Source: an uncultured Bacilli bacterium (GTDB lineage: Bacteria; Bacillota_I; Bacilli_A; RF39; UBA660). Taken from it: a DNA stretch of 64,000 nt. Positions 1 through 64,000 of the stretch are shown here, piece by piece; the stretch's first letter is position 1; each line of letters begins with the position of its first letter. A program made the translations under genes and the position numbers. The stretch spans positions 2,579 through 66,578 of the forward strand of contig CAKOXC010000004.1 in NCBI GenBank assembly GCA_934129945.1, in the 5' to 3' direction. The notes below the pieces were generated by a model, which made no database searches, was not told where the DNA came from, and was given only the letters and a program-made list of their open reading frames with translations.

Positions 1-62
1 GCTTATATAAATAATGAAAAAAACTCCTAGACATATTATAAAATAAGAAGGGAGTTTTTATT

Positions 63-254
63 ATGTATCCAAATAATTATCAATATGAAGACAGACAATT
101 TTTCTTTCCTTTTTTAGTCGGAGCAGTAACAGGTGGGGCAGCAGTTGGGTTAACAAGACCAAGACCTGTATATGTAAATCAACCATATTACCCTAATTAT
201 AATTATCCTTATGGTTATTCATCATATGGTTATTATTATCCTAGATATTATTAG
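63..254 (+). CDS. Small Tyr/Pro/Asn-rich protein with a central Gly/Ala hydrophobic segment; hypothetical (composition reminiscent of spore-coat/YjcZ-like proteins)
   Basis: ORF with AGGGAG RBS upstream; extreme Tyr content (YYPNYNYPYGYSSYGYYYPRYY tail); no recognisable catalytic motif. Confidence 0.3.
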   Translation: MYPNNYQYEDRQFFFPFLVGAVTGGAAVGLTRPRPVYVNQPYYPNYNYPYGYSSYGYYYPRYY

Positions 255-1344
255 TTTTTAATCTTAAGATAATTGCTATATAAAGAGAGAATACTACTAA
301 TGATGAACCACCATACGATAAAAATGGAAGACATATTCCCATTATTGGAAGATATCCAATGTTCATAAATATATTGTATAATTGACTAAAAATAAAAACA
401 CTTATAAAGCCACTAGTAAATAACTTAGTGGTTTTATTTTTTGTTTTAAAAATAGAATTAATAAAATATGTATCAATTATAAAATAACATATAATTATAA
501 CTAAACTACAAATAAAACCCATACTACTAACAGCAACAGAAAAAGCAAAATCAGTAGCGGCTTCAGGGATATATATACTTGCCTTATTAATTCCATATCC
601 CCAAATATTTCCATTACCAATAGCAATTAAAGCATTATTAAGTTGCATATTATTTTTCAAATTAAATATTCGATCCATTCGATAAAAAAATGTTGTACCA
701 ATTAAATTAATTAAAGTATCTTGTTTAAAATAAAATAAATAGAAAAATGAGCTTATAAATAAAGCAACTAAAATAAAAATTAATAAAAACCACCATTTAC
801 TAATATCTGATGAAAATAACATAAATAAAGTAATAATTCCTAAAAAAATAATTGCTCCAGTATCAGGTTCTAAGAATATTAAAATACTTGGTATTAAAAA
901 TATTATTAAAACTTTTAACAAGAAAATAAAATCAGTTTTGATATTTTTTCTTTTATATTTTTTTATAATAGTAGTTAAATATAAAGTATAACTTAGCTTC
1001 ATAAATTCACTTGGTTGAAAAGCAATGAAACCAAGGTTAAACCAAGCTCTTGCCCCATTAACAGTATTTCCAAATTTTAAGACTAATAAAAGTAATAAAA
1101 CATTAAATAAGTAAATTATATTAGAAAATTTAAATAACAATTTTATATTTGGAAGAAATAAAATAATTATAATAGAAATAAAGTACCAAATCATTTGTTT
1201 ATTTAAATGATTTACATATATTTTAGAAATATATCTGGAATTATACATGGTTAAAAAACTAATAACCATGAGTATTATTAGAGGAACAAATAATATTAAG
1301 TTTTTCTTATTTAATATTTTTTTCATATAATTATTATGTCTCAT
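241..1344 (-). CDS. SEDS-family peptidoglycan glycosyltransferase (FtsW/RodA/SpoVE family)
   Basis: 367 aa polytopic membrane protein; length and TM-rich composition match the SEDS family; C-terminal GGSS..V pattern typical of FtsW/RodA. Confidence 0.75.
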   Translation of the reverse strand: MRHNNYMKKILNKKNLILFVPLIILMVISFLTMYNSRYISKIYVNHLNKQMIWYFISIIIILFLPNIKLLFKFSNIIYLFNVLLLLLVLKFGNTVNGARAWFNLGFIAFQPSEFMKLSYTLYLTTIIKKYKRKNIKTDFIFLLKVLIIFLIPSILIFLEPDTGAIIFLGIITLFMLFSSDISKWWFLLIFILVALFISSFFYLFYFKQDTLINLIGTTFFYRMDRIFNLKNNMQLNNALIAIGNGNIWGYGINKASIYIPEAATDFAFSVAVSSMGFICSLVIIICYFIIDTYFINSIFKTKNKTTKLFTSGFISVFIFSQLYNIFMNIGYLPIMGICLPFLSYGGSSLVVFSLYIAIILRLKTNNI

Positions 1345-1382
1345 ATTTGGACTTTTATCATAGAATATAGTGAGGTGCTACT

Positions 1383-1679
1383 ATGAATAAAGAATTACCA
1401 AAAGTATTTGCTAATAAGATAGACAAAAAAATTAATAATTCCCAAGATATCTTTTATGAAGAAGAAAAGAAGAGTGAAATAAATGACGTTAGAAATATAG
1501 GTAGAAAAATATCTGATATATTTAATTCTTCTAATTTTGTTTATAAAAGTAAGGTTAAGATCACGACATATGATAAGACATTTACCAAAACTATTGTTGG
1601 TAGAAAGAATAATTATTTATTAACAATGGATAACGAAGCAATTAATATAGATAACATTTTAGATATAGAACAAATATAA
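1383..1679 (+). CDS. Hypothetical protein
   Basis: 98 aa ORF with GGTG RBS-like sequence upstream; no recognisable motif. Confidence 0.35.
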   Translation: MNKELPKVFANKIDKKINNSQDIFYEEEKKSEINDVRNIGRKISDIFNSSNFVYKSKVKITTYDKTFTKTIVGRKNNYLLTMDNEAINIDNILDIEQI

Positions 1680-1701
1680 AAATATAGCTTTCGCTATATT
1701 T

Positions 1702-2019
1702 TTATATGATTTCATCAATATATTTTTTTAATACTCTTGCATCTTTGCCAAAAATTATTTTTAATTGATTATCAATTTCAACTATTCCTTTAGCTCCAAG
1801 TTTTTGAATGGCGTCTTTATCAACTTTTGAAATATCTTTTAAAATAACTTTGAAACGTGACATGTTGCATTCAGCATTAATAATATTATCTTTTCCACCA
1901 AGGTATCCAATCAATTTATTAGCTTCAACACTAAAGTCTTTTTTCATTAATTTAATGACTATTAATGAAATAATTAATAAAGCTAAAATGATAATACCAT
2001 ATTCTATTACCTTATCCAT
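1702..2019 (-). CDS. Membrane-anchored stand-alone PTS EIIB (glucose-type) domain protein
   Basis: N-terminal TM helix, then NIINAECNMSRFKV...KVDKDAIQKLGAKGIVE...IFGKDA, which matches the EIIB-Glc fold including the phospho-Cys position. Confidence 0.6.
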   Translation of the reverse strand: MDKVIEYGIIILALLIISLIVIKLMKKDFSVEANKLIGYLGGKDNIINAECNMSRFKVILKDISKVDKDAIQKLGAKGIVEIDNQLKIIFGKDARVLKKYIDEII

Positions 2020-2108
2020 TTTATCACCTATTAAAATTATACTATAAATATAAAAAAAAAGAAATAACTAAAACAATCACTATTTTGGAAATTTAACATA
2101 AATTAATA

Positions 2109-2573
2109 ATGAGAATACATGAAAGGGTGAAAGATATGTGCAATAACAATAATAAATCAAGTTCTAGTTGTATTGCTGAAATATTAAACGTTATTTTAGT
2201 ATTACAACAAAATGCATGTCCTGACAGTTGTTTGGATTCATGTGACAGACCATCTTTAGGAGGAGGTCCAAATTGCTTAATTTGTAATACAAGACCAATA
2301 ATGTTATATACATGTTGTTCAAATAGTACACCACTTAGCATGCCAACAACTAAAGATTTACCAGCAACTAATGCTGAAGGACAATTATGTTCATGCGTAT
2401 TTAGAGTAGAAAAAGTAGATGGAAATTGCTGTACATGTAGAGTGCTTGCTGATAATCCTGATACTGCAAGTATTAATCCATATATAGCAACAAACTCATT
2501 CTTCACAATTGACTTAGGTTGTGTTTGTTGTATAAAATGCTTAACTGATACTTATATAGAATGTGTTTGCTAA
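2109..2573 (+). CDS. CotY/CotZ-family cysteine-rich spore coat/exosporium protein
   Basis: SCIAEILNVILVLQQNACPDSC...VFRVEKVDGNCCTCRVL...IDLGCVCCIKCL parallels B. subtilis CotZ/CotY (CVCDAVEKILAEQE...FFRVEKL.DCCATL...DLGCFCAIQCL). Confidence 0.7.
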   Translation: MRIHERVKDMCNNNNKSSSSCIAEILNVILVLQQNACPDSCLDSCDRPSLGGGPNCLICNTRPIMLYTCCSNSTPLSMPTTKDLPATNAEGQLCSCVFRVEKVDGNCCTCRVLADNPDTASINPYIATNSFFTIDLGCVCCIKCLTDTYIECVC

Positions 2574-2575
2574 TA

Positions 2576-2608
2576 AAAAAAGACTTTCAAAAACAAGTCT
2601 TTTTTTAA
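2576..2608. terminator. Bidirectional rho-independent terminator between convergent genes
   Basis: Hairpin AGACTT-loop-AAGTCT flanked by an A-run on one side and a T-run on the other. Confidence 0.6.
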
Positions 2609-3447
2609 TTGTTATAAAGTCTAAATAAATCAATACTTGGACGATTATTAAATCTAAATTTATAATCTTGCGTACCAATACCGCTATTAACATACATTTT
2701 TATATTACCAACATTATATACCCCTTTAGTATAATTATCAGAGCCTTTTAAATGAATTAAACCACCAACAAAAGGAATATTAATTAATCCTCCAAGAGAG
2801 TGAGAAGTAAATAAAACATTTACTTTATAATCTTTTATTTTATTTACTATAGTAGGTTCATGAGCAATTAAAATCGTAAAATAATCATTCTCATCACCTA
2901 AAATAGTAAAGGCACTATTATAATCTATTTTACTTTTTAAAATAGATGTTGTTCCTACTATTTTAATTGGAACAGTGTTTTTATAATATACTAGTTCATT
3001 AGAATTATCTAAAATAGTAAAATTAGCATATTTAAATATGGTTTCAAAATCAGTTAAATTACTATAATCTTGATCACCTTTAACAGCATATTTATTTACA
3101 GTATTATCAATTTTACTAAGTTCTTCTTTTAAAGAATTAACATCATTTTCTGTTATTTTAATTGAATTATCAAATAAATCTCCAGCAAAGATAATTAAAT
3201 CTGGTTTCAACTGGTTAATTTTATTAACCAGTTGTTTTATATCTTTTAATGAAGTAGTATTGCCATAATGAATATCAGCAAATTCTACTATTTTAAATCC
3301 TTCAAAAGAAGTTGGAATATCGTTATCAACAACTGGAGTTTCAATTACTTTAACTCCAGTCGTTCCAATATATCTTGCATATAAAACAAAACAAACTATT
3401 ACCAATACTATAAAAATTAAAAAACTTATAATTTTCTTCTTTTTCAT
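2605..3447 (-). CDS. Membrane-anchored calcineurin-like metallophosphoesterase
   Basis: N-terminal TM; motifs FADIHYG, FAGDLFD and GDQDY are typical metallophosphatase motifs I-III; HSLGGLINIP near the C-terminus. Confidence 0.7.
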   Translation of the reverse strand: MKKKKIISFLIFIVLVIVCFVLYARYIGTTGVKVIETPVVDNDIPTSFEGFKIVEFADIHYGNTTSLKDIKQLVNKINQLKPDLIIFAGDLFDNSIKITENDVNSLKEELSKIDNTVNKYAVKGDQDYSNLTDFETIFKYANFTILDNSNELVYYKNTVPIKIVGTTSILKSKIDYNSAFTILGDENDYFTILIAHEPTIVNKIKDYKVNVLFTSHSLGGLINIPFVGGLIHLKGSDNYTKGVYNVGNIKMYVNSGIGTQDYKFRFNNRPSIDLFRLYNN

Positions 3448-3455
3448 AATTCACC

Positions 3456-4157
3456 TTACATTGCTACAAGTATTAAAAATACTGTTAGGGCATTGTGTAA
3501 CATATGAATACACATTGTTGTACAAATATTATCAGTTTCATAATAAGCTTTAGCAAATGCACATCCTAAAGCACTATAAGGAATAATATAAAGAACTTGA
3601 ATCCAGTTTTTTAGCATTTCAGCAAATTGCATTCCTTCAAAAGCAGTATAAACATGAAGTCCTCCAAAAAGTAGTCCTGAAAATATACAATAAGGTAAAC
3701 ATTTACTAAAAGCTTTTCTAAAACCTAGTCTAAATACTATTTCTTCAACTAATGGTCCAACAAAGACCATTGCTATAACAGAATAAATGGGATACATTTT
3801 TAAATATTCACGATTTACAGATTCATTAGTTGGAAGACCACCACTAATAAGATTAATTACTAAATTAGAAGTAACCATTACTAAAAATCCAACAAAGTAA
3901 TATTTAAATCCTGTATCTAAATTCTTTTTATAATCAGTTTTAAATTTTTTAATATCATTAATAATTGTTTTTCTAAATATAAAGAATAAAATTAAGAATA
4001 TAATTATTTCTGCTAAAGATAAGTAAATATTACTAACCATTTTAGAAGAAGACTTAAAATTAGGACCAAAGATTAAACCAAGTATTATTGGTAATGCCTT
4101 AAAATATAATAAAAATACTAATATTCCAATTAAAAAGTTTTTTATTTTTTCTTTCAT
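3456..4157 (-). CDS. CPBP-family (CAAX/Abi) intramembrane metalloprotease
   Basis: Polytopic protein; EEIVFRLGF (EExxxR motif) and FGGLH (FxxxH motif) are diagnostic of CPBP proteases. Confidence 0.75.
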   Translation of the reverse strand: MKEKIKNFLIGILVFLLYFKALPIILGLIFGPNFKSSSKMVSNIYLSLAEIIIFLILFFIFRKTIINDIKKFKTDYKKNLDTGFKYYFVGFLVMVTSNLVINLISGGLPTNESVNREYLKMYPIYSVIAMVFVGPLVEEIVFRLGFRKAFSKCLPYCIFSGLLFGGLHVYTAFEGMQFAEMLKNWIQVLYIIPYSALGCAFAKAYYETDNICTTMCIHMLHNALTVFLILVAM

Positions 4158-4160
4158 ATT

Positions 4161-4613
4161 TTATTCTCCCTTAATATATCCAAGTTTTTGTAATTTAGCT
4201 ATAAGTTTATCAGAAGTAGTATCACCACTAATTCTATTTAATGTAGTTTCTTCTTCACCATTTTTATAAAATACAGTAGTAGGGGTACCACTGATACTTG
4301 CAATAGCATTAACTTTTGCAATATCAGTAGATTTTACTTTAGTTAAATTTAAATCATAGATTTTAATATTATATTTATTACTTACTTCTTTTAACACTGG
4401 AGCATAAGACTCACAATGACTACAACCATCTTGAGTAAATACTAAAACAAATGAATCTTTATTATTTATTTTTTTTTCCAGTTCATCTACATCAATATAA
4501 ACTATATTACCATCATTTTTAACATTATTACTTGTTTTACTTGCAAAATAAAAAACTCCAAAAATTGCAATTATTCCTAAAATTACACCTGTTATTATTA
4601 ATTTATTTTTCAT
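4161..4613 (-). CDS. Membrane-anchored thioredoxin-fold thiol-disulfide oxidoreductase
   Basis: N-terminal TM; CSHC (CxxC) active site in a thioredoxin-like sequence context. Confidence 0.7.
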   Translation of the reverse strand: MKNKLIITGVILGIIAIFGVFYFASKTSNNVKNDGNIVYIDVDELEKKINNKDSFVLVFTQDGCSHCESYAPVLKEVSNKYNIKIYDLNLTKVKSTDIAKVNAIASISGTPTTVFYKNGEEETTLNRISGDTTSDKLIAKLQKLGYIKGE

Positions 4614-4751
4614 TATACTATCACCATTAAAAATATATCATAAATCATTAATCTAGGCAATTATTTTAAGTAATTTAACAAATGATATTTACTTGAAAAT
4701 ACTATGTTCTTGTGCTACAATAAGACCATAGAAATTTAGGTTGGTGATATT

Positions 4752-5504
4752 ATGCGAAAAAATGCAAAGTATATCTTAGTATCTTTGCTGTCATTTTGTT
4801 TTGCAGTAAATGTTAATGCTGCAGAATGTAGTTATGAAAAACAGGTTGAACTTAATAATATTGCATCTACTGTAAAAGCAACTTATGAGGCGGTTGATAT
4901 TGATACAGGAAAAACAGTTAGTTATGTCGATGAAGATGGAATTATTGATACTGATAGACAGGTTCCAGTTAAAGAAAAAGGTTTTAATGTTAAGATATTA
5001 AATCTTACTGAAAATCTATCAATTAAAGTAACTAATGAAACAGAAGGAACAACAAATTATTACTATTATTCAGATTCTGATAACGGTACTATTACTTTAA
5101 GTTCTAAAGTTGCAGATAGAATTTATACATATACAATTACTGTATATGGCACAAAAGATTCATGTGAAGGAATAGAACTACGAAGTTTAAATCTTATAAC
5201 ACCAAAATATAATACATATTCTGATTATTCTTTTTGTAAAGAATATCCAAATTTTGATTATTGTCAAGAATATGTAGTTGATGATAGTTTTAATTTAGAA
5301 GACTTCATTAATAAATCAGCAGCTTATAAAGAAACACAAGATTCTAAAAATAGTAAAGATAATCAAAAAGATAAAGATAATAATAAATCAAATTTTTTTA
5401 AAGAGAATAAAAAATTATTAATTGTATGTGGATCAATCATATTAATAGTGGGGGTTACTACTACTGTGATTATTATCATAAGAAAAAGGAGTAGATTAAT
5501 ATGA
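4752..5504 (+). CDS. Secreted surface protein with C-terminal TM anchor and basic tail; first gene of the pilus/T4SS-like cluster
   Basis: Signal peptide ...VNVNA/AECSY; C-terminal LLIVCGSIILIVGVTTTVIIIIRKRSRLI; the N-terminal ECSY module is shared with the 19346 ORF. Confidence 0.5.
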   Translation: MRKNAKYILVSLLSFCFAVNVNAAECSYEKQVELNNIASTVKATYEAVDIDTGKTVSYVDEDGIIDTDRQVPVKEKGFNVKILNLTENLSIKVTNETEGTTNYYYYSDSDNGTITLSSKVADRIYTYTITVYGTKDSCEGIELRSLNLITPKYNTYSDYSFCKEYPNFDYCQEYVVDDSFNLEDFINKSAAYKETQDSKNSKDNQKDKDNNKSNFFKENKKLLIVCGSIILIVGVTTTVIIIIRKRSRLI

Positions 5505-8332
5505 AAAATATTTTTAAATATATAGGAGTTATGGGTATAGTTGGATTTGTGTCATTATCTAATATAAATGCTTCAACTGTAAGTGTTGAACCAAAGCCTG
5601 GACATGACACAAAGTTTGGATATAAAACTCAAACTCAAACTTTACATACTGAAAATTGTACATATAATATATATTGTCTTGATAAAGGATTACCAAATCA
5701 AAGATCATTTGATGGTTGTAGTATATCAGATGTAACTACTACTGCATTTGGACAAGTAACAGGTGATCATGATTCTAAAGAATACCAGTATAGAGTCATA
5801 GCTAATAACTCTGGTTTAGTAAGAGTTAATTATGCTGATAAAGCTGTGTCAGTATTAAGCCCAGCAGCGCATGGATATGGCAATTTGACTAATAAGACTG
5901 TAAAAAAAAGCGAAATGAAAGAGGCAAATGGAAGCGTATCATATACAACATCTAGTGCTAATGGTTATGGTACTGTAAACGCAACTATAAATCTTGGAAA
6001 AGCTGGTTATGGAGATAAATTTTATATTTCTAGAGGATCAGGAGTTTTAAATGCTATTGATAATGGAAATGGTAGTTATTCTTTAACTATTACTCAAATT
6101 CCAATTGCTGAATGTCAAGGTGCAGAGATTGTTGTAAAAGTAAGAGGAATTTCTTCAAGTTCTTCTAAAGACAGTTCATCAAGTAGTATTTCAATTACAC
6201 CAGGAACAGTTTACTATGTTGACTGTAATGATAAAGATAGACAAAGCTATATACTAGAAATACCTAGTTCTAATCCTAACAGTAGTGGAACTGCTTCAAC
6301 AGTTACATGTGATATAAATGATATTACAAAAAGCTCAACAGGTGGTTTGTCATTCACTTTTACAGTTCCTGATGATGATTGCAACTGTAAAGGTACAACT
6401 ACAATGACAGGAGAATGTGATTCAAACGGTGAAGTTCGAGATTTAGAAGATGAAAACAATTTAAAATCTTGTATTAAACAAGGAGGATTTGCTAGCTATT
6501 GTAATACAAATTTGCAAAAGAAGACTGATGATAATTCTAATAAAAAAGGTAACGTTTTAAGTGAAACAAAGCCTGGGAGTTCTGTAACTTTAACAGATAA
6601 TAATTATTGTAAAGTATATTGTTTAGAAAAGATAGATTTTAATTTACCTGGTACAATAAATACAGATAATGGAAGTTATTTCAAATTGAAAAAAGATTGG
6701 AATAAAGCTAATGATAGTGGAACGAATATGAGTATAAAAGGTACAAGAACTTGTTATACTTCTGAGATTAAAAAGAAGGAATTCATTGAAAAAACTAAGT
6801 CTTTACAAATAAGTATTCGTGATAGTTGGAATGAATATCAAAAAAATAAGAAAAAACAAGAGATAGTTGATAATGCAGGTAAGTATAAAAAAAGTGGTAC
6901 AAAGGATTGTACTTATCCTACTACAGAAGTGCAATATGTTAAAGATGCAAAGGGAAATCTCGTAAAGAATGCTGATGGAACTTATAAAACGACAACTGTA
7001 AATACGACAGGAACAAAACCAAATCCATATACATATTATGAAGCAACTAATGTTAGTTATCCATACGAAAAGGGTACATCAGATGGGGATGGAACATGGA
7101 ATTCTAAATTAGGTACAGATACAGTTAGCTTGACTTGGGGAAATAATCCAACATGTAATGCTGATGGAACTATAACAGAAGATACAGCAAAACCTGAAAT
7201 TACATTAACTACAGAATATGCTAGTCTTTTAAATGATTTAGCTAGTGAAATTCAAAAATATAAATCATGTACTGAATGGAATAATAATTATTGTTTTGAT
7301 CCTGATATAAGTTTTAGTTATGACGAAGTTTATAATAATTTAGTATCTGGTAAAATTGATAAAATAGTTTCAGAAGTTTCAAATCAGACAATTCATTATA
7401 CTAGTGTTAACAATGATTATAAAGATGGAGATAAAACTGACGGTAAAAAAACAGTTCAAAAATATATTTATGTAAATGACACTACTAGTCGTACTCAAAC
7501 TTCTGATATTGATTTAAATACTATTTATATGAAGCAAGAAGTTGTTAAAAAAGCAACTTATAAAGATGCTACAAAGGAAATATATACTTATCATCCATTT
7601 GGAACAATTGTTATTGATAAAAATACAGTAGAGAAAAAAGAAAACTTAAGAAGTTTAGGATATGCTTTCCCAATTGCTTTACAACATGATCCAGATACTG
7701 GAATTTATAATTACTATTTAGCAATTTCTAATATCGGTGTTGGTGGTGATGACGCTGGTGAGTGTAGATATACTAATAAAATAATTGGTGATAGTTGTTC
7801 AATATTTAATACAAAAACTGAAGCAGAGACAGGTAAAGAGTATGTATGCCAATATAAAACAAAGAAATGTCCTGAATGCGAAGTTGAATGTGTTTGCCCA
7901 GATGGTTCTACAAACTGTTATGTTGAAAATAAAGTTTGTAAATTTAAAGAATGTGAAGATTGTAAAGTTGAATGTATAGGTACATGTGTTTGGAATGATG
8001 GAGACACAACAATTTCATATAAAACTATATCTTTAGATGATGTTTATCAAGACGACACACAAATTGGTGGAAACTGGACAGAAGAAGATGTTAAGGCTAT
8101 CCAAGATAAAGGCCAAACAATTTATGAAAATAAACCTGTATTTAAAATTGAATTAACACCTTCACTTATGAATAAAATAAGACAATATAACGAAGATAAT
8201 AAAGAATATAGTAATGATACATTAAGTTGTAGCAATAAGAATTCAAGTGGTGAATATTATTGTACAAGTAGTTTCTTGAAAGATTTTTTAAGTAAGCAAC
8301 ATGCAAATTATACAGATTTTGATAGAAAATAA
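5501..8332 (+). CDS. Large (943 aa) secreted Cys-rich protein, putative pilus-associated adhesin/tip protein
   Basis: Signal peptide; many Cys including CPECEVECVCPDGSTNCYVENKVCKFKECEDCKVEC near the C-terminus; no sortase motif; 4-nt overlap with the upstream gene. Confidence 0.5.
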   Translation: MKNIFKYIGVMGIVGFVSLSNINASTVSVEPKPGHDTKFGYKTQTQTLHTENCTYNIYCLDKGLPNQRSFDGCSISDVTTTAFGQVTGDHDSKEYQYRVIANNSGLVRVNYADKAVSVLSPAAHGYGNLTNKTVKKSEMKEANGSVSYTTSSANGYGTVNATINLGKAGYGDKFYISRGSGVLNAIDNGNGSYSLTITQIPIAECQGAEIVVKVRGISSSSSKDSSSSSISITPGTVYYVDCNDKDRQSYILEIPSSNPNSSGTASTVTCDINDITKSSTGGLSFTFTVPDDDCNCKGTTTMTGECDSNGEVRDLEDENNLKSCIKQGGFASYCNTNLQKKTDDNSNKKGNVLSETKPGSSVTLTDNNYCKVYCLEKIDFNLPGTINTDNGSYFKLKKDWNKANDSGTNMSIKGTRTCYTSEIKKKEFIEKTKSLQISIRDSWNEYQKNKKKQEIVDNAGKYKKSGTKDCTYPTTEVQYVKDAKGNLVKNADGTYKTTTVNTTGTKPNPYTYYEATNVSYPYEKGTSDGDGTWNSKLGTDTVSLTWGNNPTCNADGTITEDTAKPEITLTTEYASLLNDLASEIQKYKSCTEWNNNYCFDPDISFSYDEVYNNLVSGKIDKIVSEVSNQTIHYTSVNNDYKDGDKTDGKKTVQKYIYVNDTTSRTQTSDIDLNTIYMKQEVVKKATYKDATKEIYTYHPFGTIVIDKNTVEKKENLRSLGYAFPIALQHDPDTGIYNYYLAISNIGVGGDDAGECRYTNKIIGDSCSIFNTKTEAETGKEYVCQYKTKKCPECEVECVCPDGSTNCYVENKVCKFKECEDCKVECIGTCVWNDGDTTISYKTISLDDVYQDDTQIGGNWTEEDVKAIQDKGQTIYENKPVFKIELTPSLMNKIRQYNEDNKEYSNDTLSCSNKNSSGEYYCTSSFLKDFLSKQHANYTDFDRK

Positions 8333-8352
8333 CGGAAAGGATTGAATAATAA

Positions 8353-8766
8353 ATGAAAGAAGTTTATTGGGGATATTGGTTAATAGTTTTAGGTGTATTT
8401 ATAACTGTGGTTATGATGATGATAACTAATGTTACAACTTCTAGTACTCAAGATTATTATTTAATCAAAGAAGTTACGGAAGCTTCAATGTTTGATGCTG
8501 TAGATTTAGCTACTTATAGAGAAAATCAAACCTTAAAAATTAATCAAGAAAAATTTGTTGAAAGTTTTATTAGAAGATTTTCTGAAAATGTAAGTTTATC
8601 AACAACATATAATATTGAATTCTACGCAATTCAAGAGCAGCCACCAAAAGTTAGTGTTAAAGTATCGAGTAAATCAAGTGTATTTACAATATCTGGAGAT
8701 AGTAAAAGTTTTGATTTAGTTGATAAAGTTGATGGTATTCTTGAATTACCTAATAATAATAAATAA
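8353..8766 (+). CDS. Bitopic membrane protein (N-terminal TM, extracytoplasmic domain), unknown; minor pilin or assembly factor candidate
   Basis: GGA RBS; YWGYWLIVLGVFITVVMMMI TM helix then soluble domain. Confidence 0.4.
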   Translation: MKEVYWGYWLIVLGVFITVVMMMITNVTTSSTQDYYLIKEVTEASMFDAVDLATYRENQTLKINQEKFVESFIRRFSENVSLSTTYNIEFYAIQEQPPKVSVKVSSKSSVFTISGDSKSFDLVDKVDGILELPNNNK

Positions 8767-8789
8767 AAAGGAATAAAAAGGAGGAAATA

Positions 8790-9647
8790 ATGGCAAATTT
8801 ATTAACAACAATTAAAAGATTTTTAGGTAATAAGAATACAGTAACAATTTTAGGAGTTATAGCCGGTGTATTAGTTATATACATTGGCTATAATTGGCGT
8901 GTAAAGCAAGCTATTAAACCTGTTACTGTACCTTATGCTAAAGTAGAAATATCTTCAAGAACTCAAATTACAGAAGATATGATTGGTTATATGGAGGTAT
9001 CAAGTAGTTTAGTTAACAATAGTCCTAACTTAATACAAAATGCTAGTCAAATAATCAATAATTATGCTGCTTATGGAGTAACTATCCCTGCAAATAGTTT
9101 ATTCTATACATCAGCTATAATGACTGAATCAGAAATGCCTGATTCTGCATTTGCAAATATTCCGGATGGATATACAATTTATTCATTATCTGTAGATTTA
9201 CATGATACATATGGAAACTCAATATACCCTGGTAATTATATTGATTTATATTTAAAAGCTACTGATGATAGTGGAAAAATTATATTTGGTAAATTAATTG
9301 AAAGTATTGAAGTATTAGCTGTAAAAGATAGTCAAGGAAATCATGTTTTTGAAACTACTGTAGAATCAAGAACACCTGCAGAATTATTATTTGCAGTACC
9401 TGATGATATGTACTTATTATTAATGAAAGCTGGATATGTTTCTGGTGGAGTGGATATACTTCCAGTACCAAGAAATGCATCATATTCTGCTAATCCTGGT
9501 GAAACTTCAGTTGCATCAGATTATATTAAGAACTTTATCTTATCTAAAACAGCAACAATCCCTGATAATGTTGTAACTAATACTACAAATAACAGTAATA
9601 CAAATAATGATAATACTACAAACAACAATAATAATAATAACGATTAA
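8790..9647 (+). CDS. cpaB: Flp pilus assembly protein CpaB (SAF + RcpC domains) with Asn-rich low-complexity C-terminal tail
   Basis: N-terminal TM; VTVPYAKVEISSRTQITEDMI (SAF-like); YSLSVDL...YPGNYIDLYL...IEVLAVKD...TPAELLFAVPDDMYLLLMKAGYVSGGVDILPVPR matches the CpaB core. Confidence 0.75.
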   Translation: MANLLTTIKRFLGNKNTVTILGVIAGVLVIYIGYNWRVKQAIKPVTVPYAKVEISSRTQITEDMIGYMEVSSSLVNNSPNLIQNASQIINNYAAYGVTIPANSLFYTSAIMTESEMPDSAFANIPDGYTIYSLSVDLHDTYGNSIYPGNYIDLYLKATDDSGKIIFGKLIESIEVLAVKDSQGNHVFETTVESRTPAELLFAVPDDMYLLLMKAGYVSGGVDILPVPRNASYSANPGETSVASDYIKNFILSKTATIPDNVVTNTTNNSNTNNDNTTNNNNNNND

Positions 9648-9680
9648 TATGATTTAAAGAATAAAAAAGGAGGTGATTTT

Positions 9681-10973
9681 ATGAATGATGCTATATTCTC
9701 TCAGTTAGATTTTGGACCATTAAATGAATTTTTAATGGATGATAATGTTACCGATATTTCTTATAGTAACAATGGTCAAGTATTTTTAAAAACCTTAACT
9801 AAAGGTGTTTATAAAGTTGAAAGACCAGAGATAAATAATGCATTAATGGAAAAATTAGCATTTCAATGTTCTAATGTTATGGGTAAAACATTTAATATGG
9901 CTCATCCTTTTCTAGATGCAGAAAGTACAGAGTTACGTTTAAATTTCGTTCATGAATCAATTGCAACTAATGGAATAGCAGTATTAATTCGTAAAACACC
10001 TGCTAAAATTCGTTTAAATAGAGATAAATTATTAAGAGAAGATTATGTAACAGAGGATTTACTTAACTTCTTAATTGATTGTGTTCATGCTCGTTGTAAT
10101 ATTATAGTAAGTGGTGAAACTGGTTCAGGTAAAACAGAACTAGTCAAATATCTTGCAAGTAATACAAGAGAAGATGAAAAAATTATTTCAATAGAAGATA
10201 CTTTAGAGTTACACTTAGATAGAATTTATCCACATCGTGATATTGTTGCAATGAAAACTAATAATATTGCATCTTATACTGATGTACTTGTTACATGTAT
10301 GAGACAAAACCCAATATGGATATTACTTGCCGAGGTTCGTAGTGCTGAAGCAGTACTTGCAATCCGTAACTCAATATCTTCTGGACACCATATCATGTCA
10401 ACAATTCATGCTGACAAAGCTGCAAGTATTCCAATGCGTATGTATTCATTACTTGAATCAAGTCAAGATACAGATCAATTCTTATCTTCAATTCATAGAT
10501 ATGTTCAATTAGGAATATATGTTAAAGGTTACATGAGTAAAAAATATAATAGATTTCAACGTGAAATACTTGAAGTTTGTGAATTTTATGTTGATGATGA
10601 TAATAAACCATGTACAAATGAAATTTATAAAAAAAGTTTGGATGGAACAATGAGTTTCAATAATCCAACACAACATTTAAAAGATTATTGTAGTATTCAA
10701 GGAATTGATTTAGGTGATGATCCATTCCACTTGGTAACAGAAAAAAAATCAACAAATAATTTAAAAAATCCATTAGAAGAACAAACACCAACCACTTCTA
10801 ATGAAATAAAAAATGTTGATAAAGCTCCTGTTAATCAACAGGTGGAAGTAAAACCTATTAATTCTACTGTGGAAAACCCTACTGTTATCAACAGTGTTCC
10901 TACAAATCAAAATAATAATCAAATAAACAATATATCTAATATAAGTAATATAGATGTATTAGATATTATATAG
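9681..10973 (+). CDS. VirB11/CpaF(TadA)-family secretion ATPase with long low-complexity C-terminal tail
   Basis: Walker A VSGETGSGKTE; Asp box IISIEDTLELHL; Walker B/His box WILLAEVR...HHIMSTIHAD; about 100 aa N/Q/T-rich tail. Confidence 0.85.
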   Translation: MNDAIFSQLDFGPLNEFLMDDNVTDISYSNNGQVFLKTLTKGVYKVERPEINNALMEKLAFQCSNVMGKTFNMAHPFLDAESTELRLNFVHESIATNGIAVLIRKTPAKIRLNRDKLLREDYVTEDLLNFLIDCVHARCNIIVSGETGSGKTELVKYLASNTREDEKIISIEDTLELHLDRIYPHRDIVAMKTNNIASYTDVLVTCMRQNPIWILLAEVRSAEAVLAIRNSISSGHHIMSTIHADKAASIPMRMYSLLESSQDTDQFLSSIHRYVQLGIYVKGYMSKKYNRFQREILEVCEFYVDDDNKPCTNEIYKKSLDGTMSFNNPTQHLKDYCSIQGIDLGDDPFHLVTEKKSTNNLKNPLEEQTPTTSNEIKNVDKAPVNQQVEVKPINSTVENPTVINSVPTNQNNNQINNISNISNIDVLDII

Positions 10974-10995
10974 AATAAGGAAGAGAGGTATAGTA

Positions 10996-11889
10996 ATGGT
11001 ACTTATATTATTATTAGCAATTGCCATATATGTAGTTTCTTATAGATTAAATAAAGGTGAAAATGTTTATAAATTCTTTATTACCTCTGTACAAAATGCA
11101 TATGAAAAATACGCTCCATATTCTTTTAAAGAAGTTAGACAAAAAACTAAAGAATTAGGAAGAGAATATACAGCAAAACAATATGCAATACAAATAAGTA
11201 TAATTGGTGGGTTTGCTGGAGTTATATCATATTTGTATTTTTACAACGTTTTAATAACTATAATTTATGTAATAATAGCTATAGCTTTTATTCCTTATTT
11301 AGCATATTTAAGATGTCAAAAAGTATATAGTGAATATATATTTGAACAAATTCAAATATATACTACTAACGTTATTATGGAATTTAATACTACTCAATCA
11401 TTTGTTAAATCTTTAGAAGGTGTTAGAGATTCTGGTATCCTACTGGATCCAGTTTTACAAGATGTTAAAACTATGATTGATATGTCTTATCAAAATGGTA
11501 CAATTGATGAATCTATTGAATATTTTAATGCTAAATATCCATTCTATATGGTAAAAAATATGAATCAATTGTTTTTACAAATTACTAAAGAAGGTGCTAA
11601 AGATTCTGGTGAAGCATTAGAAAATATGGCAATGGATATAGATGCTTTAGTAGAAGGTGTTTATAGAGACCAAATGGATAGAGTAGAATTCCATAGAAAA
11701 TTCTTAACATTTGGTGTTGCATTATTCTTTCTAGTACTTGCAATGCAATTTTTATTAGGAACAGATTCATATATTGAACTATTAGATATGTTTTATGTTC
11801 AAATAATATTACATTTGATAATAATAATTAATGCTTATTTCTTATTATCTGGTGAAAAATTCTACAATGAAGATGTGGGGGTTGAGTAA
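10996..11889 (+). CDS. GspF/TadB-TadC-like inner-membrane platform protein (paralog 1)
   Basis: Topology of N-terminal TM, cytoplasmic helical domain and C-terminal TM pair; position immediately after the secretion ATPase as in tad loci. Confidence 0.55.
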   Translation: MVLILLLAIAIYVVSYRLNKGENVYKFFITSVQNAYEKYAPYSFKEVRQKTKELGREYTAKQYAIQISIIGGFAGVISYLYFYNVLITIIYVIIAIAFIPYLAYLRCQKVYSEYIFEQIQIYTTNVIMEFNTTQSFVKSLEGVRDSGILLDPVLQDVKTMIDMSYQNGTIDESIEYFNAKYPFYMVKNMNQLFLQITKEGAKDSGEALENMAMDIDALVEGVYRDQMDRVEFHRKFLTFGVALFFLVLAMQFLLGTDSYIELLDMFYVQIILHLIIIINAYFLLSGEKFYNEDVGVE

Positions 11890-11891
11890 TT

Positions 11892-12680
11892 ATGCATATA
11901 GAAATAGTTATTTTAGCAGCAATTATATTATTTGTTTTAAACTATACTGGAAGAATTAACGCTAATAGATTTATTACTGACAATACTGAATATTTTAGAA
12001 AATTAAAAGAAGACGATTGGGATTTTTTAGTAAAAGCTAGATATGGCGATGGAGCAAACCCAGACATATTATTTACTAAGAGAGTTCAAAATGCTGGAAT
12101 AGTATTAGTATTATGCTTATTTATCTTTATTTCTAACTTCAGTTATGCAACATTCTTAGTTTCATTAATTGCAGCCTATTTAATGTTTAAGTCTGGTTAT
12201 AGTAGTATGAAAAAGTATTATAAAAAACATTTGAGTGAAATAGATTCAATGTTACCACATTATTTAAAAAGTTTGGAAATATTAATTCAACACTATACAG
12301 TACCTGTTGCTATTGGTAAATCAATATCTGATGCTCCTGAAATATTTAGAGAAGGACTTCAAGAAATGATTAATGAAATTAATGCTGGTAATGATAAAAT
12401 AGATCCATACATGAATTTTGCTAAAGAATATCCAGTAAGAGATTCAATGAGAATGATGAGACTTTTATATCGTTTAAGTTTAGGTAAACAGGAACATAAA
12501 CAAGAACAATTATTAACATTCTCAAAAACAATATCTAATCTACAACAAAAAGCACGTGAAACACGTTATAAAAATAGATTAGATAAGATGGAAAGCAAAA
12601 CAATGTCAATGTTAATTACTACAGGTTTAGGAGTTATGATACTTTTAATATTTGCAGTATTACAAATGATGAATTTATAA
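11892..12680 (+). CDS. GspF/TadB-TadC-like inner-membrane platform protein (paralog 2)
   Basis: Same topology; T2SSF-like segment ...VPVAIGKSISDAPEIFREGLQEMINEINAGN...; 3-nt gap after the upstream paralog. Confidence 0.55.
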   Translation: MHIEIVILAAIILFVLNYTGRINANRFITDNTEYFRKLKEDDWDFLVKARYGDGANPDILFTKRVQNAGIVLVLCLFIFISNFSYATFLVSLIAAYLMFKSGYSSMKKYYKKHLSEIDSMLPHYLKSLEILIQHYTVPVAIGKSISDAPEIFREGLQEMINEINAGNDKIDPYMNFAKEYPVRDSMRMMRLLYRLSLGKQEHKQEQLLTFSKTISNLQQKARETRYKNRLDKMESKTMSMLITTGLGVMILLIFAVLQMMNL

Positions 12681-12691
12681 TATTTTAAATT

Positions 12692-12718
12692 ATCTCTTTT
12701 ATAAAAGAGATTTTTTTT
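12692..12718 (+). terminator. Rho-independent terminator after the TadC-like gene
   Basis: ATCTCTTTTATAAAAGAGAT hairpin followed by T8. Confidence 0.65.
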
Positions 12719-12751
12719 ATATAATTAAAGTAATAGTTAGGAAGATAGATT

Positions 12752-14239
12752 ATGAAAAAGAAAATAGAATCAATGTCAAGATTTTTTCCGTATATTTTAG
12801 GAATACTAATAATAGCTTTTGTATTAATCCAAAAATTTTCTCAAAATGATTTGTATTTTGATATAAGAACTGGAAAAGATATTTTAAAATATGGAATTGA
12901 TTTCAAAGATCATTTCAGTTTTATACCAGGATTAAAATATTTATACCATCATTGGTTTTATGATTTAATAATATATTTTATTTATACTAAATTTAATTAT
13001 GTTGGAGTATTTATTTTTTTCTATTCTCTGTATGTTTTATTTGGATTAATTTTATTTAAAACTAATTATAAGGCTGATAAGAATAAATTTTTATCATTTA
13101 TAGTTTCTATTATTACTTTATATTTAATGAAAGACTTTTTTGGAACACGAGTTCAATCGATTTCTTATATTATTTTCTTTTTAGAAATAATTTTTATAAA
13201 TAAACTTTATAACACAGGTGAAATAAAGTATTCAATAATATTAATTTTAATGTCAATATTGTTGGTTAACATTCATATGCCAGTTTGGATACTATATTTG
13301 ATTTTTTTCCTTCCATTTATCGCCGAAATATTATTTAGTAAATTTTCTAAATTATATAATAAAAATATTACAAATAAATTAATATTTTGTAATCCAAAGA
13401 ATTTGAAAATATTTTTAATAACTTTTATAGTGGTAATTCTAACAGGGTTAATTTCACCTTATAAATTTATGCCTTATATATTTTTTATCAAAACACTAGG
13501 AAATCCATATTATTCTTATATTGGAGAAATGCAAAAAACAATTTTAATTAATTCTATTCCATTTTTAATTATAGTATTTTGTTCTATTATTACTTTAATT
13601 TTTTGTAAAGTTAAAGCAAGAGACTTTTTCTTGATTTTTGGATTATTATTACTTGCATTATTTGCAAATAGACACAGATCCTACTTCTGTACAATTATTC
13701 CAACATTAATTTATAAAATAATTGTTGAAAACGATTTTAAAATAATAAAATTAAAATTACCTAATTTTAAAGTTAATACTACTCTTATAAGTTTTGTTTT
13801 AACTTTATTACTTATAATTTTATATGTAATGTGTTTCATAACATTAAATTTAAAAAAATTTAATTATCATGAAAATGAAAATTATCCAAATGAAACTATA
13901 AAATATATAAAAAAAAATATAGATAAAAAGAATTTAAGAATATACAATAATTTTAATATTGGATCATATCTTGCTTTTAATGATGTGCTAAATTTTGTTG
14001 ATTCAAGAGCAGAAGTTTTTATGGAAAATTTTAATAATAGTAAAGATATTTTAGAAGACATTTTTATTAATATAAAAAAATATGAAGATTACGAAAAAAT
14101 AATAAAAAAATATAACTTTAACTATATTTTGGTAGAAAAAGGTGAAATTTTAAATAGTTACATAAAAGATAAAGAAGACTATCAATTATTATATAATGAA
14201 AAAAATGAATACTTTTTATATAGTGTAAATCTAAAATAA
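12752..14239 (+). CDS. Large polytopic membrane protein (about 12 TM) with C-terminal soluble domain; possible GT-C-fold glycosyltransferase/pilin-modifying enzyme
   Basis: 495 aa, extremely hydrophobic; architecture resembles ArnT/PMT/YfhO-type lipid-linked-sugar transferases; no motif firmly identified. Confidence 0.4.
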   Translation: MKKKIESMSRFFPYILGILIIAFVLIQKFSQNDLYFDIRTGKDILKYGIDFKDHFSFIPGLKYLYHHWFYDLIIYFIYTKFNYVGVFIFFYSLYVLFGLILFKTNYKADKNKFLSFIVSIITLYLMKDFFGTRVQSISYIIFFLEIIFINKLYNTGEIKYSIILILMSILLVNIHMPVWILYLIFFLPFIAEILFSKFSKLYNKNITNKLIFCNPKNLKIFLITFIVVILTGLISPYKFMPYIFFIKTLGNPYYSYIGEMQKTILINSIPFLIIVFCSIITLIFCKVKARDFFLIFGLLLLALFANRHRSYFCTIIPTLIYKIIVENDFKIIKLKLPNFKVNTTLISFVLTLLLIILYVMCFITLNLKKFNYHENENYPNETIKYIKKNIDKKNLRIYNNFNIGSYLAFNDVLNFVDSRAEVFMENFNNSKDILEDIFINIKKYEDYEKIIKKYNFNYILVEKGEILNSYIKDKEDYQLLYNEKNEYFLYSVNLK

Positions 14240-14255
14240 AAATTTTCGAATAATG

Positions 14256-14284
14256 TTGATAAATTGATTTATTAACGGTATAAT
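14256..14284 (+). promoter_or_regulatory. Near-consensus sigma-A promoter upstream of the pilin-like gene array
   Basis: TTGATA - 17 nt - TATAAT about 45 nt upstream of the 14329 start. Confidence 0.55.
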
Positions 14285-14328
14285 AATAATGTATAAAATT
14301 AAAGATAAAGAAAGAAGGAATTTTATTT

Positions 14329-14556
14329 ATGAAAGAAGCAACAGGAGAATTAAATATGACAGTTGTAACAGTAGTTGCAATAGCAGCAATAGCAGCATTT
14401 TTCTATACATTCGTTTGGCCTGGAATTAAAGATAGTATTAAAAAAAATACTTGCGAAGCACAATGTTCAACAGGTGATAGTAGTTGTGTAAATACTTGTA
14501 TGAACAAAGATAATACCAATACTAATACTAATACTAATACTAATACTCAAGGTTAG
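14329..14556 (+). CDS. Small pilin-like protein (class-III-signal-like N-terminus, Cys-rich C-terminal domain, TN repeat tail)
   Basis: MKEATGELNMTVVTVVAIAAIAAFFYTF: short polar leader, Gly, then hydrophobic helix; 6 Cys; (TN)x6. Confidence 0.55.
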   Translation: MKEATGELNMTVVTVVAIAAIAAFFYTFVWPGIKDSIKKNTCEAQCSTGDSSCVNTCMNKDNTNTNTNTNTNTQG

Positions 14557-14603
14557 GAAATAATTTTTATTAATCATTAGAAAAATAGTAAGAAGGTAAT
14601 ATA

Positions 14604-14840
14604 ATGAAAGAGGCAACAGGAGAACTTAATATGACATTAGTTATTGTAATAGCAGTAGGAATCCTTGCTGCCTTTTTCTATACTGTTATATGGCCTTTAA
14701 TAGGTGATAATTTTGATAGAAATGCTAATTGTAGTAAAGCTATCTGTAAATGTGAAGGTACTTGTAAACAAGATGGGATTGCACAATGTTATATAAAAGG
14801 TAAAAAAAATAATGTTTTTGAGTGTCCTTGGAAAGGTTAA
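14604..14840 (+). CDS. Small pilin-like protein, paralog of the 14329 ORF
   Basis: Identical N-terminus MKEATGELNMT then hydrophobic helix; 8 Cys. Confidence 0.55.
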   Translation: MKEATGELNMTLVIVIAVGILAAFFYTVIWPLIGDNFDRNANCSKAICKCEGTCKQDGIAQCYIKGKKNNVFECPWKG

Positions 14841-14856
14841 TAGATAAGGTGATGTA

Positions 14857-15372
14857 ATGAGAGAAGCAATAGGTGGAACTTGGTTATTTAATTTAGTTAT
14901 TTTCTTTGTATTGCTATTTGCTGGTTATATGTGTTTATCTATTAACTATTCAAAAGCATTTGGTGTTAAGGATAAAATAATAAATGAACTCGAAAGAAAT
15001 GGTGGAGTTAAAGTATTTACAAACAGTAATTATACAGATATAGCTTTAACAAATATTTCTAATTATATGAAAAAAGTTGGCTATAGAACCAAAGGAAGTT
15101 GTAAAGGATACAGTTATGGTTGTACTTTGGACGGAAAATGTACTAGTGTTAATTCTAGTAATACTACAAAATATGCTTTTTGTTTATCTGAAGTAAAAGC
15201 AAATGATGCATATTCTTATGCAGTAAATGGGACTCCTGGAGAATTTATTTATGTAAGTTATTATAAGGTAAAAGTTTTTTATCAATTGGATTTACCTATT
15301 ATAAGAACAGCATTTGATTTCAATATAAAAGGAGATACAAAAATACTTTATAAAACAGCAAATAAACATTAA
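14857..15372 (+). CDS. Pilin-like/pseudopilin-like protein (171 aa)
   Basis: MREAIGGTWLFNLVIFFVLLFAGY leader+helix similar to the small pilins; Cys-containing globular domain. Confidence 0.5.
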   Translation: MREAIGGTWLFNLVIFFVLLFAGYMCLSINYSKAFGVKDKIINELERNGGVKVFTNSNYTDIALTNISNYMKKVGYRTKGSCKGYSYGCTLDGKCTSVNSSNTTKYAFCLSEVKANDAYSYAVNGTPGEFIYVSYYKVKVFYQLDLPIIRTAFDFNIKGDTKILYKTANKH

Positions 15373-15386
15373 TAGAAGGTGGTTAA

Positions 15387-15917
15387 ATGAGAGAAGCAAT
15401 AGGTGGAACGTGGCTTACACAACTTGTAATAATTATTATGTTTGTATTTGTAGCATTTTTAGCACTTTCTATGAATTATTCAAAAGCTTTTAGAGTTAAA
15501 AATGAATTGCTAAGTATTATTGAGAAAAAAGAAGGTATTTCTCAAACAAATAATGTAAATGGTAGTATATTTTTGATTAATAATTATTTGAAAAATAATG
15601 GTTATAGTACAGTTGGAAAGTGTGAAAAAGGAAGCTATGGATTTAATATAAATAGTGTACACGCAACATTAATTAATGATGGAAATAAAAATAAAAAGTT
15701 TAATTATTGTATTTCAAAAACTAAAAGTATTGCATCTAATTTCCCAAATAGAGCATATTATAAAGTTAAAATATTTTTTAAATTTAATCTACCAGTAGTT
15801 GGAGATATTTATACTTTTAAAGTTGATGGTGAAACAAAAGATGTTAATTATCCTAAAGATGGAAAATGTGGAAAAAATGATTCAATACAATGTGTAAAAT
15901 CAAATATTGATACATAG
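15387..15917 (+). CDS. Pilin-like/pseudopilin-like protein (176 aa), paralog of the 14857 ORF
   Basis: MREAIGGTWLTQLVIIIMFVFVAF...NYSKAF shared with the 14857 ORF. Confidence 0.5.
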   Translation: MREAIGGTWLTQLVIIIMFVFVAFLALSMNYSKAFRVKNELLSIIEKKEGISQTNNVNGSIFLINNYLKNNGYSTVGKCEKGSYGFNINSVHATLINDGNKNKKFNYCISKTKSIASNFPNRAYYKVKIFFKFNLPVVGDIYTFKVDGETKDVNYPKDGKCGKNDSIQCVKSNIDT

Positions 15918-15940
15918 AAGAAGAAAAGAGGTAAAAATAT

Positions 15941-16945
15941 ATGAATGTAATTATTTCAAATAAATATCAATCTTTGTTAGCAAATTTAGATATTGATGTA
16001 ATTAAAAGTATAAATGGAGAATTTGATGTTGAGGAAATTGTATCTAATTTTACTAATTTTTTCTTTAATAAAATGATTATAGATGTCACAGCTATAAAAA
16101 ATTATCAAGATATTAATACTTTTCAACAATTATCTGTAGGGCTTGACATGAATAAAATTATTTTACTACTTGATGATTCAGAAATTGTTAATTCCCCAAT
16201 GTTTTTGTCACAATTAGTTTCAATGGGAATTTATAATTTTACAAGAAATATCGATGCTGTTAAGTTTTTAATAGATAACCCTAATAGTTATAAAGATGTT
16301 GCTAGTTATCACCAATTAAGTAATATTCCTGTATCAACTCCTGAGACAGGTGTTTCACAACCTAATTATAATCGCTTAGGTTTACGTGTTATAGGTATTA
16401 AAAATGTTACTAACCATGCTGGTTCAACAACTCTTACTTATTTATTAAAAAAGCATTTGGAAAAATGTTATCAAGTTGTAGCAGTAGAAGTTGATAGCAA
16501 TGATTTTATGTATTTTAATGATAAAACTTTAAAAACAACTACTGCTTTAGACCTTCCATCATTTATTGCTACTAATTCTGGAAATGAAGTTATTTTAGTA
16601 GACTTAAATGATAAAGGTCCAATCAGTTCTTGTACTGAAGTTATTTATTTAATAGAGCCTGGTTTAATTAAATTAAATAAATTAATAAGAAAAGATCATA
16701 AAGCATTTGAAAAATTAAAAGATAAAAAAGTGGTATTAAATCGTAGTATATTAAATGATAGAGATGTTGCTGATTTTGAATATGAGTCAAAAAGTAGGGT
16801 ATTTTATAATATGCCTTATCTTGATGATAAGCTTGATAAAAGTGCTGCTGTTGATGAATTCTTAGTAAAATTAGGATTTAGTCGTCTAGAAAGTGACAAC
16901 GAAGAGTCAAAAGGTAGTAAATTATTTGGCATATTTAAGTCTTAA
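15941..16945 (+). CDS. CpaE/TadZ-like protein (ParA/MinD fold) with degenerate P-loop
   Basis: N-terminal receiver-like region then LRVIGIKNVTNHAGSTTLTYLL...VILVDL, which resembles a MinD-type deviant Walker A/B with the GKT lysine replaced. Confidence 0.4.
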   Translation: MNVIISNKYQSLLANLDIDVIKSINGEFDVEEIVSNFTNFFFNKMIIDVTAIKNYQDINTFQQLSVGLDMNKIILLLDDSEIVNSPMFLSQLVSMGIYNFTRNIDAVKFLIDNPNSYKDVASYHQLSNIPVSTPETGVSQPNYNRLGLRVIGIKNVTNHAGSTTLTYLLKKHLEKCYQVVAVEVDSNDFMYFNDKTLKTTTALDLPSFIATNSGNEVILVDLNDKGPISSCTEVIYLIEPGLIKLNKLIRKDHKAFEKLKDKKVVLNRSILNDRDVADFEYESKSRVFYNMPYLDDKLDKSAAVDEFLVKLGFSRLESDNEESKGSKLFGIFKS

Positions 16946-17005
16946 TACTTGACATAACTTTTTTACTATAATAAAATTAATACATAGAGAGAAGAGGTAT
17001 AGGTT

Positions 17006-17389
17006 ATGAATAATTTATTTTTAATAGCAGGTATTGGTACTGGAACTTTACAAAATGGTTTTTGTTCTGCTTCTGCTGATATTTGGCAAGTAGTTGGATA
17101 TGTATTATTAATATTTAAAATTGTTATTCCAGTAATATTAATTATTATGGGAATGATTGATTTAGGAAAAGCTGTTGTTGCTGGTAAAGATGATGAAATA
17201 AAAAAATATACAAAGTCATTAGCAATCAGAGGAGTTTCAGCAGTATTAATATTCTTTGTTCCTACTATTATCGGATTAATAATGGGTTTAGTTGGTAATT
17301 TTACAACTAGTGGAGCAGAGGCAGATTTTAAAGTTTGTAGAACTTGTATTACTAGTCCTAGTAAATGTGCAGTTACTAATCAAGATTAA
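17006..17389 (+). CDS. VirB2/TrbC-like pilin family protein (paralog A) with CxxC-x5-C tail
   Basis: Two TM helices separated by a short charged loop (IWQVVGYVLLIFKIVIPVILIIMGMIDLGKAVVAGKDDEIKKYTKSLAIRGVSAVLIFFVPTIIGLIMGL), then KVCRTCITSPSKC. Confidence 0.5.
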   Translation: MNNLFLIAGIGTGTLQNGFCSASADIWQVVGYVLLIFKIVIPVILIIMGMIDLGKAVVAGKDDEIKKYTKSLAIRGVSAVLIFFVPTIIGLIMGLVGNFTTSGAEADFKVCRTCITSPSKCAVTNQD

Positions 17390-17413
17390 AAGCATTTTAT
17401 TGCTTTTTTTTTA
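17388..17413 (+). terminator. Weak rho-independent terminator after VirB2-like paralog A
   Basis: AAAGCA-loop-TGCTTT then T9; followed by a TGTTATACTTAAA extended -10-like element. Confidence 0.4.
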
Positions 17414-17455
17414 TTCATTTGTTATACTTAAATAGTATTAAAGTGAGGTTAAAAT

Positions 17456-18085
17456 ATGAAAAAAATTAAAATTGTAATTATGATATTAGCAGTTGTATCT
17501 ACATTAAGTTTTACAAATGTTTATGCAGTTTCTAAAAATAGTAAAACTTATAAAAATTGTATCGCTAAATGTGACAAATTTAAAAATAAAAATGGTAAGG
17601 TAAAGAAAAATCAAAAGCAAGCATATAATGCGTGTATGTCTCCATGTAATGCCAAACTTGATAAAACTGAAGCAAATAAAAATGTTGAAAATTTAAATAA
17701 GAACAAAAATAATAGTAACAAAACTTCTACAACAACTAACCTAGATTTTTGTGCTTCAACAGCTTCAATATGGCAAATAGTAGGTTGGGTATTTTTAATA
17801 GTTAAAATAATTATTCCAGTATTATTAATTATTTTTGGAGTAAAAGATTTTGCGCAAGCTGTAGTATCTTCAAAAGATGATGATATAAAGAAAGCTGCTA
17901 AAGCACTTATGACACGAGGTATAGCGGCTGTTGCTATTTTCTTTGTACCAACTATTGTGAGTTTAATAATGGGATTAATTGTAGATTTTACAAGTAGTGG
18001 TGCAAAAGCAGATTTTGATATTTGTCAATCATGTATGTTAAAGCCATCAGCTTGTGATATAAGTAAAGATGTTGGAAAGCAATAA
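17456..18085 (+). CDS. VirB2/TrbC-like pilin family protein (paralog B) with Cys-rich N-terminal extracellular domain
   Basis: Signal peptide; IWQIVGWVFLIVKIIIPVLLIIFGVKDFAQAVVSSKDDDIKKAAKALMTRGIAAVAIFFVPTIVSLIMGL then DICQSCMLKPSAC. Confidence 0.5.
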   Translation: MKKIKIVIMILAVVSTLSFTNVYAVSKNSKTYKNCIAKCDKFKNKNGKVKKNQKQAYNACMSPCNAKLDKTEANKNVENLNKNKNNSNKTSTTTNLDFCASTASIWQIVGWVFLIVKIIIPVLLIIFGVKDFAQAVVSSKDDDIKKAAKALMTRGIAAVAIFFVPTIVSLIMGLIVDFTSSGAKADFDICQSCMLKPSACDISKDVGKQ

Positions 18086-18105
18086 AATATTGCTTCTTTT
18101 TTTTG
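18075..18105 (+). terminator. Rho-independent terminator after VirB2-like paralog B
   Basis: GAAAGCAATA-loop-TATTGCTTC then T8; followed by a TGGTATACTTAAAA extended -10-like element. Confidence 0.55.
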
Positions 18106-19269
18106 TTTTTGGTATACTTAAAATACAAGAGAATAGGTGATAAAATGAGTGAATTTTTAGATAATTTAAGAAATATGGATGATGAAAGTAAAAAGAAGAT
18201 TAAACTATTAGGAATAGGTTTAATTGGTTTTATTATGTTAATAATAATAATTGCAATAATTGTTGCAATTATTAATCGAAAAACGTCTTATGAGGATATG
18301 GAAATTATCATGAGTAAAGCTGCTTATTCTTATTATCAAGATAATTTAGGAAAATTACCTACTGAGTCTTCAAAGACTTCAGTTGTTGATGAGACAACTT
18401 TAGTTAATGGTAAATACATGAAAAGTATTAAAAAATATACAAAAGATGAAACTTGTAAGGGACGTGTTGAAGTAACATATAATAATGGTGATTTTGATTA
18501 TCAAACATATCTTACATGTAATTCATTTACTACTATTTTATTAAAAGATCAAATAAAAAAAGATAATTTATTAGTAACTAGTGGTGCAGGATTATATGAT
18601 GAAAATGGCATTTTAAGATTTAGAGGTGAAAAGTTAAACAATTATCTTAAAGTAAAAAATACTATTTATAGAATAATAAAGATAGATAATGAAGATAAAA
18701 TTTATATTATTCCTGAAAATATGGATGATAATGATGAAAAAGTTTTTGTTTATTGGGATGATAGATATAATTCTGAGGAACAAATAAATTGTGGTATAAA
18801 TGATTATTCTCTAAGTAGAATTAAAGATTCATTAGATGTTATATATAATAGTTTAGATAAAGAATTAAAAGCAAAAACAACGAATTTTACTGCATGTGTT
18901 GCTAATAGATCAGAAAATGACATAATAAATACAGGAGATATTGAATGTAGTAAAAAAATAGAAAATTCAACAATAAGTTTATTGCCTATTTATGAATATA
19001 TTAGAGCCAGTATAGCTCCAGCATGTCAAACCACATCTTCAAAAGAGTGTAAAAATTATAATTATATGTATACAGATTCATATATGTGGTGGAGTGGAAC
19101 AGGAGATTCAACAAATACTGATAAAATTTATTCGGTAAATTATTCTGGTGAAATTGATAAAGATAGAGGAAATTCTAGAAAAGTTGCTAGATATGTTGTA
19201 GCTTTAAAAGGAAATACTTTATTAAAAGAAGGTAATGGTACTAAAAAAAGTCCATATCAAATTAGATAA
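18103..19269 (+). CDS. Bitopic membrane protein with large extracytoplasmic domain; VirB8/TcpC-like scaffold candidate
   Basis: Short cytoplasmic N-terminus, single TM (LLGIGLIGFIMLIIIIAIIVAII), about 330 aa Cys-containing ectodomain. Confidence 0.35.
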   Translation: MFLVYLKYKRIGDKMSEFLDNLRNMDDESKKKIKLLGIGLIGFIMLIIIIAIIVAIINRKTSYEDMEIIMSKAAYSYYQDNLGKLPTESSKTSVVDETTLVNGKYMKSIKKYTKDETCKGRVEVTYNNGDFDYQTYLTCNSFTTILLKDQIKKDNLLVTSGAGLYDENGILRFRGEKLNNYLKVKNTIYRIIKIDNEDKIYIIPENMDDNDEKVFVYWDDRYNSEEQINCGINDYSLSRIKDSLDVIYNSLDKELKAKTTNFTACVANRSENDIINTGDIECSKKIENSTISLLPIYEYIRASIAPACQTTSSKECKNYNYMYTDSYMWWSGTGDSTNTDKIYSVNYSGEIDKDRGNSRKVARYVVALKGNTLLKEGNGTKKSPYQIR

Positions 19270-19345
19270 AATTTAATGTTTTATCTTTTTTTGCATTTTT
19301 AAGAAAAATATTTATTTTAATAGACAAAGTATTATGATATAATGA

Positions 19346-20491
19346 ATGTATATGAATAGAGGTTTTAATATGGATAAAAAATGCTTGAAATATATTTTTA
19401 ATAGCTTAATTATATTTATTTTATTTGGAATTATTAATGTTGAAGCTTCTGTAGAATGCAGTTACAATTATTCTTATAATAGAAATGATATGATTATAAA
19501 AATAAATTCTGATGGAGCAAAGGTAACCGCTAATAATACTTCAATTGATATTGCTTATGGTAAAGTAGAACAATTATCTTTAGCTGATGGTTCAATAGTA
19601 AATATTAAAGTTGATAATTCTTTAAAAAATAAATTTGCTAGTTTTACAAATTGTTTTGACAGTATTGGATTTGTTGAAACGCTTGAAACAGGTAATTTAA
19701 CAATTAAAGATAGTTGTACTGGTTATGCTGGGGATGCTTCTAAATGTTCAAATTTGCAAGGAACTGGTACAACAACTGGAAATACTACTCAAACAACAAG
19801 TACAAAAACTACTATCAATTTTACTACAACTGATAATGTAAGTGGAGTTTTAGGAGTAAATGAAAATGGTAAGTATTATTTAAAAATAAATAATGATAAC
19901 AATACAATAACATATGATCCTACTGCTGAGTTTGCATTTAATTATGGTAATAAAAGCTATAGAATTGATCCTGATACAAAAGATAATATTTTTAAATCAA
20001 GTTCAAGTTCAGTTAAACTTTATGCCTTAGATTCTGGAACGGGTGGAAATAACTGGCTACTTTCTTTAAATTCAAGTAAAGATGGTTATACAACTCCTGC
20101 TGATGTTAGTGGAAGACAAGATTACAAAGTTAATGTAAAGAAAAATAAAAATAAACTTGATTCAGCTGACTTCAAAGGAATTTGTTCTGAAGACAGTGTA
20201 CGTAAAGTTTTTCAAATTATGGGTTATGTGCTTTTAATTGCTAAAATAGCTGTTCCAATTTGTTTAATTATATTTGGGGTAGTGACACTTGTTAAAGTTG
20301 TAATATCTGGAGAACAAGAAGCATTAAGGAAGGCTGTAAAGAATTTAGGAATAAAAGCTTTAGCAGCTGTTATAATATTTATACTTCCTACAATAATTTA
20401 CTATATAACAAATTTAGTTAGTGGAAATAGTAGTGATACAAAAGTTTATGGATATTGCAAAACATGTTTATTTGAACCTAAAAAATGCTAG
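19346..20491 (+). CDS. Secreted protein with large N-terminal domain fused to a C-terminal VirB2/TrbC-like module (paralog C)
   Basis: Signal peptide; ECSY module as in the 4752 ORF; C-terminus VFQIMGYVLLIAKIAVPICLIIFGVVTLVKVVISGEQEALRKAVKNLGIKALAAVIIFILPTII then GYCKTCLFEPKKC. Confidence 0.5.
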   Translation: MYMNRGFNMDKKCLKYIFNSLIIFILFGIINVEASVECSYNYSYNRNDMIIKINSDGAKVTANNTSIDIAYGKVEQLSLADGSIVNIKVDNSLKNKFASFTNCFDSIGFVETLETGNLTIKDSCTGYAGDASKCSNLQGTGTTTGNTTQTTSTKTTINFTTTDNVSGVLGVNENGKYYLKINNDNNTITYDPTAEFAFNYGNKSYRIDPDTKDNIFKSSSSSVKLYALDSGTGGNNWLLSLNSSKDGYTTPADVSGRQDYKVNVKKNKNKLDSADFKGICSEDSVRKVFQIMGYVLLIAKIAVPICLIIFGVVTLVKVVISGEQEALRKAVKNLGIKALAAVIIFILPTIIYYITNLVSGNSSDTKVYGYCKTCLFEPKKC

Positions 20492-20500
20492 GAGGTTTTT

Positions 20501-20842
20501 ATGAAAAAAATAAAAAATATTTTATTAATAACAATTTGTTTATTTCCATTAAATGTCTTTGCTGGAAGTAATGATTGTGTAGAAATTTTTGGAAAGAATT
20601 CTCAAACTCTTGAATATTTACAAGATATATATTCTTTTTTAAAGTTTCTAGTACCAATAATACTTTTAGCTATGAGTGTTAAAGATTTTGTCTTAGCAAT
20701 TGCTAAAGAGCAAGCTGATGATGTAAAAAAAGCAACTAATACTTTATTTAAAAGAATTATTATTGCAGTATTAATTTTAATTATACCAACAATTTTGAAT
20801 TTCTTCTTAAAGTTGATTGGATATAGTACTTGTACTTTATAA
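20501..20842 (+). CDS. Small VirB2/TrbC-like protein (paralog D)
   Basis: Signal peptide, then a two-TM hairpin with charged loop (FLVPIILLAMSVKDFVLAIAKEQADDVKKATNTLFKRIIIAVLILIIPTIL). Confidence 0.45.
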   Translation: MKKIKNILLITICLFPLNVFAGSNDCVEIFGKNSQTLEYLQDIYSFLKFLVPIILLAMSVKDFVLAIAKEQADDVKKATNTLFKRIIIAVLILIIPTILNFFLKLIGYSTCTL

Positions 20843-20869
20843 ATATAAATAAAAAAGGAGGTAATTATT

Positions 20870-23080
20870 ATGCTAATTGGTAACTTTATGACAAGCTTAT
20901 TTAATGTTGCAAAATATGGATTTTTTAGCATATTTTTATACATAGATTCAGTTGTATATAAAATAGTTAGTATGCTATTTTCAGTATTTTTCTCATTAGC
21001 TGAATTACAACTTTTAAAAGACGATGCTTACCAAGCTATTTCAAGTAGAATTTACTTATTAGTAGGAATAGTTGCCCTTTTTTCAATTACTATTTCATTA
21101 TTAAAAGCGTTAGTTAATCCAGATAATTTAGGTAAAGGAACTATATCTTCATTTAAAAATCTTATAGTTTCAATGTTACTAGTTATTTTAATGCCAACTA
21201 TATTTAAATATGCATTTTCATTTCAAGCAGCAATAATTAACGATGGAGTTATTAATAATCTTTTTAATTTTAGTATAACAACTGGTAAAAATGAAATGGT
21301 TAATGAATGTAATAATCCAAAAGATGTTTCAGTTAATACAGCTGATAATGAAACGTTAAGTTCAGAAATTAATATGACAGTTGATGAATGTCAAGCAAAT
21401 TATATTACAATGACAGTTTTACAAGCATTTTTTTCACCTTCAAATGATAATGTAACTAATAATTATGGTACAACATGGAAAGATGCTAGAAGATATATAT
21501 GGTATACAGGTGATTTTGATTATATAGCCACATTTGCTGAACAAGTAAATAAAGGAGATAGCAATAGTTATATAACATATTATATTATTATTACTACTAT
21601 TGCTGGATTCTTCTTAGGATATGTTGTTTTGTCTTTTTGTCTAGATTTAGGAATAAGAGCATTTAAATTAGCATTTTACGAATTAATTGCTCCATTACCA
21701 ATACTTATGAAAATAGTTCCAGGTCAAGAAGGTAAATTTGACAAATGGAGAAAAGAAGTTGTTAGTACTTTCTTAGAAGTGTTTGTAAGATTAATTATAA
21801 TAAGCTTTATAATATTTATGTGTGGTAATTTATTTGATTTAATAAAAAATTTAAGTTGGGGTGAGACAGGACCAGGATTATTAGCAAAAGCAATTTTAGC
21901 TTTAGGTTTATTTGCCTTTGCAAAACAAGCACCAAAACTATTAAAGGATGCTTTAGGTTTAGACGGTTCAGGTGTAAAATTTGGAATCAAAGGAAAACTT
22001 ACAGATGTACCTGTTGCTGGAAAAGCATTCGCTGCAGGTTACGGTGTGGCTAGTAAATTAAAGAATTCTGCAACAGGAGCTATTTCAGGTGGACTTGGTG
22101 CCGGATGGTCTTCAATGGTAAATAAAAATGGTTTTGCTAATGGATTTAGATATGGAGCTGCAAAAGGTGCTAAAAATGGTGGAAATCAGTTTAACTCTCA
22201 ACGAAGAGATATGTATACTAGATATGGTGGTAAAGGAGTTGCTGGTGCATTTGGTGGTCAAGCGTATTTTGACAAAAAAGCAGATGCTGCTGATAAAGCT
22301 GCTAAAAATGATATTAAAGAAAGATTTAGAAATTCACAAACTTATAATAATATGTTAGATCAAATGTTATTTAGTAAAAATCAAGAAATGATGGCTAATA
22401 GACAGCATCAAGTTGATACTAAAAAGATTCTTGATAATTATAATAAAAATATTAGTGATTATGAAAGTTCAGGAGAGTTTAGTGGTATAATGGCTTCTTT
22501 TGAAAATGAAGCTAGAGAAAAAGCTACAAGAACAGTATCTGAAAAAGTAAAAAGTGGTCAAATGACAGCACAAGAAGGCAAAAATGAAGTTGAAAGATTA
22601 ACTAATTTAATGCAAAAAGCTTCAGCTGTAAATTATTTAAAAGAACAGGCTGCTAAAGGCACAGCTACCGAAGCCTCAAAAAGATATTTATCAGCTGTTG
22701 AAAATTTAACAAGTGCTAAAAATGATTATTTAAATGCTAAAAATCTTCAAACTACTATTTCAGAAGAGGATAAAGAATTAGCTAAAAAAGCTACTGATGA
22801 ATTCTTTAGACATACTGATAATAAGAACAAAGAACTTGGCTCTGGTACTTTAGGAAAAGCGTTCCAAGAAGTATTAAGAAGCGAATACAGTAATAGTTTA
22901 AGTAATAATGATGATGTCTTGAAAATGGCTCAAGCAATGAAAATGGCTCAAGCTGGCGGTGGAGCTCCAAATGGAAGTAATTTAAATCCTAGTGCACCTA
23001 ATGGTGGTGGACCAGGTGGCGGACCAAAACCTGGAGGGCCAGATGCCAAAGGACCAGCTGAACCTGGTGATAAGAAATAA
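20870..23080 (+). CDS. VirB6/TrbL(TcpH)-like polytopic channel protein with Gly/Pro-rich C-terminal tail
   Basis: 736 aa; multiple TM helices in the N-terminal two thirds; coiled-coil region; GGGAPNGSNLNPSAPNGGGPGGGPKPGGPDAKGPAEPG tail as in many TrbL proteins. Confidence 0.55.
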   Translation: MLIGNFMTSLFNVAKYGFFSIFLYIDSVVYKIVSMLFSVFFSLAELQLLKDDAYQAISSRIYLLVGIVALFSITISLLKALVNPDNLGKGTISSFKNLIVSMLLVILMPTIFKYAFSFQAAIINDGVINNLFNFSITTGKNEMVNECNNPKDVSVNTADNETLSSEINMTVDECQANYITMTVLQAFFSPSNDNVTNNYGTTWKDARRYIWYTGDFDYIATFAEQVNKGDSNSYITYYIIITTIAGFFLGYVVLSFCLDLGIRAFKLAFYELIAPLPILMKIVPGQEGKFDKWRKEVVSTFLEVFVRLIIISFIIFMCGNLFDLIKNLSWGETGPGLLAKAILALGLFAFAKQAPKLLKDALGLDGSGVKFGIKGKLTDVPVAGKAFAAGYGVASKLKNSATGAISGGLGAGWSSMVNKNGFANGFRYGAAKGAKNGGNQFNSQRRDMYTRYGGKGVAGAFGGQAYFDKKADAADKAAKNDIKERFRNSQTYNNMLDQMLFSKNQEMMANRQHQVDTKKILDNYNKNISDYESSGEFSGIMASFENEAREKATRTVSEKVKSGQMTAQEGKNEVERLTNLMQKASAVNYLKEQAAKGTATEASKRYLSAVENLTSAKNDYLNAKNLQTTISEEDKELAKKATDEFFRHTDNKNKELGSGTLGKAFQEVLRSEYSNSLSNNDDVLKMAQAMKMAQAGGGAPNGSNLNPSAPNGGGPGGGPKPGGPDAKGPAEPGDKK

Positions 23081-23098
23081 AAGGAGGAATAAAAAGGG

Positions 23099-23410
23099 AT
23101 GAATGGATATTTAATACCTGCCAATTCTAAAAAGTCACAACTTATTTTAGGATTGTTTACAGGAGTAGATTTAGCAATATTTGCTACAGGCTGTACTATA
23201 ACAATATTAGCGCTTATGATAATAAAATCAGCTAATTTTGGGCAAATGATTTTAATTATTTCTCCAGCATTAGTATCTGCTTTCTTAGTTGCTCCTGTAC
23301 CTAATTATCATAATGTTTTACAATTATTAACAAATATTATAATGTTTTATATGAATAGAAGAAGATATTATTGGAGAGGTTGGTGTATAAGAGATGGCGA
23401 AGAAAAGTGA
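23099..23410 (+). CDS. VirB3-like small two-TM membrane protein
   Basis: 103 aa with two hydrophobic helices, sitting immediately upstream of and overlapping the VirB4 gene, as VirB3 does. Confidence 0.45.
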   Translation: MNGYLIPANSKKSQLILGLFTGVDLAIFATGCTITILALMIIKSANFGQMILIISPALVSAFLVAPVPNYHNVLQLLTNIIMFYMNRRRYYWRGWCIRDGEEK

Positions 23411-23960
23411 TACTAGTCAAGTAGTTTCTAAATATGCAGAAGATTGGATGCCAGTTAAAAATATAATGAATGGTATGATTCAATTAGATAATGGACAATA
23501 CGTTACAGGAGTAAAAATTGCACCTAAGAATATATTTATCATGGATGCTGGTGTTCAACAAAATACAATATATAATTTAAGAAATATGTATAATTCAATT
23601 GATTATGAATTTTGGCTTATTGTAGCTGATCGACCTGTTGATATAGGAGTATATTTGTCAACACTTCAAATAGCATATAATAATGCCTCTAATGGTGTTA
23701 CAAGAAAATTAATATTAGAAGATATTAATAAAGCTAATATGTTTATGAGTCAAGAATATAATGTTGTTGATACAGAATACTATATTTTATTTAAAGAAAA
23801 GAAAATGGAATTAGTTCAAAAGAGAATTCACACATTAATTTCGCAACTTGCAAACTGTGGATTACAATCTACACAAACTTCTAACTCTGATTTGAGAATG
23901 ATATTAGATAATTTCTTAAATGGAGGAACACAAACTGGATTTGGAACGGTGATGCCATAA
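23394..23960 (+). CDS. virB4: VirB4-family ATPase, N-terminal domain encoded as a separate ORF
   Basis: DWMPVKNIMNGMIQLDNGQYVTGVKIAPKNIFIMDAGVQQ...FWLIVADRPVDI matches the N-terminal region of Gram-positive VirB4 homologues (Tn916 Orf16/TcpF/PrgJ type). Confidence 0.6.
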   Translation: MAKKSDTSQVVSKYAEDWMPVKNIMNGMIQLDNGQYVTGVKIAPKNIFIMDAGVQQNTIYNLRNMYNSIDYEFWLIVADRPVDIGVYLSTLQIAYNNASNGVTRKLILEDINKANMFMSQEYNVVDTEYYILFKEKKMELVQKRIHTLISQLANCGLQSTQTSNSDLRMILDNFLNGGTQTGFGTVMP

Positions 23961-25744
23961 TGAATTTAAAAAGTCAATTAGCCCCTAAGGGAATAGAATT
24001 TAAACCTACAGAATTTATGATGAGTGGGAAATATTGTACTATACTTACAATAATTTCTTATCCAAAATCAATATATGAAGGTTATCTTGCTAATATAACA
24101 AGTATTTCTGGTGTAAAAATAGCAATTAAACACATTCCAATAGAGTTTTCTACGTTACAAAAAATGTTAAATAAAGAAATTGCTGACTTAAAACAAAGAT
24201 TTCAAACTGAAAATGATAAAACAATTCAAGAGAGAATAAGACAAGATTATGAATCATTAGAAGTTTTTATTCAACAGTTGGCTGCAACTCAAGCACGTAT
24301 ATTTGATTTCCAAATGCATTTATTTATTTCAGCTGATACAAAAGAAGAATTGGAAATGAAAAAGATGCAAGTACGAAACTATATAGATGGTATGGGTATG
24401 CGTGGAGTATCTTTGATGTTTGAACAAGAAAAAGTTTTAAAATCAATCTTACCAATTTTTCCAAAACAAGATGTTGAAAATAGAGTTGGAACTCCAGTGC
24501 CATCTGTTACAATGGCAGCAATGTATCCTTTTATATTTGATAGTATAAAAGATCCAGGAAATGCAACATTATTTGGTGTAGATTTTTCTGGAGGAGTTGT
24601 TTTATTCAATCAATTTTTATATAAAATAAAAAAAGAAAATAACCGAAATAATGCTAATATAATTATTTTAGGTACATCTGGTAGTGGTAAATCGACAGCA
24701 GCAAAATTACTTTTAAGAAACCACTTAAGAAATCAATATAAAGTTGTATGTATAGATCCAGAAGGTGAACTTGCTGAAATGGCAAGAAATATGGGTGGTG
24801 ATTTCTTAGATTTAGGTAAAGGTGGCGCTATGGGTATGATTAACCCATTAGAAATAGTGTCTGATATTGATGAAGATGATATTTCTGAGGGATTAGGTCA
24901 TACAATTATTTCATCATCTTTACTATCTTTAAAAGCATTTATGAAATATTATACACCTTCTATAGAAGAAGATGTCTTAAATATGTTCTCAGAAGTAGTA
25001 CAAGATACATACAAGCGCTATAAAATTGATGAAAATACTGATTTTAAATCTTTAAAATCTGCTGATTATCCAACATTTGATGATGTTTATGCTACGGTAA
25101 AAGGAAGACTTTTATCAATGCCTGATAAAACTCGTGAAAGAGATGTAATGGAACGTTTAGAACTTAAGATTAGACCTTTAGTTAGAGAATTAAGACATTT
25201 CTTTACAGGAATAACAACTCTAGACATTACTAGTGATTTTATAGTATTTAATATAAGGGAACTAATGAATAGTGATGAAAATATTAAAAATGCTTTATTC
25301 TTTAATATTTTGAAGTATGCATGGGGTCAATGTCTTGATAAATCAGTTGATACTGTAATGTGTATTGATGAAGCCCATGTATTATTATCTAGTCGTAATG
25401 AACTTGGTGCTGAATTCTTAGCACAAATTCAAAGACGTGCAAGAAAATACAATACTGGTACAATAATAATTACTCAGCAACCTACAGATTTTGCAGCTCC
25501 TAATGTTATTGTTCATGGTAAAGCAATATTTGATAATGCATCATATTATTTAGTAATGGGACTTCGTAAACAAGCTGTCGAAGATTTGTCAATGTTGATA
25601 GATTTGAATGACAGTGAAAAAGAAGGAATTAAATACTACAATCAAGGTGAAGGTTTGTTTATTTGTGGGAATAAACGTATGAGAATAAATGTTGTAGTGA
25701 CTCAAGAAGAACTAGACTCTTTTGGAGCTGGTGGAGGATTATAA
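23960..25744 (+). CDS. virB4: VirB4-family conjugative ATPase, ATPase domain
   Basis: Walker A IIILGTSGSGKST; Walker B VMCIDEAHVLL; IIITQQPTDF; start overlaps the upstream stop by 1 nt (TAATG). Confidence 0.85.
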   Translation: MNLKSQLAPKGIEFKPTEFMMSGKYCTILTIISYPKSIYEGYLANITSISGVKIAIKHIPIEFSTLQKMLNKEIADLKQRFQTENDKTIQERIRQDYESLEVFIQQLAATQARIFDFQMHLFISADTKEELEMKKMQVRNYIDGMGMRGVSLMFEQEKVLKSILPIFPKQDVENRVGTPVPSVTMAAMYPFIFDSIKDPGNATLFGVDFSGGVVLFNQFLYKIKKENNRNNANIIILGTSGSGKSTAAKLLLRNHLRNQYKVVCIDPEGELAEMARNMGGDFLDLGKGGAMGMINPLEIVSDIDEDDISEGLGHTIISSSLLSLKAFMKYYTPSIEEDVLNMFSEVVQDTYKRYKIDENTDFKSLKSADYPTFDDVYATVKGRLLSMPDKTRERDVMERLELKIRPLVRELRHFFTGITTLDITSDFIVFNIRELMNSDENIKNALFFNILKYAWGQCLDKSVDTVMCIDEAHVLLSSRNELGAEFLAQIQRRARKYNTGTIIITQQPTDFAAPNVIVHGKAIFDNASYYLVMGLRKQAVEDLSMLIDLNDSEKEGIKYYNQGEGLFICGNKRMRINVVVTQEELDSFGAGGGL

Positions 25745-25748
25745 TAGT

Positions 25749-25782
25749 ACTTTACACTATTAAAAAGTGTAAAGTTTTTTTC
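25749..25782 (+). terminator. Rho-independent terminator after VirB4
   Basis: ACTTTACAC-loop-GTGTAAAGT then T7. Confidence 0.65.
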
Positions 25783-25821
25783 CTTATTGTAAAGTAAAAG
25801 AATGTATGTTAAAATATAGTC

Positions 25822-27369
25822 ATGTTAAAGCGAGGGATAATAATGAACTTAGAACAAGTAGAAAAATTATTTTATGAAATAGAATTAGAAAGAGATAATT
25901 TAGAAATAGAAGAAGAAAAAATAGAAACTCAAAATTCTGATTATCAAGTTTGGGCTAAATTTTATAATGACTTAAATAAAAGTAATGCTAATAAAAAGAT
26001 AGAAATCAATTCAATTAATACAACTTTAGAAAAAATAGAACATAAAGAAAAATTACTTGATGGAAAACTAACTCGTAAAGATACAGAAATAAAAAAAGAA
26101 TTGAGTGAAAAAAAAGCAAAACTAGAAGCTGCGATTGAAGAAAATTTAAATAATATGAAAGATGCTTCAAAAACTTGTAAAGATCTTTTAGATTCAAATA
26201 TAAATTTAGAAGCTAGTAAAAATATAAAAAATATAAATAGAAAAATTAACGATAAAGAAAATGCCATAAAAGATATTTATAATGAATGCTATGAATATAT
26301 TAATAACTTTGATAAAAAAATAGAAAATAAAATTAATGATATTAAAGAAGCTGCTATTAATAATGATAATAATTTAATTGTTTCATATTCTATAGAATTA
26401 ACTTCATTACAAGAAGAAAAAAATAAAGAATATTATAATTATCAAAAAATCATTGAATATATTAAAAACAATGGGTTTGATGCTGAAGTAAAAGAGGTTA
26501 AAGAAGTTATTGATGAAATAGATAATGATTTTAGTAAAGCTAATGGTAATAATTCAAATACTTTAGAAAAAGATAATGAAAAAAATGATGAAGAAGAGAT
26601 TAATTCTAATATAGAACCATTAGAAACTGAGGTAGTAAATACTGATGAACCTATAAAAAATGATGAAGATATAGAAGATATAGCCGAAGAACAAGCAGAT
26701 AATCAAGAAGATGAAGAAGAAATAGATAAAGATACAGAAGTATTAACAGGAGATGTTATTGGAACTCCTGAGTCTATTAAAGACGATGAGAATGAAGACA
26801 AAGATATAATAGAGGAAGATATAGAACATGATCATGATGAAAAGCCAAAAACATCAGATGATGAAAAATCTAAAAATTGCGCTGTACAAATCGAATCTAA
26901 TGATAAAGATGTTCAATTAGAAACTTATAACCATTTGAAAAATAAAGTAAATGAGATTATAAATGATTCTAGTACAAAAGAAAATGATTTAGAATTTGCA
27001 AAAAAACGTGAGATGGCTACTGACTCAGTTTTAAAAGAGTATAGAGAGTTCCATGATAACAAAATAAAAGAAGAGAATCAAGAATTAGAAAAAAATATAA
27101 TTAAAACTACTGAAAATTTAATTGGTGAAGAAATACCTGTAGATGTAAATGACGTTTACCAAGATTATAATAAAATAGATGCCATTAAAGAAATTTTTAA
27201 TGATGGAAAAGAAGTTGCTCAAAAAGCTGCTGTAAAAATAAAAAATGTTATAAAACTTGGCAAGGAAAAATCTTCTGTTATTATGAATAATATAAAAAAT
27301 TCAAAAATAGTTGCTGGTGCAATTGATAAATTATCTAATAATCAAGAATTTGGAAAAGGAAGAATATAA
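25822..27369 (+). CDS. Highly acidic coiled-coil protein (515 aa), unknown function
   Basis: E/K/D/N-rich heptad-like sequence throughout; no TM; true start may be the internal Met (MNLEQVEK...). Confidence 0.45.
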   Translation: MLKRGIIMNLEQVEKLFYEIELERDNLEIEEEKIETQNSDYQVWAKFYNDLNKSNANKKIEINSINTTLEKIEHKEKLLDGKLTRKDTEIKKELSEKKAKLEAAIEENLNNMKDASKTCKDLLDSNINLEASKNIKNINRKINDKENAIKDIYNECYEYINNFDKKIENKINDIKEAAINNDNNLIVSYSIELTSLQEEKNKEYYNYQKIIEYIKNNGFDAEVKEVKEVIDEIDNDFSKANGNNSNTLEKDNEKNDEEEINSNIEPLETEVVNTDEPIKNDEDIEDIAEEQADNQEDEEEIDKDTEVLTGDVIGTPESIKDDENEDKDIIEEDIEHDHDEKPKTSDDEKSKNCAVQIESNDKDVQLETYNHLKNKVNEIINDSSTKENDLEFAKKREMATDSVLKEYREFHDNKIKEENQELEKNIIKTTENLIGEEIPVDVNDVYQDYNKIDAIKEIFNDGKEVAQKAAVKIKNVIKLGKEKSSVIMNNIKNSKIVAGAIDKLSNNQEFGKGRI

Positions 27370-27370
27370 A

Positions 27371-27604
27371 ATGGAAAAAGAATATGATGTGGTTGAATTA
27401 GTAAATGGTGTTAGAGTTGCAGTAGTTGATGCGATAAATTATCATAATAGAATTTTTCTTTTAGTTGGAAAATTAGATAAAGAAGACAATATTTCAGAAG
27501 AATTACAAGTGTTTGAGAAAATTGATGATGAAATTTCAGAAGTAAATGATAATGATTTACTTGAAAAATTAATTCAAACATTTGAAAATAGAATTAATGA
27601 TTAA
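27371..27604 (+). CDS. Small acidic protein, DUF1292-like
   Basis: MEKEYDVVELVNGVRVAVVDAINYHNRIFLLVGKLDKED...ELQVFEKIDDE pattern resembles the DUF1292 family. Confidence 0.35.
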   Translation: MEKEYDVVELVNGVRVAVVDAINYHNRIFLLVGKLDKEDNISEELQVFEKIDDEISEVNDNDLLEKLIQTFENRIND

Positions 27605-27628
27605 AAGCTTGAACCTAAGCTTTTTTTC
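27604..27628 (+). terminator. Rho-independent terminator
   Basis: AAGCTT-gaacct-AAGCTT palindromic hairpin then T7. Confidence 0.6.
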
Positions 27629-27718
27629 TTTTTCATTTTTTTAAAAAGTTATTTTGTAATATTTTTCTTTTAAATTAAAGACTTTTTAATAGAAATTTGT
27701 TACAATAAGTATACAAGA

Positions 27719-30154
27719 TTGGTGGTGATTTTTTTGAATAATTCTAATAATGATAATATTTCAAATAATAATCAACAAACTACTAATTTAAATAATAAAA
27801 ATATAAATATGCCAAATAATAAAGTTAATAGAGAAAATCCATCATCTTCACAAGATGTTACACATACACTAGGAAAAGGAGTAGCAACTCATTTTGGTGG
27901 TGGTATTGGTAATAAAATTTATGATGAAGCAAGTAAGACAAAACTTGGTCAGAAAATAGAAAAAAATGCTTCTAAGCAAATTGATAGAAATCCAATTGCA
28001 TCAAAAGTTGCTAATGGATTAAGTAGTGCAGGCGCAACAGATAAAGCAAATAGTGCGATTGATGCTTTAAGTTTTAAGTCAGGTGGAAAATGTTTTAATA
28101 GTAATTTAAATAAAGGTGCAAAAAGTACTAATAAAAAATTAAATAATAATAATTTTTCTGTTAATAGTCCAATTAGAAATAGATCTAGTTTAAATCAACC
28201 AACTCTTTTAAATGATGGACTTGATCAAGCTCCAGATTTTGAAAATATGACTCCTGAAGAAATTGAAGACTATAGATTAAAACAAGAGGAATTGGAGCAA
28301 ATAAACCAAGAAAAAGAAAAAAAAGAAAAAAATGATAAAAGAAAAAAACAGGTAAAATCAATAATTGAATTTTTTGTAAGACATCCTCAATTATTACTTA
28401 TTGTTGGAATAGCATTATTAATAATTTTTGTCCTTATAATTTTAATTTATATGATTTCTTCAGATATGGATTTAGTTGGTAATAGAGGCGTTGGGTATGA
28501 CAACGCAGAACAAGTAAGTGGATATTGTGAAAATATTATTTTAATAAAAGAACATGATGATTTTCCTGGGGCAGCTGTTGCTTCAATAGATGATGTTAAT
28601 TTAGAAGAAACATTTAGATTAAATAATAGAGATGTTAAAAGATATGAATATCAAACTTATTCATTGGAAGAATATGTAAAAGGAGTATTACAAGCAGAAA
28701 CATCAATTATAAAAGAAGAAAAAACATATGAAGTTGCTGCTATTGTAGCAAGAACTTATGCTGTTGAAATAGCTAATAAAAACTGTTATGTTTGGGATAA
28801 TAATAATAAAAGAAGTGAATATAAAAATCCACAAAATTTTAATCATGATAATATAGATAGTGATATTTCAGAAGCAGTTTCTAAAACTACAGGATTAATT
28901 GCATATGATAAAGATCAAATAATAGATATGAGTCAAGATAGTTATTATGATTATTTTTGTTATAATAAAATTACCAATAGTAGTTCGGAAGATCAATCTT
29001 ATTATGAAATGATTCAAGAAAATGAAGAAGAAAATTTATTGATTTCTGTTGATTGGACAAAAGATAATAATAATGTTGCTGATGGTGATGCTAAGAAATG
29101 GAATTTTAGTGGTAAATATAATGGTGGTGGATATAATAATAATTGTCAAAAAAATGGTTTAAGTCTTTATGGTGCAAAATACTTGTTGAATAAAGAGTAT
29201 AATCCTTATGATACGATTAGAGTATTAATGTATTATTATACCTATGATTTAGAATTGAAAAAAGTTGGTTCTTTTATTGCTAGTGATGGATGTTTTTGGT
29301 GGCCAACTGACGGTACAATAATAACTTCAAGGTTTGGATTAAGAGATGCTCCAACAGCTGGTGCTTCAACAAACCATGGTGCAATAGATATTGCTGTTAG
29401 CCAAGGAACTAATGTATATGCAACAGCTAATGGAAAAGTAACCGTTGCAGGAGCTGTATCAGGCTATGGATATGCGGTTTATATTGATCATGGAAATGGA
29501 ATTGTTTCAAGGTATGGACATCTTAGAGCAGATGGTATCAAAGTTTCTGTAGGTCAAAATGTTTCAGCCGGGGATATAATTGCTTTATCAGGTAATACAG
29601 GAATTTCCACAGGACCCCATCTTCATTTTGAAATTAGATTAAATGATGTAAAGGTTGATCCACTAAATTATGTAAGTCCAATCGATCAACGTCCAACTTG
29701 TACAAATTCAGGTGGAACAATAGTTGATACAGGAGAAAATTCTTCTTCAATTTGTATGACTTTAAAAAATAATGGATTTACTTCACCACAAATTGGTGGT
29801 ATTATGGCAAATTTATTTGCAGAATCAGGATTTAATCCTGCATCATTTAACCCTGGTGGTGGTGGACAAGGAGCATATGGTATAGCTCAGTGGCGTGGTA
29901 ATAGACAGGCTGCGTTAAAAAGTTTAGCTAATTATGATACTCTTGAAGTTCAATTATCTTTCTTATTAAGTGAATTAAACTCTTCAGAAGCAGCAGCAAA
30001 AAGTTCCTTATTATCATCAGGTGGTGATGCTAATAGTTTAGCTTATGTTTTCTGTTCAAAATATGAAAGACCTGGCGGAACAATTTGTACAGAAAGACAA
30101 AATTCTGGTAATGGTTTATCTTATTCAAATTATGCTACAAATAATTGTAGTTAG
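27719..30154 (+). CDS. Three-domain secreted peptidoglycan hydrolase (SpoIID/LytB-like + M23 peptidase + phage-tail-lysozyme-like domain); probable start is the TTG at 27734
   Basis: N-terminal TM; YEVAAIVARTYAVE (SpoIID-like); HGAIDIA...GYGYAVYIDHGNGIVSRYGHL...GPHLHFEIR (M23/LytM); GIMANLFAESGFNP...GAYGIAQWRGNRQ (phage tail lysozyme-like). Confidence 0.8.
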   Translation: MVVIFLNNSNNDNISNNNQQTTNLNNKNINMPNNKVNRENPSSSQDVTHTLGKGVATHFGGGIGNKIYDEASKTKLGQKIEKNASKQIDRNPIASKVANGLSSAGATDKANSAIDALSFKSGGKCFNSNLNKGAKSTNKKLNNNNFSVNSPIRNRSSLNQPTLLNDGLDQAPDFENMTPEEIEDYRLKQEELEQINQEKEKKEKNDKRKKQVKSIIEFFVRHPQLLLIVGIALLIIFVLIILIYMISSDMDLVGNRGVGYDNAEQVSGYCENIILIKEHDDFPGAAVASIDDVNLEETFRLNNRDVKRYEYQTYSLEEYVKGVLQAETSIIKEEKTYEVAAIVARTYAVEIANKNCYVWDNNNKRSEYKNPQNFNHDNIDSDISEAVSKTTGLIAYDKDQIIDMSQDSYYDYFCYNKITNSSSEDQSYYEMIQENEEENLLISVDWTKDNNNVADGDAKKWNFSGKYNGGGYNNNCQKNGLSLYGAKYLLNKEYNPYDTIRVLMYYYTYDLELKKVGSFIASDGCFWWPTDGTIITSRFGLRDAPTAGASTNHGAIDIAVSQGTNVYATANGKVTVAGAVSGYGYAVYIDHGNGIVSRYGHLRADGIKVSVGQNVSAGDIIALSGNTGISTGPHLHFEIRLNDVKVDPLNYVSPIDQRPTCTNSGGTIVDTGENSSSICMTLKNNGFTSPQIGGIMANLFAESGFNPASFNPGGGGQGAYGIAQWRGNRQAALKSLANYDTLEVQLSFLLSELNSSEAAAKSSLLSSGGDANSLAYVFCSKYERPGGTICTERQNSGNGLSYSNYATNNCS

Positions 30155-30165
30155 AAAGGAATAAA

Positions 30166-31023
30166 ATGACACAAGAAAATAAAATAAAATTAAAAATAAT
30201 ATTAGTTATATTTTTAATATTTTGTGCTTTGTTTATAGTAATATACATTAATAAAGGTAAAACTAATAATAAAGATAGTAACACATTAAAATTATTAGAA
30301 GTAGATAACTATAATATATATTTTTCAGTTCAAAAAAATCTAAATAAATTTATTGAATATTATGTTAAAAATGAAAAAAGTTCAGTGTATAACATGCTAA
30401 ATGAAAAATATAAAAAAGAAAATAATATTGATTTAAATTCAAACATTAAACTACTAAATACATTTTCTGAAAATGCTTATCTTAAAAATTTAAAAGAAAA
30501 GTACTATAAATTAAATGATAACGTAAATTGTTATTATGTTAAAGGTGATTTATATGAAGATTCTTTTGAAGAAGATAAATTTTTAGAAAATAATATTCAT
30601 TTTTTAGTATTAATTGATTATAATAATATAACATTTGAAATTATTCCAGTTGAATCACTTGAAGATTCTATAAAATGGATAAAAAAATTAAATAAAGATT
30701 ATGAAATTACGAAAAATAATTATAATGCTTTAGAAGGGATAAATGTAATTACTAAAGAAAATATCTGTCTAATGTATTTATCAGATTTTGTTACATTAGC
30801 AACAAATAATCCTAAAGAAGCATATAAATTAGTTGAAAATTTTGATACTTATGACAAGTTTTCTAATTTTTTAAAAACATCAGGTCAAACTTTTGTAGTA
30901 AGTTCGTGTGAAGTTTATAAAAGCAACAAGAAAAATATTTATAGTATTGTTGATGGTAATAAAATTCATTATAGATTTACTGAAAATAATATTATGGATT
31001 ACACGGTTACTATGACAAAATAA
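30166..31023 (+). CDS. Bitopic membrane protein, unknown; VirB8/TcpC-like candidate
   Basis: N-terminal TM then about 250 aa soluble domain; placed between the hydrolase and the coupling protein. Confidence 0.35.
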   Translation: MTQENKIKLKIILVIFLIFCALFIVIYINKGKTNNKDSNTLKLLEVDNYNIYFSVQKNLNKFIEYYVKNEKSSVYNMLNEKYKKENNIDLNSNIKLLNTFSENAYLKNLKEKYYKLNDNVNCYYVKGDLYEDSFEEDKFLENNIHFLVLIDYNNITFEIIPVESLEDSIKWIKKLNKDYEITKNNYNALEGINVITKENICLMYLSDFVTLATNNPKEAYKLVENFDTYDKFSNFLKTSGQTFVVSSCEVYKSNKKNIYSIVDGNKIHYRFTENNIMDYTVTMTK

Positions 31024-31080
31024 TTATTTTAAAAACTATAATTTTATAGTATAATAATAAATGAATCGGAGGAGTTACAA

Positions 31081-33258
31081 ATGAAATTTAGAGTTACTAA
31101 AAAAGATTTAACAATATTTATAGCATTTTGTATTTTATTGTTATATTTATGTGCAATTGCTATATTAAATTTTGAATCATTTGCAAACTCAGGATCTTTT
31201 TATGGGTTGTTACCATTTAAAGCATTTACATTACATTATTTGCCATTAACCTTAGGTATGTTCTTTATATCTTTAATTGTAATTTTTTCTAGTGTTTCTT
31301 CTTATATATTTAATAAAGAAAAAGGCAAAGGTATAGGAGTTAAAATAGGCGAAAAAGAAAATAAGGGATATTCAAGATGGGCTAAAGAAAAAGAAATAGC
31401 TGAAGATAAAGGCGTTGAATGTGTTGATCCAGCCGCTGATACAATTCCAGCCGCTGGAGTACCACTTTTTTATAAAAAAGATAAAGTATACGTAGATAAC
31501 AGTCAGTATCATAACTTAATACTTGGAACTACAGGAAGCGGTAAATCAGAATCTATTGTTAAACCAATGGTAAAATTGTTAGCTAAAAATGGTCAAAGTA
31601 TGATTATTGCTGACCCTAAAGGTGAACTTTATTCTGATACATCTGAAGAATTAAAAAAACGTGGGTACAACATTATTGTTTTAAATTTTAGGGATCCTCA
31701 AAAAGGAAATTCTTGGAATCCATTAACATTACCTTATAGATTTTATAAAGCAGGAAATATTGATAAAGCTACTGAACTTTTAGACGATGTTGCCCTAAAT
31801 ATTTTACAAGATCCTAATAATAAAAATGATCCATTTTGGGAGAAAAGTGCAGCAGACTATTTTTCTGGACTTGCTATGGGATTATTTCAAGATGCTAAAG
31901 AAGAAGAAGTTAATTTAAATTCAATTAATTTAATGAGTACTGTAGGTGAAGAAAGATTTGGAGCAAGTCATTATATTAATGAATATTTTAAAATGAAAGG
32001 TGAATCTTCTTCAGCTTATATATTAGCTTCTGGAACTATTAATTCTCCAAGTGATACTAAGGGTGGAATTTTATCAACTTTCCGCCAAAAAATAAGAACA
32101 TTTTCATCACGTGAATTTTTATCAGAAATGCTATCTTACAGTAATTTTGATATGTCAAAAATAGGGCAAGAAAAAACAGCTGTTTATATGATAATTCATG
32201 ATGAAAAAACTACTTATCATAGTTTACTTACTATATTTATTAAACAATGTTATGAAACTTTAGTAGATGTTGCTAATGAAAATGGTGGTAAATTACCTAT
32301 TAGAACAAACTTTATTCTTGATGAATTTGCTAATATGCCACCACTTAAAGATGTTGGATCTATGGTATCTGCTGCTCGTAGTAGAGATATAAGATTAACA
32401 TTTATTATTCAAAACTTTGCTCAACTTGCTGATGTTTATGGAAAAGAAGTTGCAGAAGTTATAAAAGGAAATTGTAATAATTTAATATATTTATTATCTA
32501 CAGAAATGGCAGCCTTAGAAGAAATTTCTAAAATTTGTGGTGAAGTAAAATCTAAAGAAAAGGATAAAACAGCATCAACTCCATTAATTACTGTAACTGA
32601 TTTACAAAAATTCAAAATGGGCGAAGCACTTCTTTTAAGAAGTAGAAAATATCCATTTAGAACAAAATTAAAAGCTGATTTTGAAATAAATTGGGGAATG
32701 GAGAAAAAAGAAGGAGTTTTACCAGAACGTGAAAAACGTGAGGTAGAATTATTTGATTTAAAAAAATTCGTTTCAGAAGAAAAAAGAAAAAGAATGATGG
32801 AAAATAATAATGGTGATATGTCATTAAATCAAATGAATAATCCATTTGGAGGTATGATGGGAGCTAATCCATTTAGTGGATTAAATCAGACTCCAAGTCC
32901 GATGCCAAACCCTTTTAAACAAAATCCAATGGCTGATATTGATATTGATAAAGTAATGGCAGATATTGATAAAAAGTTAAAAGAACTTGAAGAAGAAGAC
33001 GAAAAAGAAAAAAAACAACAAGCAAAAGTTCAAGAAAATAAAGGTGATAATGTTAATCTTGATAAAGAAATAAAAAAAGAAACACCTGTATTTGAAATTC
33101 CTAAGAGTGATGAAAAAGATAATTCTAAAGTTTCAGATATTTCAAATAATGTTCAAAAGACTGATAAGCCAAAAATAAATGTTGATGTTGATAGTGTTAT
33201 TGTTAATGATAATATTATTACTGATGATGAATTTTTTGATGATTTCTTTCAAGATTAA
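31081..33258 (+). CDS. virD4: VirD4/TraG-family type IV coupling protein (T4CP)
   Basis: Two N-terminal TMs; Walker A LILGTTGSGKSE; Walker B NFILDEFANMPP; acidic/Pro-rich C-terminal tail. Confidence 0.85.
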   Translation: MKFRVTKKDLTIFIAFCILLLYLCAIAILNFESFANSGSFYGLLPFKAFTLHYLPLTLGMFFISLIVIFSSVSSYIFNKEKGKGIGVKIGEKENKGYSRWAKEKEIAEDKGVECVDPAADTIPAAGVPLFYKKDKVYVDNSQYHNLILGTTGSGKSESIVKPMVKLLAKNGQSMIIADPKGELYSDTSEELKKRGYNIIVLNFRDPQKGNSWNPLTLPYRFYKAGNIDKATELLDDVALNILQDPNNKNDPFWEKSAADYFSGLAMGLFQDAKEEEVNLNSINLMSTVGEERFGASHYINEYFKMKGESSSAYILASGTINSPSDTKGGILSTFRQKIRTFSSREFLSEMLSYSNFDMSKIGQEKTAVYMIIHDEKTTYHSLLTIFIKQCYETLVDVANENGGKLPIRTNFILDEFANMPPLKDVGSMVSAARSRDIRLTFIIQNFAQLADVYGKEVAEVIKGNCNNLIYLLSTEMAALEEISKICGEVKSKEKDKTASTPLITVTDLQKFKMGEALLLRSRKYPFRTKLKADFEINWGMEKKEGVLPEREKREVELFDLKKFVSEEKRKRMMENNNGDMSLNQMNNPFGGMMGANPFSGLNQTPSPMPNPFKQNPMADIDIDKVMADIDKKLKELEEEDEKEKKQQAKVQENKGDNVNLDKEIKKETPVFEIPKSDEKDNSKVSDISNNVQKTDKPKINVDVDSVIVNDNIITDDEFFDDFFQD

Positions 33259-33298
33259 AAAAAATTAAAATTTTTTGAAATTTAATAGATTTTGAAAA

Positions 33299-33326
33299 TT
33301 GGTAAAAATAACTTTACCAATTTTTG
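33299..33326 (+). terminator. Rho-independent terminator (first of two) closing the cluster
   Basis: TTGGTAAA-loop-TTTACCAA then T5. Confidence 0.6.
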
Positions 33327-33335
33327 TATTTTTGT

Positions 33336-33364
33336 ATACAGATTTTAAAAATCTGTATTTTTTA
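33336..33364 (+). terminator. Rho-independent terminator (second of two)
   Basis: TACAGATTT-loop-AAATCTGTA then T6. Confidence 0.6.
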
Positions 33365-33440
33365 ATGGCTTCAAATAAGCAAATTTGCAATTTGCATTAT
33401 TTTAAAACACCTGTTATTATGCAAAAAAAGGGGGAAATAT

Positions 33441-34253
33441 ATGAAAAAATTTTACAGTTGTCGTTATGATAGAACATTTAAAGAAGTATTTTTAAATCCC
33501 AAGAATGAAGATTTACTAGAATCCTTACTAGAAGATATATTAAAAGTGAAAATAGAAATAAAAAAAATACTTCCAACAGAGTTAATAGTAGGTAATAATA
33601 TAATAAAATCAAAAAGAGTAGACGCCTTAATACTTGCTACAAATAAAAAGATAGAAATAGAGATAAATGCAAGTATTAATGAATATGTGTATATAAGAAA
33701 TACTGCATATATTTGTAATATATATTCAACTAATGCCTTAGTTGGTGATACATATAATCAAAATATTGATATAATTCAAATAAATCTAACATGGGGACTA
33801 GATTATGAAGAAAGCAAAAGAGAATTTAGAATAATTGATAAAAATGGAAATGTGTATGTAAAAAATTTACTAATAATAGAAATAAATATGGAATATTATA
33901 AAAAAATTTGGTATAGTAAGGATGAAAAAAAGATAAAAGAAAATGAACTTTTAGTAATGTTAGATTTAAATGAAGGGGAGTTAAAGAAAATGCCAAAGAG
34001 TGATAAGATATCAGAAAAATATGTAGAGAGTGTAACAAAAGTAAATAACGATCCATTTTTCCAAGAGTATATGAGTCAAGAAGAAGATCAAAGAAAGATG
34101 CAAAACTCATTAATAAGAGAAGCAGAAGATAAAGGAAAAGAACAAGAAAAAATTAACATAGCAAAGAGTTTAATACAAAGTGGTATGAGTTTAGAAGATG
34201 TTTCTAAACACACAAAAATAGATATTAGTAAATTAAAGAAAATGAACTTTTAG
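33441..34253 (+). mobile_element. Rpn-family recombination-promoting nuclease / PD-(D/E)XK putative transposase gene
   Basis: N-terminus ..DRTFKEVFLNPKNEDLLESLLEDILKVKI.. and helix-rich C-terminal module typical of YhgA/Rpn (transposase_31) proteins. Confidence 0.6.
33938..34128 (+). repeat. Direct repeat copy 1 (about 190 bp, near-identical to 34238-34428)
   Basis: GAAAATGAACTTTTAGTAATGTTAGATTTAAATGAAGGGGAGTTAAAGAAAATGCCAAA... recurs with only a few mismatches. Confidence 0.8.
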
Positions 34254-34428
34254 TAATGTTAGATTTAAATGAAGGGGAGTTAAAGAAAATGCCAAAAAGT
34301 GATAAAATATCAGAAAAATATATAGAGAGTGTAACAATAGTAAATAACGATCCATTTTTTCAAGAATATATGAGTCAAGAGGAAGATCAAAGAAAGATGC
34401 AAAATTCATTAATAAGAGAAGCAGAAGG
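34238..34428 (+). repeat. Direct repeat copy 2
   Basis: See copy 1. Confidence 0.8.
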
Positions 34429-34588
34429 ATCAGGATATGAAAAAGGCATTAAGCTTGGTGAAGAAAAAGGAAAAATTAAAATGGTAAAAAATATGTTAAA
34501 TGAAAAAATTGATATTAATACCATTTCTAAAATAGCAAATTTATCAATTGAAAAGATAAATAAGATTAAGAAGAATTTAGTATCATAA
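34256..34588 (+). pseudogene. Partial tandem duplicate of the Rpn transposase C-terminal module
   Basis: Encodes LDLNEGELKKMPKSDKISEKY... identical to residues about 170-230 of the 33441 ORF, then a diverged C-terminus; lacks the nuclease N-domain. Confidence 0.5.
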
Positions 34589-34690
34589 AAATAAAAAATG
34601 AAAATTAATATTAGTAAGGTTTAACTTACTTTTTTTATAATATTGAATAAAAAATAAAAATAATTCCATACTATAACTAGGTGAAAATCA

Positions 34691-35125
34691 ATGAATAAAG
34701 AGGAATATAAAAAATTAGTAAAAAAGCTTACTCCAAAAGAAGATAAGCTTAAAAATGTTATAGTTGCTTTTTTAATTGGTGGTTTAGTTGGATTTTTAGC
34801 CGAATTATTAACAGAAATATTAATTAATTGTTATTCTTTTGAAAGAGATATTGCATCAATATGGGTGTGTATAACAGTAATATTTTTTGGCAGTATATCA
34901 ACTGCCTTAAATTTTTTCGATGATTTAGTAGCAAAAGCAAAAATGGGTTTGATATTGCCAACTACCGGATTTGCTCATTCGATTACAAGTAGTGCTTTAG
35001 ATTATAAAAAAGATGGTGTTATTTCACTTGGTAGTAATTTCTTTCGTCTTGCAGGAAGCGTAATACTATATGGAATGGTAAGTGCTTTTTTCTTAGCCTT
35101 ATTAAAGGTGATAATTTATGGCTAG
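34691..35125 (+). CDS. spoVAC: Stage V sporulation protein AC
   Basis: 144 aa membrane protein with the SpoVAC-type N-terminus (KKLTPKEDKLKN..AFLIGGLVGF); followed by spoVAD and spoVAEb in canonical order. Confidence 0.75.
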   Translation: MNKEEYKKLVKKLTPKEDKLKNVIVAFLIGGLVGFLAELLTEILINCYSFERDIASIWVCITVIFFGSISTALNFFDDLVAKAKMGLILPTTGFAHSITSSALDYKKDGVISLGSNFFRLAGSVILYGMVSAFFLALLKVIIYG

Positions 35126-36092
35126 TTTAAAATATAATAACTGTTATATAAAAGATTCTTTTTCAATAGTTGGGCCAATGGAAAAAATGGGCCAAATAAA
35201 GAGTTATGATATGGCAATTAATGATTATTATTTTGGTGAAAAAACATTTGAAAAAGCAGAAGTAAAAATGCAACGAACAGCAATTGACAATATACTTATT
35301 AAAAATAGTTTAACTCACTCAAATATTGACGTAGTAGTAGGTGGAGATTTATTTAATCAAATTGGTATAACATCAAATGCTTTAGAAAATTATAACATTT
35401 CTTTTTTAGGAACTTATAGTGCTTGCGCAACATTTGTAGAAAATTTAATAATATCAGCTAATTTATTAAGTAATAAAACAATAAAAAAAGTATTAACAAT
35501 TACATCAGCACACAATTTAACTGCAGAAAAGCAATTTAGATATCCTGTTGAATATGGAAGCCCTAAACATAAATCAAATACATTTACTGCAACTGGCTGT
35601 GTAGCATGCCTTTTAACTAATGAGGTAAATAAAGTAAAAATAGAATCAGCAACAATAGGTCAAGTAATAAATATGGGAATAAAAGATGTAAATAATATGG
35701 GAGCTGTTATGGCACCTGCTGCAGCCAGTAGTATTGTAAAACATTTACAAGAAACTAAAAGAGATGCTAATTACTACGATATAATATTAACTGGAGATTT
35801 AGGTAATGTAGGTAGTGAAATTTTAAAAGAATATATGAATATTAATTACAAAATAAAACTTAAGAATCACATGGATGCAGGAATGCAAATTTATACAGAA
35901 AGCCAAGATGTTAATGCTGGTTCATCAGGCCCTGCTTCTTTACCATTAGTATTATTTAATAAAATTTTAAAAAATAAGAAGTATAAAAAAATATTAATCG
36001 TTGGTACAGGTTCATTACATACACCGACACTTGTTAATCAAAAAAATACAATTGGGGCAATAGCACATATTGTAAGTTTGGAGGTTTTATAA
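35118..36092 (+). CDS. spoVAD: Stage V sporulation protein AD (thiolase-like fold)
   Basis: 324 aa; thiolase-like Cys (YSACATF); canonical position; overlaps spoVAC by 8 nt. Confidence 0.75.
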   Translation: MASLKYNNCYIKDSFSIVGPMEKMGQIKSYDMAINDYYFGEKTFEKAEVKMQRTAIDNILIKNSLTHSNIDVVVGGDLFNQIGITSNALENYNISFLGTYSACATFVENLIISANLLSNKTIKKVLTITSAHNLTAEKQFRYPVEYGSPKHKSNTFTATGCVACLLTNEVNKVKIESATIGQVINMGIKDVNNMGAVMAPAAASSIVKHLQETKRDANYYDIILTGDLGNVGSEILKEYMNINYKIKLKNHMDAGMQIYTESQDVNAGSSGPASLPLVLFNKILKNKKYKKILIVGTGSLHTPTLVNQKNTIGAIAHIVSLEVL

Positions 36093-36439
36093 TGTTAATA
36101 AAAGCATTTTTAATAGCAGGGTTATTTTGTATGATTGCTCAAATAATCCTTGATAATTTTAAAATAACTCCTGGTCATGTTACATCCTTATTCACAGTAA
36201 TTGGAGCTATATTATCATTCTTTGGAATATATGATAATTTAATAAAATATGCTGGAAGTGGTGCTACAGTTTTAATTTCTAATTTCGGTCATATGCTTTA
36301 TACTGGAGCAATTGAAGGATTCAAAAATGAAGGTTTAATAGGGCTTTTCACAGGACTTTTATCAAAATCTTCAGCAGCAATTACAAGTGCAGTAATATTT
36401 GCTTTTATATTTACAATTGTTTTTAAGCCAAAAAGTTAA
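36092..36439 (+). CDS. spoVAEb: Stage V sporulation protein AEb
   Basis: 115 aa membrane protein directly after spoVAD. Confidence 0.7.
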   Translation: MLIKAFLIAGLFCMIAQIILDNFKITPGHVTSLFTVIGAILSFFGIYDNLIKYAGSGATVLISNFGHMLYTGAIEGFKNEGLIGLFTGLLSKSSAAITSAVIFAFIFTIVFKPKS

Positions 36440-36487
36440 GATTAACTTTTTCTTTTTTTTATTTTTTGATATAATAGTTCAAGAAGG

Positions 36488-37453
36488 ATGATAAATATGG
36501 GGAAAAGAAATAAAAAAGAACAGATAGTTATTAATAATGAAGAACTACAAACAACTACTTTAGGTTATCTAGAAGATGAAAAAAGAGGTCCTTTTGGATT
36601 AATATTCTTATTTTTAATATTTATAGTTTTTGCCTTTTTTTTACCAGAGATTACAAATTATGTTAATAAATTAATGGGGAAAAATACAACTGGAATAATT
36701 GAACCTACTATTGACCCTACTAAAAAAGATGATAAAGATAATAATGAAGAAGAGGCAAAAATGTATGATATTGCTGATTCTTTAACGTTTGACTATACAA
36801 GTATTAAATTTTCAGAATTTAAAAAATATGAAGATAATAATAAATATTATATATCTTTTAGATTAGATAATAATAGTGACAAAATGATTGATTTAAGCAA
36901 ATCTAAATATTTTATTGAAACTTATAGTGAAGATAAAACATTATTAGAAAGACATATTTTTAATTATACTAAATTAAATACTAAATCTTATACTACTGAG
37001 ATAATTGAATTAACTTATGATGAGTATAATAAAGCTAATAAAATAATTATTTCATATAAAACATTAGAAGATTATCCAGAAGTATCTTTAAATATTGATA
37101 CTAATTCAGAATATGTATTATCTTGTAGTAATTCAAAAAATAAGTTAATTTATACATTTAATAAAGATAGTAAATTAGTAAGAATTAACGACACAGTTAA
37201 TTATGCAAATGATAACAGTAGCAATTATGCAAATGCTCTAATTAATTATCGTAATCAAGTAGCTAATTTTAACAATATTGATGGTATTTCTTCAAGCTTG
37301 GTAGAAATAACTACTGGGTTTACAGTAACTACTGATGTAAATGTTAAAACAGTTAATTTAAATAGTGTTAATAATAGCAATTACTATGGAACAGATGCTA
37401 TACCAAAAGAAGTTAAATTTGAAATGGAATCAAGAGGTTATAGCTGTAATTAA
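36488..37453 (+). CDS. Hypothetical membrane-anchored protein
   Basis: N-terminal TM (GLIFLFLIFIVFAFFL); Asn-rich ectodomain. Confidence 0.4.
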   Translation: MINMGKRNKKEQIVINNEELQTTTLGYLEDEKRGPFGLIFLFLIFIVFAFFLPEITNYVNKLMGKNTTGIIEPTIDPTKKDDKDNNEEEAKMYDIADSLTFDYTSIKFSEFKKYEDNNKYYISFRLDNNSDKMIDLSKSKYFIETYSEDKTLLERHIFNYTKLNTKSYTTEIIELTYDEYNKANKIIISYKTLEDYPEVSLNIDTNSEYVLSCSNSKNKLIYTFNKDSKLVRINDTVNYANDNSSNYANALINYRNQVANFNNIDGISSSLVEITTGFTVTTDVNVKTVNLNSVNNSNYYGTDAIPKEVKFEMESRGYSCN

Positions 37454-37458
37454 GGGAA

Positions 37459-38187
37459 GTGAGAGTTTTGGATTATAAAATAACAATAAATGACTTTGAA
37501 GGCCCATTAGACCTTCTTTTGCATTTAGTAAAAGAAATGAAAATGGATATCTATGAAATCGATACAAGTGTAATTATTGAAGAGTATTTAAAATATATTG
37601 AAAATATGCAAGATTTAAATATTGATATAGCTAGTGAATTTTTAGTAATGGCTGCTGAATTGATTCATTTAAAAAGTAAAATGTTATTAAACATTAAAGA
37701 AGAAACAGAAGAAACTGATGAATATTCAATAGTGTCAGAAGAAGATTTGAAAAATAAAATTATTGAATATGAAAAATTTAAAAATATGAGTGAGATTTTT
37801 AAAAGCTTAGAAGAAACACGTAATGAAGTTTATACAAAAGTTCCAGAAAATTTAAGTAAAATTACTGACACAACAATAACTAATGATGGAAGTATTACCT
37901 TACAAGATTTAATTGATGCTTTTACTAGTTTTCAAAGTAGATTAAAATATTCTAAGCCATTAAATACTCGAATTACCAAAAAAGAGTTGAGTGTAGCAAA
38001 ACGTCGTGAAAGTATTAGAAATATTCTTTCTAAAAAAAATAAAGTAGAATTTGAAGAATTATTTGAACAATTTGATAAGCCTTATATAGTTGTTACATTC
38101 TTAGCAATATTAGATATGAGTAAAAATGATGAAATATTATTAACGCAAGAAAATAATTTTGATAAAATAATGATTGAAAAGAGATGA
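37459..38187 (+). CDS. scpA: Segregation and condensation protein A
   Basis: GPLDLLLHLVKEMKMDIYEIDTSVIIEEYLKYI is the ScpA signature N-terminus; followed by scpB. Confidence 0.8.
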   Translation: MRVLDYKITINDFEGPLDLLLHLVKEMKMDIYEIDTSVIIEEYLKYIENMQDLNIDIASEFLVMAAELIHLKSKMLLNIKEETEETDEYSIVSEEDLKNKIIEYEKFKNMSEIFKSLEETRNEVYTKVPENLSKITDTTITNDGSITLQDLIDAFTSFQSRLKYSKPLNTRITKKELSVAKRRESIRNILSKKNKVEFEELFEQFDKPYIVVTFLAILDMSKNDEILLTQENNFDKIMIEKR

Positions 38188-38758
38188 TTTGATGAATTTA
38201 GTTGGAGTACTTGAAGGAATTCTTTTCGTAGTAGGGGATGAAGGTATAACTTTAAAAGCAATATGTGAGCTTATGGATATTGATATGAATAAAGCAAAAG
38301 AATTATTAAAAGAATTAAAACAAAGTTATGAAAAAGATGATCGTGGAATAAGAATTAGTTATTTAGGTGATTGCTTTAAATTAACTACTAAAAAAGAACA
38401 CAAAGAGTATTATCAAAAATTAGTTAATAATGGAGAAAGTAATTTACTATCACCATCTGCCTTAGAAGTTTTAGCTATAATAGCATATAATCAACCAATA
38501 ACAAGAGCAGAAGTTGATGAACTAAGAGGTGTTTCTTCAGCATTTATGATAAGAAAATTAGTAGCAAAAGGATTACTTAAAGAAGCTGGTAAATCAACAC
38601 TTCCTGGAAGACCAAATCTTTATAAAACAACCAGTGAGTTCTTAGATTATTTTGGACTTGCAACAATAAATGATTTGCCGGAAATAAACATGAGTAATGA
38701 TGAAAATAATGAAACTGAATTATTCACTTCAATATATAAAGATGATCAAGAAAATTAG
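38174..38758 (+). CDS. scpB: Segregation and condensation protein B
   Basis: LEGILFVVGDEGITL...LEVLAIIAYNQPITRAEVDELRGV matches the ScpB winged-helix repeats. Confidence 0.8.
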   Translation: MKRDDLMNLVGVLEGILFVVGDEGITLKAICELMDIDMNKAKELLKELKQSYEKDDRGIRISYLGDCFKLTTKKEHKEYYQKLVNNGESNLLSPSALEVLAIIAYNQPITRAEVDELRGVSSAFMIRKLVAKGLLKEAGKSTLPGRPNLYKTTSEFLDYFGLATINDLPEINMSNDENNETELFTSIYKDDQEN

Positions 38759-38841
38759 AATATTCTAATTTTTTTATTGTCAAAATTTAAAAATTGTTAT
38801 ATACTGTTATTAGTAATCATTATTATTAAGGAAGAAAGATT

Positions 38842-39207
38842 ATGAGAAATACAAAACAAAAAAAATTAGTTTATGATATTATCTATTCAACCTATGATCA
38901 CTTAGATGCTAAAAGTATTTATAACAAAGCTAAGTTAGAAATGCCTAGTATAAGTTTAGCAACTGTTTATAGAATACTTAATGAACTATGTAATCTAGGT
39001 AAAGTACTTAGAATAACTACTGATAATGAAGATCACTTTGATAGAATAGATACCAAGCATGCTCATTTTATATGTAGTAAATGTAATAAAATAATAGATA
39101 TTTTTGATTATACATTAAAATATAAAATGAATGATAATGTTGTATATAATTATGATTTAGTATTTCATGGTATATGTAATGATTGTAAAAGAAATGAGGT
39201 AAAATAA
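38842..39207 (+). CDS. perR: Fur-family transcriptional regulator, PerR-like
   Basis: Fur-like DNA-binding N-terminus; [11 protein letters not shown]...CNDC metal sites; adjacent to rubrerythrin as in clostridial perR-rbr pairs. Confidence 0.65.
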
Positions 39208-39746
39208 TGGAATTAAAAGGAACTAAAACAGAAAAAAATTTAATGGAAGCATTTGCTGGTGAAAGTCAAGCAAGAAATAAATATACTTATTTTGCATCTA
39301 AAGCAAAAAAAGATGGTTATGAACAAATAGCAGCTATTTTTGAAGAAACTGCTAATAATGAAAAAGAACATGCTAAACTATGGTTTAAATATTTAGAAGG
39401 TGGCGAAATAAAAGATACTAAAGCTAATTTAGAAGCTGCTGCAAATGGAGAAAATTTTGAATGGACAGATATGTATGAAAGAATGGCTATAGAAGCAGAA
39501 GAAGAAGGATTTAATGAAATAGCAGCTAAATTTAGAATGGTCGGAGCTATTGAAAAAGAACATGAAGAAAGATATAGAAAACTATTAAAAAATATAAATG
39601 ATGAAGTAGTATTTTCTAATGATGAAGATTGTATCTGGATTTGTAGAAATTGTGGTCATGTAGTTATTGGTAAAAAAGCACCACTTGTATGTCCAGTATG
39701 TAACCATAAACAAAGTTTCTTTGAAAGAAAAGCAAATAATTATTAA
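39207..39746 (+). CDS. rbr: Rubrerythrin
   Basis: Ferritin-like diiron domain ([17 protein letters not shown]) plus C-terminal rubredoxin-like CRNCGH...CPVC. Confidence 0.85.
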
Positions 39747-39797
39747 TAAAAAATATACTTTGTGTTATAATATCCTCCAAGTAAGGGGGATTTTTAT

Positions 39798-40403
39798 ATG
39801 TATGTAAAAGATAAAGAAATGTATCATTTTCATACACCAAATGAATATGATAATTTATGGTATGTAGGTAATGAAATAATAGTAGATGATAGTTTTAATT
39901 CAATGTTTTATGAAATAGGAATGTCTCAAACATTTACAATAAAAGGTGATGATGACACGTTATATCAAGTTGATTATTATTTAAATGAATTCTTAAAAGA
40001 AATAGATAATAAAAGCAAAGAAGATATTATTGAATTACTAAAAGAAGCTACAAATATAACTCATGATATAGCTTTAAGGGATCGTGAGTTATTAATGGAA
40101 GAATGTCGAAGATTATACTATCCCGATAAAGTTAGTAGAAATCATGCTATGTATTTATGTGATGAAAAATCTTTAGATTTTTGGCAAAGTCAATTATCTA
40201 AAGATACTAGTTTATTTAAATTATCTATAACTGGAAAACTATTTCAAAGTCATAATGATTTAGTTCCAAATCGTGCTTTTTCAGGAGAACTTATGATTGA
40301 AGAAGCTAAAAAATACTGGGAAGCTAATTTAGAAAATTGTGATGAAAGTAAAAGTGAATATCTTTTTCAAGGACATGCTAAAATTCTTAAAAAAATTAAA
40401 TAA
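39798..40403 (+). CDS. Hypothetical protein
   Basis: 201 aa soluble ORF with GGGGG RBS; no recognised motif. Confidence 0.4.
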   Translation: MYVKDKEMYHFHTPNEYDNLWYVGNEIIVDDSFNSMFYEIGMSQTFTIKGDDDTLYQVDYYLNEFLKEIDNKSKEDIIELLKEATNITHDIALRDRELLMEECRRLYYPDKVSRNHAMYLCDEKSLDFWQSQLSKDTSLFKLSITGKLFQSHNDLVPNRAFSGELMIEEAKKYWEANLENCDESKSEYLFQGHAKILKKIK

Positions 40404-40485
40404 TTAATACTCTAATAAATTTGAGTATTTTTTTTTTGGAATAATAATGTTATAATTGACATAAGATAGGTGGTTATATGAAAAT

Positions 40486-41580
40486 ATGAAAAATAAAAAG
40501 ACAAAAAAACATTTCTTTAAAAATTTAAGTAAAAAGAAAAAAATAGCTTTAATAGTTATATCAGTACTATTAGTAATAACAATTGGAATAGGTACATATT
40601 TTTGCTTCTTCTATGACAAAGATAATAGTAGTATTAAAAAAGTTATAGATAAAGTTACTAAAAAAGAAGAAGTAAAAAAGATAACTATAGTAGATCCAGA
40701 TTCAAAAACAAGACCTTATGCAGTAATGATTAATAATCTTGGCGTTGCAAGACCTTATCAAAGTGGATTACAAGATGCATATATGATTTATGAATTTATT
40801 GTTGAAGGTGGAATTACAAGATATCTAGCATTATTTAAAGATGTAAATTTTGATAGAATAGGTACTATAAGAAGTTCTAGACATTATTATCTTGACTATG
40901 TTTTAGAAAATGATGCAATTTATGTACACTGGGGTGGAAGTGAATTTGCTTATAATGATATTAGAAACCTTGGTATTAATAATGTTGATGGTATGACTTA
41001 TGGTGGAAAATATTTTTGGAAAGATAAATCATTAAACGTGTCAACAGAACATACAGCGTATAGTAAAACAGAAATGATTAATAATGCAGTTAATAAATTA
41101 GGTTATCGTAAAGAAACGGATAAAGGATTACTATTAAATTATAGTGTTGATCCAGTTGATCTTTCAAACGATGAAACAAGTATTGATGCAAATAGTATAG
41201 ATATTGTATATTCTAATGTAATTAAAGATCACTATGATTATGATAGTGAAAATAAAGTTTATAAAAGAAGTGTAAATGGTAAAGCACATACTGATTATGT
41301 AACAAAACAACAATATACATTTAAGAATATAATTACATATCAAGTAGAAAATACTATGATAGCTGGTGATTATAAAGGAAGACAAAACTTAAATAATATT
41401 GGTAGTGGTGAAGGATATTATATAAGTGAAGGAAAAGCTGTAAAAATAACTTGGTCAAAATCAAGTAGGGAAGCTAAGACTGTTTATAAATTAAAATCTA
41501 CAGGTGAAGAATTAAAAGTAAATGATGGTAACACATTTATTCAAGTACAACCTTTAAATCAAGAATTAACAATATCATAA
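40486..41580 (+). CDS. DUF3048-family membrane-anchored/lipoprotein
   Basis: N-terminal TM; TRPYAVMINNLGVARPYQSGLQDAYMIYEFIVEGGITRYLALF matches the conserved DUF3048 core. Confidence 0.55.
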   Translation: MKNKKTKKHFFKNLSKKKKIALIVISVLLVITIGIGTYFCFFYDKDNSSIKKVIDKVTKKEEVKKITIVDPDSKTRPYAVMINNLGVARPYQSGLQDAYMIYEFIVEGGITRYLALFKDVNFDRIGTIRSSRHYYLDYVLENDAIYVHWGGSEFAYNDIRNLGINNVDGMTYGGKYFWKDKSLNVSTEHTAYSKTEMINNAVNKLGYRKETDKGLLLNYSVDPVDLSNDETSIDANSIDIVYSNVIKDHYDYDSENKVYKRSVNGKAHTDYVTKQQYTFKNIITYQVENTMIAGDYKGRQNLNNIGSGEGYYISEGKAVKITWSKSSREAKTVYKLKSTGEELKVNDGNTFIQVQPLNQELTIS

Positions 41581-41619
41581 AATAAAATTTAAAGCATATC
41601 TTTTAGTAGGAGGAATTAT

Positions 41620-42000
41620 ATGGATGCATTTACTAATTTTTTAGCAAACAATTATGTGTGGTTTTTAATTATTTCTTTAATATTAATTTTTGCTTTAATT
41701 GGGTATTTAGTTGATTCTAAAGAAATAAAAAGTGGTAAAAAAATAAAAAAACAAAAGGAAGAATTAAAAGTAGTTGATTTTTCTACTATTGATCAAAGTA
41801 AATCTTTAAATCAAAGCATAAAAGAAGAAAATAAAACTGATTTAAATTTAGATAACTATGTCAATAAAACTAATGAGGTTAATAAAACTACAGAAGAAAA
41901 TCTAAATACCTTAAATGATTCTAATGAAAAAAATGGGTTAAATACTATTAACTTAGATGAAGCAGGAGAAATACCTGATTTAGAAGAACCTCAAAAATAA
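41620..42000 (+). CDS. Hypothetical membrane-anchored protein
   Basis: N-terminal TM then an acidic low-complexity region. Confidence 0.35.
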   Translation: MDAFTNFLANNYVWFLIISLILIFALIGYLVDSKEIKSGKKIKKQKEELKVVDFSTIDQSKSLNQSIKEENKTDLNLDNYVNKTNEVNKTTEENLNTLNDSNEKNGLNTINLDEAGEIPDLEEPQK

Positions 42001-42088
42001 GAAAATGAATTTAAATAAAATGTAAATGAATAAAATAAGTATTGAATTACTTATTTTATTTTTTTATAATATTTATAGGGTGATAATA

Positions 42089-42541
42089 ATGGATTATAAA
42101 TATACTTCAAGAAGCGAAAAAGATACAATGGAACTTGCACAAAATATCGAAAGTGAAAAATTTCCAGGAATGATTATCTGCCTTAACGGTGAACTTGGCA
42201 GTGGAAAAACAGTATTTGTTAAAGGATTTGCACAAGCACTTGGAATTGATGAAACAATTACGAGTCCAACATTCAATTTAGTAAAAGAATATTTAAGTGG
42301 AGAAATGCCATTATATCACATGGATGTATATCGTTTGGAAAATTCATGTGAAACAGTTGGATTTGATGATTATTTTAATAAAGATGCAGTTTCAATAGTT
42401 GAGTGGTCAGATATGATTTGTGATTGTCTTCCAGAAGAAAGATTAGAAATTAAATTTAAGGTAATTGATGAGAATACAAGAGTATTATATTTAAAACCAA
42501 TAGGTGAAAAATATATTAACTTGGTTGAATCAGTATTATAG
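42089..42541 (+). CDS. tsaE: tRNA threonylcarbamoyladenosine biosynthesis protein TsaE
   Basis: LNGELGSGKTVFVKGFAQALGI P-loop and downstream TsaE-specific motifs; start chosen at the internal ATG (MDYKYTS...). Confidence 0.8.
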   Translation: MDYKYTSRSEKDTMELAQNIESEKFPGMIICLNGELGSGKTVFVKGFAQALGIDETITSPTFNLVKEYLSGEMPLYHMDVYRLENSCETVGFDDYFNKDAVSIVEWSDMICDCLPEERLEIKFKVIDENTRVLYLKPIGEKYINLVESVL

Positions 42542-42607
42542 AAGAATTATCTTCTTTTTTTTTATTTTTTGTGATAAAATTAATTACTGGTAAGTGGAGT
42601 GATTGAT

Positions 42608-43171
42608 ATGTATTCATTATTTATAGATACACATAACGAATTAATAAAAATTATTTTATTTAAAGATGGTAAAATATTAACTGATAAAGAAAAAATGTCT
42701 AATATGCAACACAGTGTTTATACAATGCCAATGATTGAAGAAACTTTAAAAGAAAATAATATTGAAAGTAGTAATTTAAATGAAATAATTGTTGTAAATG
42801 GACCTGGATCATTTACAGGAGTAAGAATTGGTGTAACAATAGCAAAAACTATGGCTTACTTATTAAATATTCCAATTAAATCTATAGACACTTTAAAAAT
42901 GCAAGCATTATTAATAGATAAAGATAAAAAAATAGTTATTGAAAATGAGAAAAATGGTAAATATTTAGGTATGTTTGATAAAAATAATAATATTATTCAA
43001 AAATATAAATATATGAAAAATAGTGAATTTGAAGAATTTATAAAAGATAATATTATTGATGAAGTAAAAATAAATTATGAGATGTTATATGAAAAATTAA
43101 AGGATGAACAAAATATTAATCCTCATGCAGTAAATCCTTTATATATTAAAGTAATTGAGGTATTAAAATGA
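42608..43171 (+). CDS. tsaB: tRNA threonylcarbamoyladenosine biosynthesis protein TsaB
   Basis: MYSLFIDTHNELIKIILFKDGKIL...VVNGPGSFTGVRIGVTIAKTMAY is the YeaZ/TsaB signature. Confidence 0.75.
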   Translation: MYSLFIDTHNELIKIILFKDGKILTDKEKMSNMQHSVYTMPMIEETLKENNIESSNLNEIIVVNGPGSFTGVRIGVTIAKTMAYLLNIPIKSIDTLKMQALLIDKDKKIVIENEKNGKYLGMFDKNNNIIQKYKYMKNSEFEEFIKDNIIDEVKINYEMLYEKLKDEQNINPHAVNPLYIKVIEVLK

Positions 43172-43599
43172 TAAGGAAAGCTAATATAAAAGATAAAGAA
43201 GATATAATAAGACTTGGTAATTTAGTTAATCATAATTTTTCAAGTGTCTATGACATGGATGAATATTTTTCAAATGATTATAATGTGATTTATTTAGATA
43301 TTGAAAATGGAAAAATAGTTGGTATGATTATGGCAATTATTTTATATGAATCATGTGAAGTACTAAATATTGTAGTAGAGGACAATTTTAGAAGAAAAGG
43401 TATTGCTTCTAATCTTATGGATACATTAATTTCAGAATTTCCTGAAAATATAGAAATACTTACTTTAGAGGTTGATGTAAATAATAAAAATGCTATAAAA
43501 TTATATCAAAAATTTGGTTTAGAAATAATAAATACTAGAAAAGATTATTATGAAAATAGTGATGCCTATTTAATGGGGGTAAAATATGAAAGATGTTAA
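43168..43599 (+). CDS. rimI: Ribosomal-protein-alanine N-acetyltransferase (GNAT)
   Basis: GNAT motif RRKGIASNLM; canonical tsaE-tsaB-rimI-tsaD arrangement. Confidence 0.75.
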   Translation: MIRKANIKDKEDIIRLGNLVNHNFSSVYDMDEYFSNDYNVIYLDIENGKIVGMIMAIILYESCEVLNIVVEDNFRRKGIASNLMDTLISEFPENIEILTLEVDVNNKNAIKLYQKFGLEIINTRKDYYENSDAYLMGVKYERC

Positions 43600-44611
43600 C
43601 ATTTTAGCTATTGAATCATCATGTGATGAAACTTCAATGGCAATTATAAAAAATGGAAGTGAAGTTGTAAGTCTTACAATTTTAACACAAATGGATACAC
43701 ATGCAGAGTTTGGTGGAGTAGTGCCTGAAATTGCTTCACGTATGCATACAGAAAATATTACTATGGTTTTAGATGAAACACTAAAAAAAGCATCTTTATC
43801 TAAAGATGATATAGATGCTATAGCTGTTACTTATGCTCCTGGATTACTTGGAAGTTTACTTGTAGGGTTAGAATGTGCTAAAACAATTGCACTTGTTTGG
43901 AATAAACCATTAATTAAAATTAATCATACAATCGGGCATATTTATGCTAATAATTTAATTAAAAAAATGCAATTTCCTCTTTTAGCTTTAATAGTAAGTG
44001 GTGGACATACCGATATGGTAATTATGAAAGATGATTATGAATTTGAAATTTTAGGTTCTACTTTGGATGATTCTATTGGGGAAGTTTATGATAAAGTTGC
44101 AAGAGTACTTGAATTAAAATATCCTGGTGGCCCTAATGTAGAAAAAATGGCCTTAAATGGAACTTATTCTTATGATTTACCAAAACCAGTAAATGATAGT
44201 ACATATAATTTTAGTTTTAGTGGATTAAAAAGTGCGGTTATTAATTTAGTTCATAATGAAGAACAAAGAAATCATGAAATTAGAAAAGAAGATTTAGCAT
44301 GTAGTTTTCAAACTATTGCTATTGATGAATTAGTTAGAAAAGTAGAGTTGGCTTTAAAAAATACTGGCATTAAAAATATGATTATTGCTGGTGGCGTTTC
44401 TGCTAATAAATATTTAAGAGAGCAAATGAAGATTGTGTGTGAAAAATACAACGTAGATTTAACTGTTCCTGATTTGATTTATTGTACAGATAATGCTGCT
44501 ATGATTGGAGCTGCTGCATATCCTCTTTATTTAAAAAAAGAATTCTGTGGTTTGGATACAAATGCTTCAAGTCAAATATCAATAAAATATTATGATACTT
44601 CAAAAAAATAA
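43586..44611 (+). CDS. tsaD: tRNA N6-adenosine threonylcarbamoyltransferase TsaD
   Basis: ILAIESSCDETSMAI, HMHTEN-like metal site, SGGVSANKYLR: Kae1/TsaD family. Confidence 0.9.
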   Translation: MKDVNILAIESSCDETSMAIIKNGSEVVSLTILTQMDTHAEFGGVVPEIASRMHTENITMVLDETLKKASLSKDDIDAIAVTYAPGLLGSLLVGLECAKTIALVWNKPLIKINHTIGHIYANNLIKKMQFPLLALIVSGGHTDMVIMKDDYEFEILGSTLDDSIGEVYDKVARVLELKYPGGPNVEKMALNGTYSYDLPKPVNDSTYNFSFSGLKSAVINLVHNEEQRNHEIRKEDLACSFQTIAIDELVRKVELALKNTGIKNMIIAGGVSANKYLREQMKIVCEKYNVDLTVPDLIYCTDNAAMIGAAAYPLYLKKEFCGLDTNASSQISIKYYDTSKK

Positions 44612-44709
44612 TGAAAAGTAAAAATGGTGGACAAATATACTTAAATATTCTATAGTAAATAAACATAGTAATTATGTTGTTCAATTTTTTGTATATAATA
44701 TAAAAAAGC

Positions 44710-44745
44710 AGGTGAAGCCAGCCTTAAATGGCAGCTAAAAAAGTA
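44710..44745 (+). ncRNA. Single ToxI/antiQ-like type III antitoxin RNA repeat unit (degenerate array)
   Basis: AGGTGAAGCCAGCCTTAAATGGCAGCTAAAAAAGT resembles, from memory, the about 36-nt ToxI repeat consensus (AGGTGA...CTTTAAGTGCAGCTAGAAA); followed by terminator and toxin gene as in toxIN loci. Confidence 0.4.
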
Positions 44746-44747
44746 GG

Positions 44748-44778
44748 TTAGAGAGCAGACTCTAATCTTTTATTTTTA
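44748..44778 (+). terminator. Rho-independent terminator between antitoxin-RNA repeat and toxin ORF
   Basis: TTAGAG-agcaga-CTCTAA hairpin then T-rich run ATCTTTTATTTTTAT. Confidence 0.5.
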
Positions 44779-44796
44779 TAAAAACAGGGAGGTTAA

Positions 44797-45254
44797 ATGT
44801 ATAAAAAATTAAAAATTGTAAAAGTTAATTCAAAGTATTGCGACTATTTAAGAAAATATGATTGTAGAGTTTCTTTTAATGCTGGTTCTAAATAATTAAG
44901 GCCATTTATTGGGGTACTTTTTAAAAATTGAAAAATACTTTAGACTTAATAAAAATAAAAAATGGTAAATACGGTGTTATAAATTTTAATAATATGATTC
45001 CTGTCTATGAAGAAGTGTATAGTGTATTTGATTTAAATAATAAACCTATTGATAATACAGAAATAAAAAGATTTGAATTATTAAACAATCAGTTACGTTG
45101 GATTAATGAAAATAGAAAAGAAATATTACTTAAATCAAAACTTCTTTATCATTTATATACTACTAATAAACTTCCTGATAACGTAAAAAGTAGATGCTGT
45201 AATTTTCTTATATTAGAAAAAAATTGCTTGAATTATAAAAAAAGCCAAAGATAA
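44797..45254 (+). pseudogene. ToxN/AbiQ-family type III toxin (endoribonuclease), apparently disrupted (two ORF fragments, central segment missing)
   Basis: N-fragment MYKKLKIVKVNSKYCDYLRKYDCRV matches ToxN/AbiQ N-terminus (MKFYTISSKYIEYLKEFDDKV); C-fragment GVINFNNMIPV...CNFLILEKN matches ToxN LINLKFMIPI...CNFSLLEEK; about 40 aa of the middle is absent and the frames differ. Confidence 0.55.
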
Positions 45255-45263
45255 AGGCTTTTT

Positions 45264-47324
45264 TTATAACCAAAACTGTATCATGTTTGATAACTGTTGA
45301 TAAACAGTAGAATTATAATATTTAAGACTATAATTTAAATCTACTGGTATTAAAAAGTAATTGAATAAAGTACTACTTAAAAATAATATAATAAATACTA
45401 AATTTATATAATACTTTTCTTTATCATTAAATTTATCAATATTATTAAATAAAGCAAGTAAGCAAATGGCTGTTGCTAAAAATAATAACCATGAAAAATC
45501 TAACATATATCTTGGTAATATTCCAGCCATTTGAGTATCTAGAATTACCAAAACTACAGCAATTATGTTGCACATAATTGTTAATGTATATACATTAGGG
45601 TTATTTATTAAATTCTTAAATTTCTTTACAAATAATCCTACTATTAGAATTAAGTTACAAGCAATTAATCCACCAAATAATGGCTCAGAAATAGTAACTC
45701 CCATGTACTGAGTATCTACAAAAATTTTATTAATAAACGGGAAAACTAATGATATATCAGGACTTTTAAATAACATATAATAAATTCCTAAGAAAACTCT
45801 ATCTATATTGAAACCTCTTAATGTCATATCATTAGTAGTTAGATTATAATTAGCTCCAAAATCAAAAGGTGATGAAAATCTTATATAGTTATAATACATT
45901 AAAGCAAGTCCTACAAGAGCAAATGGTATTGCAAATACCATTAATTTTTTTAGTAATTCTTTTTCTTTTAAATAATCTTTAAATATTGGAATACAAAATA
46001 AAGAAGTTAAAAGAAGTTGAGGTCTACATCCAGCAACTAGTGCCATTGAAAAAGAACCTAAAAATACTAATTTTAAATTTAATTTACCATAACTTGTTGA
46101 TTTGAGCCATAAATATAATCCTAAAATACTAAAGAATATTGCACTAACTATTGGAACATTATATAGATCAGGTCTTTTTAAAGCATATAGTAAATAAGAA
46201 CCGTTTATCATTAAACTTGTTATTAATAAAAAAGATAATGTAGAAATATTTTTAAAATATTTTTTACATAATTCTTTTAAAAGAAGCAATAATGTAAGTA
46301 GAATAAATACTCCAAAAATAAATATGTAAGTAGAATTTTTTAAGTCATTGTTAGTTATTAAGTAATAAGGAAAGTATGCAATAACTACTGGAACAACACC
46401 AAAATAAACATAATATTTATTATTGTAAAATGCATAATCCCATAAATATTTTTCGTTTTCTTCCAGTAGAATTCTTTCACGGTAATTAGTATCATAAGGA
46501 TTTTTTAAATTTTTTAAAGAATCACTAACTTTATAATCTATATCAACTCTTTTATTTTTAAAAGAATTTGCAAGTTCATTATATTCTAATTGATTAAAGC
46601 CAGTAGGGTTATTAAAATAATTATTAATTTTACTTAAATTATAAAATAGAAATATATTAAAAATAATAAAAGAAGTAATTAAAATATAATTGAATTTTTT
46701 ATTATATTTTTCATTAGTAATTAATTTAAATTTATATAATGAACTTCTAGGTCTTATAAAGTAAATAAAACATAAAGAAATAAATAGTATAAAAAATCTT
46801 AAATAATTAAAAGCGAATGGTTTTACCACATTGGCTGTAAAACCATTTATTTTTATTTCATTTTTAAATTTCAAAAAATCATTATCTTTATATAATTTAA
46901 AACGAATTTTTAATTTATGAGCATTTCCGCTTAAATTTAATTTAACATATTTACTATTTTCAATGTTATTAGTTATTGTCCTTTTAGGAAGACGGTAGTA
47001 AATTTTGTTACCTGTATCTTTGGCGTACAATTTATATTCAACAACATTATCTAAAGATTCTAAGTCTAAATATAAATTGTTAATTTTTTTATAAATATTA
47101 TCTATTACAATATAATTACTTTCATTAGTTATTTTATATGTATTATTACCGGTCTTAACCATACCATTATAACTTGTAACTGATAAATTTAAATTATTTT
47201 TATAAAATAATGATTCATAAAAGCGAAAATTAAATACAAATATTTCTAAGAATAAAGAAATACTTAAAAATAATATTATCTTTTTTATGTAATTTTTTTC
47301 TAATAAACTTTTGATTTTATTCAT
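45264..47324 (-). CDS. Large polytopic membrane protein with N-terminal extracytoplasmic domain; YfhO/GT-C-like candidate
   Basis: 686 aa; N-terminal TM, about 150 aa soluble domain, then at least 10 TM helices; divergently paired with a GT2 gene. Confidence 0.45.
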   Translation of the reverse strand: MNKIKSLLEKNYIKKIILFLSISLFLEIFVFNFRFYESLFYKNNLNLSVTSYNGMVKTGNNTYKITNESNYIVIDNIYKKINNLYLDLESLDNVVEYKLYAKDTGNKIYYRLPKRTITNNIENSKYVKLNLSGNAHKLKIRFKLYKDNDFLKFKNEIKINGFTANVVKPFAFNYLRFFILFISLCFIYFIRPRSSLYKFKLITNEKYNKKFNYILITSFIIFNIFLFYNLSKINNYFNNPTGFNQLEYNELANSFKNKRVDIDYKVSDSLKNLKNPYDTNYRERILLEENEKYLWDYAFYNNKYYVYFGVVPVVIAYFPYYLITNNDLKNSTYIFIFGVFILLTLLLLLKELCKKYFKNISTLSFLLITSLMINGSYLLYALKRPDLYNVPIVSAIFFSILGLYLWLKSTSYGKLNLKLVFLGSFSMALVAGCRPQLLLTSLFCIPIFKDYLKEKELLKKLMVFAIPFALVGLALMYYNYIRFSSPFDFGANYNLTTNDMTLRGFNIDRVFLGIYYMLFKSPDISLVFPFINKIFVDTQYMGVTISEPLFGGLIACNLILIVGLFVKKFKNLINNPNVYTLTIMCNIIAVVLVILDTQMAGILPRYMLDFSWLLFLATAICLLALFNNIDKFNDKEKYYINLVFIILFLSSTLFNYFLIPVDLNYSLKYYNSTVYQQLSNMIQFWL

Positions 47325-47409
47325 ATAAATCTCTCCAGTAAATATTTTAACACATAATTCTTATTTCAAAAACTTAAATTTTAAGATATAATTATTATGG
47401 GGCGATTAT

Positions 47410-48252
47410 ATGAAAAAAATCGGATTTATAATAATTAATTATAATGATTATAAAATTACTAAAAAATTGGTAGATAATATTAAGGATTATAAAGTAATTG
47501 ATGAAATAGTAGTAGTTGATAATAAATCTACTGATAAATCAGTTTTAGAGTTAAAAAAAATAGATAATATTACTTTAATAGCTAATGAAGAAAATTATGG
47601 TTTTGCCAAAGCAATTAATATTGGTTGTAAATATTTAATAAATAAATATAAAGATTGTTATATATTTGTTTCTAATTCAGATATAAGAATTGAAGAAGAA
47701 AATGATTTAAAGGAATTAGTAAAAACTTTTAAAGTTAAAGATATAGCATTAGTTGGACCTGTTATTAAAGAACCAGATGGAGTGGTTCGCGGATGGAAAT
47801 TAACTAGTGTTAATGAAGATATATTAATGAATATACCGTTAATTAATAGAGTATATAGAAATAAATTATTAAATTATAAAGATTCATATTATACAACATT
47901 GTTGTCTTATGTTGATATGGTAAAAGGATGTTTTTTTCTAATTGATTCTAAAGCTTTAGAAAAAATTAATTATTTAGATGAAAATACTTTCCTATATTAT
48001 GAAGAAAATATTTTAGCAAAAAAATTAAAGGTAAAAAAATATAAAACTGTTATAAATAATAAAGTTACTATTTACCACGATCATGCTAAAACTATTAGTA
48101 AAAATATTAATAATATAAATAGATATAAAATTACTAAAGAAAGTTTTATGTATTATGAAAAAAATTATAATGATGCAAATAGTTTACAGATATTTATTCT
48201 AAAAATTTTAAATAATATAAATTTAATTGTAAAAAAAATAAGAAAAAAATAA
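47410..48252 (+). CDS. Family 2 glycosyltransferase
   Basis: IGFIIINYNDYKITKKLVDNI...VVVDNKSTD...GFAKAINIG: GT2 (rhamnosyltransferase-like) N-terminal signature with DxD. Confidence 0.75.
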   Translation: MKKIGFIIINYNDYKITKKLVDNIKDYKVIDEIVVVDNKSTDKSVLELKKIDNITLIANEENYGFAKAINIGCKYLINKYKDCYIFVSNSDIRIEEENDLKELVKTFKVKDIALVGPVIKEPDGVVRGWKLTSVNEDILMNIPLINRVYRNKLLNYKDSYYTTLLSYVDMVKGCFFLIDSKALEKINYLDENTFLYYEENILAKKLKVKKYKTVINNKVTIYHDHAKTISKNINNINRYKITKESFMYYEKNYNDANSLQIFILKILNNINLIVKKIRKK

Positions 48253-48253
48253 G

Positions 48254-48276
48254 TTCTCGTAATGAGAATTTTTTTA
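48254..48276 (+). terminator. Rho-independent terminator after the GT2 gene
   Basis: TTCTC-gtaat-GAGAA hairpin then T7. Confidence 0.55.
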
Positions 48277-48397
48277 ATTTTAGTATAATTTCTTAAAAAA
48301 CTAGACTTTGAAATTTATTTTTCAAAATTTTTATAAAAAGTATTGCAAACATATGTTTGATGTGTTAGTATGTGCTTAGAAACAGGGGGATAAGAAA

Positions 48398-49333
48398 ATG
48401 AAAAATGAAATAATAATTTTTAAAAATCAAAATGTTAAGTTAGAAGTTAATATGAAGGATGACACAGTTTGGTTAAATACCGGACAAATGGCTGAACTAT
48501 TTGGAAGAGATATAAAGACTATTAGAAAACATATTAATAATGCATTGCAAGAAGAATGTGATAATGCAGTTGTCGCAAAATTTGCGACAACTGCAAGTGA
48601 TGGCAAAATATATCAAGTAGATTATTATAATTTAGATATGATTATTTCAGTTGGTTATAGAGTAAAATCTTCTCAAGGTGTTGAATTTAGAAAATGGGCA
48701 ACCAACGTATTAAAAGATTATATGATTAAAGGTTATGCAGTTAATCAAAAAAGATTAGAATATTTAGAAAAGACAATTAAATTAATTGATATAGCTGGGA
48801 GAATTGACCAAAAATTAAATGGTGATGAAGCTTTGGAAATAATTAGAGTGATTAATAATTATTCAAATGCTTTAAATTTACTCGATGATTATGATCATAG
48901 AAAGGTTAGTAAACCTAAAGGAACAAGTAGCGATAATAAAATTAATTACACTGATTGTATGAATATAGTTAATAAATTACGATTTAATAGTAATAGCGAT
49001 TTGTTTGCATTAGAAAGAGATAGAGGACTTGAATCAATAATTAGAAATATTTATGGATCATTTAATGGTCAAGATGTTTATCCTAGTACAGAAGAAAAAG
49101 CCGCTAACTTTTTATATTTAATTACAAAAAATCATACTTTTATTGATGGTAATAAAAGAATAGCTGCGACTTTATTTATATATTTTTTAAGATTCTATAA
49201 TATTTTATATAAAAATGGTAGACAAGTTATTGATAATAATACGCTAGTAGCAATTACTTTATTAATTGCACAGTCTAATCCTAAAGAGAAAGATATATTA
49301 ATAGATTTAGTAATGAACTTTTTAAATGATTAA
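48398..49333 (+). CDS. RhuM-family N-terminal domain fused to Fic/Doc (death-on-curing type) domain
   Basis: N-terminus KNQNVKLEVNMKDDTVWLNTGQMAELFGRDIKTIRKHI (RhuM-like); C-terminus HTFIDGNKRIAATLFIYFL matches the Doc-type Fic motif HxFx(D/N)GNKR. Confidence 0.7.
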   Translation: MKNEIIIFKNQNVKLEVNMKDDTVWLNTGQMAELFGRDIKTIRKHINNALQEECDNAVVAKFATTASDGKIYQVDYYNLDMIISVGYRVKSSQGVEFRKWATNVLKDYMIKGYAVNQKRLEYLEKTIKLIDIAGRIDQKLNGDEALEIIRVINNYSNALNLLDDYDHRKVSKPKGTSSDNKINYTDCMNIVNKLRFNSNSDLFALERDRGLESIIRNIYGSFNGQDVYPSTEEKAANFLYLITKNHTFIDGNKRIAATLFIYFLRFYNILYKNGRQVIDNNTLVAITLLIAQSNPKEKDILIDLVMNFLND

Positions 49334-49363
49334 AAATAAAGAAAATAGAAAGAAGGAAAAGTA

Positions 49364-50205
49364 ATGGAACAAGATAAAATGCATTTAATTAATAAAATAT
49401 TTAATAATGAAACAATAAGAACTATATGGGATAAGGATGAAGAAAAATATTATATAAGTGTTGTAGATATAGTAGGAGTTATATCAGGAAGCAAGGATAA
49501 GCAAGCCTATTGGAGAAAACTTAAGCAGCGTTTAAAAGAAGAAGGAAATGAAACCGTGACAAATTGTCACGCTTTAAAATTAAAAGCTCATGATGGCAAG
49601 TATAGATTAACTGATGTAGTTGGTATTGAAGGAATGTTTAGAATTATAGAATCAATACCAAGTAAAAATGCTGAACCGATAAAACAATGGCTAGCTAAAT
49701 TAGGTAGTGAAAGAGTTGATGAAGTATTTGATCCATCTATAAGCGTACAAAAAGGAATTGATACATATAGAAGAAAAGGTTACGATGAAGATTGGATTCA
49801 AAAAAGAATTAAAGCGACACAAGATAGGAAAAAATTAACTGATGTTTGGAAGAACGGAATAACGAATATGCAATTCTGACTAATGAAATATACAAAAGTT
49901 GGTCAGGAATGAGTGCTAAAGAATATAAACAGTATAAAGGTTTAAGAAAAGAATCTTTAAGAGATAACATGAGTGACATTGAAGTTACACTTGCAGATTT
50001 AGGAGAATTAGCTACTCGTGAAATTGCTAAGAAACGTAATCCACAGAGATTAAAAGAAAACAAAGAAGTAGCTAAACGTGGCGGTAAGATAGCAAATAAT
50101 GCAAGAGTAGATTTAGATAGTGAAATTGGTGAAAACGTTATAACCAAAAATAATGCTTTAAATTATGAATATAACGAAGAAGAACAGAAGAAGAACATTT
50201 ATTAG
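49364..50205 (+). pseudogene. Bro-N domain phage antirepressor-like gene with an apparent frameshift near 49850
   Basis: ORF 49364-49879 (Bro-N: IRTIWDKDEEKYYISVVDIVGV) and ORF 49846-50205 (YAILTNEIYKSWSGMSAKEYKQ...) are successive parts of one protein family in different frames. Restoring one A in GGAAGAAC would join ...TDVWK to ERNNEYAILTNE... Confidence 0.5.
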
Positions 50206-50239
50206 AAAATAAATAAATCTTTTACGCGTTATATATTAA

Positions 50240-50266
50240 TTAGAGTTTAAAACTCTAATTTTTTTA
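50240..50266 (+). terminator. Rho-independent terminator upstream of glmS
   Basis: TAGAGTT-taaa-AACTCTA then T7. Confidence 0.6.
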
Positions 50267-50362
50267 ATAATCTCTTGTTTTAAATTTAAAATGACTTTTA
50301 TAATTATTTTTGATAAAATAATATTATGTTGTATAGTTAGTTTTTAGGAAGGTATAAATTAG

Positions 50363-52144
50363 ATGTGTGGAATAGTAGGATATGTTGGAAAACAACATTG
50401 CATAGATAAAATAATTAACGGTTTAGAATCATTAGAATATAGAGGTTATGACAGTGCTGGAATAGCTTATAAAAAGCAAGACAAGATAATAATAAAAAAA
50501 GCTAAAGGAAAAATAGAAAATTTAAAAAAAATTTTAAATACAAATGAAGAATCTTATTTAGGAATAGGTCATACAAGATGGGCTACTCACGGTAAACCAT
50601 GTAAAGAAAATTCACATCCACATTCTGTTGGTAAAGTTACCTTAGTTCATAATGGTATTATTGAAAACTATGAAGAGTTAAAAAAAGAATTAAAAGAATA
50701 TAAATTTTGTTCTGAAACAGATAGTGAAGTTGTAGCTGCATTAATTGATAAATTATATAAAAGTGAAAAAAACATGGTTAATGTATTAAATAAATTGAAA
50801 GATTATCTTATTGGAAGTTATGCATTAGGCATAATTTTAGAAGGTGATGATAATTTATATGTAATAAGAAAAGATAGTCCTTTAATAATTGGGGTAGCAG
50901 ATGATGGAAATTTTATAGCTAGTGATGTACCCGCTGTTTTAAAATATACAAATAAATATTATTTACTTCTTAATAATGAATATGTAATTTTAACACCGTA
51001 TGATGTAACAATCTATTCTGAAAAAAATAAACAAATAAAAGAATTACTTGCATTTGATGGAAAAATAGATGCTGCAATGAAAAATGGCTATGAACATTTT
51101 ATGCTAAAAGAAATATATGAACAGCCAAAAGTATTAAAAGATACAATAAATGAATATTTAAAAGATAATTGTTTCTTTATGAAAAAATTAAAAGGATTTG
51201 AAAAATACACGGGTATTGATATTGTTGGATGTGGGAGTGCTTACCACGTCGGCATGGTAGGTGGAAGTTTAATTTCAAAATACGGAAATATTCCTGTGAA
51301 TGAATACATAGCTAGTGAATATAGGTATAATAAACATTTTTATACAAAAAATCATTTAATAATTGTTATAAGTCAAAGTGGAGAAACTGCAGACACTTTA
51401 GCTGTTGTTAGAAAAGCAAAAGAAGATGGTATAGAAACTCTTGCTATTGTCAATGTAATAGGATCTTCTATAGCACGTGAAGCAGACGAAGTTATGTATA
51501 TTAAAGCTGGACCAGAAATATCTGTTGCAACAACAAAAGCATATACTTGTCAATTAATAATTTTATCTTTAATAGCAGCATATTTAGGTATAAAGAAAAA
51601 TTTTATAGATGAAAAAATATTAGACGATTTTAGAATAATTAGTAATTTAATAGAAAATTTATTAACAAATATAGAAGAAGAAAAAGAAATTGCAAAAATA
51701 CTTTCTAAGAAAAATGATGTTTATTATTTAGGAAGAAAAATAGATTATGCTTCTTGTTTAGAAGCATCACTAAAGTTAAAAGAAATAAGTTATATTCATT
51801 CAGAAGCTTATGCAGCTGGAGAATTAAAACATGGCACAATAAGTTTAATTGAAGAAAATACTCCAGTTATTAGCATTATTACTGATGATAGTATAAGACT
51901 TAAAACTTTATCAAATGTTAAAGAAGTTTGTGCAAGAGGTGCGTATAGTATAATTATTACAAATGAAGATATTTTAGATAAAAGCCTATATAAAAATTTA
52001 TTAGTAATTCCTAATGTTTCAGATTTTATTGAATGCATAGTTGTTATAATTAAATGTCAATTAATTGCATATTATACGGCTGTTTATAAAAATTGTGATG
52101 TTGATAAACCTAGAAATTTAGCTAAAAGTGTTACAGTGGAGTAG
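50363..52144 (+). CDS. glmS: Glutamine--fructose-6-phosphate aminotransferase
   Basis: MCGIVGYVG N-terminal nucleophile; two SIS domains; C-terminal ...KPRNLAKSVTVE. Confidence 0.95.
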   Translation: MCGIVGYVGKQHCIDKIINGLESLEYRGYDSAGIAYKKQDKIIIKKAKGKIENLKKILNTNEESYLGIGHTRWATHGKPCKENSHPHSVGKVTLVHNGIIENYEELKKELKEYKFCSETDSEVVAALIDKLYKSEKNMVNVLNKLKDYLIGSYALGIILEGDDNLYVIRKDSPLIIGVADDGNFIASDVPAVLKYTNKYYLLLNNEYVILTPYDVTIYSEKNKQIKELLAFDGKIDAAMKNGYEHFMLKEIYEQPKVLKDTINEYLKDNCFFMKKLKGFEKYTGIDIVGCGSAYHVGMVGGSLISKYGNIPVNEYIASEYRYNKHFYTKNHLIIVISQSGETADTLAVVRKAKEDGIETLAIVNVIGSSIAREADEVMYIKAGPEISVATTKAYTCQLIILSLIAAYLGIKKNFIDEKILDDFRIISNLIENLLTNIEEEKEIAKILSKKNDVYYLGRKIDYASCLEASLKLKEISYIHSEAYAAGELKHGTISLIEENTPVISIITDDSIRLKTLSNVKEVCARGAYSIIITNEDILDKSLYKNLLVIPNVSDFIECIVVIIKCQLIAYYTAVYKNCDVDKPRNLAKSVTVE

Positions 52145-52215
52145 AATAAATTACTATAATATAGTGTTTTTAAAAAATAATTGTGTTATAATTAAATAGT
52201 TATGGAGGATTAAAA

Positions 52216-52956
52216 ATGACAAAAGAAAATGATATTGCAATAAAAGTTGAAAATGTTACAAAGTCTTTTAAATTATTCTATGATAAACCAAGTACATTAA
52301 AAGAAAGATTAGTTTTCTGGAATAAGAAAAAAGCTGAAGAACATACTGTTTTAAAAGATATTAGTTTAAACATAAAAAAAGGTGAAACAGTTGCTTTAAT
52401 TGGAGTAAATGGTAGTGGTAAATCTACATTGTTAAAACTAATGACAAAGATAATTTATCCTACTAAAGGAAAAATTACTACAAATGGAAAATTAACATCA
52501 TTACTAGAATTAGGTGCAGGATTCCATCCAGACTTTACAGGAAGAGAAAATATTTATTTTAATGCTGCAATATTTGGACTTACTAAACAAGAAATTGATA
52601 ATAGATTAGACAAAATAATTGAATTTTCAGAATTAGGTGAATTCATAGATTCACCTGTACGTACCTATTCATCAGGAATGTACATGAGACTTGCTTTTTC
52701 TGTAGCGATTAATGTAGATGCTGAAATATTGTTAATTGATGAAATATTAGGTGTTGGTGATCAACATTTTCAAGAAAAATGTTTTGCAAAATTAGAAGAA
52801 TTACGAGATAGTGATAAAACTATAGTTATTGTTTCACATAGCTTAGATTCATTAAAAAAGCTCTGTAAAAGAGCAATATGGATATACGATGGTATTGTGA
52901 AAATGGATGGTAAAACTAATGAAGTATTTGAAAAATATTTAGATACTTGTAAATAG
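52216..52956 (+). CDS. ABC transporter ATP-binding protein, polysaccharide/teichoic-acid exporter type (TagH/Wzt-like)
   Basis: Walker A IGVNGSGKST; signature YSSGMYMRLAF; Walker B ILLIDEIL; 246 aa without a C-terminal carbohydrate-binding domain. Confidence 0.8.
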   Translation: MTKENDIAIKVENVTKSFKLFYDKPSTLKERLVFWNKKKAEEHTVLKDISLNIKKGETVALIGVNGSGKSTLLKLMTKIIYPTKGKITTNGKLTSLLELGAGFHPDFTGRENIYFNAAIFGLTKQEIDNRLDKIIEFSELGEFIDSPVRTYSSGMYMRLAFSVAINVDAEILLIDEILGVGDQHFQEKCFAKLEELRDSDKTIVIVSHSLDSLKKLCKRAIWIYDGIVKMDGKTNEVFEKYLDTCK

Positions 52957-52969
52957 AAAGGAATAAAAA

Positions 52970-53749
52970 ATGAAGCTTTTTAAAGATTTATATGCTTATA
53001 GAGAATTATTGAAAAATAATGTAAAAAAAGATGTTCGAGGAAAATATAAAGGATCATTTTTGGGAGTATTGTGGACATTTATGAACCCATTGTTAATGAC
53101 ATTAGTTTATGCAATAGTTTTCCCATTTTTAATGAAAGGTGCATCATATGAACATTATACAACGTTTTTAATAATAGGTATATTAGCATGGAATTGGTTT
53201 GGAACTTGTATTTCTCAAGGAACGTATTCAGTTTTAGGAAATGGTGGAATTATAAAAAAAGTATATTTTCCAAGAGAAATTTTACCAATTTCAGTTGTAA
53301 CAAGTGGTTTAATCAATTATTTGATTAGTTTAGTAATTATAGCAATATTTTTGATTTGCTCAGGTATAGGATTTAACATTAATATGTTGTGGCTGCCATT
53401 TATAATTGTTACACAATATTTTTTGACTTTAGGAATTGTATTTATAACTAGTGCATTAAATGTTTATGCAAGAGATTTAGAATATTTAGTAAGTTTTTTT
53501 ACTCAAATGTTATTTTATGCCACACCAATTTTATATTCAATGGATATTTTTGGTGATTCTAAAGTTGCAACTTTGATTAATTGTAATCCAATGACATCTA
53601 TAATTAATTCTTATCGAGATGTATTATATTGGGGAAACTTGCCACATATAAAGTCGTTGATTATTGTGTTAATATTTAGCATCTTTTTATGTTTTGTTGG
53701 ATTGAAAATTTTTAGAAAACTTTCTAAAGGCTTTGCAGAAGAAGTATAG
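52970..53749 (+). CDS. ABC-2 family permease (TagG/Wzm-like)
   Basis: 259 aa, 6 TM; ABC-2 type; directly downstream of the ATPase. Confidence 0.75.
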   Translation: MKLFKDLYAYRELLKNNVKKDVRGKYKGSFLGVLWTFMNPLLMTLVYAIVFPFLMKGASYEHYTTFLIIGILAWNWFGTCISQGTYSVLGNGGIIKKVYFPREILPISVVTSGLINYLISLVIIAIFLICSGIGFNINMLWLPFIIVTQYFLTLGIVFITSALNVYARDLEYLVSFFTQMLFYATPILYSMDIFGDSKVATLINCNPMTSIINSYRDVLYWGNLPHIKSLIIVLIFSIFLCFVGLKIFRKLSKGFAEEV

Positions 53750-53772
53750 AAAGTTAGTAGTAGGAGGAGTTT

Positions 53773-55707
53773 ATGGGAAAAAAAGAAGTAGCATTAGTGT
53801 ATGGAATAACTAATAATTATGTTGATAAATTAGCTAATGTATTAATAGGTTTAAATGAAAAAAGTAAGAAGTTTTGGGATGATATTATAATTTTACATAA
53901 TGGCCTTACTGAAAAAAATAAACAAATGTTAAATGAAATTGTTAAGTGTAAATTTATTGAAGTAAAAAGGGATGATTTTATAAATGAAATTAATGAAGAA
54001 GCTATGAATTTATATAGTATAGCAGCTTTCTTTAGATATGAATGCTTCAATATGTTGAATAAATATAAAAAAGTTATATGGTCAGATGTAGATGTTTTAT
54101 ATCAAGGAGATTTGAGTGGTTTAATCGATTATGCTATAGATAAGGACATAGCAGCGGTACAGGCATTAGAAGAATATGCTGTAATAAATAATTTTTATGA
54201 TATTATAGAAAAATATAATATGTTCGTTCCTATGTATAATTCTGGCTTATTGGTTTTGAACGATAAATTATTAAAGTATGGAGATTTATCTGAATGGTGC
54301 TATAAAAAAACTATAGAATATGCTTCATTATTAAAGTGGCCAGATCAAGGAATTATTAATTTGATGATTCAGGAATTTGATATGAGTGTTGATAATATTG
54401 ATATTGATTTATATCATTGTCACCCATCTTTTTTTGATAAAGGTAAAAAAGCAAAAATCGTTCATGCGCATGGTACAAGGAAATTTTGGAATGATGAAGA
54501 ATATAATAGGCGCTATCCATTATGGAATGAATACGGAAAAAAATGGAATTTAATCAAAAAAAGTTATGGAGAAATGCCTTTAGTTTCTGTTATAATGACA
54601 GTATATAAGCGTTATGATTTTTTAAACGAATGTCTAAATAGCATTTTGAATCAAACTTATGATAATTTTGAAATTATATTAGTAATAGAAAAAAGTGAAA
54701 ATCAAGATGAAATAAAAGAATTTGTAGAAAAATATGATGATGATAGAATTAAAATTATTTGTAATGAAAAAAGAGAAGGCTTTCCAAAATCTTTAAATAT
54801 TGCTATTGAAAATTCTAATGGTAAATATATTGCAAGAATGGATGATGATGACATTTCTGTAAATATAAGATTTGAAGAAGAAGTAAGTTTTTTAGAAAAT
54901 AATTTAGATATTGGTATGGTATCTTCGAACGCGGAATTTTTTATGAATTCTACAGGAAAGTGGTTTGATAAAGGCTTAAAAAATGAGGAGATAAAAACTG
55001 AATTATTAGTTGGCTGCCCAATATGTCACCCATCTGTTATGTTTAATAAAAAACTATTTAAAAAATACAATTTGAAATATAATGAAAATTATTTTTCTGA
55101 AGATTTTGAATTGTGGAGCCAGGCAATTAAATATTTAAAAATGGAGAGATTAAATACGGTTTTATTAAAATATAGAGCTTCTGGTTTGAGTTTGACTGGA
55201 TCAAATAATAATGAAAATAAAATAGCAAATTCAACAAAAAATACAATCAAACATCAATTTAAAGAAAATTTAGGGTTGGATTTAACTGACAATGAAATAA
55301 CTGCTATTCAAAAACGCAAAGAAATATTATGCTGCTATGGTAATACTCAATCAATAATTGATTTGAAAAAAAATACAATAAAAAAAATAATTGATAGTAA
55401 TAAAGTACAAAAGTATTATGACGAAAAATTATTAAAAAAAGTATTAAATTATAATCAATATTTTGAAGAGGATAATCAATGTATAAAAAAGAAAAATTAT
55501 GTTAAGTCTGGAGTTAAATTAATAATTAAACCTTTTTATAAAATTTTACAAAAAGTATATAATAAATTATCATATAGTAATATGTTAAGCATGCGTTTAT
55601 ATTTTGATGATATGAATAATAAGATAAACCATATAACTGAAATGACTCATAGATTAGACTGGGACATTAATTATTCTAAAAAGAAAAAAATATGCAAAAA
55701 GAAATAA
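53773..55707 (+). CDS. Two-domain glycosyltransferase (N-terminal GT8-like domain + C-terminal GT2 domain)
   Basis: N-domain VALVYGITNNYVDKL... with DVDVLY (DxD); C-domain PLVSVIMTVYKRYDFLNECLNSILNQTYDNFEIILV (GT2). Confidence 0.7.
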   Translation: MGKKEVALVYGITNNYVDKLANVLIGLNEKSKKFWDDIIILHNGLTEKNKQMLNEIVKCKFIEVKRDDFINEINEEAMNLYSIAAFFRYECFNMLNKYKKVIWSDVDVLYQGDLSGLIDYAIDKDIAAVQALEEYAVINNFYDIIEKYNMFVPMYNSGLLVLNDKLLKYGDLSEWCYKKTIEYASLLKWPDQGIINLMIQEFDMSVDNIDIDLYHCHPSFFDKGKKAKIVHAHGTRKFWNDEEYNRRYPLWNEYGKKWNLIKKSYGEMPLVSVIMTVYKRYDFLNECLNSILNQTYDNFEIILVIEKSENQDEIKEFVEKYDDDRIKIICNEKREGFPKSLNIAIENSNGKYIARMDDDDISVNIRFEEEVSFLENNLDIGMVSSNAEFFMNSTGKWFDKGLKNEEIKTELLVGCPICHPSVMFNKKLFKKYNLKYNENYFSEDFELWSQAIKYLKMERLNTVLLKYRASGLSLTGSNNNENKIANSTKNTIKHQFKENLGLDLTDNEITAIQKRKEILCCYGNTQSIIDLKKNTIKKIIDSNKVQKYYDEKLLKKVLNYNQYFEEDNQCIKKKNYVKSGVKLIIKPFYKILQKVYNKLSYSNMLSMRLYFDDMNNKINHITEMTHRLDWDINYSKKKKICKKK

Positions 55708-56873
55708 ATTTGTTAAATTATTCATGTAAAATGCAAAAATTATTAGATATAAGTAAAAATAATGAATCATTAAAATTTGATAAATCAAAAAAAGTTTTAT
55801 TATTAAATGATACGTACGATGATTTTCATCATGGAAGTTGTGCGACGAGTTATGTAATTAGAGAAAAATTAAAAAATAAATATAATGAATTAAATGTATA
55901 TGGTATTGAAAAACTTAGATTTGTTAAAATTGACATATATGATGTTTTAGATTTTGATAATAAAAAAGTTTTAGAAAAATTTGAAAATAATAATAAAGAA
56001 TTATTAGAATTTATAAAAAATACTGATATAATTGTTGTTAATGGTGAAGGATGTATTTCGCATAATAATGAATTCACAAAAATACTACTATATATCATGT
56101 ATATTTCAAAAGTTTTTTATCATAAAGAAGTTCATTTAATAAACACTTCAATTTATTTAGAAAATGAAGTTGATTTAACTAATATAAACGCATCTGAAGA
56201 ATTAAAAAAAATATTAGTCAAAGTATTAGATGTTTTAAATTCAGTTAAAGTAAGAGATTATATATCATTTGAAACTGTAAAAGAAAATATAAATGATAAT
56301 GTTATTTTAGCTTTTGACAATATTCCATTGTACATAAAAAAATATTATAAAAATGTTTACCCTATAAAAGGAAATTATATATTATTATCTGGAGGCAATA
56401 ATATAAAAAATATAGATTTTGATAAATATATAGAGTTTATTGATAAAATAAAAAAAATTTATAGTGACTGTAAAATGATTTTTTTAATATCAAATGTAAA
56501 AACTGCAAAGTGTAAAGACGATATAGAATTGTTTAACAAGTTAAAAAAAGTATTTGAAAATGAAATTATTTTGTATGAAGCAAACACAATAGATGAGTTT
56601 ATTTCTTGCATTGATAATGCTAAGATATTAGTATCTGGAAGATTTCATCATACGATAGTAGCATTAAATTGCAAAACAAGTTTCTTTGTATTTAACACTA
56701 ATACGCCAAAGATTAAGTCTATTTTGGAAATGTTTGATCAAGAAAAATTTTTGATTACTAAAGATAATATAGATGATTATATAAAAAATATAGATACTAA
56801 AATATTTGGAAGTTTTGATACTAGTGATATTATGATTGAAACAATGAATGAATTAGCAGAAAAAAATTATTAA
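55692..56873 (+). CDS. Hypothetical protein in glycan locus (possible polysaccharide-modifying transferase)
   Basis: 393 aa soluble; Rossmann-like stretches; no firm motif. Confidence 0.3.
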   Translation: MQKEINLLNYSCKMQKLLDISKNNESLKFDKSKKVLLLNDTYDDFHHGSCATSYVIREKLKNKYNELNVYGIEKLRFVKIDIYDVLDFDNKKVLEKFENNNKELLEFIKNTDIIVVNGEGCISHNNEFTKILLYIMYISKVFYHKEVHLINTSIYLENEVDLTNINASEELKKILVKVLDVLNSVKVRDYISFETVKENINDNVILAFDNIPLYIKKYYKNVYPIKGNYILLSGGNNIKNIDFDKYIEFIDKIKKIYSDCKMIFLISNVKTAKCKDDIELFNKLKKVFENEIILYEANTIDEFISCIDNAKILVSGRFHHTIVALNCKTSFFVFNTNTPKIKSILEMFDQEKFLITKDNIDDYIKNIDTKIFGSFDTSDIMIETMNELAEKNY

Positions 56874-56891
56874 AATTAAAAGGAGAAGTAT

Positions 56892-57866
56892 ATGATTATA
56901 ACTAGAACACCATTTAGAGTTAGTCTATGTGGAGGAGGTAGCGATTTACCAAGTTTTTATGAAAAAAATGGAGGTTGTGTTATAAGCACAACTATAAACA
57001 AATATATGTATATTACTGTTCATCCTTCTTTCCAAGAGGATCATACAGTATTAAAATATTCAAAAACTGAAACTGTAAAAAAAATAAATGATATAGAGCA
57101 TCCAATTTTTAAACAATGTTTAAATGATTGTAAAATAAAGGGCGTAGAAATTACATCAATAGCTGACATTCCCCAAGGAACAGGATTGGGATCATCAAGT
57201 GCCTTTACAGTAGGATTATTAAATGCACTTTCATGTTATAAAAGAAAATTTGTTTCAAAAGAAGAAATTGCTAACAAAGCATGTCAAGTTGAAATAGAAG
57301 AATTAGAAAATAAAATTGGTAAGCAAGACCAATATGCTGCTGCGTATGGTGGTCTTAATTATTATCAGTTTAATAAGGATGGCACAGTTTACGTAGAACC
57401 AGTTTTAATGTCAAAAGAAGCGTTTCATAAATTAGAAGATAATCTAATTATGATGTATGTTGGTGGAGTTCATTCTGCTTCTAAAATTTTAAAAGAACAA
57501 TCTAACAATGTTACATCTGGTGATAAGGAAAAAAATCAACTTAAAATGTGTGAATTAACAAAAAAATTAAAATTAGAGCTAGAAAATAATAATGTAGATG
57601 CCGTTGGTGAAATTTTACATGAAAGTTGGATGTTAAAGAAAACATTAGCTTCAGGTATATCCAATCCAAATATTGATAAATGGTATAAAACAGCGATAGA
57701 TAATGGTGCAATAGGTGGAAAATTGTTAGGAGCTGGTGGTGGTGGATTTCTACTATTCTATGTTCCAAAAGAAAAACAAAAACAGGTAATAGCTAGTCTG
57801 CCAGAATTAAAACAATTAGATTTTAAATTTGATCATCAAGGAACAGTACCAATTTTTGTAAGTTAG
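56892..57866 (+). CDS. hddA: GHMP kinase, D-glycero-alpha-D-manno-heptose 7-phosphate kinase-like
   Basis: MIITRTPFRVSLCGGGSDLP N-terminus and PQGTGLGSSSAF GHMP motif; GAGGGGF C-terminus; sits in a heptose-pathway cluster. Confidence 0.7.
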   Translation: MIITRTPFRVSLCGGGSDLPSFYEKNGGCVISTTINKYMYITVHPSFQEDHTVLKYSKTETVKKINDIEHPIFKQCLNDCKIKGVEITSIADIPQGTGLGSSSAFTVGLLNALSCYKRKFVSKEEIANKACQVEIEELENKIGKQDQYAAAYGGLNYYQFNKDGTVYVEPVLMSKEAFHKLEDNLIMMYVGGVHSASKILKEQSNNVTSGDKEKNQLKMCELTKKLKLELENNNVDAVGEILHESWMLKKTLASGISNPNIDKWYKTAIDNGAIGGKLLGAGGGGFLLFYVPKEKQKQVIASLPELKQLDFKFDHQGTVPIFVS

Positions 57867-57875
57867 GAGAGAAAA

Positions 57876-58817
57876 ATGAAAAGTATATTGATAACAGGCG
57901 GCGCAGGATTTATAGGCTGCCATTTAACACAAAAACTATTAGAAGAAGGGAACTATGTAATATGCATAGATGATTTTACTTTAGGAAATGAACAAAATAT
58001 GGTTTCTTTCATAAATGATAAAAATTTTAAATTTATAAAAGAAGATGTAACAAATGTTGATATAATATTAAAAAAACTCGAAAATACTAATATCGATATT
58101 ATATATCATTTGGCAGCAAATTCTGATATTCAAAAAGGTGGTAAAAATCCAGAAGTAGATTTTCATCATACTTTAAAAACAACTTATGCTGCTTTAGAAA
58201 TAGCACGAATTAAAGGAGTAAAAAATTTCTTCTTTGCATCAACATCTGCAATTTATGGTGATCGAAAAGATGAAATTTTAAGTGAAAATTTAGGAAATTT
58301 AAGGCCAATATCATACTATGGTGCATCAAAATTGGCAAGTGAATCTCTAATTTCAGCTTATACATACATGAATGAAATGAATGCTGTAATTTTTAGATTT
58401 CCTAATGTTATTGGACCAAATTTAACTCATGGTGTTATATTTGATTTTGTTCAAAAACTAAAAGCAAATCCTCAAAAATTACAAATTTTAGGAGATGGTA
58501 CACAATCAAAACCATACATTTATGTATGTGATTTAGTTGAAGTTATATTGAAAATGACTAAAGATATATCAGAAGGTGTAGAAATATATAATATTGGTGT
58601 TGAAGGTACAACTTCAGTTACAAAAATAGCAGATATTGTGTGTGAAGAATTAGGATTAAAAAATGTTAAATATGAATATACTGGTGGAAATGTTGGATGG
58701 AAAGGCGATGTACCTAAATTTCAATATGATTTAACAAAAATACATTCTAAAGGTTGGAAGGCATCGCATAATTCTGACGAATCAGTTAAAGAAACAGTAA
58801 AACATTTACATAAATAA
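57876..58817 (+). CDS. NAD-dependent epimerase/dehydratase family protein
   Basis: ILITGGAGFIGCHL Rossmann motif; YGASK (YxxxK) catalytic motif. Confidence 0.8.
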   Translation: MKSILITGGAGFIGCHLTQKLLEEGNYVICIDDFTLGNEQNMVSFINDKNFKFIKEDVTNVDIILKKLENTNIDIIYHLAANSDIQKGGKNPEVDFHHTLKTTYAALEIARIKGVKNFFFASTSAIYGDRKDEILSENLGNLRPISYYGASKLASESLISAYTYMNEMNAVIFRFPNVIGPNLTHGVIFDFVQKLKANPQKLQILGDGTQSKPYIYVCDLVEVILKMTKDISEGVEIYNIGVEGTTSVTKIADIVCEELGLKNVKYEYTGGNVGWKGDVPKFQYDLTKIHSKGWKASHNSDESVKETVKHLHK

Positions 58818-58834
58818 TGAAAATTAAAATGCTG

Positions 58835-59352
58835 TTATTGATATTTTAAATTTCTATTTGCAATATGTGTTATATTTATTCATACAGAGCTTTATTTAAA
58901 AATCAAGTATGGTTTTTATATTCATCAAATGATTTTTAGATTAGCAGTTCCATTCTTCTTTATATGCTCAGGATATTTATATTATTTTATAGGTTATTAT
59001 TTAGGTTTAAATAATATAAAAATTTCAAAGAAAAAATTGATTTTTCCGTTTATTCTATTTACTATTTTCTTATTTTTTTGAAGTTAATATTATAAAAAAT
59101 CATTTATACGAAATTACTCAGTATGAATTTTTGTTGCAACATTGTTATTTCTTATTTTAATAAATATTAATATTAATAAAAACTATAAAATATTTAGAAA
59201 AATGTCCACTTATATGTTTTATTCACATATGCTAATAATTTATCTATTAAAAGTAACAAAGTTTGATAAAGGAATATTATTTGATTTAACAGTTTTATTT
59301 GTAACTATAGTTTTAAGTTATATTGAATATTTAATAATGAAATTATATAAAT
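58835..59352 (+). pseudogene. Decayed acyltransferase-3 family (membrane O-acyltransferase) gene remnant
   Basis: Frame fragments CVIFIHTELY...IFRLAVPFFFICSGYLYYF (AT3 N-terminal signature) and a C-terminal TM fragment, separated by stops/frameshifts; about 0.5 kb total versus about 1 kb expected. Confidence 0.45.
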
Positions 59353-59371
59353 ACAATAGGGAGGTAATTAA

Positions 59372-60679
59372 ATGAAAGCAGTTATAATGGCTGGTGGCAA
59401 AGGAACAAGAATTAGTAGTATTACTACAGATATTCCAAAGGCAATGATGCCAATAGTAGGAATTCCAATTATTTTACATCAAATTAATTGTTTAAAAAAA
59501 TCTGGTATTAATGAAATTTACGTTGTCATAGGTCACTTAGGAAATGTTATAAAAAATTATTTAAAAGACGGTAGTGATTTTAATGTAAAAATTAAATACA
59601 TAGAAGAATCATTACCTCTAGGTACAGGTGGAGCATTATATTATTTAAAAAATTATATTAGTGATGATTTTGTTTTCTTATTTGGTGATGTATTTTTAAG
59701 TGTAGATTTTAATAGAATGATAAATTATCATTGTTCTAAAAAATCTGATGCAACATTATTTGTCCATCCTAATATTCATCCTTATGACAGTGTTTTAGTT
59801 AATAGTGATATTAATGGTAAAATAATAGATATTGATTCAAAAAGAACTGCAAGAGATTATGATTATAAAAATAATGTTAATGCTGGAATATTTATATTTT
59901 CTCCAAAGATATTTAATTATGTTAAAGAACCTGTGAAAACAGACTTAGAAAATAATATAATTGTGCCAATGATTAATGATGGATGTAATATGTTTACTTA
60001 TAAATCTACAGAATATGCAAAAGATATGGGAACACCTGAAAGATATTATGCTGTTAATCAAGATTGTGAATCAGGACTTGTTGAGGCAAGAAATTTGAGT
60101 AATCCACAAAAATGTATTTTTTTAGATAGAGATGGAACTATAAATGAATATGTTGGTTTTTTGAGAAAAAAAGAAGATATGAAATTGATTCCTGGTGTTG
60201 TTGAAGCTATAAGAAAAATTAATAATTCAGAATATTTATGTATTGTTGTAACTAACCAACCAGTAGTTGCGAGAGGTGAAGTTAGTTTTTCAGAATTAAA
60301 TAATATTCATAAGAAACTTGAAACATTATTAGGAAATGAAGGAGTTTATGTGGATGATATTTATTTTTGCCCCCATCATCCACATAAGGGATTTGATGGT
60401 GAAATACCAGAATTAAAATTTGAATGTAATTGTAGAAAGCCAAATACAGGAATGATTGTTGAAGCTGCCAAAAAATATAATATAGATGTAGAAAATTCTT
60501 GGATAATAGGCGATTCAACACTGGATATAATGCTTGGACATAATGCTAATATGAATTCTATTTTAGTAGAAACAGGACAAGCTGGATTAGATGGAAAGTT
60601 TGATGTTGAACCTACTGAAGTTGCAATGGATTTAAATGATGCAGTAGAAAAAATAATGGTAAGAAAGAGAGAAAGATAA
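59372..60679 (+). CDS. hddC-gmhB: Bifunctional D-glycero-alpha-D-manno-heptose-1-phosphate guanylyltransferase / D,D-heptose-1,7-bisphosphate phosphatase (HddC-GmhB fusion)
   Basis: N-terminus MKAVIMAGGKGTRI (NTP-transferase); C-terminus IFLDRDGTIN (HAD DxD), CPHHPH..CNCRKP (GmhB zinc site), IGDS. Confidence 0.8.
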   Translation: MKAVIMAGGKGTRISSITTDIPKAMMPIVGIPIILHQINCLKKSGINEIYVVIGHLGNVIKNYLKDGSDFNVKIKYIEESLPLGTGGALYYLKNYISDDFVFLFGDVFLSVDFNRMINYHCSKKSDATLFVHPNIHPYDSVLVNSDINGKIIDIDSKRTARDYDYKNNVNAGIFIFSPKIFNYVKEPVKTDLENNIIVPMINDGCNMFTYKSTEYAKDMGTPERYYAVNQDCESGLVEARNLSNPQKCIFLDRDGTINEYVGFLRKKEDMKLIPGVVEAIRKINNSEYLCIVVTNQPVVARGEVSFSELNNIHKKLETLLGNEGVYVDDIYFCPHHPHKGFDGEIPELKFECNCRKPNTGMIVEAAKKYNIDVENSWIIGDSTLDIMLGHNANMNSILVETGQAGLDGKFDVEPTEVAMDLNDAVEKIMVRKRER

Positions 60680-61284
60680 TGGATTTTAAAAGCGCTATAA
60701 AAGAATATTATGAAAGAGAAATTAAAATAATTAATAACTTAAATTTAGAAGAAATTAATGATGCTATGAATTTAATTTATAAAACATATAAAAATGATGG
60801 TACTATATACATTTGTGGAAATGGTGGAAGTGCTTCAACAGCATCACATTTTCAAAATGATTTTAATAAAGGCATAAGTGAATATGTTGAAAAAAAATTT
60901 AGATTTCAATGTATCAATGATAATATTTCAACAATGTTGGCTATATCTAATGATATTGGATATGAAGAAGTATTTAGATTTCAACTAAAAAATAAAATTA
61001 CTCCAAATGATATATTTATTGGTATATCAGGAAGTGGAAATTCTAAAAATGTCCTAAATGCAGCCGAATATGCTAAAAAAGTTGGAGCAAAAGTAATTGG
61101 AATTACTGGATATTCGGGTGGAAAATTAAAAGAAATATCTGACTGTAAGATGCATGTTGATATTATGGATATGCAAATTACTGAAGATTTACATATGACT
61201 TTTGATCATATGATGATGAAAATTTTTTATAACTATTTAGTTGCTGGTACTATATCAGGGAATAATGAGCATGATAATCATTAA
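60679..61284 (+). CDS. gmhA: Phosphoheptose isomerase (SIS domain)
   Basis: YICGNGGSASTASHFQNDF is the GmhA signature. Confidence 0.85.
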   Translation: MDFKSAIKEYYEREIKIINNLNLEEINDAMNLIYKTYKNDGTIYICGNGGSASTASHFQNDFNKGISEYVEKKFRFQCINDNISTMLAISNDIGYEEVFRFQLKNKITPNDIFIGISGSGNSKNVLNAAEYAKKVGAKVIGITGYSGGKLKEISDCKMHVDIMDMQITEDLHMTFDHMMMKIFYNYLVAGTISGNNEHDNH

Positions 61285-61299
61285 TTGAGGTGATTTTGA

Positions 61300-62823
61300 A
61301 TGTTAAAAAAATCATTAGCTTTAGCTTATGAATTAAACAATGAATTTGTCGAAGATTTTATTAATCAAGTAAAAAAATATAATGATGAAATTCATGTCGA
61401 TGAATATTTAATATTTTATAGTTGTTTGAGCAATAAAAACTTAAGAAAAATATCAGAAAGTTGTTCATGTACTTTTATCAAAGTTACAAGAATAATTAAA
61501 TCAAAATTCGAAATTTTTAAATATTTAAAAGAATTTGAAACAATTATTTATACAAACATAAATGTTATTTTAACAAAAGATTTTATTGAAAAATACAAGG
61601 TATATGATTTTTCAACAATAATTCTAAAAAAACAATTTGTAGAATATAACTTTAAAAAAATTATAACTAAATACAATATGTTTGATTTTGGACATGACTA
61701 TTCTTTAATTATAATAAATGATAAATTAAAAAATTATTCTAAAATAAGTAAATGGTGTATAAGAAAATCACTAATGTACTATTTTGTGATGTGTGATAGA
61801 ATTGATGCAACATTGGATTTAATGATTCAACATTTTAAAATCGATATAAACCCAATAATAGAGAAAAATAATAATATTAACAAGTTAACTTATGAATATA
61901 AAATGCCACAACATTTTAAAAGAGTTAATGGACCTTTAGTATCTATAATTATGTCGATTTATGATAGAGAAAAATATTATAAAGAAGCAATAAATAGTAT
62001 TTTAAATCAAACATATTTAAATATTGAACTAATAATTGTTTTGGAGTATTCTAATGTTCAAGAAAAAATATATAAAAATTTACTAAAAATTAATGATAAT
62101 AGAATAAAAATAATAAAAAATAAAAAAAAGTTGGGATTTGCTGAATCGTTAAATTTTGCAATAAAAAATGCTAAAGGAAAATATATTGCAAGAATGGATG
62201 ATGATGATATTTCTATAGATAATAGAATAGAAAAACAAGTTAATTATTTAGAAAAAAATAAAGAAGTAGGTATTTTGGGTACATATATGCAATTTTTTGG
62301 ACAAAGTAATTTGGTATGCAAATTAGCAACAGATTATGAAGATTTAAGATTGTTATGTTTGTTTAAAACTCCATTATTTCATCCAACTGTAATATTTAAT
62401 TTAAATGTAATAAAAAAAGACGATTTAGTGTATAACAAAGGAATTTTTGCAGAAGATTATGAATTATGGAGTCGCTTAATAAAAAAATATGTTGTAGAAA
62501 ATCTTCCTGAAGTTTTATATTATTATAGATTAAATGGTGAAAACAATTCTACAAGTGATGATAAAAAAATGAATGAATCTCATCTAAATATTATGAGATA
62601 TCAGATGAAAGAAAATTTAAAATTAGATTTATCTTTTGATGATTTACAAATATTAAATGGTAGGATTGATGTGATTGGCTTTTCTAAAAATAAAGAATAT
62701 GTCTTTAAAAGAAAAGTTAAATTATTAAACATTATAAAAGCAAAAAATTATTATAATGCAGAAAGTATGGAAAAAATAATTACAGAATTTGAAAAATATT
62801 ACCAACAAATAAAATTAAAATAA
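61300..62823 (+). CDS. Two-domain glycosyltransferase (GT8-like + GT2), paralog of the 53773 ORF
   Basis: C-domain PLVSIIMSIYDREKYYKEAINSILNQTYLNIELIIV...ARMDDDDIS nearly identical in motif layout to the 53773 ORF. Confidence 0.7.
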   Translation: MLKKSLALAYELNNEFVEDFINQVKKYNDEIHVDEYLIFYSCLSNKNLRKISESCSCTFIKVTRIIKSKFEIFKYLKEFETIIYTNINVILTKDFIEKYKVYDFSTIILKKQFVEYNFKKIITKYNMFDFGHDYSLIIINDKLKNYSKISKWCIRKSLMYYFVMCDRIDATLDLMIQHFKIDINPIIEKNNNINKLTYEYKMPQHFKRVNGPLVSIIMSIYDREKYYKEAINSILNQTYLNIELIIVLEYSNVQEKIYKNLLKINDNRIKIIKNKKKLGFAESLNFAIKNAKGKYIARMDDDDISIDNRIEKQVNYLEKNKEVGILGTYMQFFGQSNLVCKLATDYEDLRLLCLFKTPLFHPTVIFNLNVIKKDDLVYNKGIFAEDYELWSRLIKKYVVENLPEVLYYYRLNGENNSTSDDKKMNESHLNIMRYQMKENLKLDLSFDDLQILNGRIDVIGFSKNKEYVFKRKVKLLNIIKAKNYYNAESMEKIITEFEKYYQQIKLK

Positions 62824-62889
62824 TTAAAATTTTATAATTAATTTTTTTGTAATTATTTTCAAGTTTAATAGAAAATATGAGGTGAGAAA

Positions 62890-64000
62890 ATGTTAAAGAA
62901 GTGTGATATTTTAATTCCTATATATAACGCTCCTGAATGGGTAAATCTATGTGTTTATTCATTAATTACGAATACGCAAAAAGAATATATAAATAAAATA
63001 TATTTACTTGATGATAATTCTAATGAATATACAAAAAATTTATTGATAAATTTAAAAGATAAGTATCATGATGTAATTGAAATTGTTACTAATAAAACAA
63101 ATTTAGGCTTCGTAAAAAATTGTAATAATGGTATGAAACTATCTATGAATGATAAAAATTCTCAGTGTGTATTATTATTAAATACTGATTGTTTAGTCAG
63201 TAAAAATACCGTTAATAAATTGATGAATCATATAAATTGCAATGATAAAATTGGTCTAATTTGTCCTATTTCTAGTAATGCTGCTAATTTATCATTCGAT
63301 ATTTTTGAAGGTTTTAATTTTAATCAAATGAATGACTTATTTGAAAAAAAATTTATGGGAATAACATTTGATGCATGCACAGTTGTAGGGAATTGTTTAA
63401 TGATAACAAAAAAATGTATTGATACAGTTGGATTTCTTGATGAAGCATATGGTATGGGATATGGTGAAGAAACTGATTATCATTTTAGAAGTTTATCAAA
63501 AGGTTTTGAAGCAAAAGTTGCAATAGATACATATGTTTTTCATAAATCTGAAGTTTCATTTGGAACTTCCAAAGAAAAACAAGAAAGATTAAATAAAAAT
63601 AGACAATTGTTTTTTTCAAAGTGGGGTAAGGAATATAAGCAATGTATTAAAGAATATTTAAAAAATGATCCAATAGAATTTATAAATTCTAAAATTAAGG
63701 ATTATGATAGAAAACCTTTAGTAAATACCCTATTTTATTTACCAGATATTCATCAAAATGCAGGTGGATGCCATGTGGTAACTGATTTAGTAAATTATAT
63801 GGCAATTAATGGATATAACACAAATATATTATATAATAATATTGTTAATTATAAGGAAATAATGTTATTTAAGCCTATTAATATAAAAAATATAGAAAAT
63901 ATTGCTTTTAATCAAATAGTTTCTACAATTTGGGCATCAGTTTATCATGCATATAAAATAGCTAATGATTACAAAGTACCTTTGATTAATTTTGTACAGG
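62890..64000 (+). CDS. Family 2 glycosyltransferase, possibly two-domain; 3' end beyond window
   Basis: CDILIPIYNAPEWVNLCVYSLI...LLDDNSNE GT2 signature; open frame continues to the window edge. Confidence 0.6.
   Translation, partial: MLKKCDILIPIYNAPEWVNLCVYSLITNTQKEYINKIYLLDDNSNEYTKNLLINLKDKYHDVIEIVTNKTNLGFVKNCNNGMKLSMNDKNSQCVLLLNTDCLVSKNTVNKLMNHINCNDKIGLICPISSNAANLSFDIFEGFNFNQMNDLFEKKFMGITFDACTVVGNCLMITKKCIDTVGFLDEAYGMGYGEETDYHFRSLSKGFEAKVAIDTYVFHKSEVSFGTSKEKQERLNKNRQLFFSKWGKEYKQCIKEYLKNDPIEFINSKIKDYDRKPLVNTLFYLPDIHQNAGGCHVVTDLVNYMAINGYNTNILYNNIVNYKEIMLFKPINIKNIENIAFNQIVSTIWASVYHAYKIANDYKVPLINFVQ

Follow-up and report, generated by a model that had tools for sequence, protein, structure and literature searches.

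A Tad-like filament module next to a type IV secretion module in the chromosomes of uncultured gut Bacilli, resembling the pLS20 conjugation operon

RESULTS

Two abutting gene modules on one strand

We analyzed a 64-kb stretch of DNA from an uncultured Bacilli bacterium, referred to here as the window. Positions 4752 to 33258, from the start of the first open reading frame (ORF) to the stop codon of a VirD4 gene, hold 27 ORFs. All 27 are on the plus strand, with intergenic gaps of -59 to 114 bp. These coordinates and the single strand agree with a preliminary description of this DNA, which was also right to place a Tad-like filament set and a VirB4/VirD4 type IV secretion system (T4SS) set within one co-directional block. 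However, it had the two sets interleaved, whereas we found two abutting modules, a Tad-like one (4752 to 16945) and then a monoderm T4SS (17006 to 33258), and in some related species these are at separate loci. Module 1 encodes a DUF5411 protein, a CpaB-like protein, a CpaF/VirB11 ATPase, two membrane proteins, four pilin-like proteins, and a weak TadZ-like candidate. Module 2 encodes four VirB2-like proteins, a VirB6-like protein, a three-part VirB3/VirB4 set, a hydrolase, and VirD4. The arrangement was seen again in dozens of species, which puts it beyond chance.

The 60-bp gap between the modules has a near-consensus promoter-like site (TTGACA-17-TAAAAT, 16949 to 16977, plus strand), recognized by its consensus match. 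Another such site, matching at 11 of 12 positions, precedes the short pilin-like genes (14256 to 14284); promoter-like sites were not enriched relative to shuffled sequence. A terminator-like hairpin, recognized by its pattern of a 10-bp stem and then a T-run (25749 to 25775, plus strand), begins 5 bp after the VirB4 stop codon. The near-consensus site and the hairpin suggest that the cluster might be divided into several transcription units.

Module 1 encodes an ATPase and a GspF-fold platform protein

The ORF at 9681 to 10973 (plus strand) encodes a secretion ATPase of the CpaF/TadA/VirB11 family with a variable low-complexity C-terminal tail. HMM searches confirmed this earlier assignment (T2SSE, 92.8 bits), with the VirB11 (110 bits), TadA (107 bits), and TrbB (94 bits) models about level. 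Its best solved relative is CpaF (70 bits versus 59.6 bits for VirB11), and among plasmid proteins it is most closely related to the ATPases encoded in pLS20-type T4SS operons (approximately 32% identity, E = 6e-32).

Two membrane proteins follow, which had been described as GspF/TadB-TadC-like platform proteins. Platform protein 1 (10996 to 11889, plus strand) is TadB/TadC-like, with one GspF-fold cytoplasmic domain between membrane helices. Platform protein 2 (11892 to 12680, plus strand) is probably its paralogue, judging from weak but collinear similarity to the 10996 family (hhalign, 159 columns, E = 1.8e-3). However, T2SSF models did not match either protein or their distant relatives; one distant homologue of platform protein 2 gave an E value of 0.083.

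The proposed CpaB gene (8790 to 9647, plus strand) encodes a protein with an N-terminal membrane anchor that is similar to TIGR03177 (28.5 bits, E = 8.6e-7) and RcpC, but the RcpC score is below threshold (26.8 bits versus a cutoff of 28.8). Its relatives also have weak RcpC matches, and in one distant relative the match is unflagged. The last gene of the module (15941 to 16945, plus strand) encodes a conserved 334-amino-acid cytoplasmic protein with a possible degenerate P-loop. It had been called CpaE/TadZ-like, and it might be, judging from a weak CbiA match (E = 0.002), but only 2 of 30 family members have that match. It had no sequence match to any solved structure. In a distant lineage, a homologue with 42% identity is encoded immediately after platform protein 2.

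Module 1 also encodes pilin-like and cysteine-rich secreted proteins

In five small proteins of module 1, a hydrophobic helix comes after a short, conserved leader. One is the DUF5411 protein (8353 to 8766, plus strand; PF17424, 184.8 bits), in which the conserved N terminus begins MKEVYWG. Two are short and cysteine rich (14329 to 14840, plus strand; ORFs at 14329 and 14604; 75 and 78 amino acids; 5.3 to 7.7% Cys), with the conserved leader MKEATG/ELN and a Pilin_N match at noise level (E = 0.14). Two are larger (14857 to 15917, plus strand; 171 and 176 amino acids), with the conserved leader M(R/K)EAIGG. By hhalign, the larger pair matched pLS20 gene 40 (E = 1.2e-3) and a Peribacillus homologue (E = 2.8e-4), with an IERNGG-type motif in common, and we take these genes to be the counterparts of gene 40. 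The pilin-like array of the preliminary description is supported by these conserved leaders and helices. HMM searches with Flp, TadE, T2SSF, and prepilin peptidase (Peptidase_A24) models matched no protein of the cluster, and the pilin-like leaders do not have the Flp motif G/XXXXEY.

There are two secreted cysteine-rich proteins in module 1, including a fast-evolving one of 943 amino acids and 33 cysteines (5501 to 8332, plus strand). It has 21 to 34% identity across species (partial matches up to 44%), where the ATPase holds 66 to 93%. It had no family match in HMM searches, and we consider it a candidate adhesin or filament-associated protein. Upstream of it is the first gene of the conserved core (4752 to 5504, plus strand), which encodes a 250-amino-acid protein that carries a signal peptide and has a membrane anchor at its C terminus. 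Most of the 80 species loci have a homologue (25 to 50% identity), and there was no Pfam or NCBIfam match. A variable 495-amino-acid polytopic membrane protein (12752 to 14239, plus strand) is outside the conserved set; it had no family match by HMM, and its homologues are limited to a few close relatives. Divergently oriented from the cluster is a gene for a membrane-anchored thioredoxin-like protein with a CSHC motif (4161 to 4613, minus strand). Its homologues have Thioredoxin/PedC-like Pfam matches, and its position is kept in close relatives and in a distant one (L180). It is probably an accessory for the cysteine-rich secreted parts.

Module 2 encodes a monoderm-type T4SS

Module 2 begins with two VirB2-like (T4SS_pilin) genes (17006 to 18085, plus strand; ORFs at 17006 and 17456; 127 and 209 amino acids; PF18895, E = 4.2e-5 and 2.4e-5), which also have weak Mbov_0395 pilin-like matches. 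In many species, this pair is directly after the core. Farther on (19346 to 20842, plus strand) are a 381-amino-acid protein with a VirB2-like C terminus, judged by eye and from partial tblastn matches, and a fourth VirB2-like protein of 113 amino acids (ORF at 20501; PF18895, E = 4.1e-4). The VirB2-like assignment was upheld by PF18895 similarity at 17006, 17456, and 20501 (E = 2e-5 to 4e-4), but the scores are below threshold. Between the pairs is a 388-amino-acid membrane-anchored extracellular protein (18103 to 19269, plus strand) that is 36 to 73% identical in closer relatives and had no significant family match by HMM.

The polytopic membrane protein encoded at 20870 to 23080 (plus strand) has a long hydrophilic C-terminal tail. 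Its match to the NCBIfam model ICE_Mbov_0396_TM (E = 1.1e-7) is in line with the proposed VirB6/TrbL-like identity, but again the score is below threshold. Like pLS20 gene 49, it is immediately upstream of VirB3/VirB4. That set (23099 to 25744, plus strand) encodes a VirB3-like protein (103 amino acids), a VirB4 N-domain (188 amino acids, with a TraC-like Pfam match), and a VirB4 ATPase (594 amino acids). The ORFs at 23099, 23394, and 23960 cover residues 2 to 96, 92 to 276, and 294 to 891 of the fused Mbov_0397 VirB4 model, and the last scored 359 bits with it and 188 bits with CD1110. Identity across species is 72 to 89%.

After a poorly conserved 515-amino-acid acidic coiled-coil protein with no family match by HMM (25822 to 27369, plus strand), there is a membrane-anchored cell wall hydrolase, the VirB1 role (27719 to 30154, plus strand). 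It has SpoIID, M23 peptidase, and lysozyme-like (Phage_lysozyme2) domains (Pfam, 104, 94, and 35 bits). The VirD4-type coupling protein ends the module (31081 to 33258, plus strand; T4SS-DNA_transf, 169.8 bits; TrwB_AAD_bind, 83.7 bits; TraG-D_C, 82.2 bits) and is 56 to 67% identical across species. The earlier identifications of VirB3/VirB4, the hydrolase, and VirD4 all proved correct. Between the hydrolase and VirD4 is a 285-amino-acid membrane-anchored protein (30166 to 31023, plus strand) with no significant family match by HMM. T4SS-only loci have a gene for 250 to 274 amino acids at the equivalent position, and a VirB8-like role is possible.

The downstream boundary is marked by a gene of the PDDEXK_2 (Rpn-like nuclease/transposase) family (33441 to 34253, plus strand; Pfam E = 1.7e-8). 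Its homologues are found at differing module junctions in other species, and the chromosomal context downstream of one and the same VirD4 sequence comes in two different forms.

A chromosomal cluster with vertical inheritance

We retrieved 80 species of uncultured gut Bacilli, and the cluster core was present in every one. Core, pilin-like genes, and T4SS were contiguous in 30 of the 63 species with enough downstream sequence, and in a further 21 the core or pilin array was followed immediately by a VirB2-like gene. Nine species had the core only. Many VirB4 loci have no Tad genes within 10 kb, and in distant lineages a Tad-like module is found where no T4SS is in view. Rpn-like PDDEXK_2 genes are found at the junctions of split clusters, which suggests that the modules were separated secondarily in those species.

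The neighboring genes are housekeeping genes, and the Metallophos/Rce1/thioredoxin flank is retained across species. Species that hold this fixed chromosomal position have flanks that are 34 to 79% identical. In one (L014), the flank is 75 to 79% identical and the ATPase and platform pair 85 to 96%; in another (L016), the flank is 40 to 50% identical and the ATPase, platform pair, and VirB4 78 to 89%. The retained flank and a cluster identity that scales with flank identity show that the cluster is vertically inherited. It is also under strong purifying selection. We found no relaxase, integrase, tRNA, or Rfam RNA within the window, no compositional difference of the block, and no near-identical copies in plasmid and phage collections. 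Mobile conjugative element is therefore not the right description for the cluster here, which is chromosomal and lineage conserved, with no relaxase or integrase in the window.

Gene content and order match those of the pLS20 family

The preliminary description knew of no Firmicutes system with this composition. However, an equivalent order exists in the named, experimentally studied pLS20 family. The cluster mirrors, in composition and order, the middle of that family's conjugation operon (pLS20 genes 36 to 52), which runs DUF5411-like gene 36, VirB11-like gene 37, membrane protein genes 38 and 39, pilin-like genes 40 and 41, T4SS_pilin gene 45, VirD4, VirB6, and a three-part VirB3/VirB4. Gene 36 has a DUF5411 match (E = 1.4e-5) at the equivalent position, and gene 45 scored 32 bits with T4SS_pilin. 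The platform-like proteins matched genes 38 (E = 3.5e-3) and 39 (E = 5e-4, platform protein 2) by hhalign; these values are individually weak. By tblastn, the window VirB4 and VirD4 matched pLS20 with E values of 8e-36 and 2e-48. The same pairing and order occur in other remote Bacillales plasmids, one from Peribacillus and one from Paenibacillus larvae. The combination is thus real, but the cluster is one version of a system already known rather than an entirely new machine.

DISCUSSION

Module 1 appears to encode a type IV filament machine of the Tad type that has diverged strongly, and module 2 is a monoderm-type T4SS. We think the chances slightly better than even that together they are a domesticated pLS20-type apparatus, fixed in the chromosome, that combines filament-mediated contact with T4SS transfer. 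The ATPase and platform pair would extrude a short disulfide-stabilized filament that makes or stabilizes cell-cell contact, as is done for their own transfer systems by the thin pilus of R64, the pilus of PAPI-1, and the Sulfolobus Ups pili. A channel of VirB4, VirB6, and VirB2-like proteins, fed by VirD4, might then move DNA or protein across that contact. The lack of T2SSF, Flp, TadE, and prepilin peptidase matches, the leaders without the Flp motif, the weak TadZ-like and subthreshold CpaB-like assignments, the separability of the modules, the signs of several transcription units, and the individually weak hhalign values with pLS20 weigh against this reading.

A less likely but serious alternative is that two uncoupled systems are neighbors, a Tad-like adhesion pilus for gut colonization and a separate T4SS, for example one left over from an integrated element of ancient origin. 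The separate loci in some species, the Tad-like module alone in distant lineages, and the promoter-like site exactly at the junction (16949 to 16977) are all consistent with this, as is a stand-alone, lineage-conserved Tad-like cluster in the uncultured gut clade TANB77 (PMC11680825). However, the same pairing and order in the remote plasmids, and the VirB2-like or T4SS genes right after the core or pilin array in 51 of 63 informative species, argue against it. Furthermore, the split arrangements coincide with PDDEXK_2 insertions, and the best plasmid relatives of the ATPase are T4SS linked.

We consider it improbable that the ATPase and the GspF-fold pair belong to the T4SS itself, as a VirB11 and its membrane partners driving assembly of a VirB2-like pilus, with the pilin-like proteins as accessories and no separate filament. 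In seven species (L033 and L038 among them), a VirB2-like gene is right after platform protein 2 with no pilin array, pLS20-type plasmids have only a few small genes between the ATPase and membrane pair and a downstream T4SS_pilin/TrbC gene, and the ATPase scores equally well with VirB11 and TadA models. Even so, the GspF fold is a hallmark of type IV filament platforms and SpoIIIAB and is absent from described T4SSs. The CpaB-like gene, the five leader-and-helix proteins, the distant lineages in which the module occurs but no T4SS is in view, and CpaF as the best solved relative also argue against it. Least likely of all is an active or recently active self-transferring integrative conjugative element (ICE) with its relaxase and recombinase unrecognized or elsewhere in the genome: the full Gram-positive T4SS set including VirD4, the best family matches to Mycoplasma ICE proteins, the PDDEXK_2 gene adjoining VirD4, and several large proteins without an assigned function (5501 and 25822) fit it, but the fixed position between the same flanks, the divergence that tracks them, the lack of an integrase, relaxase, tRNA target, or compositional difference in the window, and the lack of near-identical copies in plasmid or phage collections do not.

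The pLS20 papers that we examined give its genes 38 to 47 no known function and hold Gram-positive T4SSs to be pilus free. VirB2-like pili in Gram-positive T4SSs are one precedent for our preferred reading (bioRxiv 10.64898/2025.12.18.695078). The filament-type nature of this submodule goes unrecognized in the pLS20 literature that we examined, and a chromosomal, relaxase-less, lineage-wide version appears to be undescribed within the literature searched. The preliminary description had stated that Gram-positive mating-pair formation systems normally lack a VirB11-class ATPase, but pLS20 and pAW63 are reported to have one (PMC8557374, PMC9673590).

In both pLS20 (genes 36 to 54) and the window, the gene for a CpaF/VirB11-like ATPase is preceded by a DUF5411-like gene and followed by genes for two membrane proteins of about 250 to 290 amino acids. 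Both also have small pilin-like proteins with a gene 40 counterpart among them, and T4SS_pilin, VirD4, VirB6-like, three-part VirB3/VirB4, and hydrolase genes, all co-directional. The pLS20 VirB3/VirB4 split (103, 192, and 633 amino acids) is like that of the window. However, pLS20 is a plasmid, it has a MobP2 relaxase and Ses and TIE proteins, and it is controlled by Rco/Rap/Phr (PMC8557374, PMC8092201). It has VirD4 upstream of VirB6, only one VirB2-like gene versus four, and no CpaB-like or TadZ-like genes. The ATPases are 23 to 32% identical, the other genes are beyond BLAST detection, and the pLS20_p028 (VirB6) model did not match the window VirB6-like protein.

Like the Tad/Flp pili (Caulobacter Cpa and Aggregatibacter Tad), the window has a CpaF-like ATPase, two single-domain GspF-fold platform proteins (as TadB and TadC are), a CpaB-like gene, and pilins that are short beside larger pseudopilin-like proteins. 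Unlike them, it has no T2SSF, Flp, TadE, or Peptidase_A24 matches and no prepilin peptidase in the cluster, its leader is MKEATG/ELN and not G/XXXXEY, its pilins are cysteine rich with an adjoining membrane thioredoxin, and DUF5411 and large cysteine-rich secreted proteins are added. The TANB77 Tad-like cluster is also highly divergent, recognizable mainly by structure, and clade-wide in uncultured gut Firmicutes, but these are Clostridia, with a 640-amino-acid TadA, a fused 693-amino-acid TadC-TadB, two ParA-like genes, and no T4SS genes reported (PMC11680825).

The Mycoplasma ICE T4SS (Mbov_0395/0396/0397) gave the best NCBIfam matches for the window VirB2-like, VirB6-like, and VirB3/VirB4 proteins, all below curated cutoffs (VirB4, 359 versus 590 bits). 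The host lineage is related to Mollicutes, and some genomes are labeled Tenericutes or Mycoplasma. VirB3-VirB4 is fused in the Mycoplasma model but split three ways in the window, and these ICEs, unlike the window cluster, are mobile. To our knowledge, they have no canonical relaxase, and we know of no ATPase/platform module described for them.

In R64, PAPI-1, and Sulfolobus Ups plus Ced, a type IV filament machine is encoded or acts together with VirB4/VirD4-based DNA transfer and brings donor and recipient into contact (PMC12857230, PMC12102498), and in the R64 (IncI) thin pilus and PAPI-1 the type IV pilus assists T4SS transfer (PMC12857230). These systems are diderm or archaeal, with canonical PilB/PilC/PilD-type or archaeal components, and the homology shown between them and the window goes no further than the superfamily level. 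Their filament-transfer coupling is experimental, whereas that of the window is inferred.

The closest parallel in gene content is the relaxase-less chromosomal T4SS of Patescibacteria. That is another phylum, with no neighboring Tad-like module reported (PMC12102498), and the window, in comparison, also retains VirD4 and a hydrolase. Even so, the Patescibacteria T4SS is likewise monoderm type (MPF_FATA-like), chromosome fixed, and lineage-wide, with tandem VirB2-like pilin arrays and VirB3, VirB4, and VirB6 (PMC12102498). Its relaxase is usually missing, so a nonconjugative or co-opted role has been proposed, and in these bacteria type IV pili play an important part in attachment between cells (PMC12102498).

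Organization of the cluster

The cluster at 4752-33258 contains 27 open reading frames (ORFs), all on the plus strand and spaced by -59 to 114 bp. Its ends had been placed correctly in the preliminary description: they coincide with the start codon of the first ORF and the stop codon of VirD4. That description also had the Tad and T4SS gene sets interleaved. Instead, we found two adjacent modules, the Tad-like genes at 4752-16945 and the T4SS genes at 17006-33258. The GC content of the window is about 25%, with no compositional break at the cluster. A promoter-like site (11/12) is in the 60-bp junction between the modules, and a terminator-like hairpin follows the VirB4 gene, both as pattern matches only. 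Promoter and terminator scans showed no enrichment over shuffled sequences, and we therefore give only such individual intergenic sites.

Tad-like module

The ATPase encoded by 9681 belongs to the T2SSE family (92.8 bits; Pfam cutoff, 24.9), and its best solved relative is CpaF. It scored 110.4 bits with the NCBIfam VirB11 model and 106.6 bits with the TadA-family model, both below the curated equivalog cutoffs, and 94 bits with TrbB. A TadA/CpaF-type secretion ATPase, as required for a Tad/Flp system, is thus present. The C terminus of 9681 (residues ~345 to 430) is a low-complexity Asn/Gln/Pro-rich tail, the length of which is highly variable in relatives, with products of 364 to 467 amino acids. 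Upstream, 8353 is a DUF5411 protein (185 bits). The CpaB/RcpC-like protein 8790 fell just short of the RcpC cutoff (26.8 versus 28.8 bits) and further short of that for TIGR03177 (28.5 versus 71 bits; E = 8.6e-7), and a distant homologue matched RcpC without being marked as weak. Many relatives have two CpaB-like paralogues of ~270 to 280 amino acids between the DUF5411 and ATPase genes (for example, L003 7702-8547 and L006 8043-8867), whereas the window species has one (8790-9647). The possible TadZ-like protein 15941 is from a family in which 2 of 30 members matched CbiA (E = 0.002). Profile searches of solved-structure sequences with the 8790 and 15941 families found nothing.

Both putative platform proteins, 10996 and 11892, had been expected to match T2SSF. 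Neither did in Pfam (PF00482) or NCBIfam, nor did their distant relatives; the sole T2SSF signals came from remote homologues (E = 0.036 and 0.083). Profile searches of solved-structure sequences with the platform families also found nothing, and an exhaustive profile search for 10996 relatives gave 288 matches in all, with fragments predominating among the matches listed. An AlphaFold2 model of 10996 made from a shallow alignment (75 to 97% identity) had a pLDDT of 58 and was discarded. After homologues of 18 to 33% identity were added, the pLDDT was 80.7, and Foldseek ranked EpsF first, with a nonsignificant E value. 10996 is, then, a predicted platform protein, by modeled structure and not by sequence models. 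For 11892 the evidence is indirect: a collinear hhalign alignment to the 10996 family over 159 columns (E = 1.8e-3), an alignment to pLS20 g39 (E = 5e-4), and a T2SSF hint in a remote homologue (E = 0.083). These sequence comparisons make it a candidate second platform protein. There was no hhalign signal against Escherichia coli HofC or between the 10996 family and a Paenibacillus larvae gene annotated as "FlaJ."

Five small proteins have in common a short charged leader that ends in Gly and is followed by a hydrophobic helix. They are two short pilin-like proteins of 75 and 78 amino acids (14329 and 14604; leader, MKEATG/ELNMT), two larger ones of 171 and 176 amino acids (14857 and 15387; M(R/K)EAIGG/TW), and the DUF5411 protein 8353 (MKEVYWG/YW). 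The pilin-like leader is near-invariant in dozens of species, and its sequence resembles a class III signal peptide. No pilin model was matched significantly, Flp_Fap not at all, and the leaders differ from the Flp processing motif, G/XXXXEY. Low-stringency Pfam searches of unassigned proteins were at noise level (Pilin_N, E = 0.14; Tad, E = 0.26). No Peptidase_A24 protein (TadV/CpaA) was found among the cluster proteins, the annotated window neighbors, or the related loci, and a prepilin peptidase may be encoded elsewhere in the genome. The gene for a 495-amino-acid polytopic membrane protein (12752-14239) separates platform 2 from the pilin genes. This protein combines ~12 hydrophobic segments with a soluble region at the C terminus. 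It had no family match and is in a few close relatives only; in shape it recalls glycosyltransferases that modify pilins.

Some of these proteins are unusually rich in cysteine, which makes up 5 to 8% of the short pilins, and the 943-amino-acid secreted protein 5501 has 33 Cys residues. Beside the Tad-like module, a divergently oriented gene (4161-4613, minus strand) encodes a thioredoxin-like protein with a CSHC motif and a membrane anchor. Its position is kept in close and very distant lineages (L180 8717-9118; L182 2693-3175), and it is PedC-like in relatives. Together, the Cys-rich pilin-like and secreted proteins and the retained thioredoxin point to extracellular disulfide formation in a surface filament of an anaerobe.

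T4SS module

Among the expected parts of a monoderm T4SS, VirB4, VirD4, VirB6-like and VirB3-like proteins, and a cell wall hydrolase are present. VirD4 (31081) matched T4SS-DNA_transf with 169.8 bits (cutoff, 20.1). VirB4 (23960) matched AAA_10, P-loop_TraG, and DUF87 in Pfam and scored 359 bits with the VirB4_plasma model and 188 bits with CD1110, both below the equivalog cutoffs. VirB3/VirB4 is encoded by three ORFs that align, one after another, along the fused VirB4 model from Mycoplasma; the VirB3-like ORF is assigned from an E value of 0.022 and its position. The hydrolase (27719) is a clear match that combines SpoIID, M23, and lysozyme-like domains. The VirB6-like protein (20870) matched the Mbov_0396 model from a Mycoplasma integrative element below its cutoff (E = 1.1e-7), and T4SS_pilin (PF18895) had subthreshold matches at 17006, 17456, and 20501 (E = 2e-5 to 4e-4). 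In the region 25822-27604, VirB4 is followed by a highly acidic, poorly conserved coiled-coil protein of 515 amino acids. The end of its gene is overlapped by 59 bp by a 97-amino-acid ORF at 27311. Relatives have a nonoverlapping 77-amino-acid gene there, so the true start of the ORF is probably further downstream.

Comparison with pLS20-type plasmids

We searched 72,556 plasmids with the 9681 ATPase. The best matches (~32% identity) were in Peribacillus, P. larvae, and pLS20-family plasmids, and the operons annotated there are laid out like the cluster. In pLS20, g36 corresponds to the DUF5411 gene 8353 (Pfam E = 1.4e-5), g37 to the ATPase (about 32% identity), g38 and g39 to 10996 and 11892 (hhalign E = 3.5e-3 and 5e-4; collinear), and g40 to 14857 and 15387 (hhalign E = 1.2e-3 and 2.8e-4; a common IERNGG-type motif). 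The 47-amino-acid Flp-like peptide of g41 resembles the short pilins by eye only. On the T4SS side, g45 corresponds to the VirB2-like genes (T4SS_pilin, 32 bits, above the cutoff), g48, annotated as VirD4-like, to 31081 (tblastn E = 2e-48), g49, annotated as pLS20_p028 family, to the VirB6-like gene 20870, and g50 to g52 to VirB3, VirB4N, and VirB4, with the same 103/192/633-amino-acid split. Both systems have a VirB11-like ATPase with a DUF5411-like gene before it and two membrane proteins and small pilin-like proteins after it. Taken singly, the similarities in this set are weak, but the genes match collinearly and keep one order. The systems differ in that the window has no match to the pLS20_p028-family VirB6, DUF5592 VirB3, or MobP2 relaxase models.

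The preliminary description knew of no such composition in Firmicutes; these operons show that it already exists in the studied pLS20 conjugation system. Even so, g38 to g47, including g41, have been given as unknown, with only the unusual VirB11 remarked upon (PMC8557374), and Gram-positive T4SSs appear to lack pili according to two pLS20 papers (PMC8092201, PMC11730352). The pLS20-type plasmids encode one to three copies of a 47- to 60-amino-acid peptide (MLDQN.DR..W.IGAV...) that is nearly all one hydrophobic helix (pLS20 13191-13334, annotated as hypothetical; 13875-14292 and 18077-18223 in the related plasmid L172). These peptides look like Flp-type pilins and are encoded next to the ATPase and platform genes.

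Distribution and arrangement in relatives

More than 8,000 close relatives of 10996 are in databases, and every one comes from a gut metagenome or an uncultured-genome assembly. A one-genome-per-species collection yielded 140 stretches with a relative, of which the best 80 loci were used. Their source genomes are labeled uncultured Bacilli, Tenericutes, Erysipelotrichaceae, or "Ca. Coprovivens"; hosts given by name include rabbit, chicken, goat, and roe deer, and human (Hadza) gut samples are the source of other loci. A tblastn matrix revealed a core (4752, 5501, DUF5411, CpaB-like protein, ATPase, and both platforms) throughout the loci, with gaps mainly from truncated loci and the fast-evolving first two genes. 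The core is usually beside the same Metallophos, Rce1, and thioredoxin genes. Identity across loci is 66 to 93% for the ATPase (full-length matches), 60 to 98% for platform 1, and 63 to 95% for platform 2, and VirB4 is 72 to 89% identical between species. Cluster identity declines in step with flank identity yet stays much higher. For example, one locus (L016) has flanks at 40 to 50%, the ATPase and platform pair at 78 to 80%, and VirB4 at 89%.

Arrangements were compared in the 63 loci for which 3 kb or more of downstream sequence was available. Core, pilins, and T4SS are contiguous in 30/63 species, and 14/63 have the core, pilins, and a VirB2-like gene. The remainder have the core and a VirB2-like gene (7/63), the core and pilins (3/63), or the core only (9/63). 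Conversely, many VirB4 loci (75 to 82% identity) have a compact T4SS with Tad genes absent within 10 kb. Rpn-like PDDEXK_2 genes lie exactly at the junctions where the cluster is split, and the site varies with the species: they follow platform 2, the TadZ-like gene, VirB4, or VirD4 or separate VirB6 from VirB3. These "transposase family" genes are at 33441-34588 in the window and in L037, L039, L071, L089, L096, L104, L011, and L017. Their position suggests that the split arrangements are secondary, and they may drive the rearrangements that separate the modules. A 110-amino-acid ORF at 34256 is similar to the C-terminal portion of a gene of this kind.

More remote homologues of platform 1 (~25% identity) are in chromosomal clusters of other uncultured bacteria, together with DUF5411, a CpaB-like protein, the ATPase, both platforms, a 15941-like gene, and thioredoxin. 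A T4SS was not in view on these short contigs. These stand-alone clusters argue for a distinct, widespread Tad-like family whose pairing with a T4SS recurs without being obligatory. They also suit the alternative that the two modules are independent neighbors, as do the core-only and compact T4SS loci; against it are the contiguous arrangement in almost half of the species compared and the same layout in pLS20-family operons. In a second alternative, the ATPase and platforms would be an intrinsic VirB11-platform motor for a VirB2-like pilus. The VirB11 model score of 9681 and the loci with a core and a VirB2-like gene agree with this, and the module's own pilin-like genes and the stand-alone clusters speak against it.

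Chromosomal setting

The cluster does not have the location of a mobile element, because its flanks are chromosomal housekeeping genes and the same flank is found across species. Downstream of VirD4 are PDDEXK_2, spoVA genes, scpAB, fur, and tsaE/B/D. Two loci with a VirD4 protein identical to that of 31081-33258 differ here, one assembly having spoVA/scpAB/fur, as in the window, and the other rpsP/RNase J/ftsA-ftsZ (L173 and L174); either strains are rearranged or an assembly is in error at the PDDEXK_2 gene. No relaxase was found among the cluster proteins, in the remaining 64-kb window, or in a relative's T4SS-only locus, and the window has no detected integrase, tRNA, or Rfam RNA. When 23 kb was compared with plasmid and phage collections by megablast, nothing matched, which rules out a known sequenced plasmid or phage. 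A live integrated element, which the conjugation-type genes and neighboring PDDEXK_2 gene might bring to mind, is the weakest alternative: conserved flanks and the lack of a relaxase, integrase, tRNA, or composition change in the window lead us to reject an ordinary integrated conjugative element.

Farther downstream, a small accessory islet (44928-50205) lies amid housekeeping genes. It encodes a ToxN-family toxin (108 amino acids, TTG start) with no ToxI-like tandem repeats upstream, a Fic/RhuM protein, a Bro-N protein, and a 686-amino-acid protein with no family match (45264-47324, minus strand). A long codirectional cluster of the cell wall polysaccharide or teichoic acid type follows (50363-64000), with GlmS, an ABC exporter pair, several GT2/GT8/GT4 glycosyltransferases, a pyruvyl transferase, a GHMP kinase, an epimerase, and a nucleotidyl transferase.

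Discussion

In the best-supported reading, the cluster is a chromosomal relative of the pLS20-type apparatus that has been domesticated. Contact would be made by a divergent Tad-like filament module, and transfer would be the task of a monoderm T4SS with several VirB2-like paralogues and VirD4. We infer functional coupling, filament formation, and a substrate. The hybrid first described is largely real, and the word is defensible for a modular pairing, but this is not a categorically new system. It is a new chromosomal form of a known family and brings to light a filament-type submodule that had gone unrecognized there. The predicted GspF-fold platform pair and pilin-like genes beside a VirB11-like ATPase provide a concrete hypothesis for the pLS20 genes. 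Such a submodule could explain mating pairs in liquid and the role of VirB11 in Gram-positive systems. Both platforms, all of the pilin-like proteins, and several T4SS parts are missed by Pfam and NCBIfam, which is an annotation gap. In uncultured, low-GC gut Bacilli, the apparatus is strongly conserved across at least 80 species, with humans, mice, rabbits, poultry, and ruminants as hosts, and it likely matters for cell-cell or host contact.

A bolder proposal, which we consider possible but rather doubtful, makes the filament-type motor ancestral and integral to a whole monoderm T4SS family and the machine a true type IV filament/T4SS chimera. The motor would be the CpaF/VirB11-like ATPase, two GspF-fold platforms, and DUF5411 and the pilin-like proteins, and the family would take in the experimentally tractable pLS20-type plasmids and the chromosomal system of the window. 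If so, transfer would require a filament, although Gram-positive conjugation was thought to do without one. A gut lineage would have domesticated a relaxase-less, vertically inherited organelle for contact-dependent DNA or protein exchange, and the system would be a living intermediate for VirB11 recruitment to T4SSs.

Among known systems, Tad/Flp pili have a Flp prepilin motif and a prepilin peptidase, neither of which was found in the window. The immunologically active Tad-like pilus of TANB77 is a parallel case of a gut surface apparatus; its architecture differs, which rules out the same cluster. In a 2025 review, R64 and PAPI-1 are the only hybrids of type IV pili and T4SSs described (PMC12857230), and VirB2-like pili have been argued to be widespread in Gram-positive T4SSs (2025 preprint, 10.64898/2025.12.18.695078). 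The window has a lineage-wide chromosomal T4SS with tandem VirB2-like genes (four paralogues) and no relaxase. The closest functional precedent is the T4SS of Patescibacteria, which is likewise lineage-wide, chromosomal, and relaxase-less, with VirB2-like arrays (PMC12102498). The resemblance is one of function, and in the one Patescibacteria system tested, T4SS components were reported to be essential for host-dependent growth.

What the first reader, a model, noticed from the sequence alone, without database searches (positions are those of the whole stretch)
4752..34600. No relaxase, integrase or prepilin peptidase in or beside the cluster
A VirD4-type coupling protein normally partners with a relaxase and oriT. 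None of the ORFs in or flanking the cluster has relaxase (HUH or MOB) or tyrosine/serine recombinase features. The only recombination-related gene is the Rpn/PD-(D/E)XK transposase-like gene just past the double terminator at 33.3 kb. The left border abuts thioredoxin and CPBP-protease genes. So the apparatus may be mobilised in trans, be a decayed ICE, or have a non-conjugative role such as DNA uptake/export or effector delivery.
Basis: inference. Interest (0 to 1): 0.6.

Follow-up and report, generated by a model that had tools for sequence, protein, structure and literature searches.

The report
Chromosomal secretion-pilus machine, not mobile element
This 28.5-kb cluster in an uncultured gut bacterium joins a conjugation-type secretion channel to an adhesion pilus; it lacks DNA-nicking and integration genes because it is an old, inherited cell-surface machine shared by hundreds of related gut species, not a mobile element.

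Summary
Pfam and NCBIfam scans of the ORFs of 80 aa or more across the 64 kb (the 34.7-44.6 kb stretch read from annotation of a 99%-identical contig) find no relaxase, no tyrosine/serine recombinase and no A24 prepilin peptidase. There are no bracketing repeats and no tRNA.

The interpretation needs revising. This is neither a decayed ICE nor an element mobilised in trans. Codon usage equals the flanks. VirB4 is 78-97% identical in at least 80 (409 matched) species of uncultured gut Bacilli but under 30% to any plasmid VirB4, with dN/dS about 0.04. The VirD4-spoVA junction is kept in six lineages. Elsewhere, housekeeping genes separate the modules and VirD4 sits alone.

The architecture is a split TrsD+VirB4, VirB3, VirB6, an array of VirB2-like pilins, a multi-domain wall hydrolase and an often-unlinked VirD4. 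It matches the relaxase-less T4SS reported only for Patescibacteria, here joined to a Tad-like pilus.

Unexpectedly, a lineage with 96-100% identical flanks carries the whole block at 62-96% identity, with breakpoints at the cluster borders. The block is therefore an allelic cassette exchanged by homologous recombination.

Most likely function: contact-dependent attachment plus translocation of a substrate that is not relaxase-piloted. The substrate is unknown.

The parts
3456..4157 (-). CPBP/Rce1-like intramembrane protease. Possible accessory gene; lies in the low-divergence flank.
   Evidence: Pfam Rce1-like 1.7e-14. NCBIfam MroQ-like 9.4e-12, below cut-off. Still adjacent to the Tad module in L091, a different species, but not in L092.
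4161..4613 (-). Membrane-anchored thioredoxin-fold protein (CSHC motif). Possible disulfide isomerase for the many Cys-rich pilus and T4SS proteins.
   Evidence: Pfam Thioredoxin 2.2e-13 and TraF 5.4e-05. Sub-threshold NCBIfam hits to PedC/BrcD, TrbB (F-type pilin-assembly disulfide isomerase) and TraF-like. Conserved beside the Tad module in L091, which also has a second copy after a pilin gene.
4693..4721 (+). Promoter-like site (TTGAAA-17-TG-TACAAT) ahead of the first cluster gene.
   Evidence: 10 of 12 matches. A consensus match only.
4752..8332 (+). Two secreted Cys-rich proteins (250 aa with a C-terminal anchor; 943 aa). Inferred adhesin or specificity factors of the pilus module.
   Evidence: No Pfam or NCBIfam hit. 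Signal peptides and Cys clusters are visible in the sequence. Among the most divergent genes between the two conspecific alleles (61% and 53% aa). Present upstream of the Tad genes in L091, L092 and L052.
8353..9647 (+). DUF5411 protein and an RcpC/CpaB-like protein.
   Evidence: PF17424 8.1e-55. RcpC 26.8 bits, just under the 28.8 cut-off.
9681..10973 (+). TadA/CpaF-type pilus ATPase.
   Evidence: T2SSE 2.3e-26. Homologues are 75-100% identical across species, and one is named CpaF by JGI.
10996..12680 (+). Two polytopic membrane proteins in the TadB/TadC position.
   Evidence: Assignment is by position and topology only. No Pfam hit, no PDB profile hit and no usable model. Conserved at 62-98% aa.
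12752..14239 (+). 495-aa polytopic membrane protein. Accessory, function unknown.
   Evidence: No family hit. Absent between TadC and the pilins in L016, L028, L045, L090 and L093. A YfhO-family GT-C protein sits at this position in L092, but shows no significant similarity.
14329..14840 (+). Two Flp-like small pilins (75 and 78 aa) with an invariant MKEATGELNMT leader and Cys-rich tails.
   Evidence: The leader is invariant in about 30 orthologues whose mature parts differ.
14857..15917 (+). Two pseudopilin-like proteins (171 and 176 aa) with a conserved MREAIGGTW leader.
15941..16945 (+). TadZ/ParA-like protein.
   Evidence: Weak CbiA hit. 63-89% aa identity across species and dN/dS 0.07.
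17006..20842 (+). Array of four VirB2-like T4SS pilin paralogues (17006-17389, 17456-18085, 19346-20491, 20501-20842), plus a conserved 388-aa Cys-rich membrane protein (18103-19269).
   Evidence: PF18895 hits at 2.4e-05 to 4.1e-04 for three of them, all below the gathering score. 13 of 19 orthologues hit PF18895 and 2 hit CagC. The C-terminus of the 381-aa protein resembles the others by eye. In relatives the pilin domain is fused to other head domains, including a GDSL hydrolase.
20870..23080 (+). VirB6-like polytopic channel protein.
   Evidence: NCBIfam Mbov_0396 ICE transmembrane protein 1.1e-07, below cut-off. Found upstream of VirB3 in 46 of 53 loci.
23099..23410 (+). VirB3-like small membrane protein.
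   Evidence: Assigned by position and size. Present in 78 of 80 loci at 52-86% aa. No family hit.
23394..23960 (+). TrsD-like protein, a separate ORF equivalent to the N-terminal domain of VirB4.
   Evidence: Precomputed PF26593 TraC-like. NCBIfam match to residues 92-276 of the 894-residue Mbov_0397 (VirB4_plasma) model, 5.4e-14. Present in 79 of 80 loci.
23960..25744 (+). VirB4 ATPase (594 aa).
   Evidence: AAA_10, P-loop_TraG and DUF87 hits. 78-97% identity across species. dN/dS 0.04-0.05.
25822..27604 (+). Acidic coiled-coil protein (515 aa) and a 77-aa protein. Variable accessory genes.
   Evidence: No family hit. 45% aa between conspecific alleles. Orthologues found only in the closest relatives.
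27719..30154 (+). Membrane-anchored cell-wall hydrolase (SpoIID + M23 peptidase + phage-tail lysozyme). VirB1/PrgK analogue.
   Evidence: In L010 the annotated domains are SpoIID and NlpC/P60, with no M23 or lysozyme hit.
30166..31023 (+). 285-aa membrane-anchored protein in the VirB8/TcpC position.
   Evidence: Assigned by position only. No Pfam, NCBIfam or PDB profile hit, and the model has pLDDT 46.
31081..33258 (+). VirD4-type coupling protein with a hypervariable linker and a conserved acidic/aromatic C-terminal tail (...ITDDEFFDDFFQD).
   Evidence: The tail is nearly invariant in homologues about 60% identical overall.
33295..33372 (+). Two hairpin-plus-U-run terminators that close the cluster.
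33441..34588 (+). Rpn/PDDEXK_2 gene plus its duplicated C-terminal fragment. Not part of the system; a late insertion and a repeat.
   Evidence: The full gene is absent at this junction in L011, L012 and L100; L010 has only the fragment. Contigs end in it or change flank after it.

Best explanation
The block 4752-33258 is not a mobile element. It is a vertically inherited chromosomal machine made of two linked modules, found across a large clade of uncultured gut Bacilli (MAGs labelled Bacilli, Tenericutes, 'Mycoplasma sp. CAG:776' or Ca. Ventrenecus).

Module 1 is a divergent Tad-like type IV filament. It has a TadA ATPase, two platform-like membrane proteins, CpaB-like and TadZ-like proteins, two Flp-like pilins, two pseudopilins and two large variable secreted proteins.

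Module 2 is a monoderm conjugation-type T4SS that has lost, or never had, its DNA-processing half. It has a TrsD-like ORF plus VirB4, VirB3, VirB6, a multi-domain wall hydrolase, a VirB8-position protein, VirD4 and an array of VirB2-like pilins. Some of those pilins carry extra extracellular head domains.

Shown here: the gene content; the absence of relaxase, integrase and att sites; strong purifying selection; native codon usage; conserved position; and breadth across the lineage.

Inferred mechanism: the Tad filament and the variable secreted proteins attach the cell to a partner (another microbe or a host surface). The hydrolase opens the wall. The VirB3/B4/B6 core, decorated with VirB2-like pilins, forms a conduit. 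VirB4 and VirD4 power passage of a substrate that is not relaxase-piloted DNA. VirD4's invariant C-terminal tail would be the docking site for that substrate or its adaptor. This is how the relaxase-less T4SS of Patescibacteria is thought to work.

Surface parts are under diversifying pressure, so the whole block circulates within the species as divergent alleles swapped by homologous recombination in the conserved flanks.

My confidence that it is a domesticated, non-mobile system is about 0.9. My confidence in the contact-dependent translocation mechanism is about 0.5. I cannot decide between protein, small-molecule and DNA substrates.
For: No relaxase, recombinase or A24 peptidase was found in the 64 kb (annotation of L002 for 34.7-43.6 kb). 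None appears among the 30 neighbour families most recurrent in 80 related genome loci; all of those are housekeeping or unknown.

409 GTDB species representatives matched, and the top 80 have VirB4 at 78-96% identity. The nearest plasmid VirB4 is under 30% identical. The exhaustive representative search gives 66%, 45% and 42%, then 33% or less, and the named representatives at about 30% are other Bacillota or Mycoplasmatota.

dN/dS: VirB4 0.04-0.05, TrsD-like 0.04-0.08, TadZ 0.07, VirD4 0.10-0.20. VirB4 is better conserved than adjacent housekeeping genes: 95% against 75% for spoVAD in L012, and 92% against 65% for ftsW in L013. Codon usage equals the flanks.

The VirD4-spoVAC junction is conserved in L010, L011, L012, L099 and L100. 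Housekeeping genes lie between the modules in the L091/L013 species, and VirD4 is isolated among housekeeping genes in L007 and L008. Of 30 species loci with both flanks available, 14 carry Tad+T4SS+VirD4 together.

The pilin leaders are invariant and so is the VirD4 tail. A GDSL hydrolase is fused to a pilin domain in relatives.

The architecture matches the published Patescibacteria T4SS: TrsD, VirB3, VirB6, PF18895 pilins, a peptidase and lysozyme after virB4, T4CP mostly unlinked, no relaxase (PMC12102498; PMC12857230).

Allelic cassette: flanks are 96-100% identical in nucleotides with dS 0.03-0.23, whereas the cluster is 62-96% identical with dS 0.26-1.25, and the breakpoints fall at about 4.8 kb and 33.2 kb.
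Against: No substrate, effector or partner organism is identified. VirD4 belongs to a family annotated for conjugal DNA transfer, so DNA remains a possible substrate.

A relaxase could be encoded elsewhere in these genomes, which I could not scan. The relationship to the Patescibacteria VirB4 clade could not be tested, and the nearest named outgroups are ordinary Bacilli.

Several assignments are positional only: TadB/C, VirB3 and the VirB8-like protein. The pilin Pfam scores are below the gathering cut-off.

The allele-versus-flank contrast rests on metagenome contigs. It was recovered in two independent assemblies, but chimeric assembly is not formally excluded.
Confidence: 0.65

Rival explanations
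1. Relaxase-independent chromosomal DNA exchange. The T4SS is a chromosomally fixed 'mating' machine that moves large chromosomal segments between cells without oriT or a relaxase, as in Mycoplasma chromosomal transfer or the archaeal Ced/Ted DNA-import systems. The hypervariable cassette would act as a compatibility or specificity locus.
For: VirD4 is retained under purifying selection and passes the cut-off of a conjugal-transfer T4CP family. VirB6 and the TrsD-like ORF give their best NCBIfam hits to Mycoplasma ICE proteins, and Mycoplasmatales are close relatives of these orders (PMC10868615). Mycoplasma ICE T4SSs support oriT-independent chromosomal transfer (PMC6030558 and PMC12857230). 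The locus itself shows a replacement of at least 28.5 kb by homologous recombination, so large-fragment exchange does occur in this species.
Against: There is no direct evidence that this machine moved the DNA. Transformation could do the same, and these genomes carry ComG-type pilin genes. In Mycoplasma the process depends on a complete ICE. The NCBIfam hits are far below their cut-offs.
Confidence: 0.2
2. A DNA-uptake (competence) apparatus of the ComB type, with the Tad pilus capturing DNA.
For: No relaxase is present. Tad pili have been linked to DNA uptake (reference list entry seen in PMC11680825).
Against: From my own knowledge, ComB lacks a VirD4. Here VirD4 is conserved and carries an invariant docking tail. 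A separate ComG-type pilin set exists in relatives. In Saccharibacteria, T4SS essentiality is independent of ComEC (PMC12857230).
Confidence: 0.07
3. A decayed or defective ICE, or a conjugative apparatus mobilised in trans by a relaxase and integrase encoded elsewhere.
For: The gene set is a conjugation-type MPF plus T4CP. An Rpn/PDDEXK_2 gene sits at the right border. The whole block differs between conspecific strains.
Against: All genes are intact and under strong purifying selection. Codon usage is native. There are no att repeats and no tRNA. The system is present in hundreds of species at conserved positions and is dispersed among housekeeping genes in some. Plasmid VirB4s are under 30% identical. 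Rpn is absent at this junction in relatives. Only 4 of 2.9 million viral contigs carry a relative. The strain difference is allelic replacement at a fixed site, not presence versus absence.
Confidence: 0.04

Closest known systems
Relaxase-less chromosomal T4SS of Patescibacteria (e.g. Southlakia epibionticum ML1; PMC12102498, PMC12857230)
   Same: Both are chromosomal and lineage-wide with no relaxase. Both have a split TrsD-like ORF plus a VirB4 of about 600 aa, VirB3/PrgI, VirB6, an array of sequence-divergent VirB2-like (PF18895) pilins, a peptidase and lysozyme downstream of virB4, and a T4CP often encoded elsewhere. Both accompany a type IV filament system.
   Different: The host here is a peptidoglycan-walled Bacillota lineage that carries sporulation genes (spoVA, cotZ), not an ultrasmall CPR bacterium. 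The pilus partner is Tad-like and physically fused to the T4SS locus. VirD4 is often in the cluster and strongly conserved. Whether the two VirB4 clades are sisters was not testable. Essentiality and lifestyle are unknown.
Monoderm conjugative T4SS (MPF-FATA: pCF10, pGO1, C. difficile CTn elements with CD1115-type VirD4)
   Same: VirB4, VirD4 (passes the CD1115 family cut-off), VirB6, VirB3, a multi-domain wall hydrolase and a VirB8-position protein.
   Different: No relaxase, oriT, integrase or cargo. VirB4 is under 30% identical to any plasmid copy. VirB2-like pilins are present, which the 2025 review says are otherwise absent from Gram-positive T4SSs. Inheritance is vertical.
Mycoplasma ICE T4SS and Mycoplasma chromosomal transfer (PMC6030558)
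   Same: The best NCBIfam matches for VirB6, the VirB4 N-terminal part and one pilin are to Mbov_0396, Mbov_0397 and Mbov_0395. The hosts are phylogenetic neighbours. It is a precedent for T4SS-dependent DNA movement without oriT.
   Different: Mycoplasma ICEs are mobile, bounded by inverted repeats and carry a DDE transposase. None of that is present here. The matches are far below family cut-offs.
Tad/Flp pili of monoderms (the TANB77 gut Clostridia cluster, PMC11680825; Bifidobacterium breve tad locus, from my own knowledge)
   Same: CpaB-like, TadZ-like and TadA proteins, two platform proteins and several small pilin-like proteins. No prepilin peptidase in the cluster.
   Different: The pilin leader is MKEATG/ELNMT rather than the Flp G/XXXXEY motif. 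TadB/C are not recognisable by sequence. The locus is fused to a T4SS and preceded by two large Cys-rich secreted proteins.

Membership tests
Integrative conjugative element / conjugative transposon | Relaxase (MOB) gene | tested here: not met
   No relaxase family in any scanned ORF of the 64 kb (Pfam; NCBIfam; L002 annotation), nor among the 30 most recurrent neighbour families in 80 related loci.
Integrative conjugative element / conjugative transposon | Integrase/recombinase (Tyr, Ser or DDE) with attL/attR or terminal repeats | tested here: not met
   No recombinase domains. No bracketing direct repeats. No tRNA target. Only a PDDEXK_2/Rpn gene, which is absent at this junction in relatives.
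Integrative conjugative element / conjugative transposon | Patchy distribution, variable insertion sites, atypical composition | tested here: not met
   Lineage-wide. The VirD4-spoVA junction is conserved in six lineages. GC3 and RSCU equal the flanks.
Integrative conjugative element / conjugative transposon | Mating-pair-formation genes plus a coupling protein | tested here: met
   VirB4 and VirD4 domains.
Monoderm (MPF-FATA-type) T4SS | VirB4 ATPase with intact Walker motifs | tested here: met
   120 of 120 homologues keep Walker A and the DEAH box.
Monoderm (MPF-FATA-type) T4SS | VirD4/TcpA coupling protein | tested here: met
   T4SS-DNA_transf 1.3e-49. CD1115 family 295 bits against a 250 cut-off.
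Monoderm (MPF-FATA-type) T4SS | VirB6, VirB3 and VirB8-like membrane components | tested here: inconclusive
   VirB6 has a sub-threshold Mbov_0396 hit. VirB3 and the VirB8-position protein have no family, PDB or usable model support. These assignments are positional.
Monoderm (MPF-FATA-type) T4SS | Cell-wall hydrolase (VirB1/PrgK analogue) | tested here: met
   SpoIID + Peptidase_M23 + Phage_lysozyme2 with an N-terminal anchor.
Patescibacteria-type exapted T4SS | Chromosomal, lineage-wide, without a relaxase | tested here: met
Patescibacteria-type exapted T4SS | Array of divergent VirB2-like (PF18895) pilins next to the T4SS core | tested here: met
   Four paralogues. Three hit PF18895 just below the gathering score. 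13 of 19 orthologues hit it.
Patescibacteria-type exapted T4SS | Separate TrsD-like ORF upstream of a VirB4 of about 600 aa; T4CP frequently unlinked | tested here: met
   TrsD-like ORF present in 79 of 80 loci. VirD4 absent within 8 kb or more downstream in 18 of 41 loci and isolated in L007 and L008.
Patescibacteria-type exapted T4SS | VirB4 falls inside the monophyletic Patescibacteria clade | not testable with these tools
   No Patescibacteria VirB4 sequence was available. The named nearest outgroups are Thomasclavelia, Solobacterium, a Mycoplasmatota plasmid and Culicoidibacterales.
Patescibacteria-type exapted T4SS | Required for growth on a host cell | not testable with these tools
   The organisms are uncultured. 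VirB4 hyper-conservation is only suggestive.
Tad/Flp (type IVc) pilus | TadA/CpaF ATPase | tested here: met
   T2SSE 92.8 bits. One homologue is named CpaF by JGI.
Tad/Flp (type IVc) pilus | TadB/TadC (T2SSF-family) platform proteins | tested here: inconclusive
   Two membrane proteins in the right place, but no Pfam hit, no PDB hit, and a model at pLDDT 58 with no fold match.
Tad/Flp (type IVc) pilus | Flp pilin with the G/XXXXEY processing motif | tested here: not met
   The leader is MKEATG-ELNMTVV with no EY. It is invariant, so probably a different but real signal.
Tad/Flp (type IVc) pilus | TadV / A24 prepilin peptidase | tested here: not met
   None in the window, nor within 10 kb of TadA in L091-L094. 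It may lie elsewhere in the genome.
Tad/Flp (type IVc) pilus | CpaB/RcpC and TadZ accessory proteins | tested here: inconclusive
   RcpC 26.8 bits against a 28.8 cut-off. The TadZ-position protein has only a weak CbiA/ParA hit.

The most novel reading that the evidence does not exclude
Hundreds of uncultured gut Bacilli species with cell-wall and sporulation genes carry a pilus-bearing, relaxase-less T4SS welded to a Tad pilus. This would be the first such system outside Patescibacteria. It would be central to their lifestyle: either a feeding or attachment conduit to partner cells, or a chromosomal relaxase-independent DNA-exchange ('sex') machine. Its own locus would behave as a mating-type-like specificity cassette, kept as deeply divergent alleles within a species.
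Probability: 0.3. Interest if true: 0.85.

Novelty: new variant of a known kind. Interest (0 to 1): 0.72.

Why it matters
A 2025 review states that nearly all known Gram-positive T4SS functions are limited to DNA transfer, and that VirB2-type pilins occur in monoderms only in Patescibacteria (PMC12857230). This cluster suggests otherwise. A large clade of gut Bacilli, prevalent but uncultured, keeps a relaxase-less T4SS with a pilin array under stronger constraint than neighbouring housekeeping genes.

If the system mediates attachment, feeding or DNA exchange with partner cells, it could explain how these lineages live and why they resist cultivation. It also gives testable handles:
- the invariant VirD4 tail, as bait for the substrate or adaptor;
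- the invariant pilin leaders, as a probe for an unknown peptidase;
- the pilin-fused hydrolase.

It also warns annotation pipelines against calling every VirB4+VirD4 cluster an ICE. The allelic-cassette pattern identifies the surface components under diversifying selection.

Tried and rejected
- att sites and tRNA targets: no bracketing direct repeats and no tRNA.
- Recent acquisition: rejected by GC3 and RSCU.
- Cryptic relaxase among unannotated cluster proteins: the candidates (the 515-aa coiled-coil protein, the 77-aa protein, the 285-aa protein) are poorly conserved or membrane-anchored. The core conserved across 80 species contains no unassigned soluble protein.
- Remote homology for the 285-aa and 388-aa proteins through ortholog profiles against the PDB: nothing.
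- AlphaFold single-sequence models of the 285-aa protein (pLDDT 46) and the TadB-like protein (pLDDT 58) were too poor. The Foldseek search gave no match.
- TadB and TadC as paralogues of each other: hhalign finds no relationship.
- The 495-aa membrane protein as a prepilin peptidase or as a YfhO relative: no family hit and no significant BLAST similarity to the YfhO protein at the same position in L092.
- Regulatory RNAs: no Rfam match in the window.
- Phage or viral origin: 4 of 2.9 million viral contigs.
- A link to the Patescibacteria VirB4 clade: cluster-member names of 20 near representatives gave only Bacillota or Mycoplasmatota names, or none.
- Literature searches for this system in RF39/RFN20-type Bacilli, DUF5411 or PF18895 found no description.

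Full report
**1. What is in the window**

The window is about 25% G+C and comes from a Bacillota genome with sporulation genes (cotZ, spoVAC/D/E), scpAB, perR, rbr and tsaEBD. From 4752 to 33258, every gene of the cluster lies on the + strand.

The left half is a Tad-like pilus module:
- two secreted Cys-rich proteins (250 and 943 aa);
- DUF5411 and an RcpC/CpaB-like protein (26.8 bits, just below cut-off);
- a TadA/CpaF ATPase (T2SSE 2.3e-26);
- two membrane proteins in the TadB/TadC position, and a 495-aa polytopic protein;
- two small Flp-like pilins that the ORF list at 80 aa missed (14329-14556 and 14604-14840);
- two pseudopilin-like proteins and a TadZ/ParA-like protein.

The right half is a monoderm T4SS:
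- four VirB2-like pilin paralogues (PF18895, E 2e-05 to 4e-04) and a 388-aa Cys-rich membrane protein;
- VirB6-like and VirB3-like proteins;
- a separate TrsD-like ORF equivalent to the VirB4 N-terminus, then VirB4;
- an acidic coiled-coil protein and a 77-aa protein;
- a SpoIID+M23+lysozyme wall hydrolase and a 285-aa anchored protein;
- VirD4.

**2. Checking the observation**

Pfam on the cluster ORFs and both flanks, and NCBIfam on most cluster ORFs, return no relaxase, no tyrosine, serine or DDE recombinase and no A24 peptidase. Most of the 34.7-44.6 kb stretch I read from precomputed annotation of the 99%-identical contig L002 rather than scanning it directly; that annotation ends about 1 kb short of 44.6 kb.

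The only recombination-type gene is the PDDEXK_2/Rpn gene at 33441-34253, with a duplicated fragment at 34256-34588. No direct repeats bracket the block and there is no tRNA. Two hairpin-plus-U-run terminators follow VirD4, although the consensus scan missed them.

**3. Is it a mobile element?**

No.

(a) Composition. GC3 is 0.113 in the cluster and 0.117 in the flanks. RSCU correlates at r = 0.994, as high as flank half against flank half (0.985).

(b) Distribution. VirD4 has thousands of homologues, many at 60-65% identity on long contigs of gut MAGs. VirB4 homologues are 80-97% identical, and nearly all are exactly 594 aa. A scan of one genome per GTDB species found 409 relatives. The best 80 are all at least 78% identical, and almost all are labelled uncultured Bacilli, Tenericutes or 'Mycoplasma sp. 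CAG:776' (a few carry other labels such as Muribaculaceae). One homologue is named Ca. Ventrenecus avicola.

The closest plasmid VirB4 is under 30% identical. In an exhaustive search of 1.8 billion cluster representatives, identities fall from 66%, 45% and 42% straight to 33% or less. Among the roughly 30%-identity representatives I looked up, the few that carry names belong to Thomasclavelia, Solobacterium, a Mycoplasmatota plasmid and Culicoidibacterales.

(c) Selection. dN/dS is 0.04-0.05 for VirB4, 0.04-0.08 for the TrsD-like ORF, 0.07 for TadZ and 0.10-0.20 for VirD4. Walker motifs are intact in 120/120 VirB4 and 117/120 VirD4 homologues. VirB4 is better conserved than adjacent housekeeping genes in the same genome pairs.

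(d) Position. VirD4 is followed directly by spoVAC/D/E in L010, L011, L012, L099 and L100, as in the window apart from the Rpn insertion. In the L091/L013 species, tyrS and ftsW-cotZ lie between the Tad and T4SS modules. In L007 and L008, VirD4 sits alone between uppS and a rhodanese gene.

Of 30 species loci with both flanks available, 14 carry Tad+T4SS+VirD4 together, 6 have VirD4 only and 10 have neither adjacent. VirB3, the TrsD-like ORF and VirB4 are contiguous in 78-79 of 80 loci.

(e) Neighbours. The 30 most recurrent non-cluster gene families in those loci are housekeeping or unknown: RmuC, rhodanese, MurC, UppP, Dus, GltX, SpoIIP and others. None is a relaxase or recombinase.

(f) Only 4 of 2.9 million viral contigs carry a relative.

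**4. An unexpected population pattern**

One contig from another sample (L094 + L010), and a second independent assembly (L093), have flanks 96-100% identical to the window. Their dS is 0.03-0.17 on the left and 0.06-0.23 on the right.

Every gene from the 250-aa protein to VirD4 is far more divergent, with dS 0.26-1.25 and nucleotide identity 62-96%. Identity drops at about 4.8 kb and recovers at about 33.2 kb, which are the cluster borders.

| Group | Gene and aa identity |
|---|---|
| Cytoplasmic motors (close) | VirB4 96%, TadA 96%, TadB 98%, VirD4 88% |
| Exposed parts (divergent) | 943-aa protein 53%, Flp1 57%, pilins 39-44%, VirB6 56%, hydrolase 63% |
| No detectable match | 285-aa protein |

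The hydrolase also carries a different set of annotated catalytic domains in the other allele. Gene content differs too: the 495-aa protein is present or absent, and a GDSL hydrolase is fused to a pilin domain.

True other species (L011, L012, L099, L100) show uniform divergence in cluster and flank. The elevated dS in strongly conserved genes means the alleles are old or imported. This is replacement by homologous recombination at a fixed locus, as seen at capsule or pilin loci, and not site-specific mobility. One caveat: these are metagenome contigs, though the pattern was recovered independently.

**5. How it probably works**

The T4SS half matches, feature for feature, the relaxase-less chromosomal T4SS described for Patescibacteria. 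That system has TrsD, VirB3/PrgI, VirB6, several PF18895 pilins, a peptidase and lysozyme after virB4, and a T4CP mostly far from virB4 (PMC12102498). It is essential for epibiotic growth in Southlakia and is presented as unique among monoderms in having VirB2-like pilins (PMC12857230).

My inference is as follows:
- The Tad filament and the variable secreted proteins make contact with a partner.
- The hydrolase opens the wall.
- The VirB3/B4/B6 core with VirB2-like pilins forms the conduit. Some of those pilins carry extracellular heads, including an SGNH hydrolase in relatives.
- VirB4 and VirD4 power the translocation.

VirD4 ends in a peptide, KPKINVDxDSVIVNDNxITDDEFFDDFF, that is almost invariant after a hypervariable linker. 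I read it as a docking site, by analogy with the acidic/aromatic TraD tail that binds TraM in the F plasmid (my own knowledge).

The Flp-like leader MKEATGELNMT and the pseudopilin leader MREAIGGTW are invariant across species. They imply a dedicated processing or recognition step, but no A24 peptidase is nearby in the window or in L091-L094. That is normal for monoderm Tad loci (PMC11680825; B. breve from my own knowledge).

The divergently transcribed thioredoxin resembles the TrbB/TraF/PedC disulfide isomerases, though below cut-offs. It and the CPBP protease stay with the Tad module in L091. They may therefore serve the many Cys-rich exported proteins, but this is inference.

**6. Rivals**

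DNA cannot be excluded as the substrate. VirD4 belongs to a conjugal-transfer family. The T4SS core's best NCBIfam hits are to Mycoplasma ICE proteins. Mycoplasma ICE T4SSs support oriT-independent chromosomal transfer. And this locus shows exchange of at least 28.5 kb. I rate relaxase-independent DNA exchange at about 0.2, ComB-like uptake at about 0.07, and a decayed or trans-mobilised ICE at about 0.04.

**7. Novelty**

I found no description of this system in gut Bacilli in the searchable library, but that library is incomplete. I classify it as a new variant of a known kind: an exapted, relaxase-less T4SS, here in walled Bacillota, fused to a Tad-like pilus and behaving as an allelic cassette.

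Noticed in passing
window 4752-33258 compared with L094+L010 and L093: Strains with 96-100% identical flanks carry the whole cluster at 62-96% nucleotide identity (dS 0.26-1.25 against 0.03-0.23 in the flanks). The breakpoints fall at the cluster borders, so this is a deep allelic cassette.
   Followed up: yes
window 33100-33258 (VirD4 C-terminus); homologues P0001-P0120: A nearly invariant C-terminal peptide, KPKINVDxDSVIVNDNxITDDEFFDDFF, follows a hypervariable linker in homologues only about 60% identical overall. Probably a docking motif.
   Followed up: partly
L093:17900-19159 and L011:3632-4894: A GDSL/SGNH hydrolase domain is fused to a C-terminal VirB2-like pilin domain (the pilin domain gets a Pfam hit in L093; in L011 it is identified by BLAST similarity to a window pilin). 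114 ORFs of 300 aa or more in the 80 loci match the window's pilin paralogues, so variable head domains on pilins appear to be common.
   Followed up: partly
window 14329-14360, 14604-14635, 14857-14885, 15387-15415: The leaders MKEATGELNMT (Flp-like pilins) and MREAIGGTW (pseudopilins) are invariant across species and lack the Flp G/XXXXEY motif. No A24 peptidase is nearby. A CPBP protease is adjacent in two species.
   Followed up: partly
window 33441-34588; L001 and L002: The Rpn/PDDEXK_2 gene has a 214-nt internal duplication (93% identical). L001 has an identical cluster and Rpn but continues into rpsP, RNase J and ftsAZ instead of spoVA, and other contigs end inside Rpn. This is either a rearrangement or an assembly chimera at a repeated Rpn copy.
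   Followed up: partly
window 44797-45254: A ToxN/AbiQ-type toxin gene is split into two ORFs (32 aa and 108 aa), so it is a pseudogene. No ToxI-like tandem repeats were found upstream.
   Followed up: partly
window 48398-49879: A RhuM/Fic-domain gene and a Bro-N-domain gene form a small island of phage- or defence-like genes, next to a very AT-rich segment (19-21% G+C, 45-48 kb) that holds a 686-aa polytopic membrane protein and a GT2 gene.
   Followed up: no
window 36488-37453 and 41620-42000: Two further genes in the otherwise near-identical right flank are hypervariable between the conspecific lineages. The 321-aa protein is 70% identical with dS 0.75, and the 41.6-kb segment is about 80% identical in nucleotides.
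   Followed up: no
L092:13040-15580 and L092:19950-20905: In a distant relative, a YfhO-family GT-C protein replaces the 495-aa membrane protein between TadC and the pilins, and Alg14/Alg13-like glycosyltransferase genes follow the 388-aa homologue. This hints that the pilins are glycosylated. The window's first Flp-like pilin ends in an (NT)6 repeat.
   Followed up: no
L077:13820-15307 and 21 other loci: Collagen-repeat/BclA-like exosporium proteins are the most recurrent non-cluster neighbours of the T4SS core, found in 22 of the 80 loci.
   Followed up: no

What the first reader, a model, noticed from the sequence alone, without database searches (positions are those of the whole stretch)
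14329..15917. Pilin-like gene array with an unusual conserved N-terminus M[KR]EA[TI]G
Two short (75 and 78 aa) and two longer (171 and 176 aa) proteins begin MKEATGELNMT... or MREAIGGTWL..., followed by an about 20-residue hydrophobic helix, then Cys-rich globular parts. This looks like a class III (prepilin) signal. It fits neither the Flp motif (G/XXXXEY) nor the T4aP/ComGC motif (G/FTLxE). No prepilin peptidase gene is in the window. The array sits behind a near-consensus promoter and after the platform genes, as flp does in tad loci.
Basis: seen in the sequence. Interest (0 to 1): 0.7.

Follow-up and report, generated by a model that had tools for sequence, protein, structure and literature searches.

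The report
Unannotated pilin-like genes beside a conjugation system
Four adjacent genes encode two very widespread, unannotated families of pilin-shaped surface proteins with an almost invariant six-residue start, sitting between a pilus-type ATPase module and a DNA-transfer (type IV secretion) module in uncultured gut bacteria, with no known pilin-processing enzyme nearby.

Summary
ORFs 14329-14556, 14604-14840, 14857-15372 and 15387-15917 start MKEATGELNMT or MREAIGGTWL, followed by a hydrophobic helix and a Cys-containing domain.

They belong to two large families with no Pfam or NCBIfam model: small pilins (sPil, 2279 hits) and larger pilins (LPil, 1398 clusters at 50% identity). The start is nearly invariant at protein level. 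Only sPil, LPil and DUF5411 carry it in 81 clustered loci.

The array usually lies between a CpaB-like/T2SSE-ATPase module and a monoderm T4SS. No A24 peptidase appears in 93 loci.

The two supposed platform proteins show no T2SSF similarity. Flp, TadE and N-methyl pilin models do not match.

A neighbouring CPBP protease looked like a replacement peptidase. Its gene pair also occurs without the system, in one case in the window's own chromosomal backbone.

Most likely these are subunits of a divergent type-IV-filament-like fibre serving the T4SS. Whether and how the start is processed is unknown.

The parts
14256..14284 (+). Promoter-like site TTGATA-17 nt-TATAAT ahead of the array
   Evidence: 11 of 12 matches, joint best in 12600-17100. 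The total number of such sites equals the shuffled expectation, so this is weak evidence.
14329..14556 (+). sPil-A, 75 aa small pilin-like protein: MKEATGELNMT, a hydrophobic helix ending in W30-P31, a 4-Cys head, and a C-terminal (Asn-Thr)6 tail
14604..14840 (+). sPil-B, 78 aa paralogue (46% identical to sPil-A) with a 6-Cys head ending CPWKG
14857..15372 (+). LPil-A, 171 aa larger pilin-like protein starting MREAIGGTWL; modelled as an N-terminal helix plus beta-sheet head
15387..15917 (+). LPil-B, 176 aa paralogue (35-37% identical to LPil-A)
15941..16945 (+). 334 aa protein that always follows LPil. It has a weak P-loop (CbiA/ParA-like) match with a degenerate Walker A. It may be TadZ-like, but this is unproven.
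   Evidence: PF01656, E 0.002, below cut-off; 76 of 81 loci; no match to solved structures
8353..8766 (+). DUF5411 protein (137 aa), the third family carrying the N-terminal signature (MKEVYWGYWL)
   Evidence: PF17424, 8e-55
8790..9647 (+). CpaB/RcpC-like protein (weak, below the curated cut-offs)
   Evidence: PF16976, 5e-6, 26.8 bits against a cut-off of 28.8; TIGR03177, 8.6e-7
9681..10973 (+). T2SSE-family secretion ATPase (VirB11/TadA-like)
   Evidence: PF00437, 2.3e-26; VirB11 8e-32, conjugal-transfer-associated TadA 1.5e-30
10996..11889 (+). 297 aa polytopic membrane protein in the position of TadB; highly conserved (at least 7995 relatives) with no recognisable family
11892..12680 (+). 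262 aa polytopic membrane protein in the position of TadC; no recognisable family
12752..14239 (+). 495 aa protein with about 9 transmembrane segments in a variable cargo slot just before the array. It is accessory, being present in only 4 of 81 loci.
4752..8332 (+). Two secreted Cys-rich proteins that open the upstream module: p250 (signal peptide plus C-terminal anchor ending KRSRLI) and a 943 aa protein
4161..4613 (-). Membrane-anchored PedC/TrbB-like thioredoxin. It travels with the island and is the likely disulfide catalyst for the Cys-rich exported proteins.
3456..4157 (-). CPBP (Rce1/MroQ-like) intramembrane glutamic protease with intact motifs, the only membrane protease near the array. 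It belongs to a CPBP-phosphoesterase pair that also occurs without the system.
17006..33258 (+). Monoderm-type T4SS block: four T4SS_pilin paralogues, a VirB6-like protein, VirB3-like, TraC-like, VirB4, an M23/lysozyme cell-wall hydrolase and the VirD4 coupling protein

Best explanation
The four genes encode subunits of a divergent fibre or pseudopilus that resembles a type IV filament. The two small proteins (sPil-A and sPil-B) are proposed as the bulk subunits. They are about as small as Flp pilins, have a conserved hydrophobic stem, and carry a hypervariable disulfide-bonded head. The two larger proteins (LPil-A and LPil-B) are proposed as minor or priming subunits.

All of them, together with the DUF5411 protein upstream, carry a dedicated N-terminal signature, M-[KR]-E-[AS]-x-[G/S/A or W], directly ahead of a transmembrane helix. 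The proposed sequence of events is as follows. The proteins insert with the N-terminus in the cytoplasm and the C-terminus outside. Their heads are oxidised outside the membrane, probably by the island's membrane-anchored thioredoxin. They are then extracted from the membrane and polymerised by the upstream module, which comprises the T2SSE ATPase, the CpaB-like protein and two conserved polytopic membrane proteins. The fibre would serve the adjacent monoderm T4SS, either in cell contact or in crossing the cell wall. This would resemble the way the IncI thin pilus or the PAPI-1 type IV pilus serves conjugation.

If the N-terminus is cleaved after Gly6, the enzyme is not encoded in the locus. 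A PilD-type peptidase encoded elsewhere in the host genome is the most conservative candidate.

Shown here: the sequence features, the conservation, the genomic context, and the absence of an A24 gene nearby. Inferred: polymerisation, membrane topology, any processing, and the role in DNA transfer.
For: 1. Signature. It is nearly invariant and conserved at protein level. In 81 loci it is carried by exactly three families: LPil 146 of 150, sPil 144 of 151, DUF5411 49 of 51.
2. Position 6. In 149 LPil cluster representatives it is G in 122, S in 20 and A in 3. The leader length is fixed at 6, as in T4a pilins.
4. sPil conservation pattern. The stem is conserved, the head is hypervariable, and the Cys count is even in 254 of 256 sequences.
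5. Modular relatives. Some LPil relatives carry C-terminal Peptidase_M15 or Listeria-Bacteroides repeat domains. From my own knowledge, this resembles the modular minor pilins of Streptococcus sanguinis.
6. Context. A T2SSE ATPase (PF00437, 2.3e-26) and a weak CpaB/RcpC match lie upstream. The upstream module is directly adjacent in 54 of 69 loci with enough sequence. T4SS families lie downstream in 49 of 61.
7. Thioredoxin. A PedC/TrbB-like thioredoxin travels with the island.
8. Precedent for a shared peptidase. Type IV filament loci can lack their own prepilin peptidase and borrow one; all MSH loci do so (PMC6668835). Relatives of these hosts do encode canonical pilins and PilD/PilC.
Against: - No pilin family model matches: not Flp, TadE or N_methyl.
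- The two membrane proteins after the ATPase show no T2SSF signal by HMM, by profile or against a genuine PilC, and no mutual paralogy.
- The ATPase scores as well against VirB11 as against TadA, so it could belong to the T4SS.
- One array variant (one sPil, one LPil, the ParA-like gene) sits among T4SS genes with no ATPase module within 10 kb. Conversely, the ATPase module can stand alone without the array.
- There is no acidic residue at +5. The leader is net-neutral, and it is more conserved than the mature start, unlike known prepilins.
Confidence: 0.55

Rival explanations
1. The proteins are not filament subunits. They are uncleaved bitopic membrane proteins forming fixed structural parts of the monoderm T4SS envelope complex, for instance a wall-spanning scaffold. 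The conserved MKEA/MREA start would be a cytoplasmic docking tag for the VirB11-like ATPase or the ParA-like protein.
For: - The most conserved residues are the extreme N-terminal ones (M, K/R, E, A/S). DUF5411 lacks Gly at position 6.
- One array variant is embedded among the T4SS_pilin, VirB6 and VirB4 genes with no ATPase module within 10 kb.
- The ATPase matches VirB11 best.
- No platform homology was found.
- Fold matches to pilins are weak.
Against: - The sPil heads are hypervariable, which fits exposed fibre subunits better than channel parts.
- LPil relatives carry adhesin-type and wall-hydrolase modules.
- The array has two sPil and two LPil paralogues, as in pili built from several subunits.
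Confidence: 0.2
2. They are pilin-like subunits, but their leader is removed by the neighbouring CPBP (Rce1/MroQ-type) intramembrane glutamic protease rather than by an A24 aspartyl peptidase.
For: - The CPBP gene is the only membrane protease near the array.
- Its catalytic motifs EExxFR, FxxxH and HxxxN are conserved in 15 orthologues.
- Its best NCBIfam match is MroQ at 9.4e-12 over the full length. MroQ removes the N-terminal leader of membrane-associated AgrD (PMC9388083).
- It lies next to the island in 16 of 19 loci with enough sequence, and in three different arrangements, including directly after the ParA-like gene in L062.
- 13% of LPil clusters have Ser at the presumed -1 position. 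From my own knowledge, PilD handles Ser there poorly.
Against: - The same co-directional CPBP-phosphoesterase pair occurs with no system gene within 8 kb in L093, L098, L101 and L104.
- L104 shows the window's own backbone (FtsW, EIIB-like, CotZ-like, phosphoesterase, CPBP) without the island. At least part of the adjacency therefore reflects a conserved chromosomal neighbourhood.
- The variant-2 loci have no CPBP nearby.
- The MroQ match is far below the family cut-off.
Confidence: 0.12
3. The small proteins are bacteriocin-like or pheromone-like Cys-rich peptides, matured by the thioredoxin and CPBP genes, and are not structural proteins.
For: - The thioredoxin matches the PedC/BrcD bacteriocin-maturation isomerases.
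- From my own knowledge, CPBP proteins often accompany bacteriocin loci.
- The peptides are small, Cys-rich and variable.
Against: - No double-glycine leader, C39/ABC exporter or immunity gene is present.
- The conserved part is a 20-residue membrane helix shared with two larger families.
- Synteny with the ATPase and T4SS modules is strict across 81 loci.
- The CPBP gene belongs to the chromosomal backbone.
Confidence: 0.03

Closest known systems
Tad/Flp pilus system (Flp pilin, TadE/TadF pseudopilins, CpaB/RcpC, TadZ, TadA, TadB, TadC, TadV)
   Same: The major-type subunits are small. There are two larger pseudopilin-like proteins, each with one N-terminal helix. The upstream gene order is CpaB-like, T2SSE ATPase, then two polytopic membrane proteins of about the size of TadB and TadC. 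A P-loop-like protein is present as well.
   Different: There is no G/XXXXEY motif and no Flp or TadE model match. The membrane proteins have no T2SSF domain. No TadV gene is present. The leader is fixed at 6 residues and is itself conserved. The heads are Cys-rich. The array is embedded in a T4SS island.
Type IVb thin pilus of IncI plasmids (R64, TP114) and the PAPI-1 type IV pilus
   Same: A type IV filament module is genetically linked to a conjugative T4SS and serves mating (PMC12857230; PMC7508951).
   Different: Those systems are in diderms. They have canonical prepilins, their own A24 peptidase (PilU in R64, from my own knowledge) and recognisable PilC-type platforms.
Type IV pili and Com pseudopili of monoderms (Streptococcus sanguinis PilE1/PilE2 and the modular minor pilins PilB/PilC; ComGC)
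   Different: Those pilins have G/FTLxE N-termini, are processed and methylated by PilD or ComC, and have no T4SS linkage.
The DUF5411/CpaF/PilC 'secretion-related operon' predicted in Roseburia, Ruminococcus and Eubacterium (Miller et al. 2022, PMC9523054)
   Same: It shares the DUF5411 protein and a CpaF-type ATPase in gut Firmicutes, and it is explicitly uncharacterised.
   Different: That operon was reported to have a recognisable PilC/GspF protein. Neither the pilin array, nor its N-terminal signature, nor the T4SS linkage was described.
Monoderm and Patescibacteria T4SS with clusters of VirB2-like T4SS_pilin genes; Mycoplasma ICE transfer genes
   Same: The adjacent block has four PF18895 paralogues and gives weak matches to the Mbov_0395, 0396 and 0397 families.
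   Different: Those pilins have two helices and are VirB2-like. The sPil and LPil families are unrelated to them.

Membership tests
Type IV filament superfamily (criteria of Denise et al. 2019, PMC6668835) | Assembly ATPase of the T2SSE/PilB/TadA family | tested here: met
   PF00437 at 2.3e-26 and 92.8 bits, above the cut-off. It cannot be told apart from VirB11.
Type IV filament superfamily (criteria of Denise et al. 2019, PMC6668835) | Inner-membrane platform protein with a T2SSF (PF00482) domain | tested here: not met
   No T2SSF hit for either membrane protein or for any of the 51 members scanned, i.e. the window's 297 aa protein and 50 relatives. No match to solved structures. No similarity to a genuine PilC. 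The AlphaFold model was too poor to judge the fold.
Type IV filament superfamily (criteria of Denise et al. 2019, PMC6668835) | Pilin with a short N-terminal leader followed by a hydrophobic alpha-1 helix and a globular head | tested here: inconclusive
Type IV filament superfamily (criteria of Denise et al. 2019, PMC6668835) | A24 prepilin peptidase (this may be shared from elsewhere in the genome) | tested here: not met
   None in the window. No GxGD motif in any polytopic ORF across 93 loci and 1.55 Mb. The pattern was validated on a true PilD. The rest of the genome could not be searched.
Flp pilin (PF04964, motif G/XXXXEY) | Gly at -1, followed by Glu at +5 and Tyr at +6 of the mature protein | tested here: not met
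   After Gly6 the sequence is ELNMTVV, with no E5-Y6. There is no Pfam hit.
TadE/TadF pseudopilins (PF07811) | TadE-like N-terminal domain | tested here: not met
   No PF07811 hit among the 120 sequences scanned (the window's two LPil and 118 relatives) at E up to 1.
T4aP/ComGC-type pilins (N_methyl, G/FTLxE) | G/F(M)TLxE with Glu at +5 | tested here: not met
   The sequence does not fit and no Pfam or NCBIfam hit was found. A canonical pilin from a host genome (KKGFTLVELL) shows what a match would look like.
Tad locus accessory proteins | CpaB/RcpC and TadZ (ParA-like protein with an atypical receiver domain) | tested here: inconclusive
   CpaB: PF16976 at 26.8 bits against a cut-off of 28.8, and TIGR03177 at 28.5 against 71. 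ParA-like protein: only CbiA at E 0.002, with no match to solved structures.
Class III signal peptide (functional class) | Cleavage at the cytoplasmic face after a small residue that precedes the helix | not testable with these tools
   Position 6 is G, S or A in 145 of 149 LPil clusters, but it is Trp in DUF5411. The mature N-termini are unknown.

The most novel reading that the evidence does not exclude
The M-[KR]-E-[AS] start marks a new class of pilin signal. It would either be never cleaved, or be cleaved by a non-A24 enzyme such as the neighbouring CPBP glutamic intramembrane protease. It would feed a filament machine whose membrane platform is unrelated to PilC/TadB/TadC. This machine would be a regular partner of a monoderm T4SS in thousands of gut Bacilli lineages. 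That would make it a cell-wall-crossing or mating fibre for Gram-positive DNA transfer, something not previously described.
Probability: 0.3. Interest if true: 0.85.

Novelty: new variant of a known kind. Interest (0 to 1): 0.68.

Why it matters
Monoderm conjugation systems are generally described as lacking pili. How they make contact with recipients and cross a thick cell wall is an open question (reviewed in PMC12857230).

This module is pilin-like and very abundant: 2279 sPil hits (clusters at 90% identity), 1398 LPil clusters at 50% identity, and at least 7995 relatives of the 297 aa membrane protein. It is regularly wedged between a secretion ATPase module and a T4SS in uncultured gut Bacilli. 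None of its three signature-bearing families has a known function.

If these proteins form a fibre, this would be a widespread Gram-positive counterpart of the IncI and PAPI-1 mating pili. If the signature is processed by something other than an A24 peptidase, or not processed at all, it would extend the rules for type IV filament biogenesis. At the least, it defines two large families that deserve database models, and a short motif that finds them.

Tried and rejected
1. The conserved EATGE as a nucleotide-level Shine-Dalgarno for an internal Met10 start. Rejected because synonymous changes destroy the AGGAG while the peptide is kept.
2. The 495 aa membrane protein as a hidden peptidase or core part. 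Rejected because it occurs in only 4 of 81 loci. The slot holds other cargo elsewhere.
3. The CPBP protease as a dedicated system component. At first it looked strong. It was then weakened when the CPBP-phosphoesterase pair was found in housekeeping contexts without the system, including the window's own backbone.
4. The C-terminus of p250 as a MYXO-CTERM-like, Cys-bearing sorting signal for the CPBP protease. There is no invariant Cys. The tail is a transmembrane helix plus KKRSRVL. Variant-2 analogues instead carry SPxTG sortase-like signals.
6. Global homology among sPil, LPil and DUF5411. hhalign aligns only the N-termini, with P of 0.0046 and 0.048.
7. Reaching the tail of the LPil family to bridge to TadE. 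The best 150 of 1398 clusters are all at E below 1e-29, so the tail was not seen.
8. The plasmid collection gave no DNA or protein match.
9. The afdb50 structure library was unavailable.
10. A relaxase or integrase in the island. None was detected by Pfam among the ORFs scanned, so whether the island is a mobile ICE or a fixed chromosomal locus is undecided.
Full report
**1. What is in the sequence**

One search confirms four consecutive + strand ORFs at 14329-14556 (75 aa), 14604-14840 (78 aa), 14857-15372 (171 aa) and 15387-15917 (176 aa). I call the first two sPil (small pilin-like) and the last two LPil (larger pilin-like). The sPil proteins begin MKEATGELNMT and the LPil proteins begin MREAIGGTWL. 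Each start is followed by about 20 hydrophobic residues and a Cys-containing domain.

The window has about 25% G+C. Its flanks are chromosomal (FtsW, SpoVAD, TsaD, GlmS), so it comes from a low-GC spore-forming Firmicute.

**2. The motif is real and selected at protein level**

The AGGAG inside the EATGE codons raised the possibility of an internal start at Met10. In orthologues those codons change synonymously while the peptide stays the same, so the conservation is at protein level.

- A profile of six sPil sequences finds 2279 proteins (E up to 0.01). None has a Pfam domain or a name. 96 of the best 120 start exactly MKEATGELNMTV.
- LPil-A finds 416 proteins, all hypothetical. MREAIGGTW is invariant in a diverse set of 21.
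- An exhaustive profile search finds 1398 LPil clusters at 50% identity. Their first residues read M-[RK]-[ED]-[SA]-[IVFY]-[G 122, S 20, A 3]-[G/A/S]. The leader length is fixed at six.
- In sPil, residues 1-9, W30, P31 and four Cys are almost invariant. The rest of the head varies by 2-3.4 bits per site. The number of Cys is even in 254 of 256 sequences.

**3. Known families do not match**

- Pfam and NCBIfam give nothing for any of the four proteins.
- A Pfam scan of 120 LPil sequences (the window's two plus 118 relatives) gave only noise, with no TadE match.
- Profile searches of the sequences of solved structures give nothing.
- The sequence after Gly6 (ELNMT, or GTWLF) fits neither G/XXXXEY nor G/FTLxE.

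**4. Structure**

AlphaFold2 with 120 sequences gives an LPil model of moderate confidence (pLDDT 79, pTM 0.72). It has a continuous helix over residues 5-48, a second helix, and a four- to five-stranded sheet. This is the general shape of a type IV pilin.

So the fold evidence is supportive but weak.

**5. Context in the window**

From left to right:

| Coordinates | Strand | Gene product |
|---|---|---|
| 2605-4157 | minus | CPBP protease and metallophosphoesterase pair |
| 4161-4613 | minus | membrane-anchored thioredoxin |
| 4752-8332 | plus | two secreted Cys-rich proteins |
| 8353-8766 | plus | DUF5411 |
| 8790-9647 | plus | weakly CpaB/RcpC-like protein |
| 9681-10973 | plus | T2SSE ATPase, equally close to VirB11 and TadA |
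| 10996-12680 | plus | two polytopic membrane proteins (297 and 262 aa) |
| 12752-14239 | plus | 495 aa membrane protein |
| 14329-15917 | plus | the pilin-like array |
| 15941-16945 | plus | weakly ParA-like protein |
| 17006-33258 | plus | monoderm T4SS: four T4SS_pilin paralogues, VirB6-like, VirB3-like, TraC-like, VirB4, M23/lysozyme hydrolase, VirD4 |

No relaxase or integrase was recognised.

**6. Conservation of the neighbourhood**

A scan of species-representative genomes gave 80 loci, all from uncultured gut Bacilli, 'Tenericutes' or Erysipelotrichaceae MAGs. Clustering all ORFs shows an invariant core: sPil (1-3 copies), LPil (1-2 copies) and the ParA-like gene.

- The ATPase module lies directly upstream in 54 of 69 loci with enough sequence.
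- T4SS families lie downstream in 49 of 61.
- The 495 aa protein is in only 4 loci. Elsewhere that slot holds a GT2 plus a large polytopic protein, a BclA_C-like protein, or an LRR protein.
- A second variant has one sPil, one LPil and the ParA-like gene among T4SS genes, with no ATPase module within 10 kb.
- In a common human-gut lineage the ATPase module stands alone, without the array.
- The N-terminal signature followed by a hydrophobic helix is carried by exactly three families: LPil (146 of 150), sPil (144 of 151) and DUF5411 (49 of 51).
- Profile-profile comparison aligns these families only over their N-termini.

**7. The platform question**

The 297 aa protein has at least 7995 relatives, all unnamed. 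Every test for platform identity was negative or uninformative:

- No T2SSF signal in it or in 50 relatives.
- No hit among solved structures.
- No paralogy with the 262 aa protein.
- No similarity to a genuine PilC found by chance in locus L093.

The 'platform' label is therefore unproven.

**8. The peptidase question**

No A24 peptidase is in the window. None appears among the Pfam-annotated neighbours of the related contigs. No polytopic ORF in 93 loci (1.55 Mb) carries the GxGD[x][KR] motif. That pattern does recognise a true PilD.

The only membrane protease nearby is the CPBP enzyme at 3456-4157. Its catalytic motifs are conserved, and its best family match is MroQ, far below the cut-off. 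It adjoins the island in 16 of 19 informative loci and in three different arrangements.

However, a metagenome scan shows the same CPBP-phosphoesterase pair in housekeeping contexts with no system gene within 8 kb. One of these, L104, has the window's own backbone (FtsW, EIIB-like, CotZ-like, phosphoesterase, CPBP) without the island. So this remains a lead rather than a finding.

The thioredoxin behaves differently. It travels with the island and is absent from those island-free contexts.

Denise et al. note that type IV filament loci may borrow a peptidase from elsewhere in the genome (PMC6668835). Related hosts do encode canonical pilins and PilD.

**9. Interpretation**

The best reading (confidence 0.55) is that these are subunits of a divergent, type-IV-filament-like fibre or pseudopilus associated with a monoderm T4SS. 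The small proteins would be bulk subunits and the larger ones minor subunits. Some relatives of the larger family carry Peptidase_M15 or Listeria-Bacteroides repeat modules.

Whether the six-residue start is cleaved, and by what, is open. The leader itself is the most conserved part, and DUF5411 has Trp at position 6. Either could mean no cleavage or an unusual enzyme.

The rivals are:
- fixed T4SS scaffold proteins (0.2);
- CPBP-dependent processing (0.12);
- bacteriocin-like peptides (0.03).

**10. Novelty**

The literature held here has no description of these families. The closest is a 2022 language-model prediction of a DUF5411/CpaF/PilC operon in Clostridia (PMC9523054). A late-2025 T4SS review does not mention Tad at all, and it calls Patescibacteria unique among monoderms in their potential to make conjugative pili (PMC12857230).

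I classify this as a new variant of a known kind, with a 0.3 chance that the signal and machine are more deeply new.

Noticed in passing
window 14511-14547: An in-frame hexanucleotide tandem repeat (TAATAC, 6.2 copies) encodes the (Asn-Thr)6 tail of sPil-A. Orthologues in L001 and L003 lack it. It could vary the tail length by slippage without a frameshift.
   Followed up: partly
window 12752-14239: A 495 aa protein with about 9 transmembrane segments fills a variable slot just before the pilin array and is present in only 4 of 81 loci. In other loci the slot holds a GT2 plus an 836 aa polytopic protein (from my reading of the sequence, YfhO-like), a BclA_C-like protein, or a 554 aa LRR protein. 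This might be pilin glycosylation or other cargo. No family or solved-structure match was found.
   Followed up: partly
window 17006-17389, 17456-18085, 19346-20491, 20501-20842: Four paralogues carry the VirB2-like T4SS_pilin domain (PF18895): three by weak Pfam hits, and the fourth (19346-20491) by clustering and its C-terminal sequence. The neighbouring VirB6-like, TraC-like and 388 aa proteins weakly match the Mycoplasma ICE families Mbov_0396, 0397 and 0395. A multi-pilin cluster of this kind was recently highlighted for Patescibacteria.
   Followed up: partly
window 4161-4613 (minus strand): A membrane-anchored thioredoxin (PedC-like; weak matches to the F-type TrbB and TraF pilin-assembly isomerases) travels with the island. 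In L008 it sits after the ParA-like gene. It is absent where the CPBP-phosphoesterase pair occurs without the island.
   Followed up: yes
window 241-4157; L104, L091: A conserved chromosomal backbone (FtsW, a small ORF, an EIIB-like gene, a CotZ-like spore-coat gene, a metallophosphoesterase, then the CPBP protease) is shared with contigs that have the island (L091) or lack it (L104). This suggests a stable insertion point rather than recent mobility. No integrase or relaxase was seen.
   Followed up: partly
proteins P0393, P0398, P0405, P0499-P0501, P0474 (LPil relatives): Some LPil relatives carry C-terminal Peptidase_M15 (D-Ala-D-Ala dipeptidase-type) or Listeria-Bacteroides repeat domains. 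One is a tandem LPil-LPil fusion.
   Followed up: partly
L085-L088 (metagenome contigs, human gut): The upstream module (p252, the large Cys-rich protein, DUF5411, two CpaB-like genes, the ATPase and both membrane proteins) stands alone next to the CPBP-phosphoesterase pair. It is followed by amidoligase, rhodanese, RmuC and BacA genes, with no pilin array or T4SS within 10 kb.
   Followed up: no
L062:9465-13975: A minimal island on a 1.26 Mb contig holds two sPil, two LPil, the ParA-like gene, and then the phosphoesterase, CPBP and thioredoxin genes on the opposite strand. It lies between polysaccharide genes and priA, with no ATPase or T4SS nearby. It could be a remnant or a minimal unit.
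   Followed up: partly
L068-L084 variant loci (for example L068:7267-7809): In variant-2 loci the small surface protein that replaces p250 ends in an SPxTG-type motif plus a transmembrane helix and a basic tail, resembling a sortase sorting signal. The p250 family instead ends in a conserved helix plus KKKRSRVL.
   Followed up: no
window 14652-14671: The only terminator-like hairpin in 12600-17100 lies inside the sPil-B coding region, in the part encoding the hydrophobic helix. It is probably a chance match.
   Followed up: no
L093:11829-14037 (minus strand): A canonical PilD (GGGDIK, CxxC pairs) and a 474 aa PilC lie 3 kb from a CPBP-phosphoesterase pair on a low-GC metagenome contig. They served as positive controls.
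   Followed up: yes
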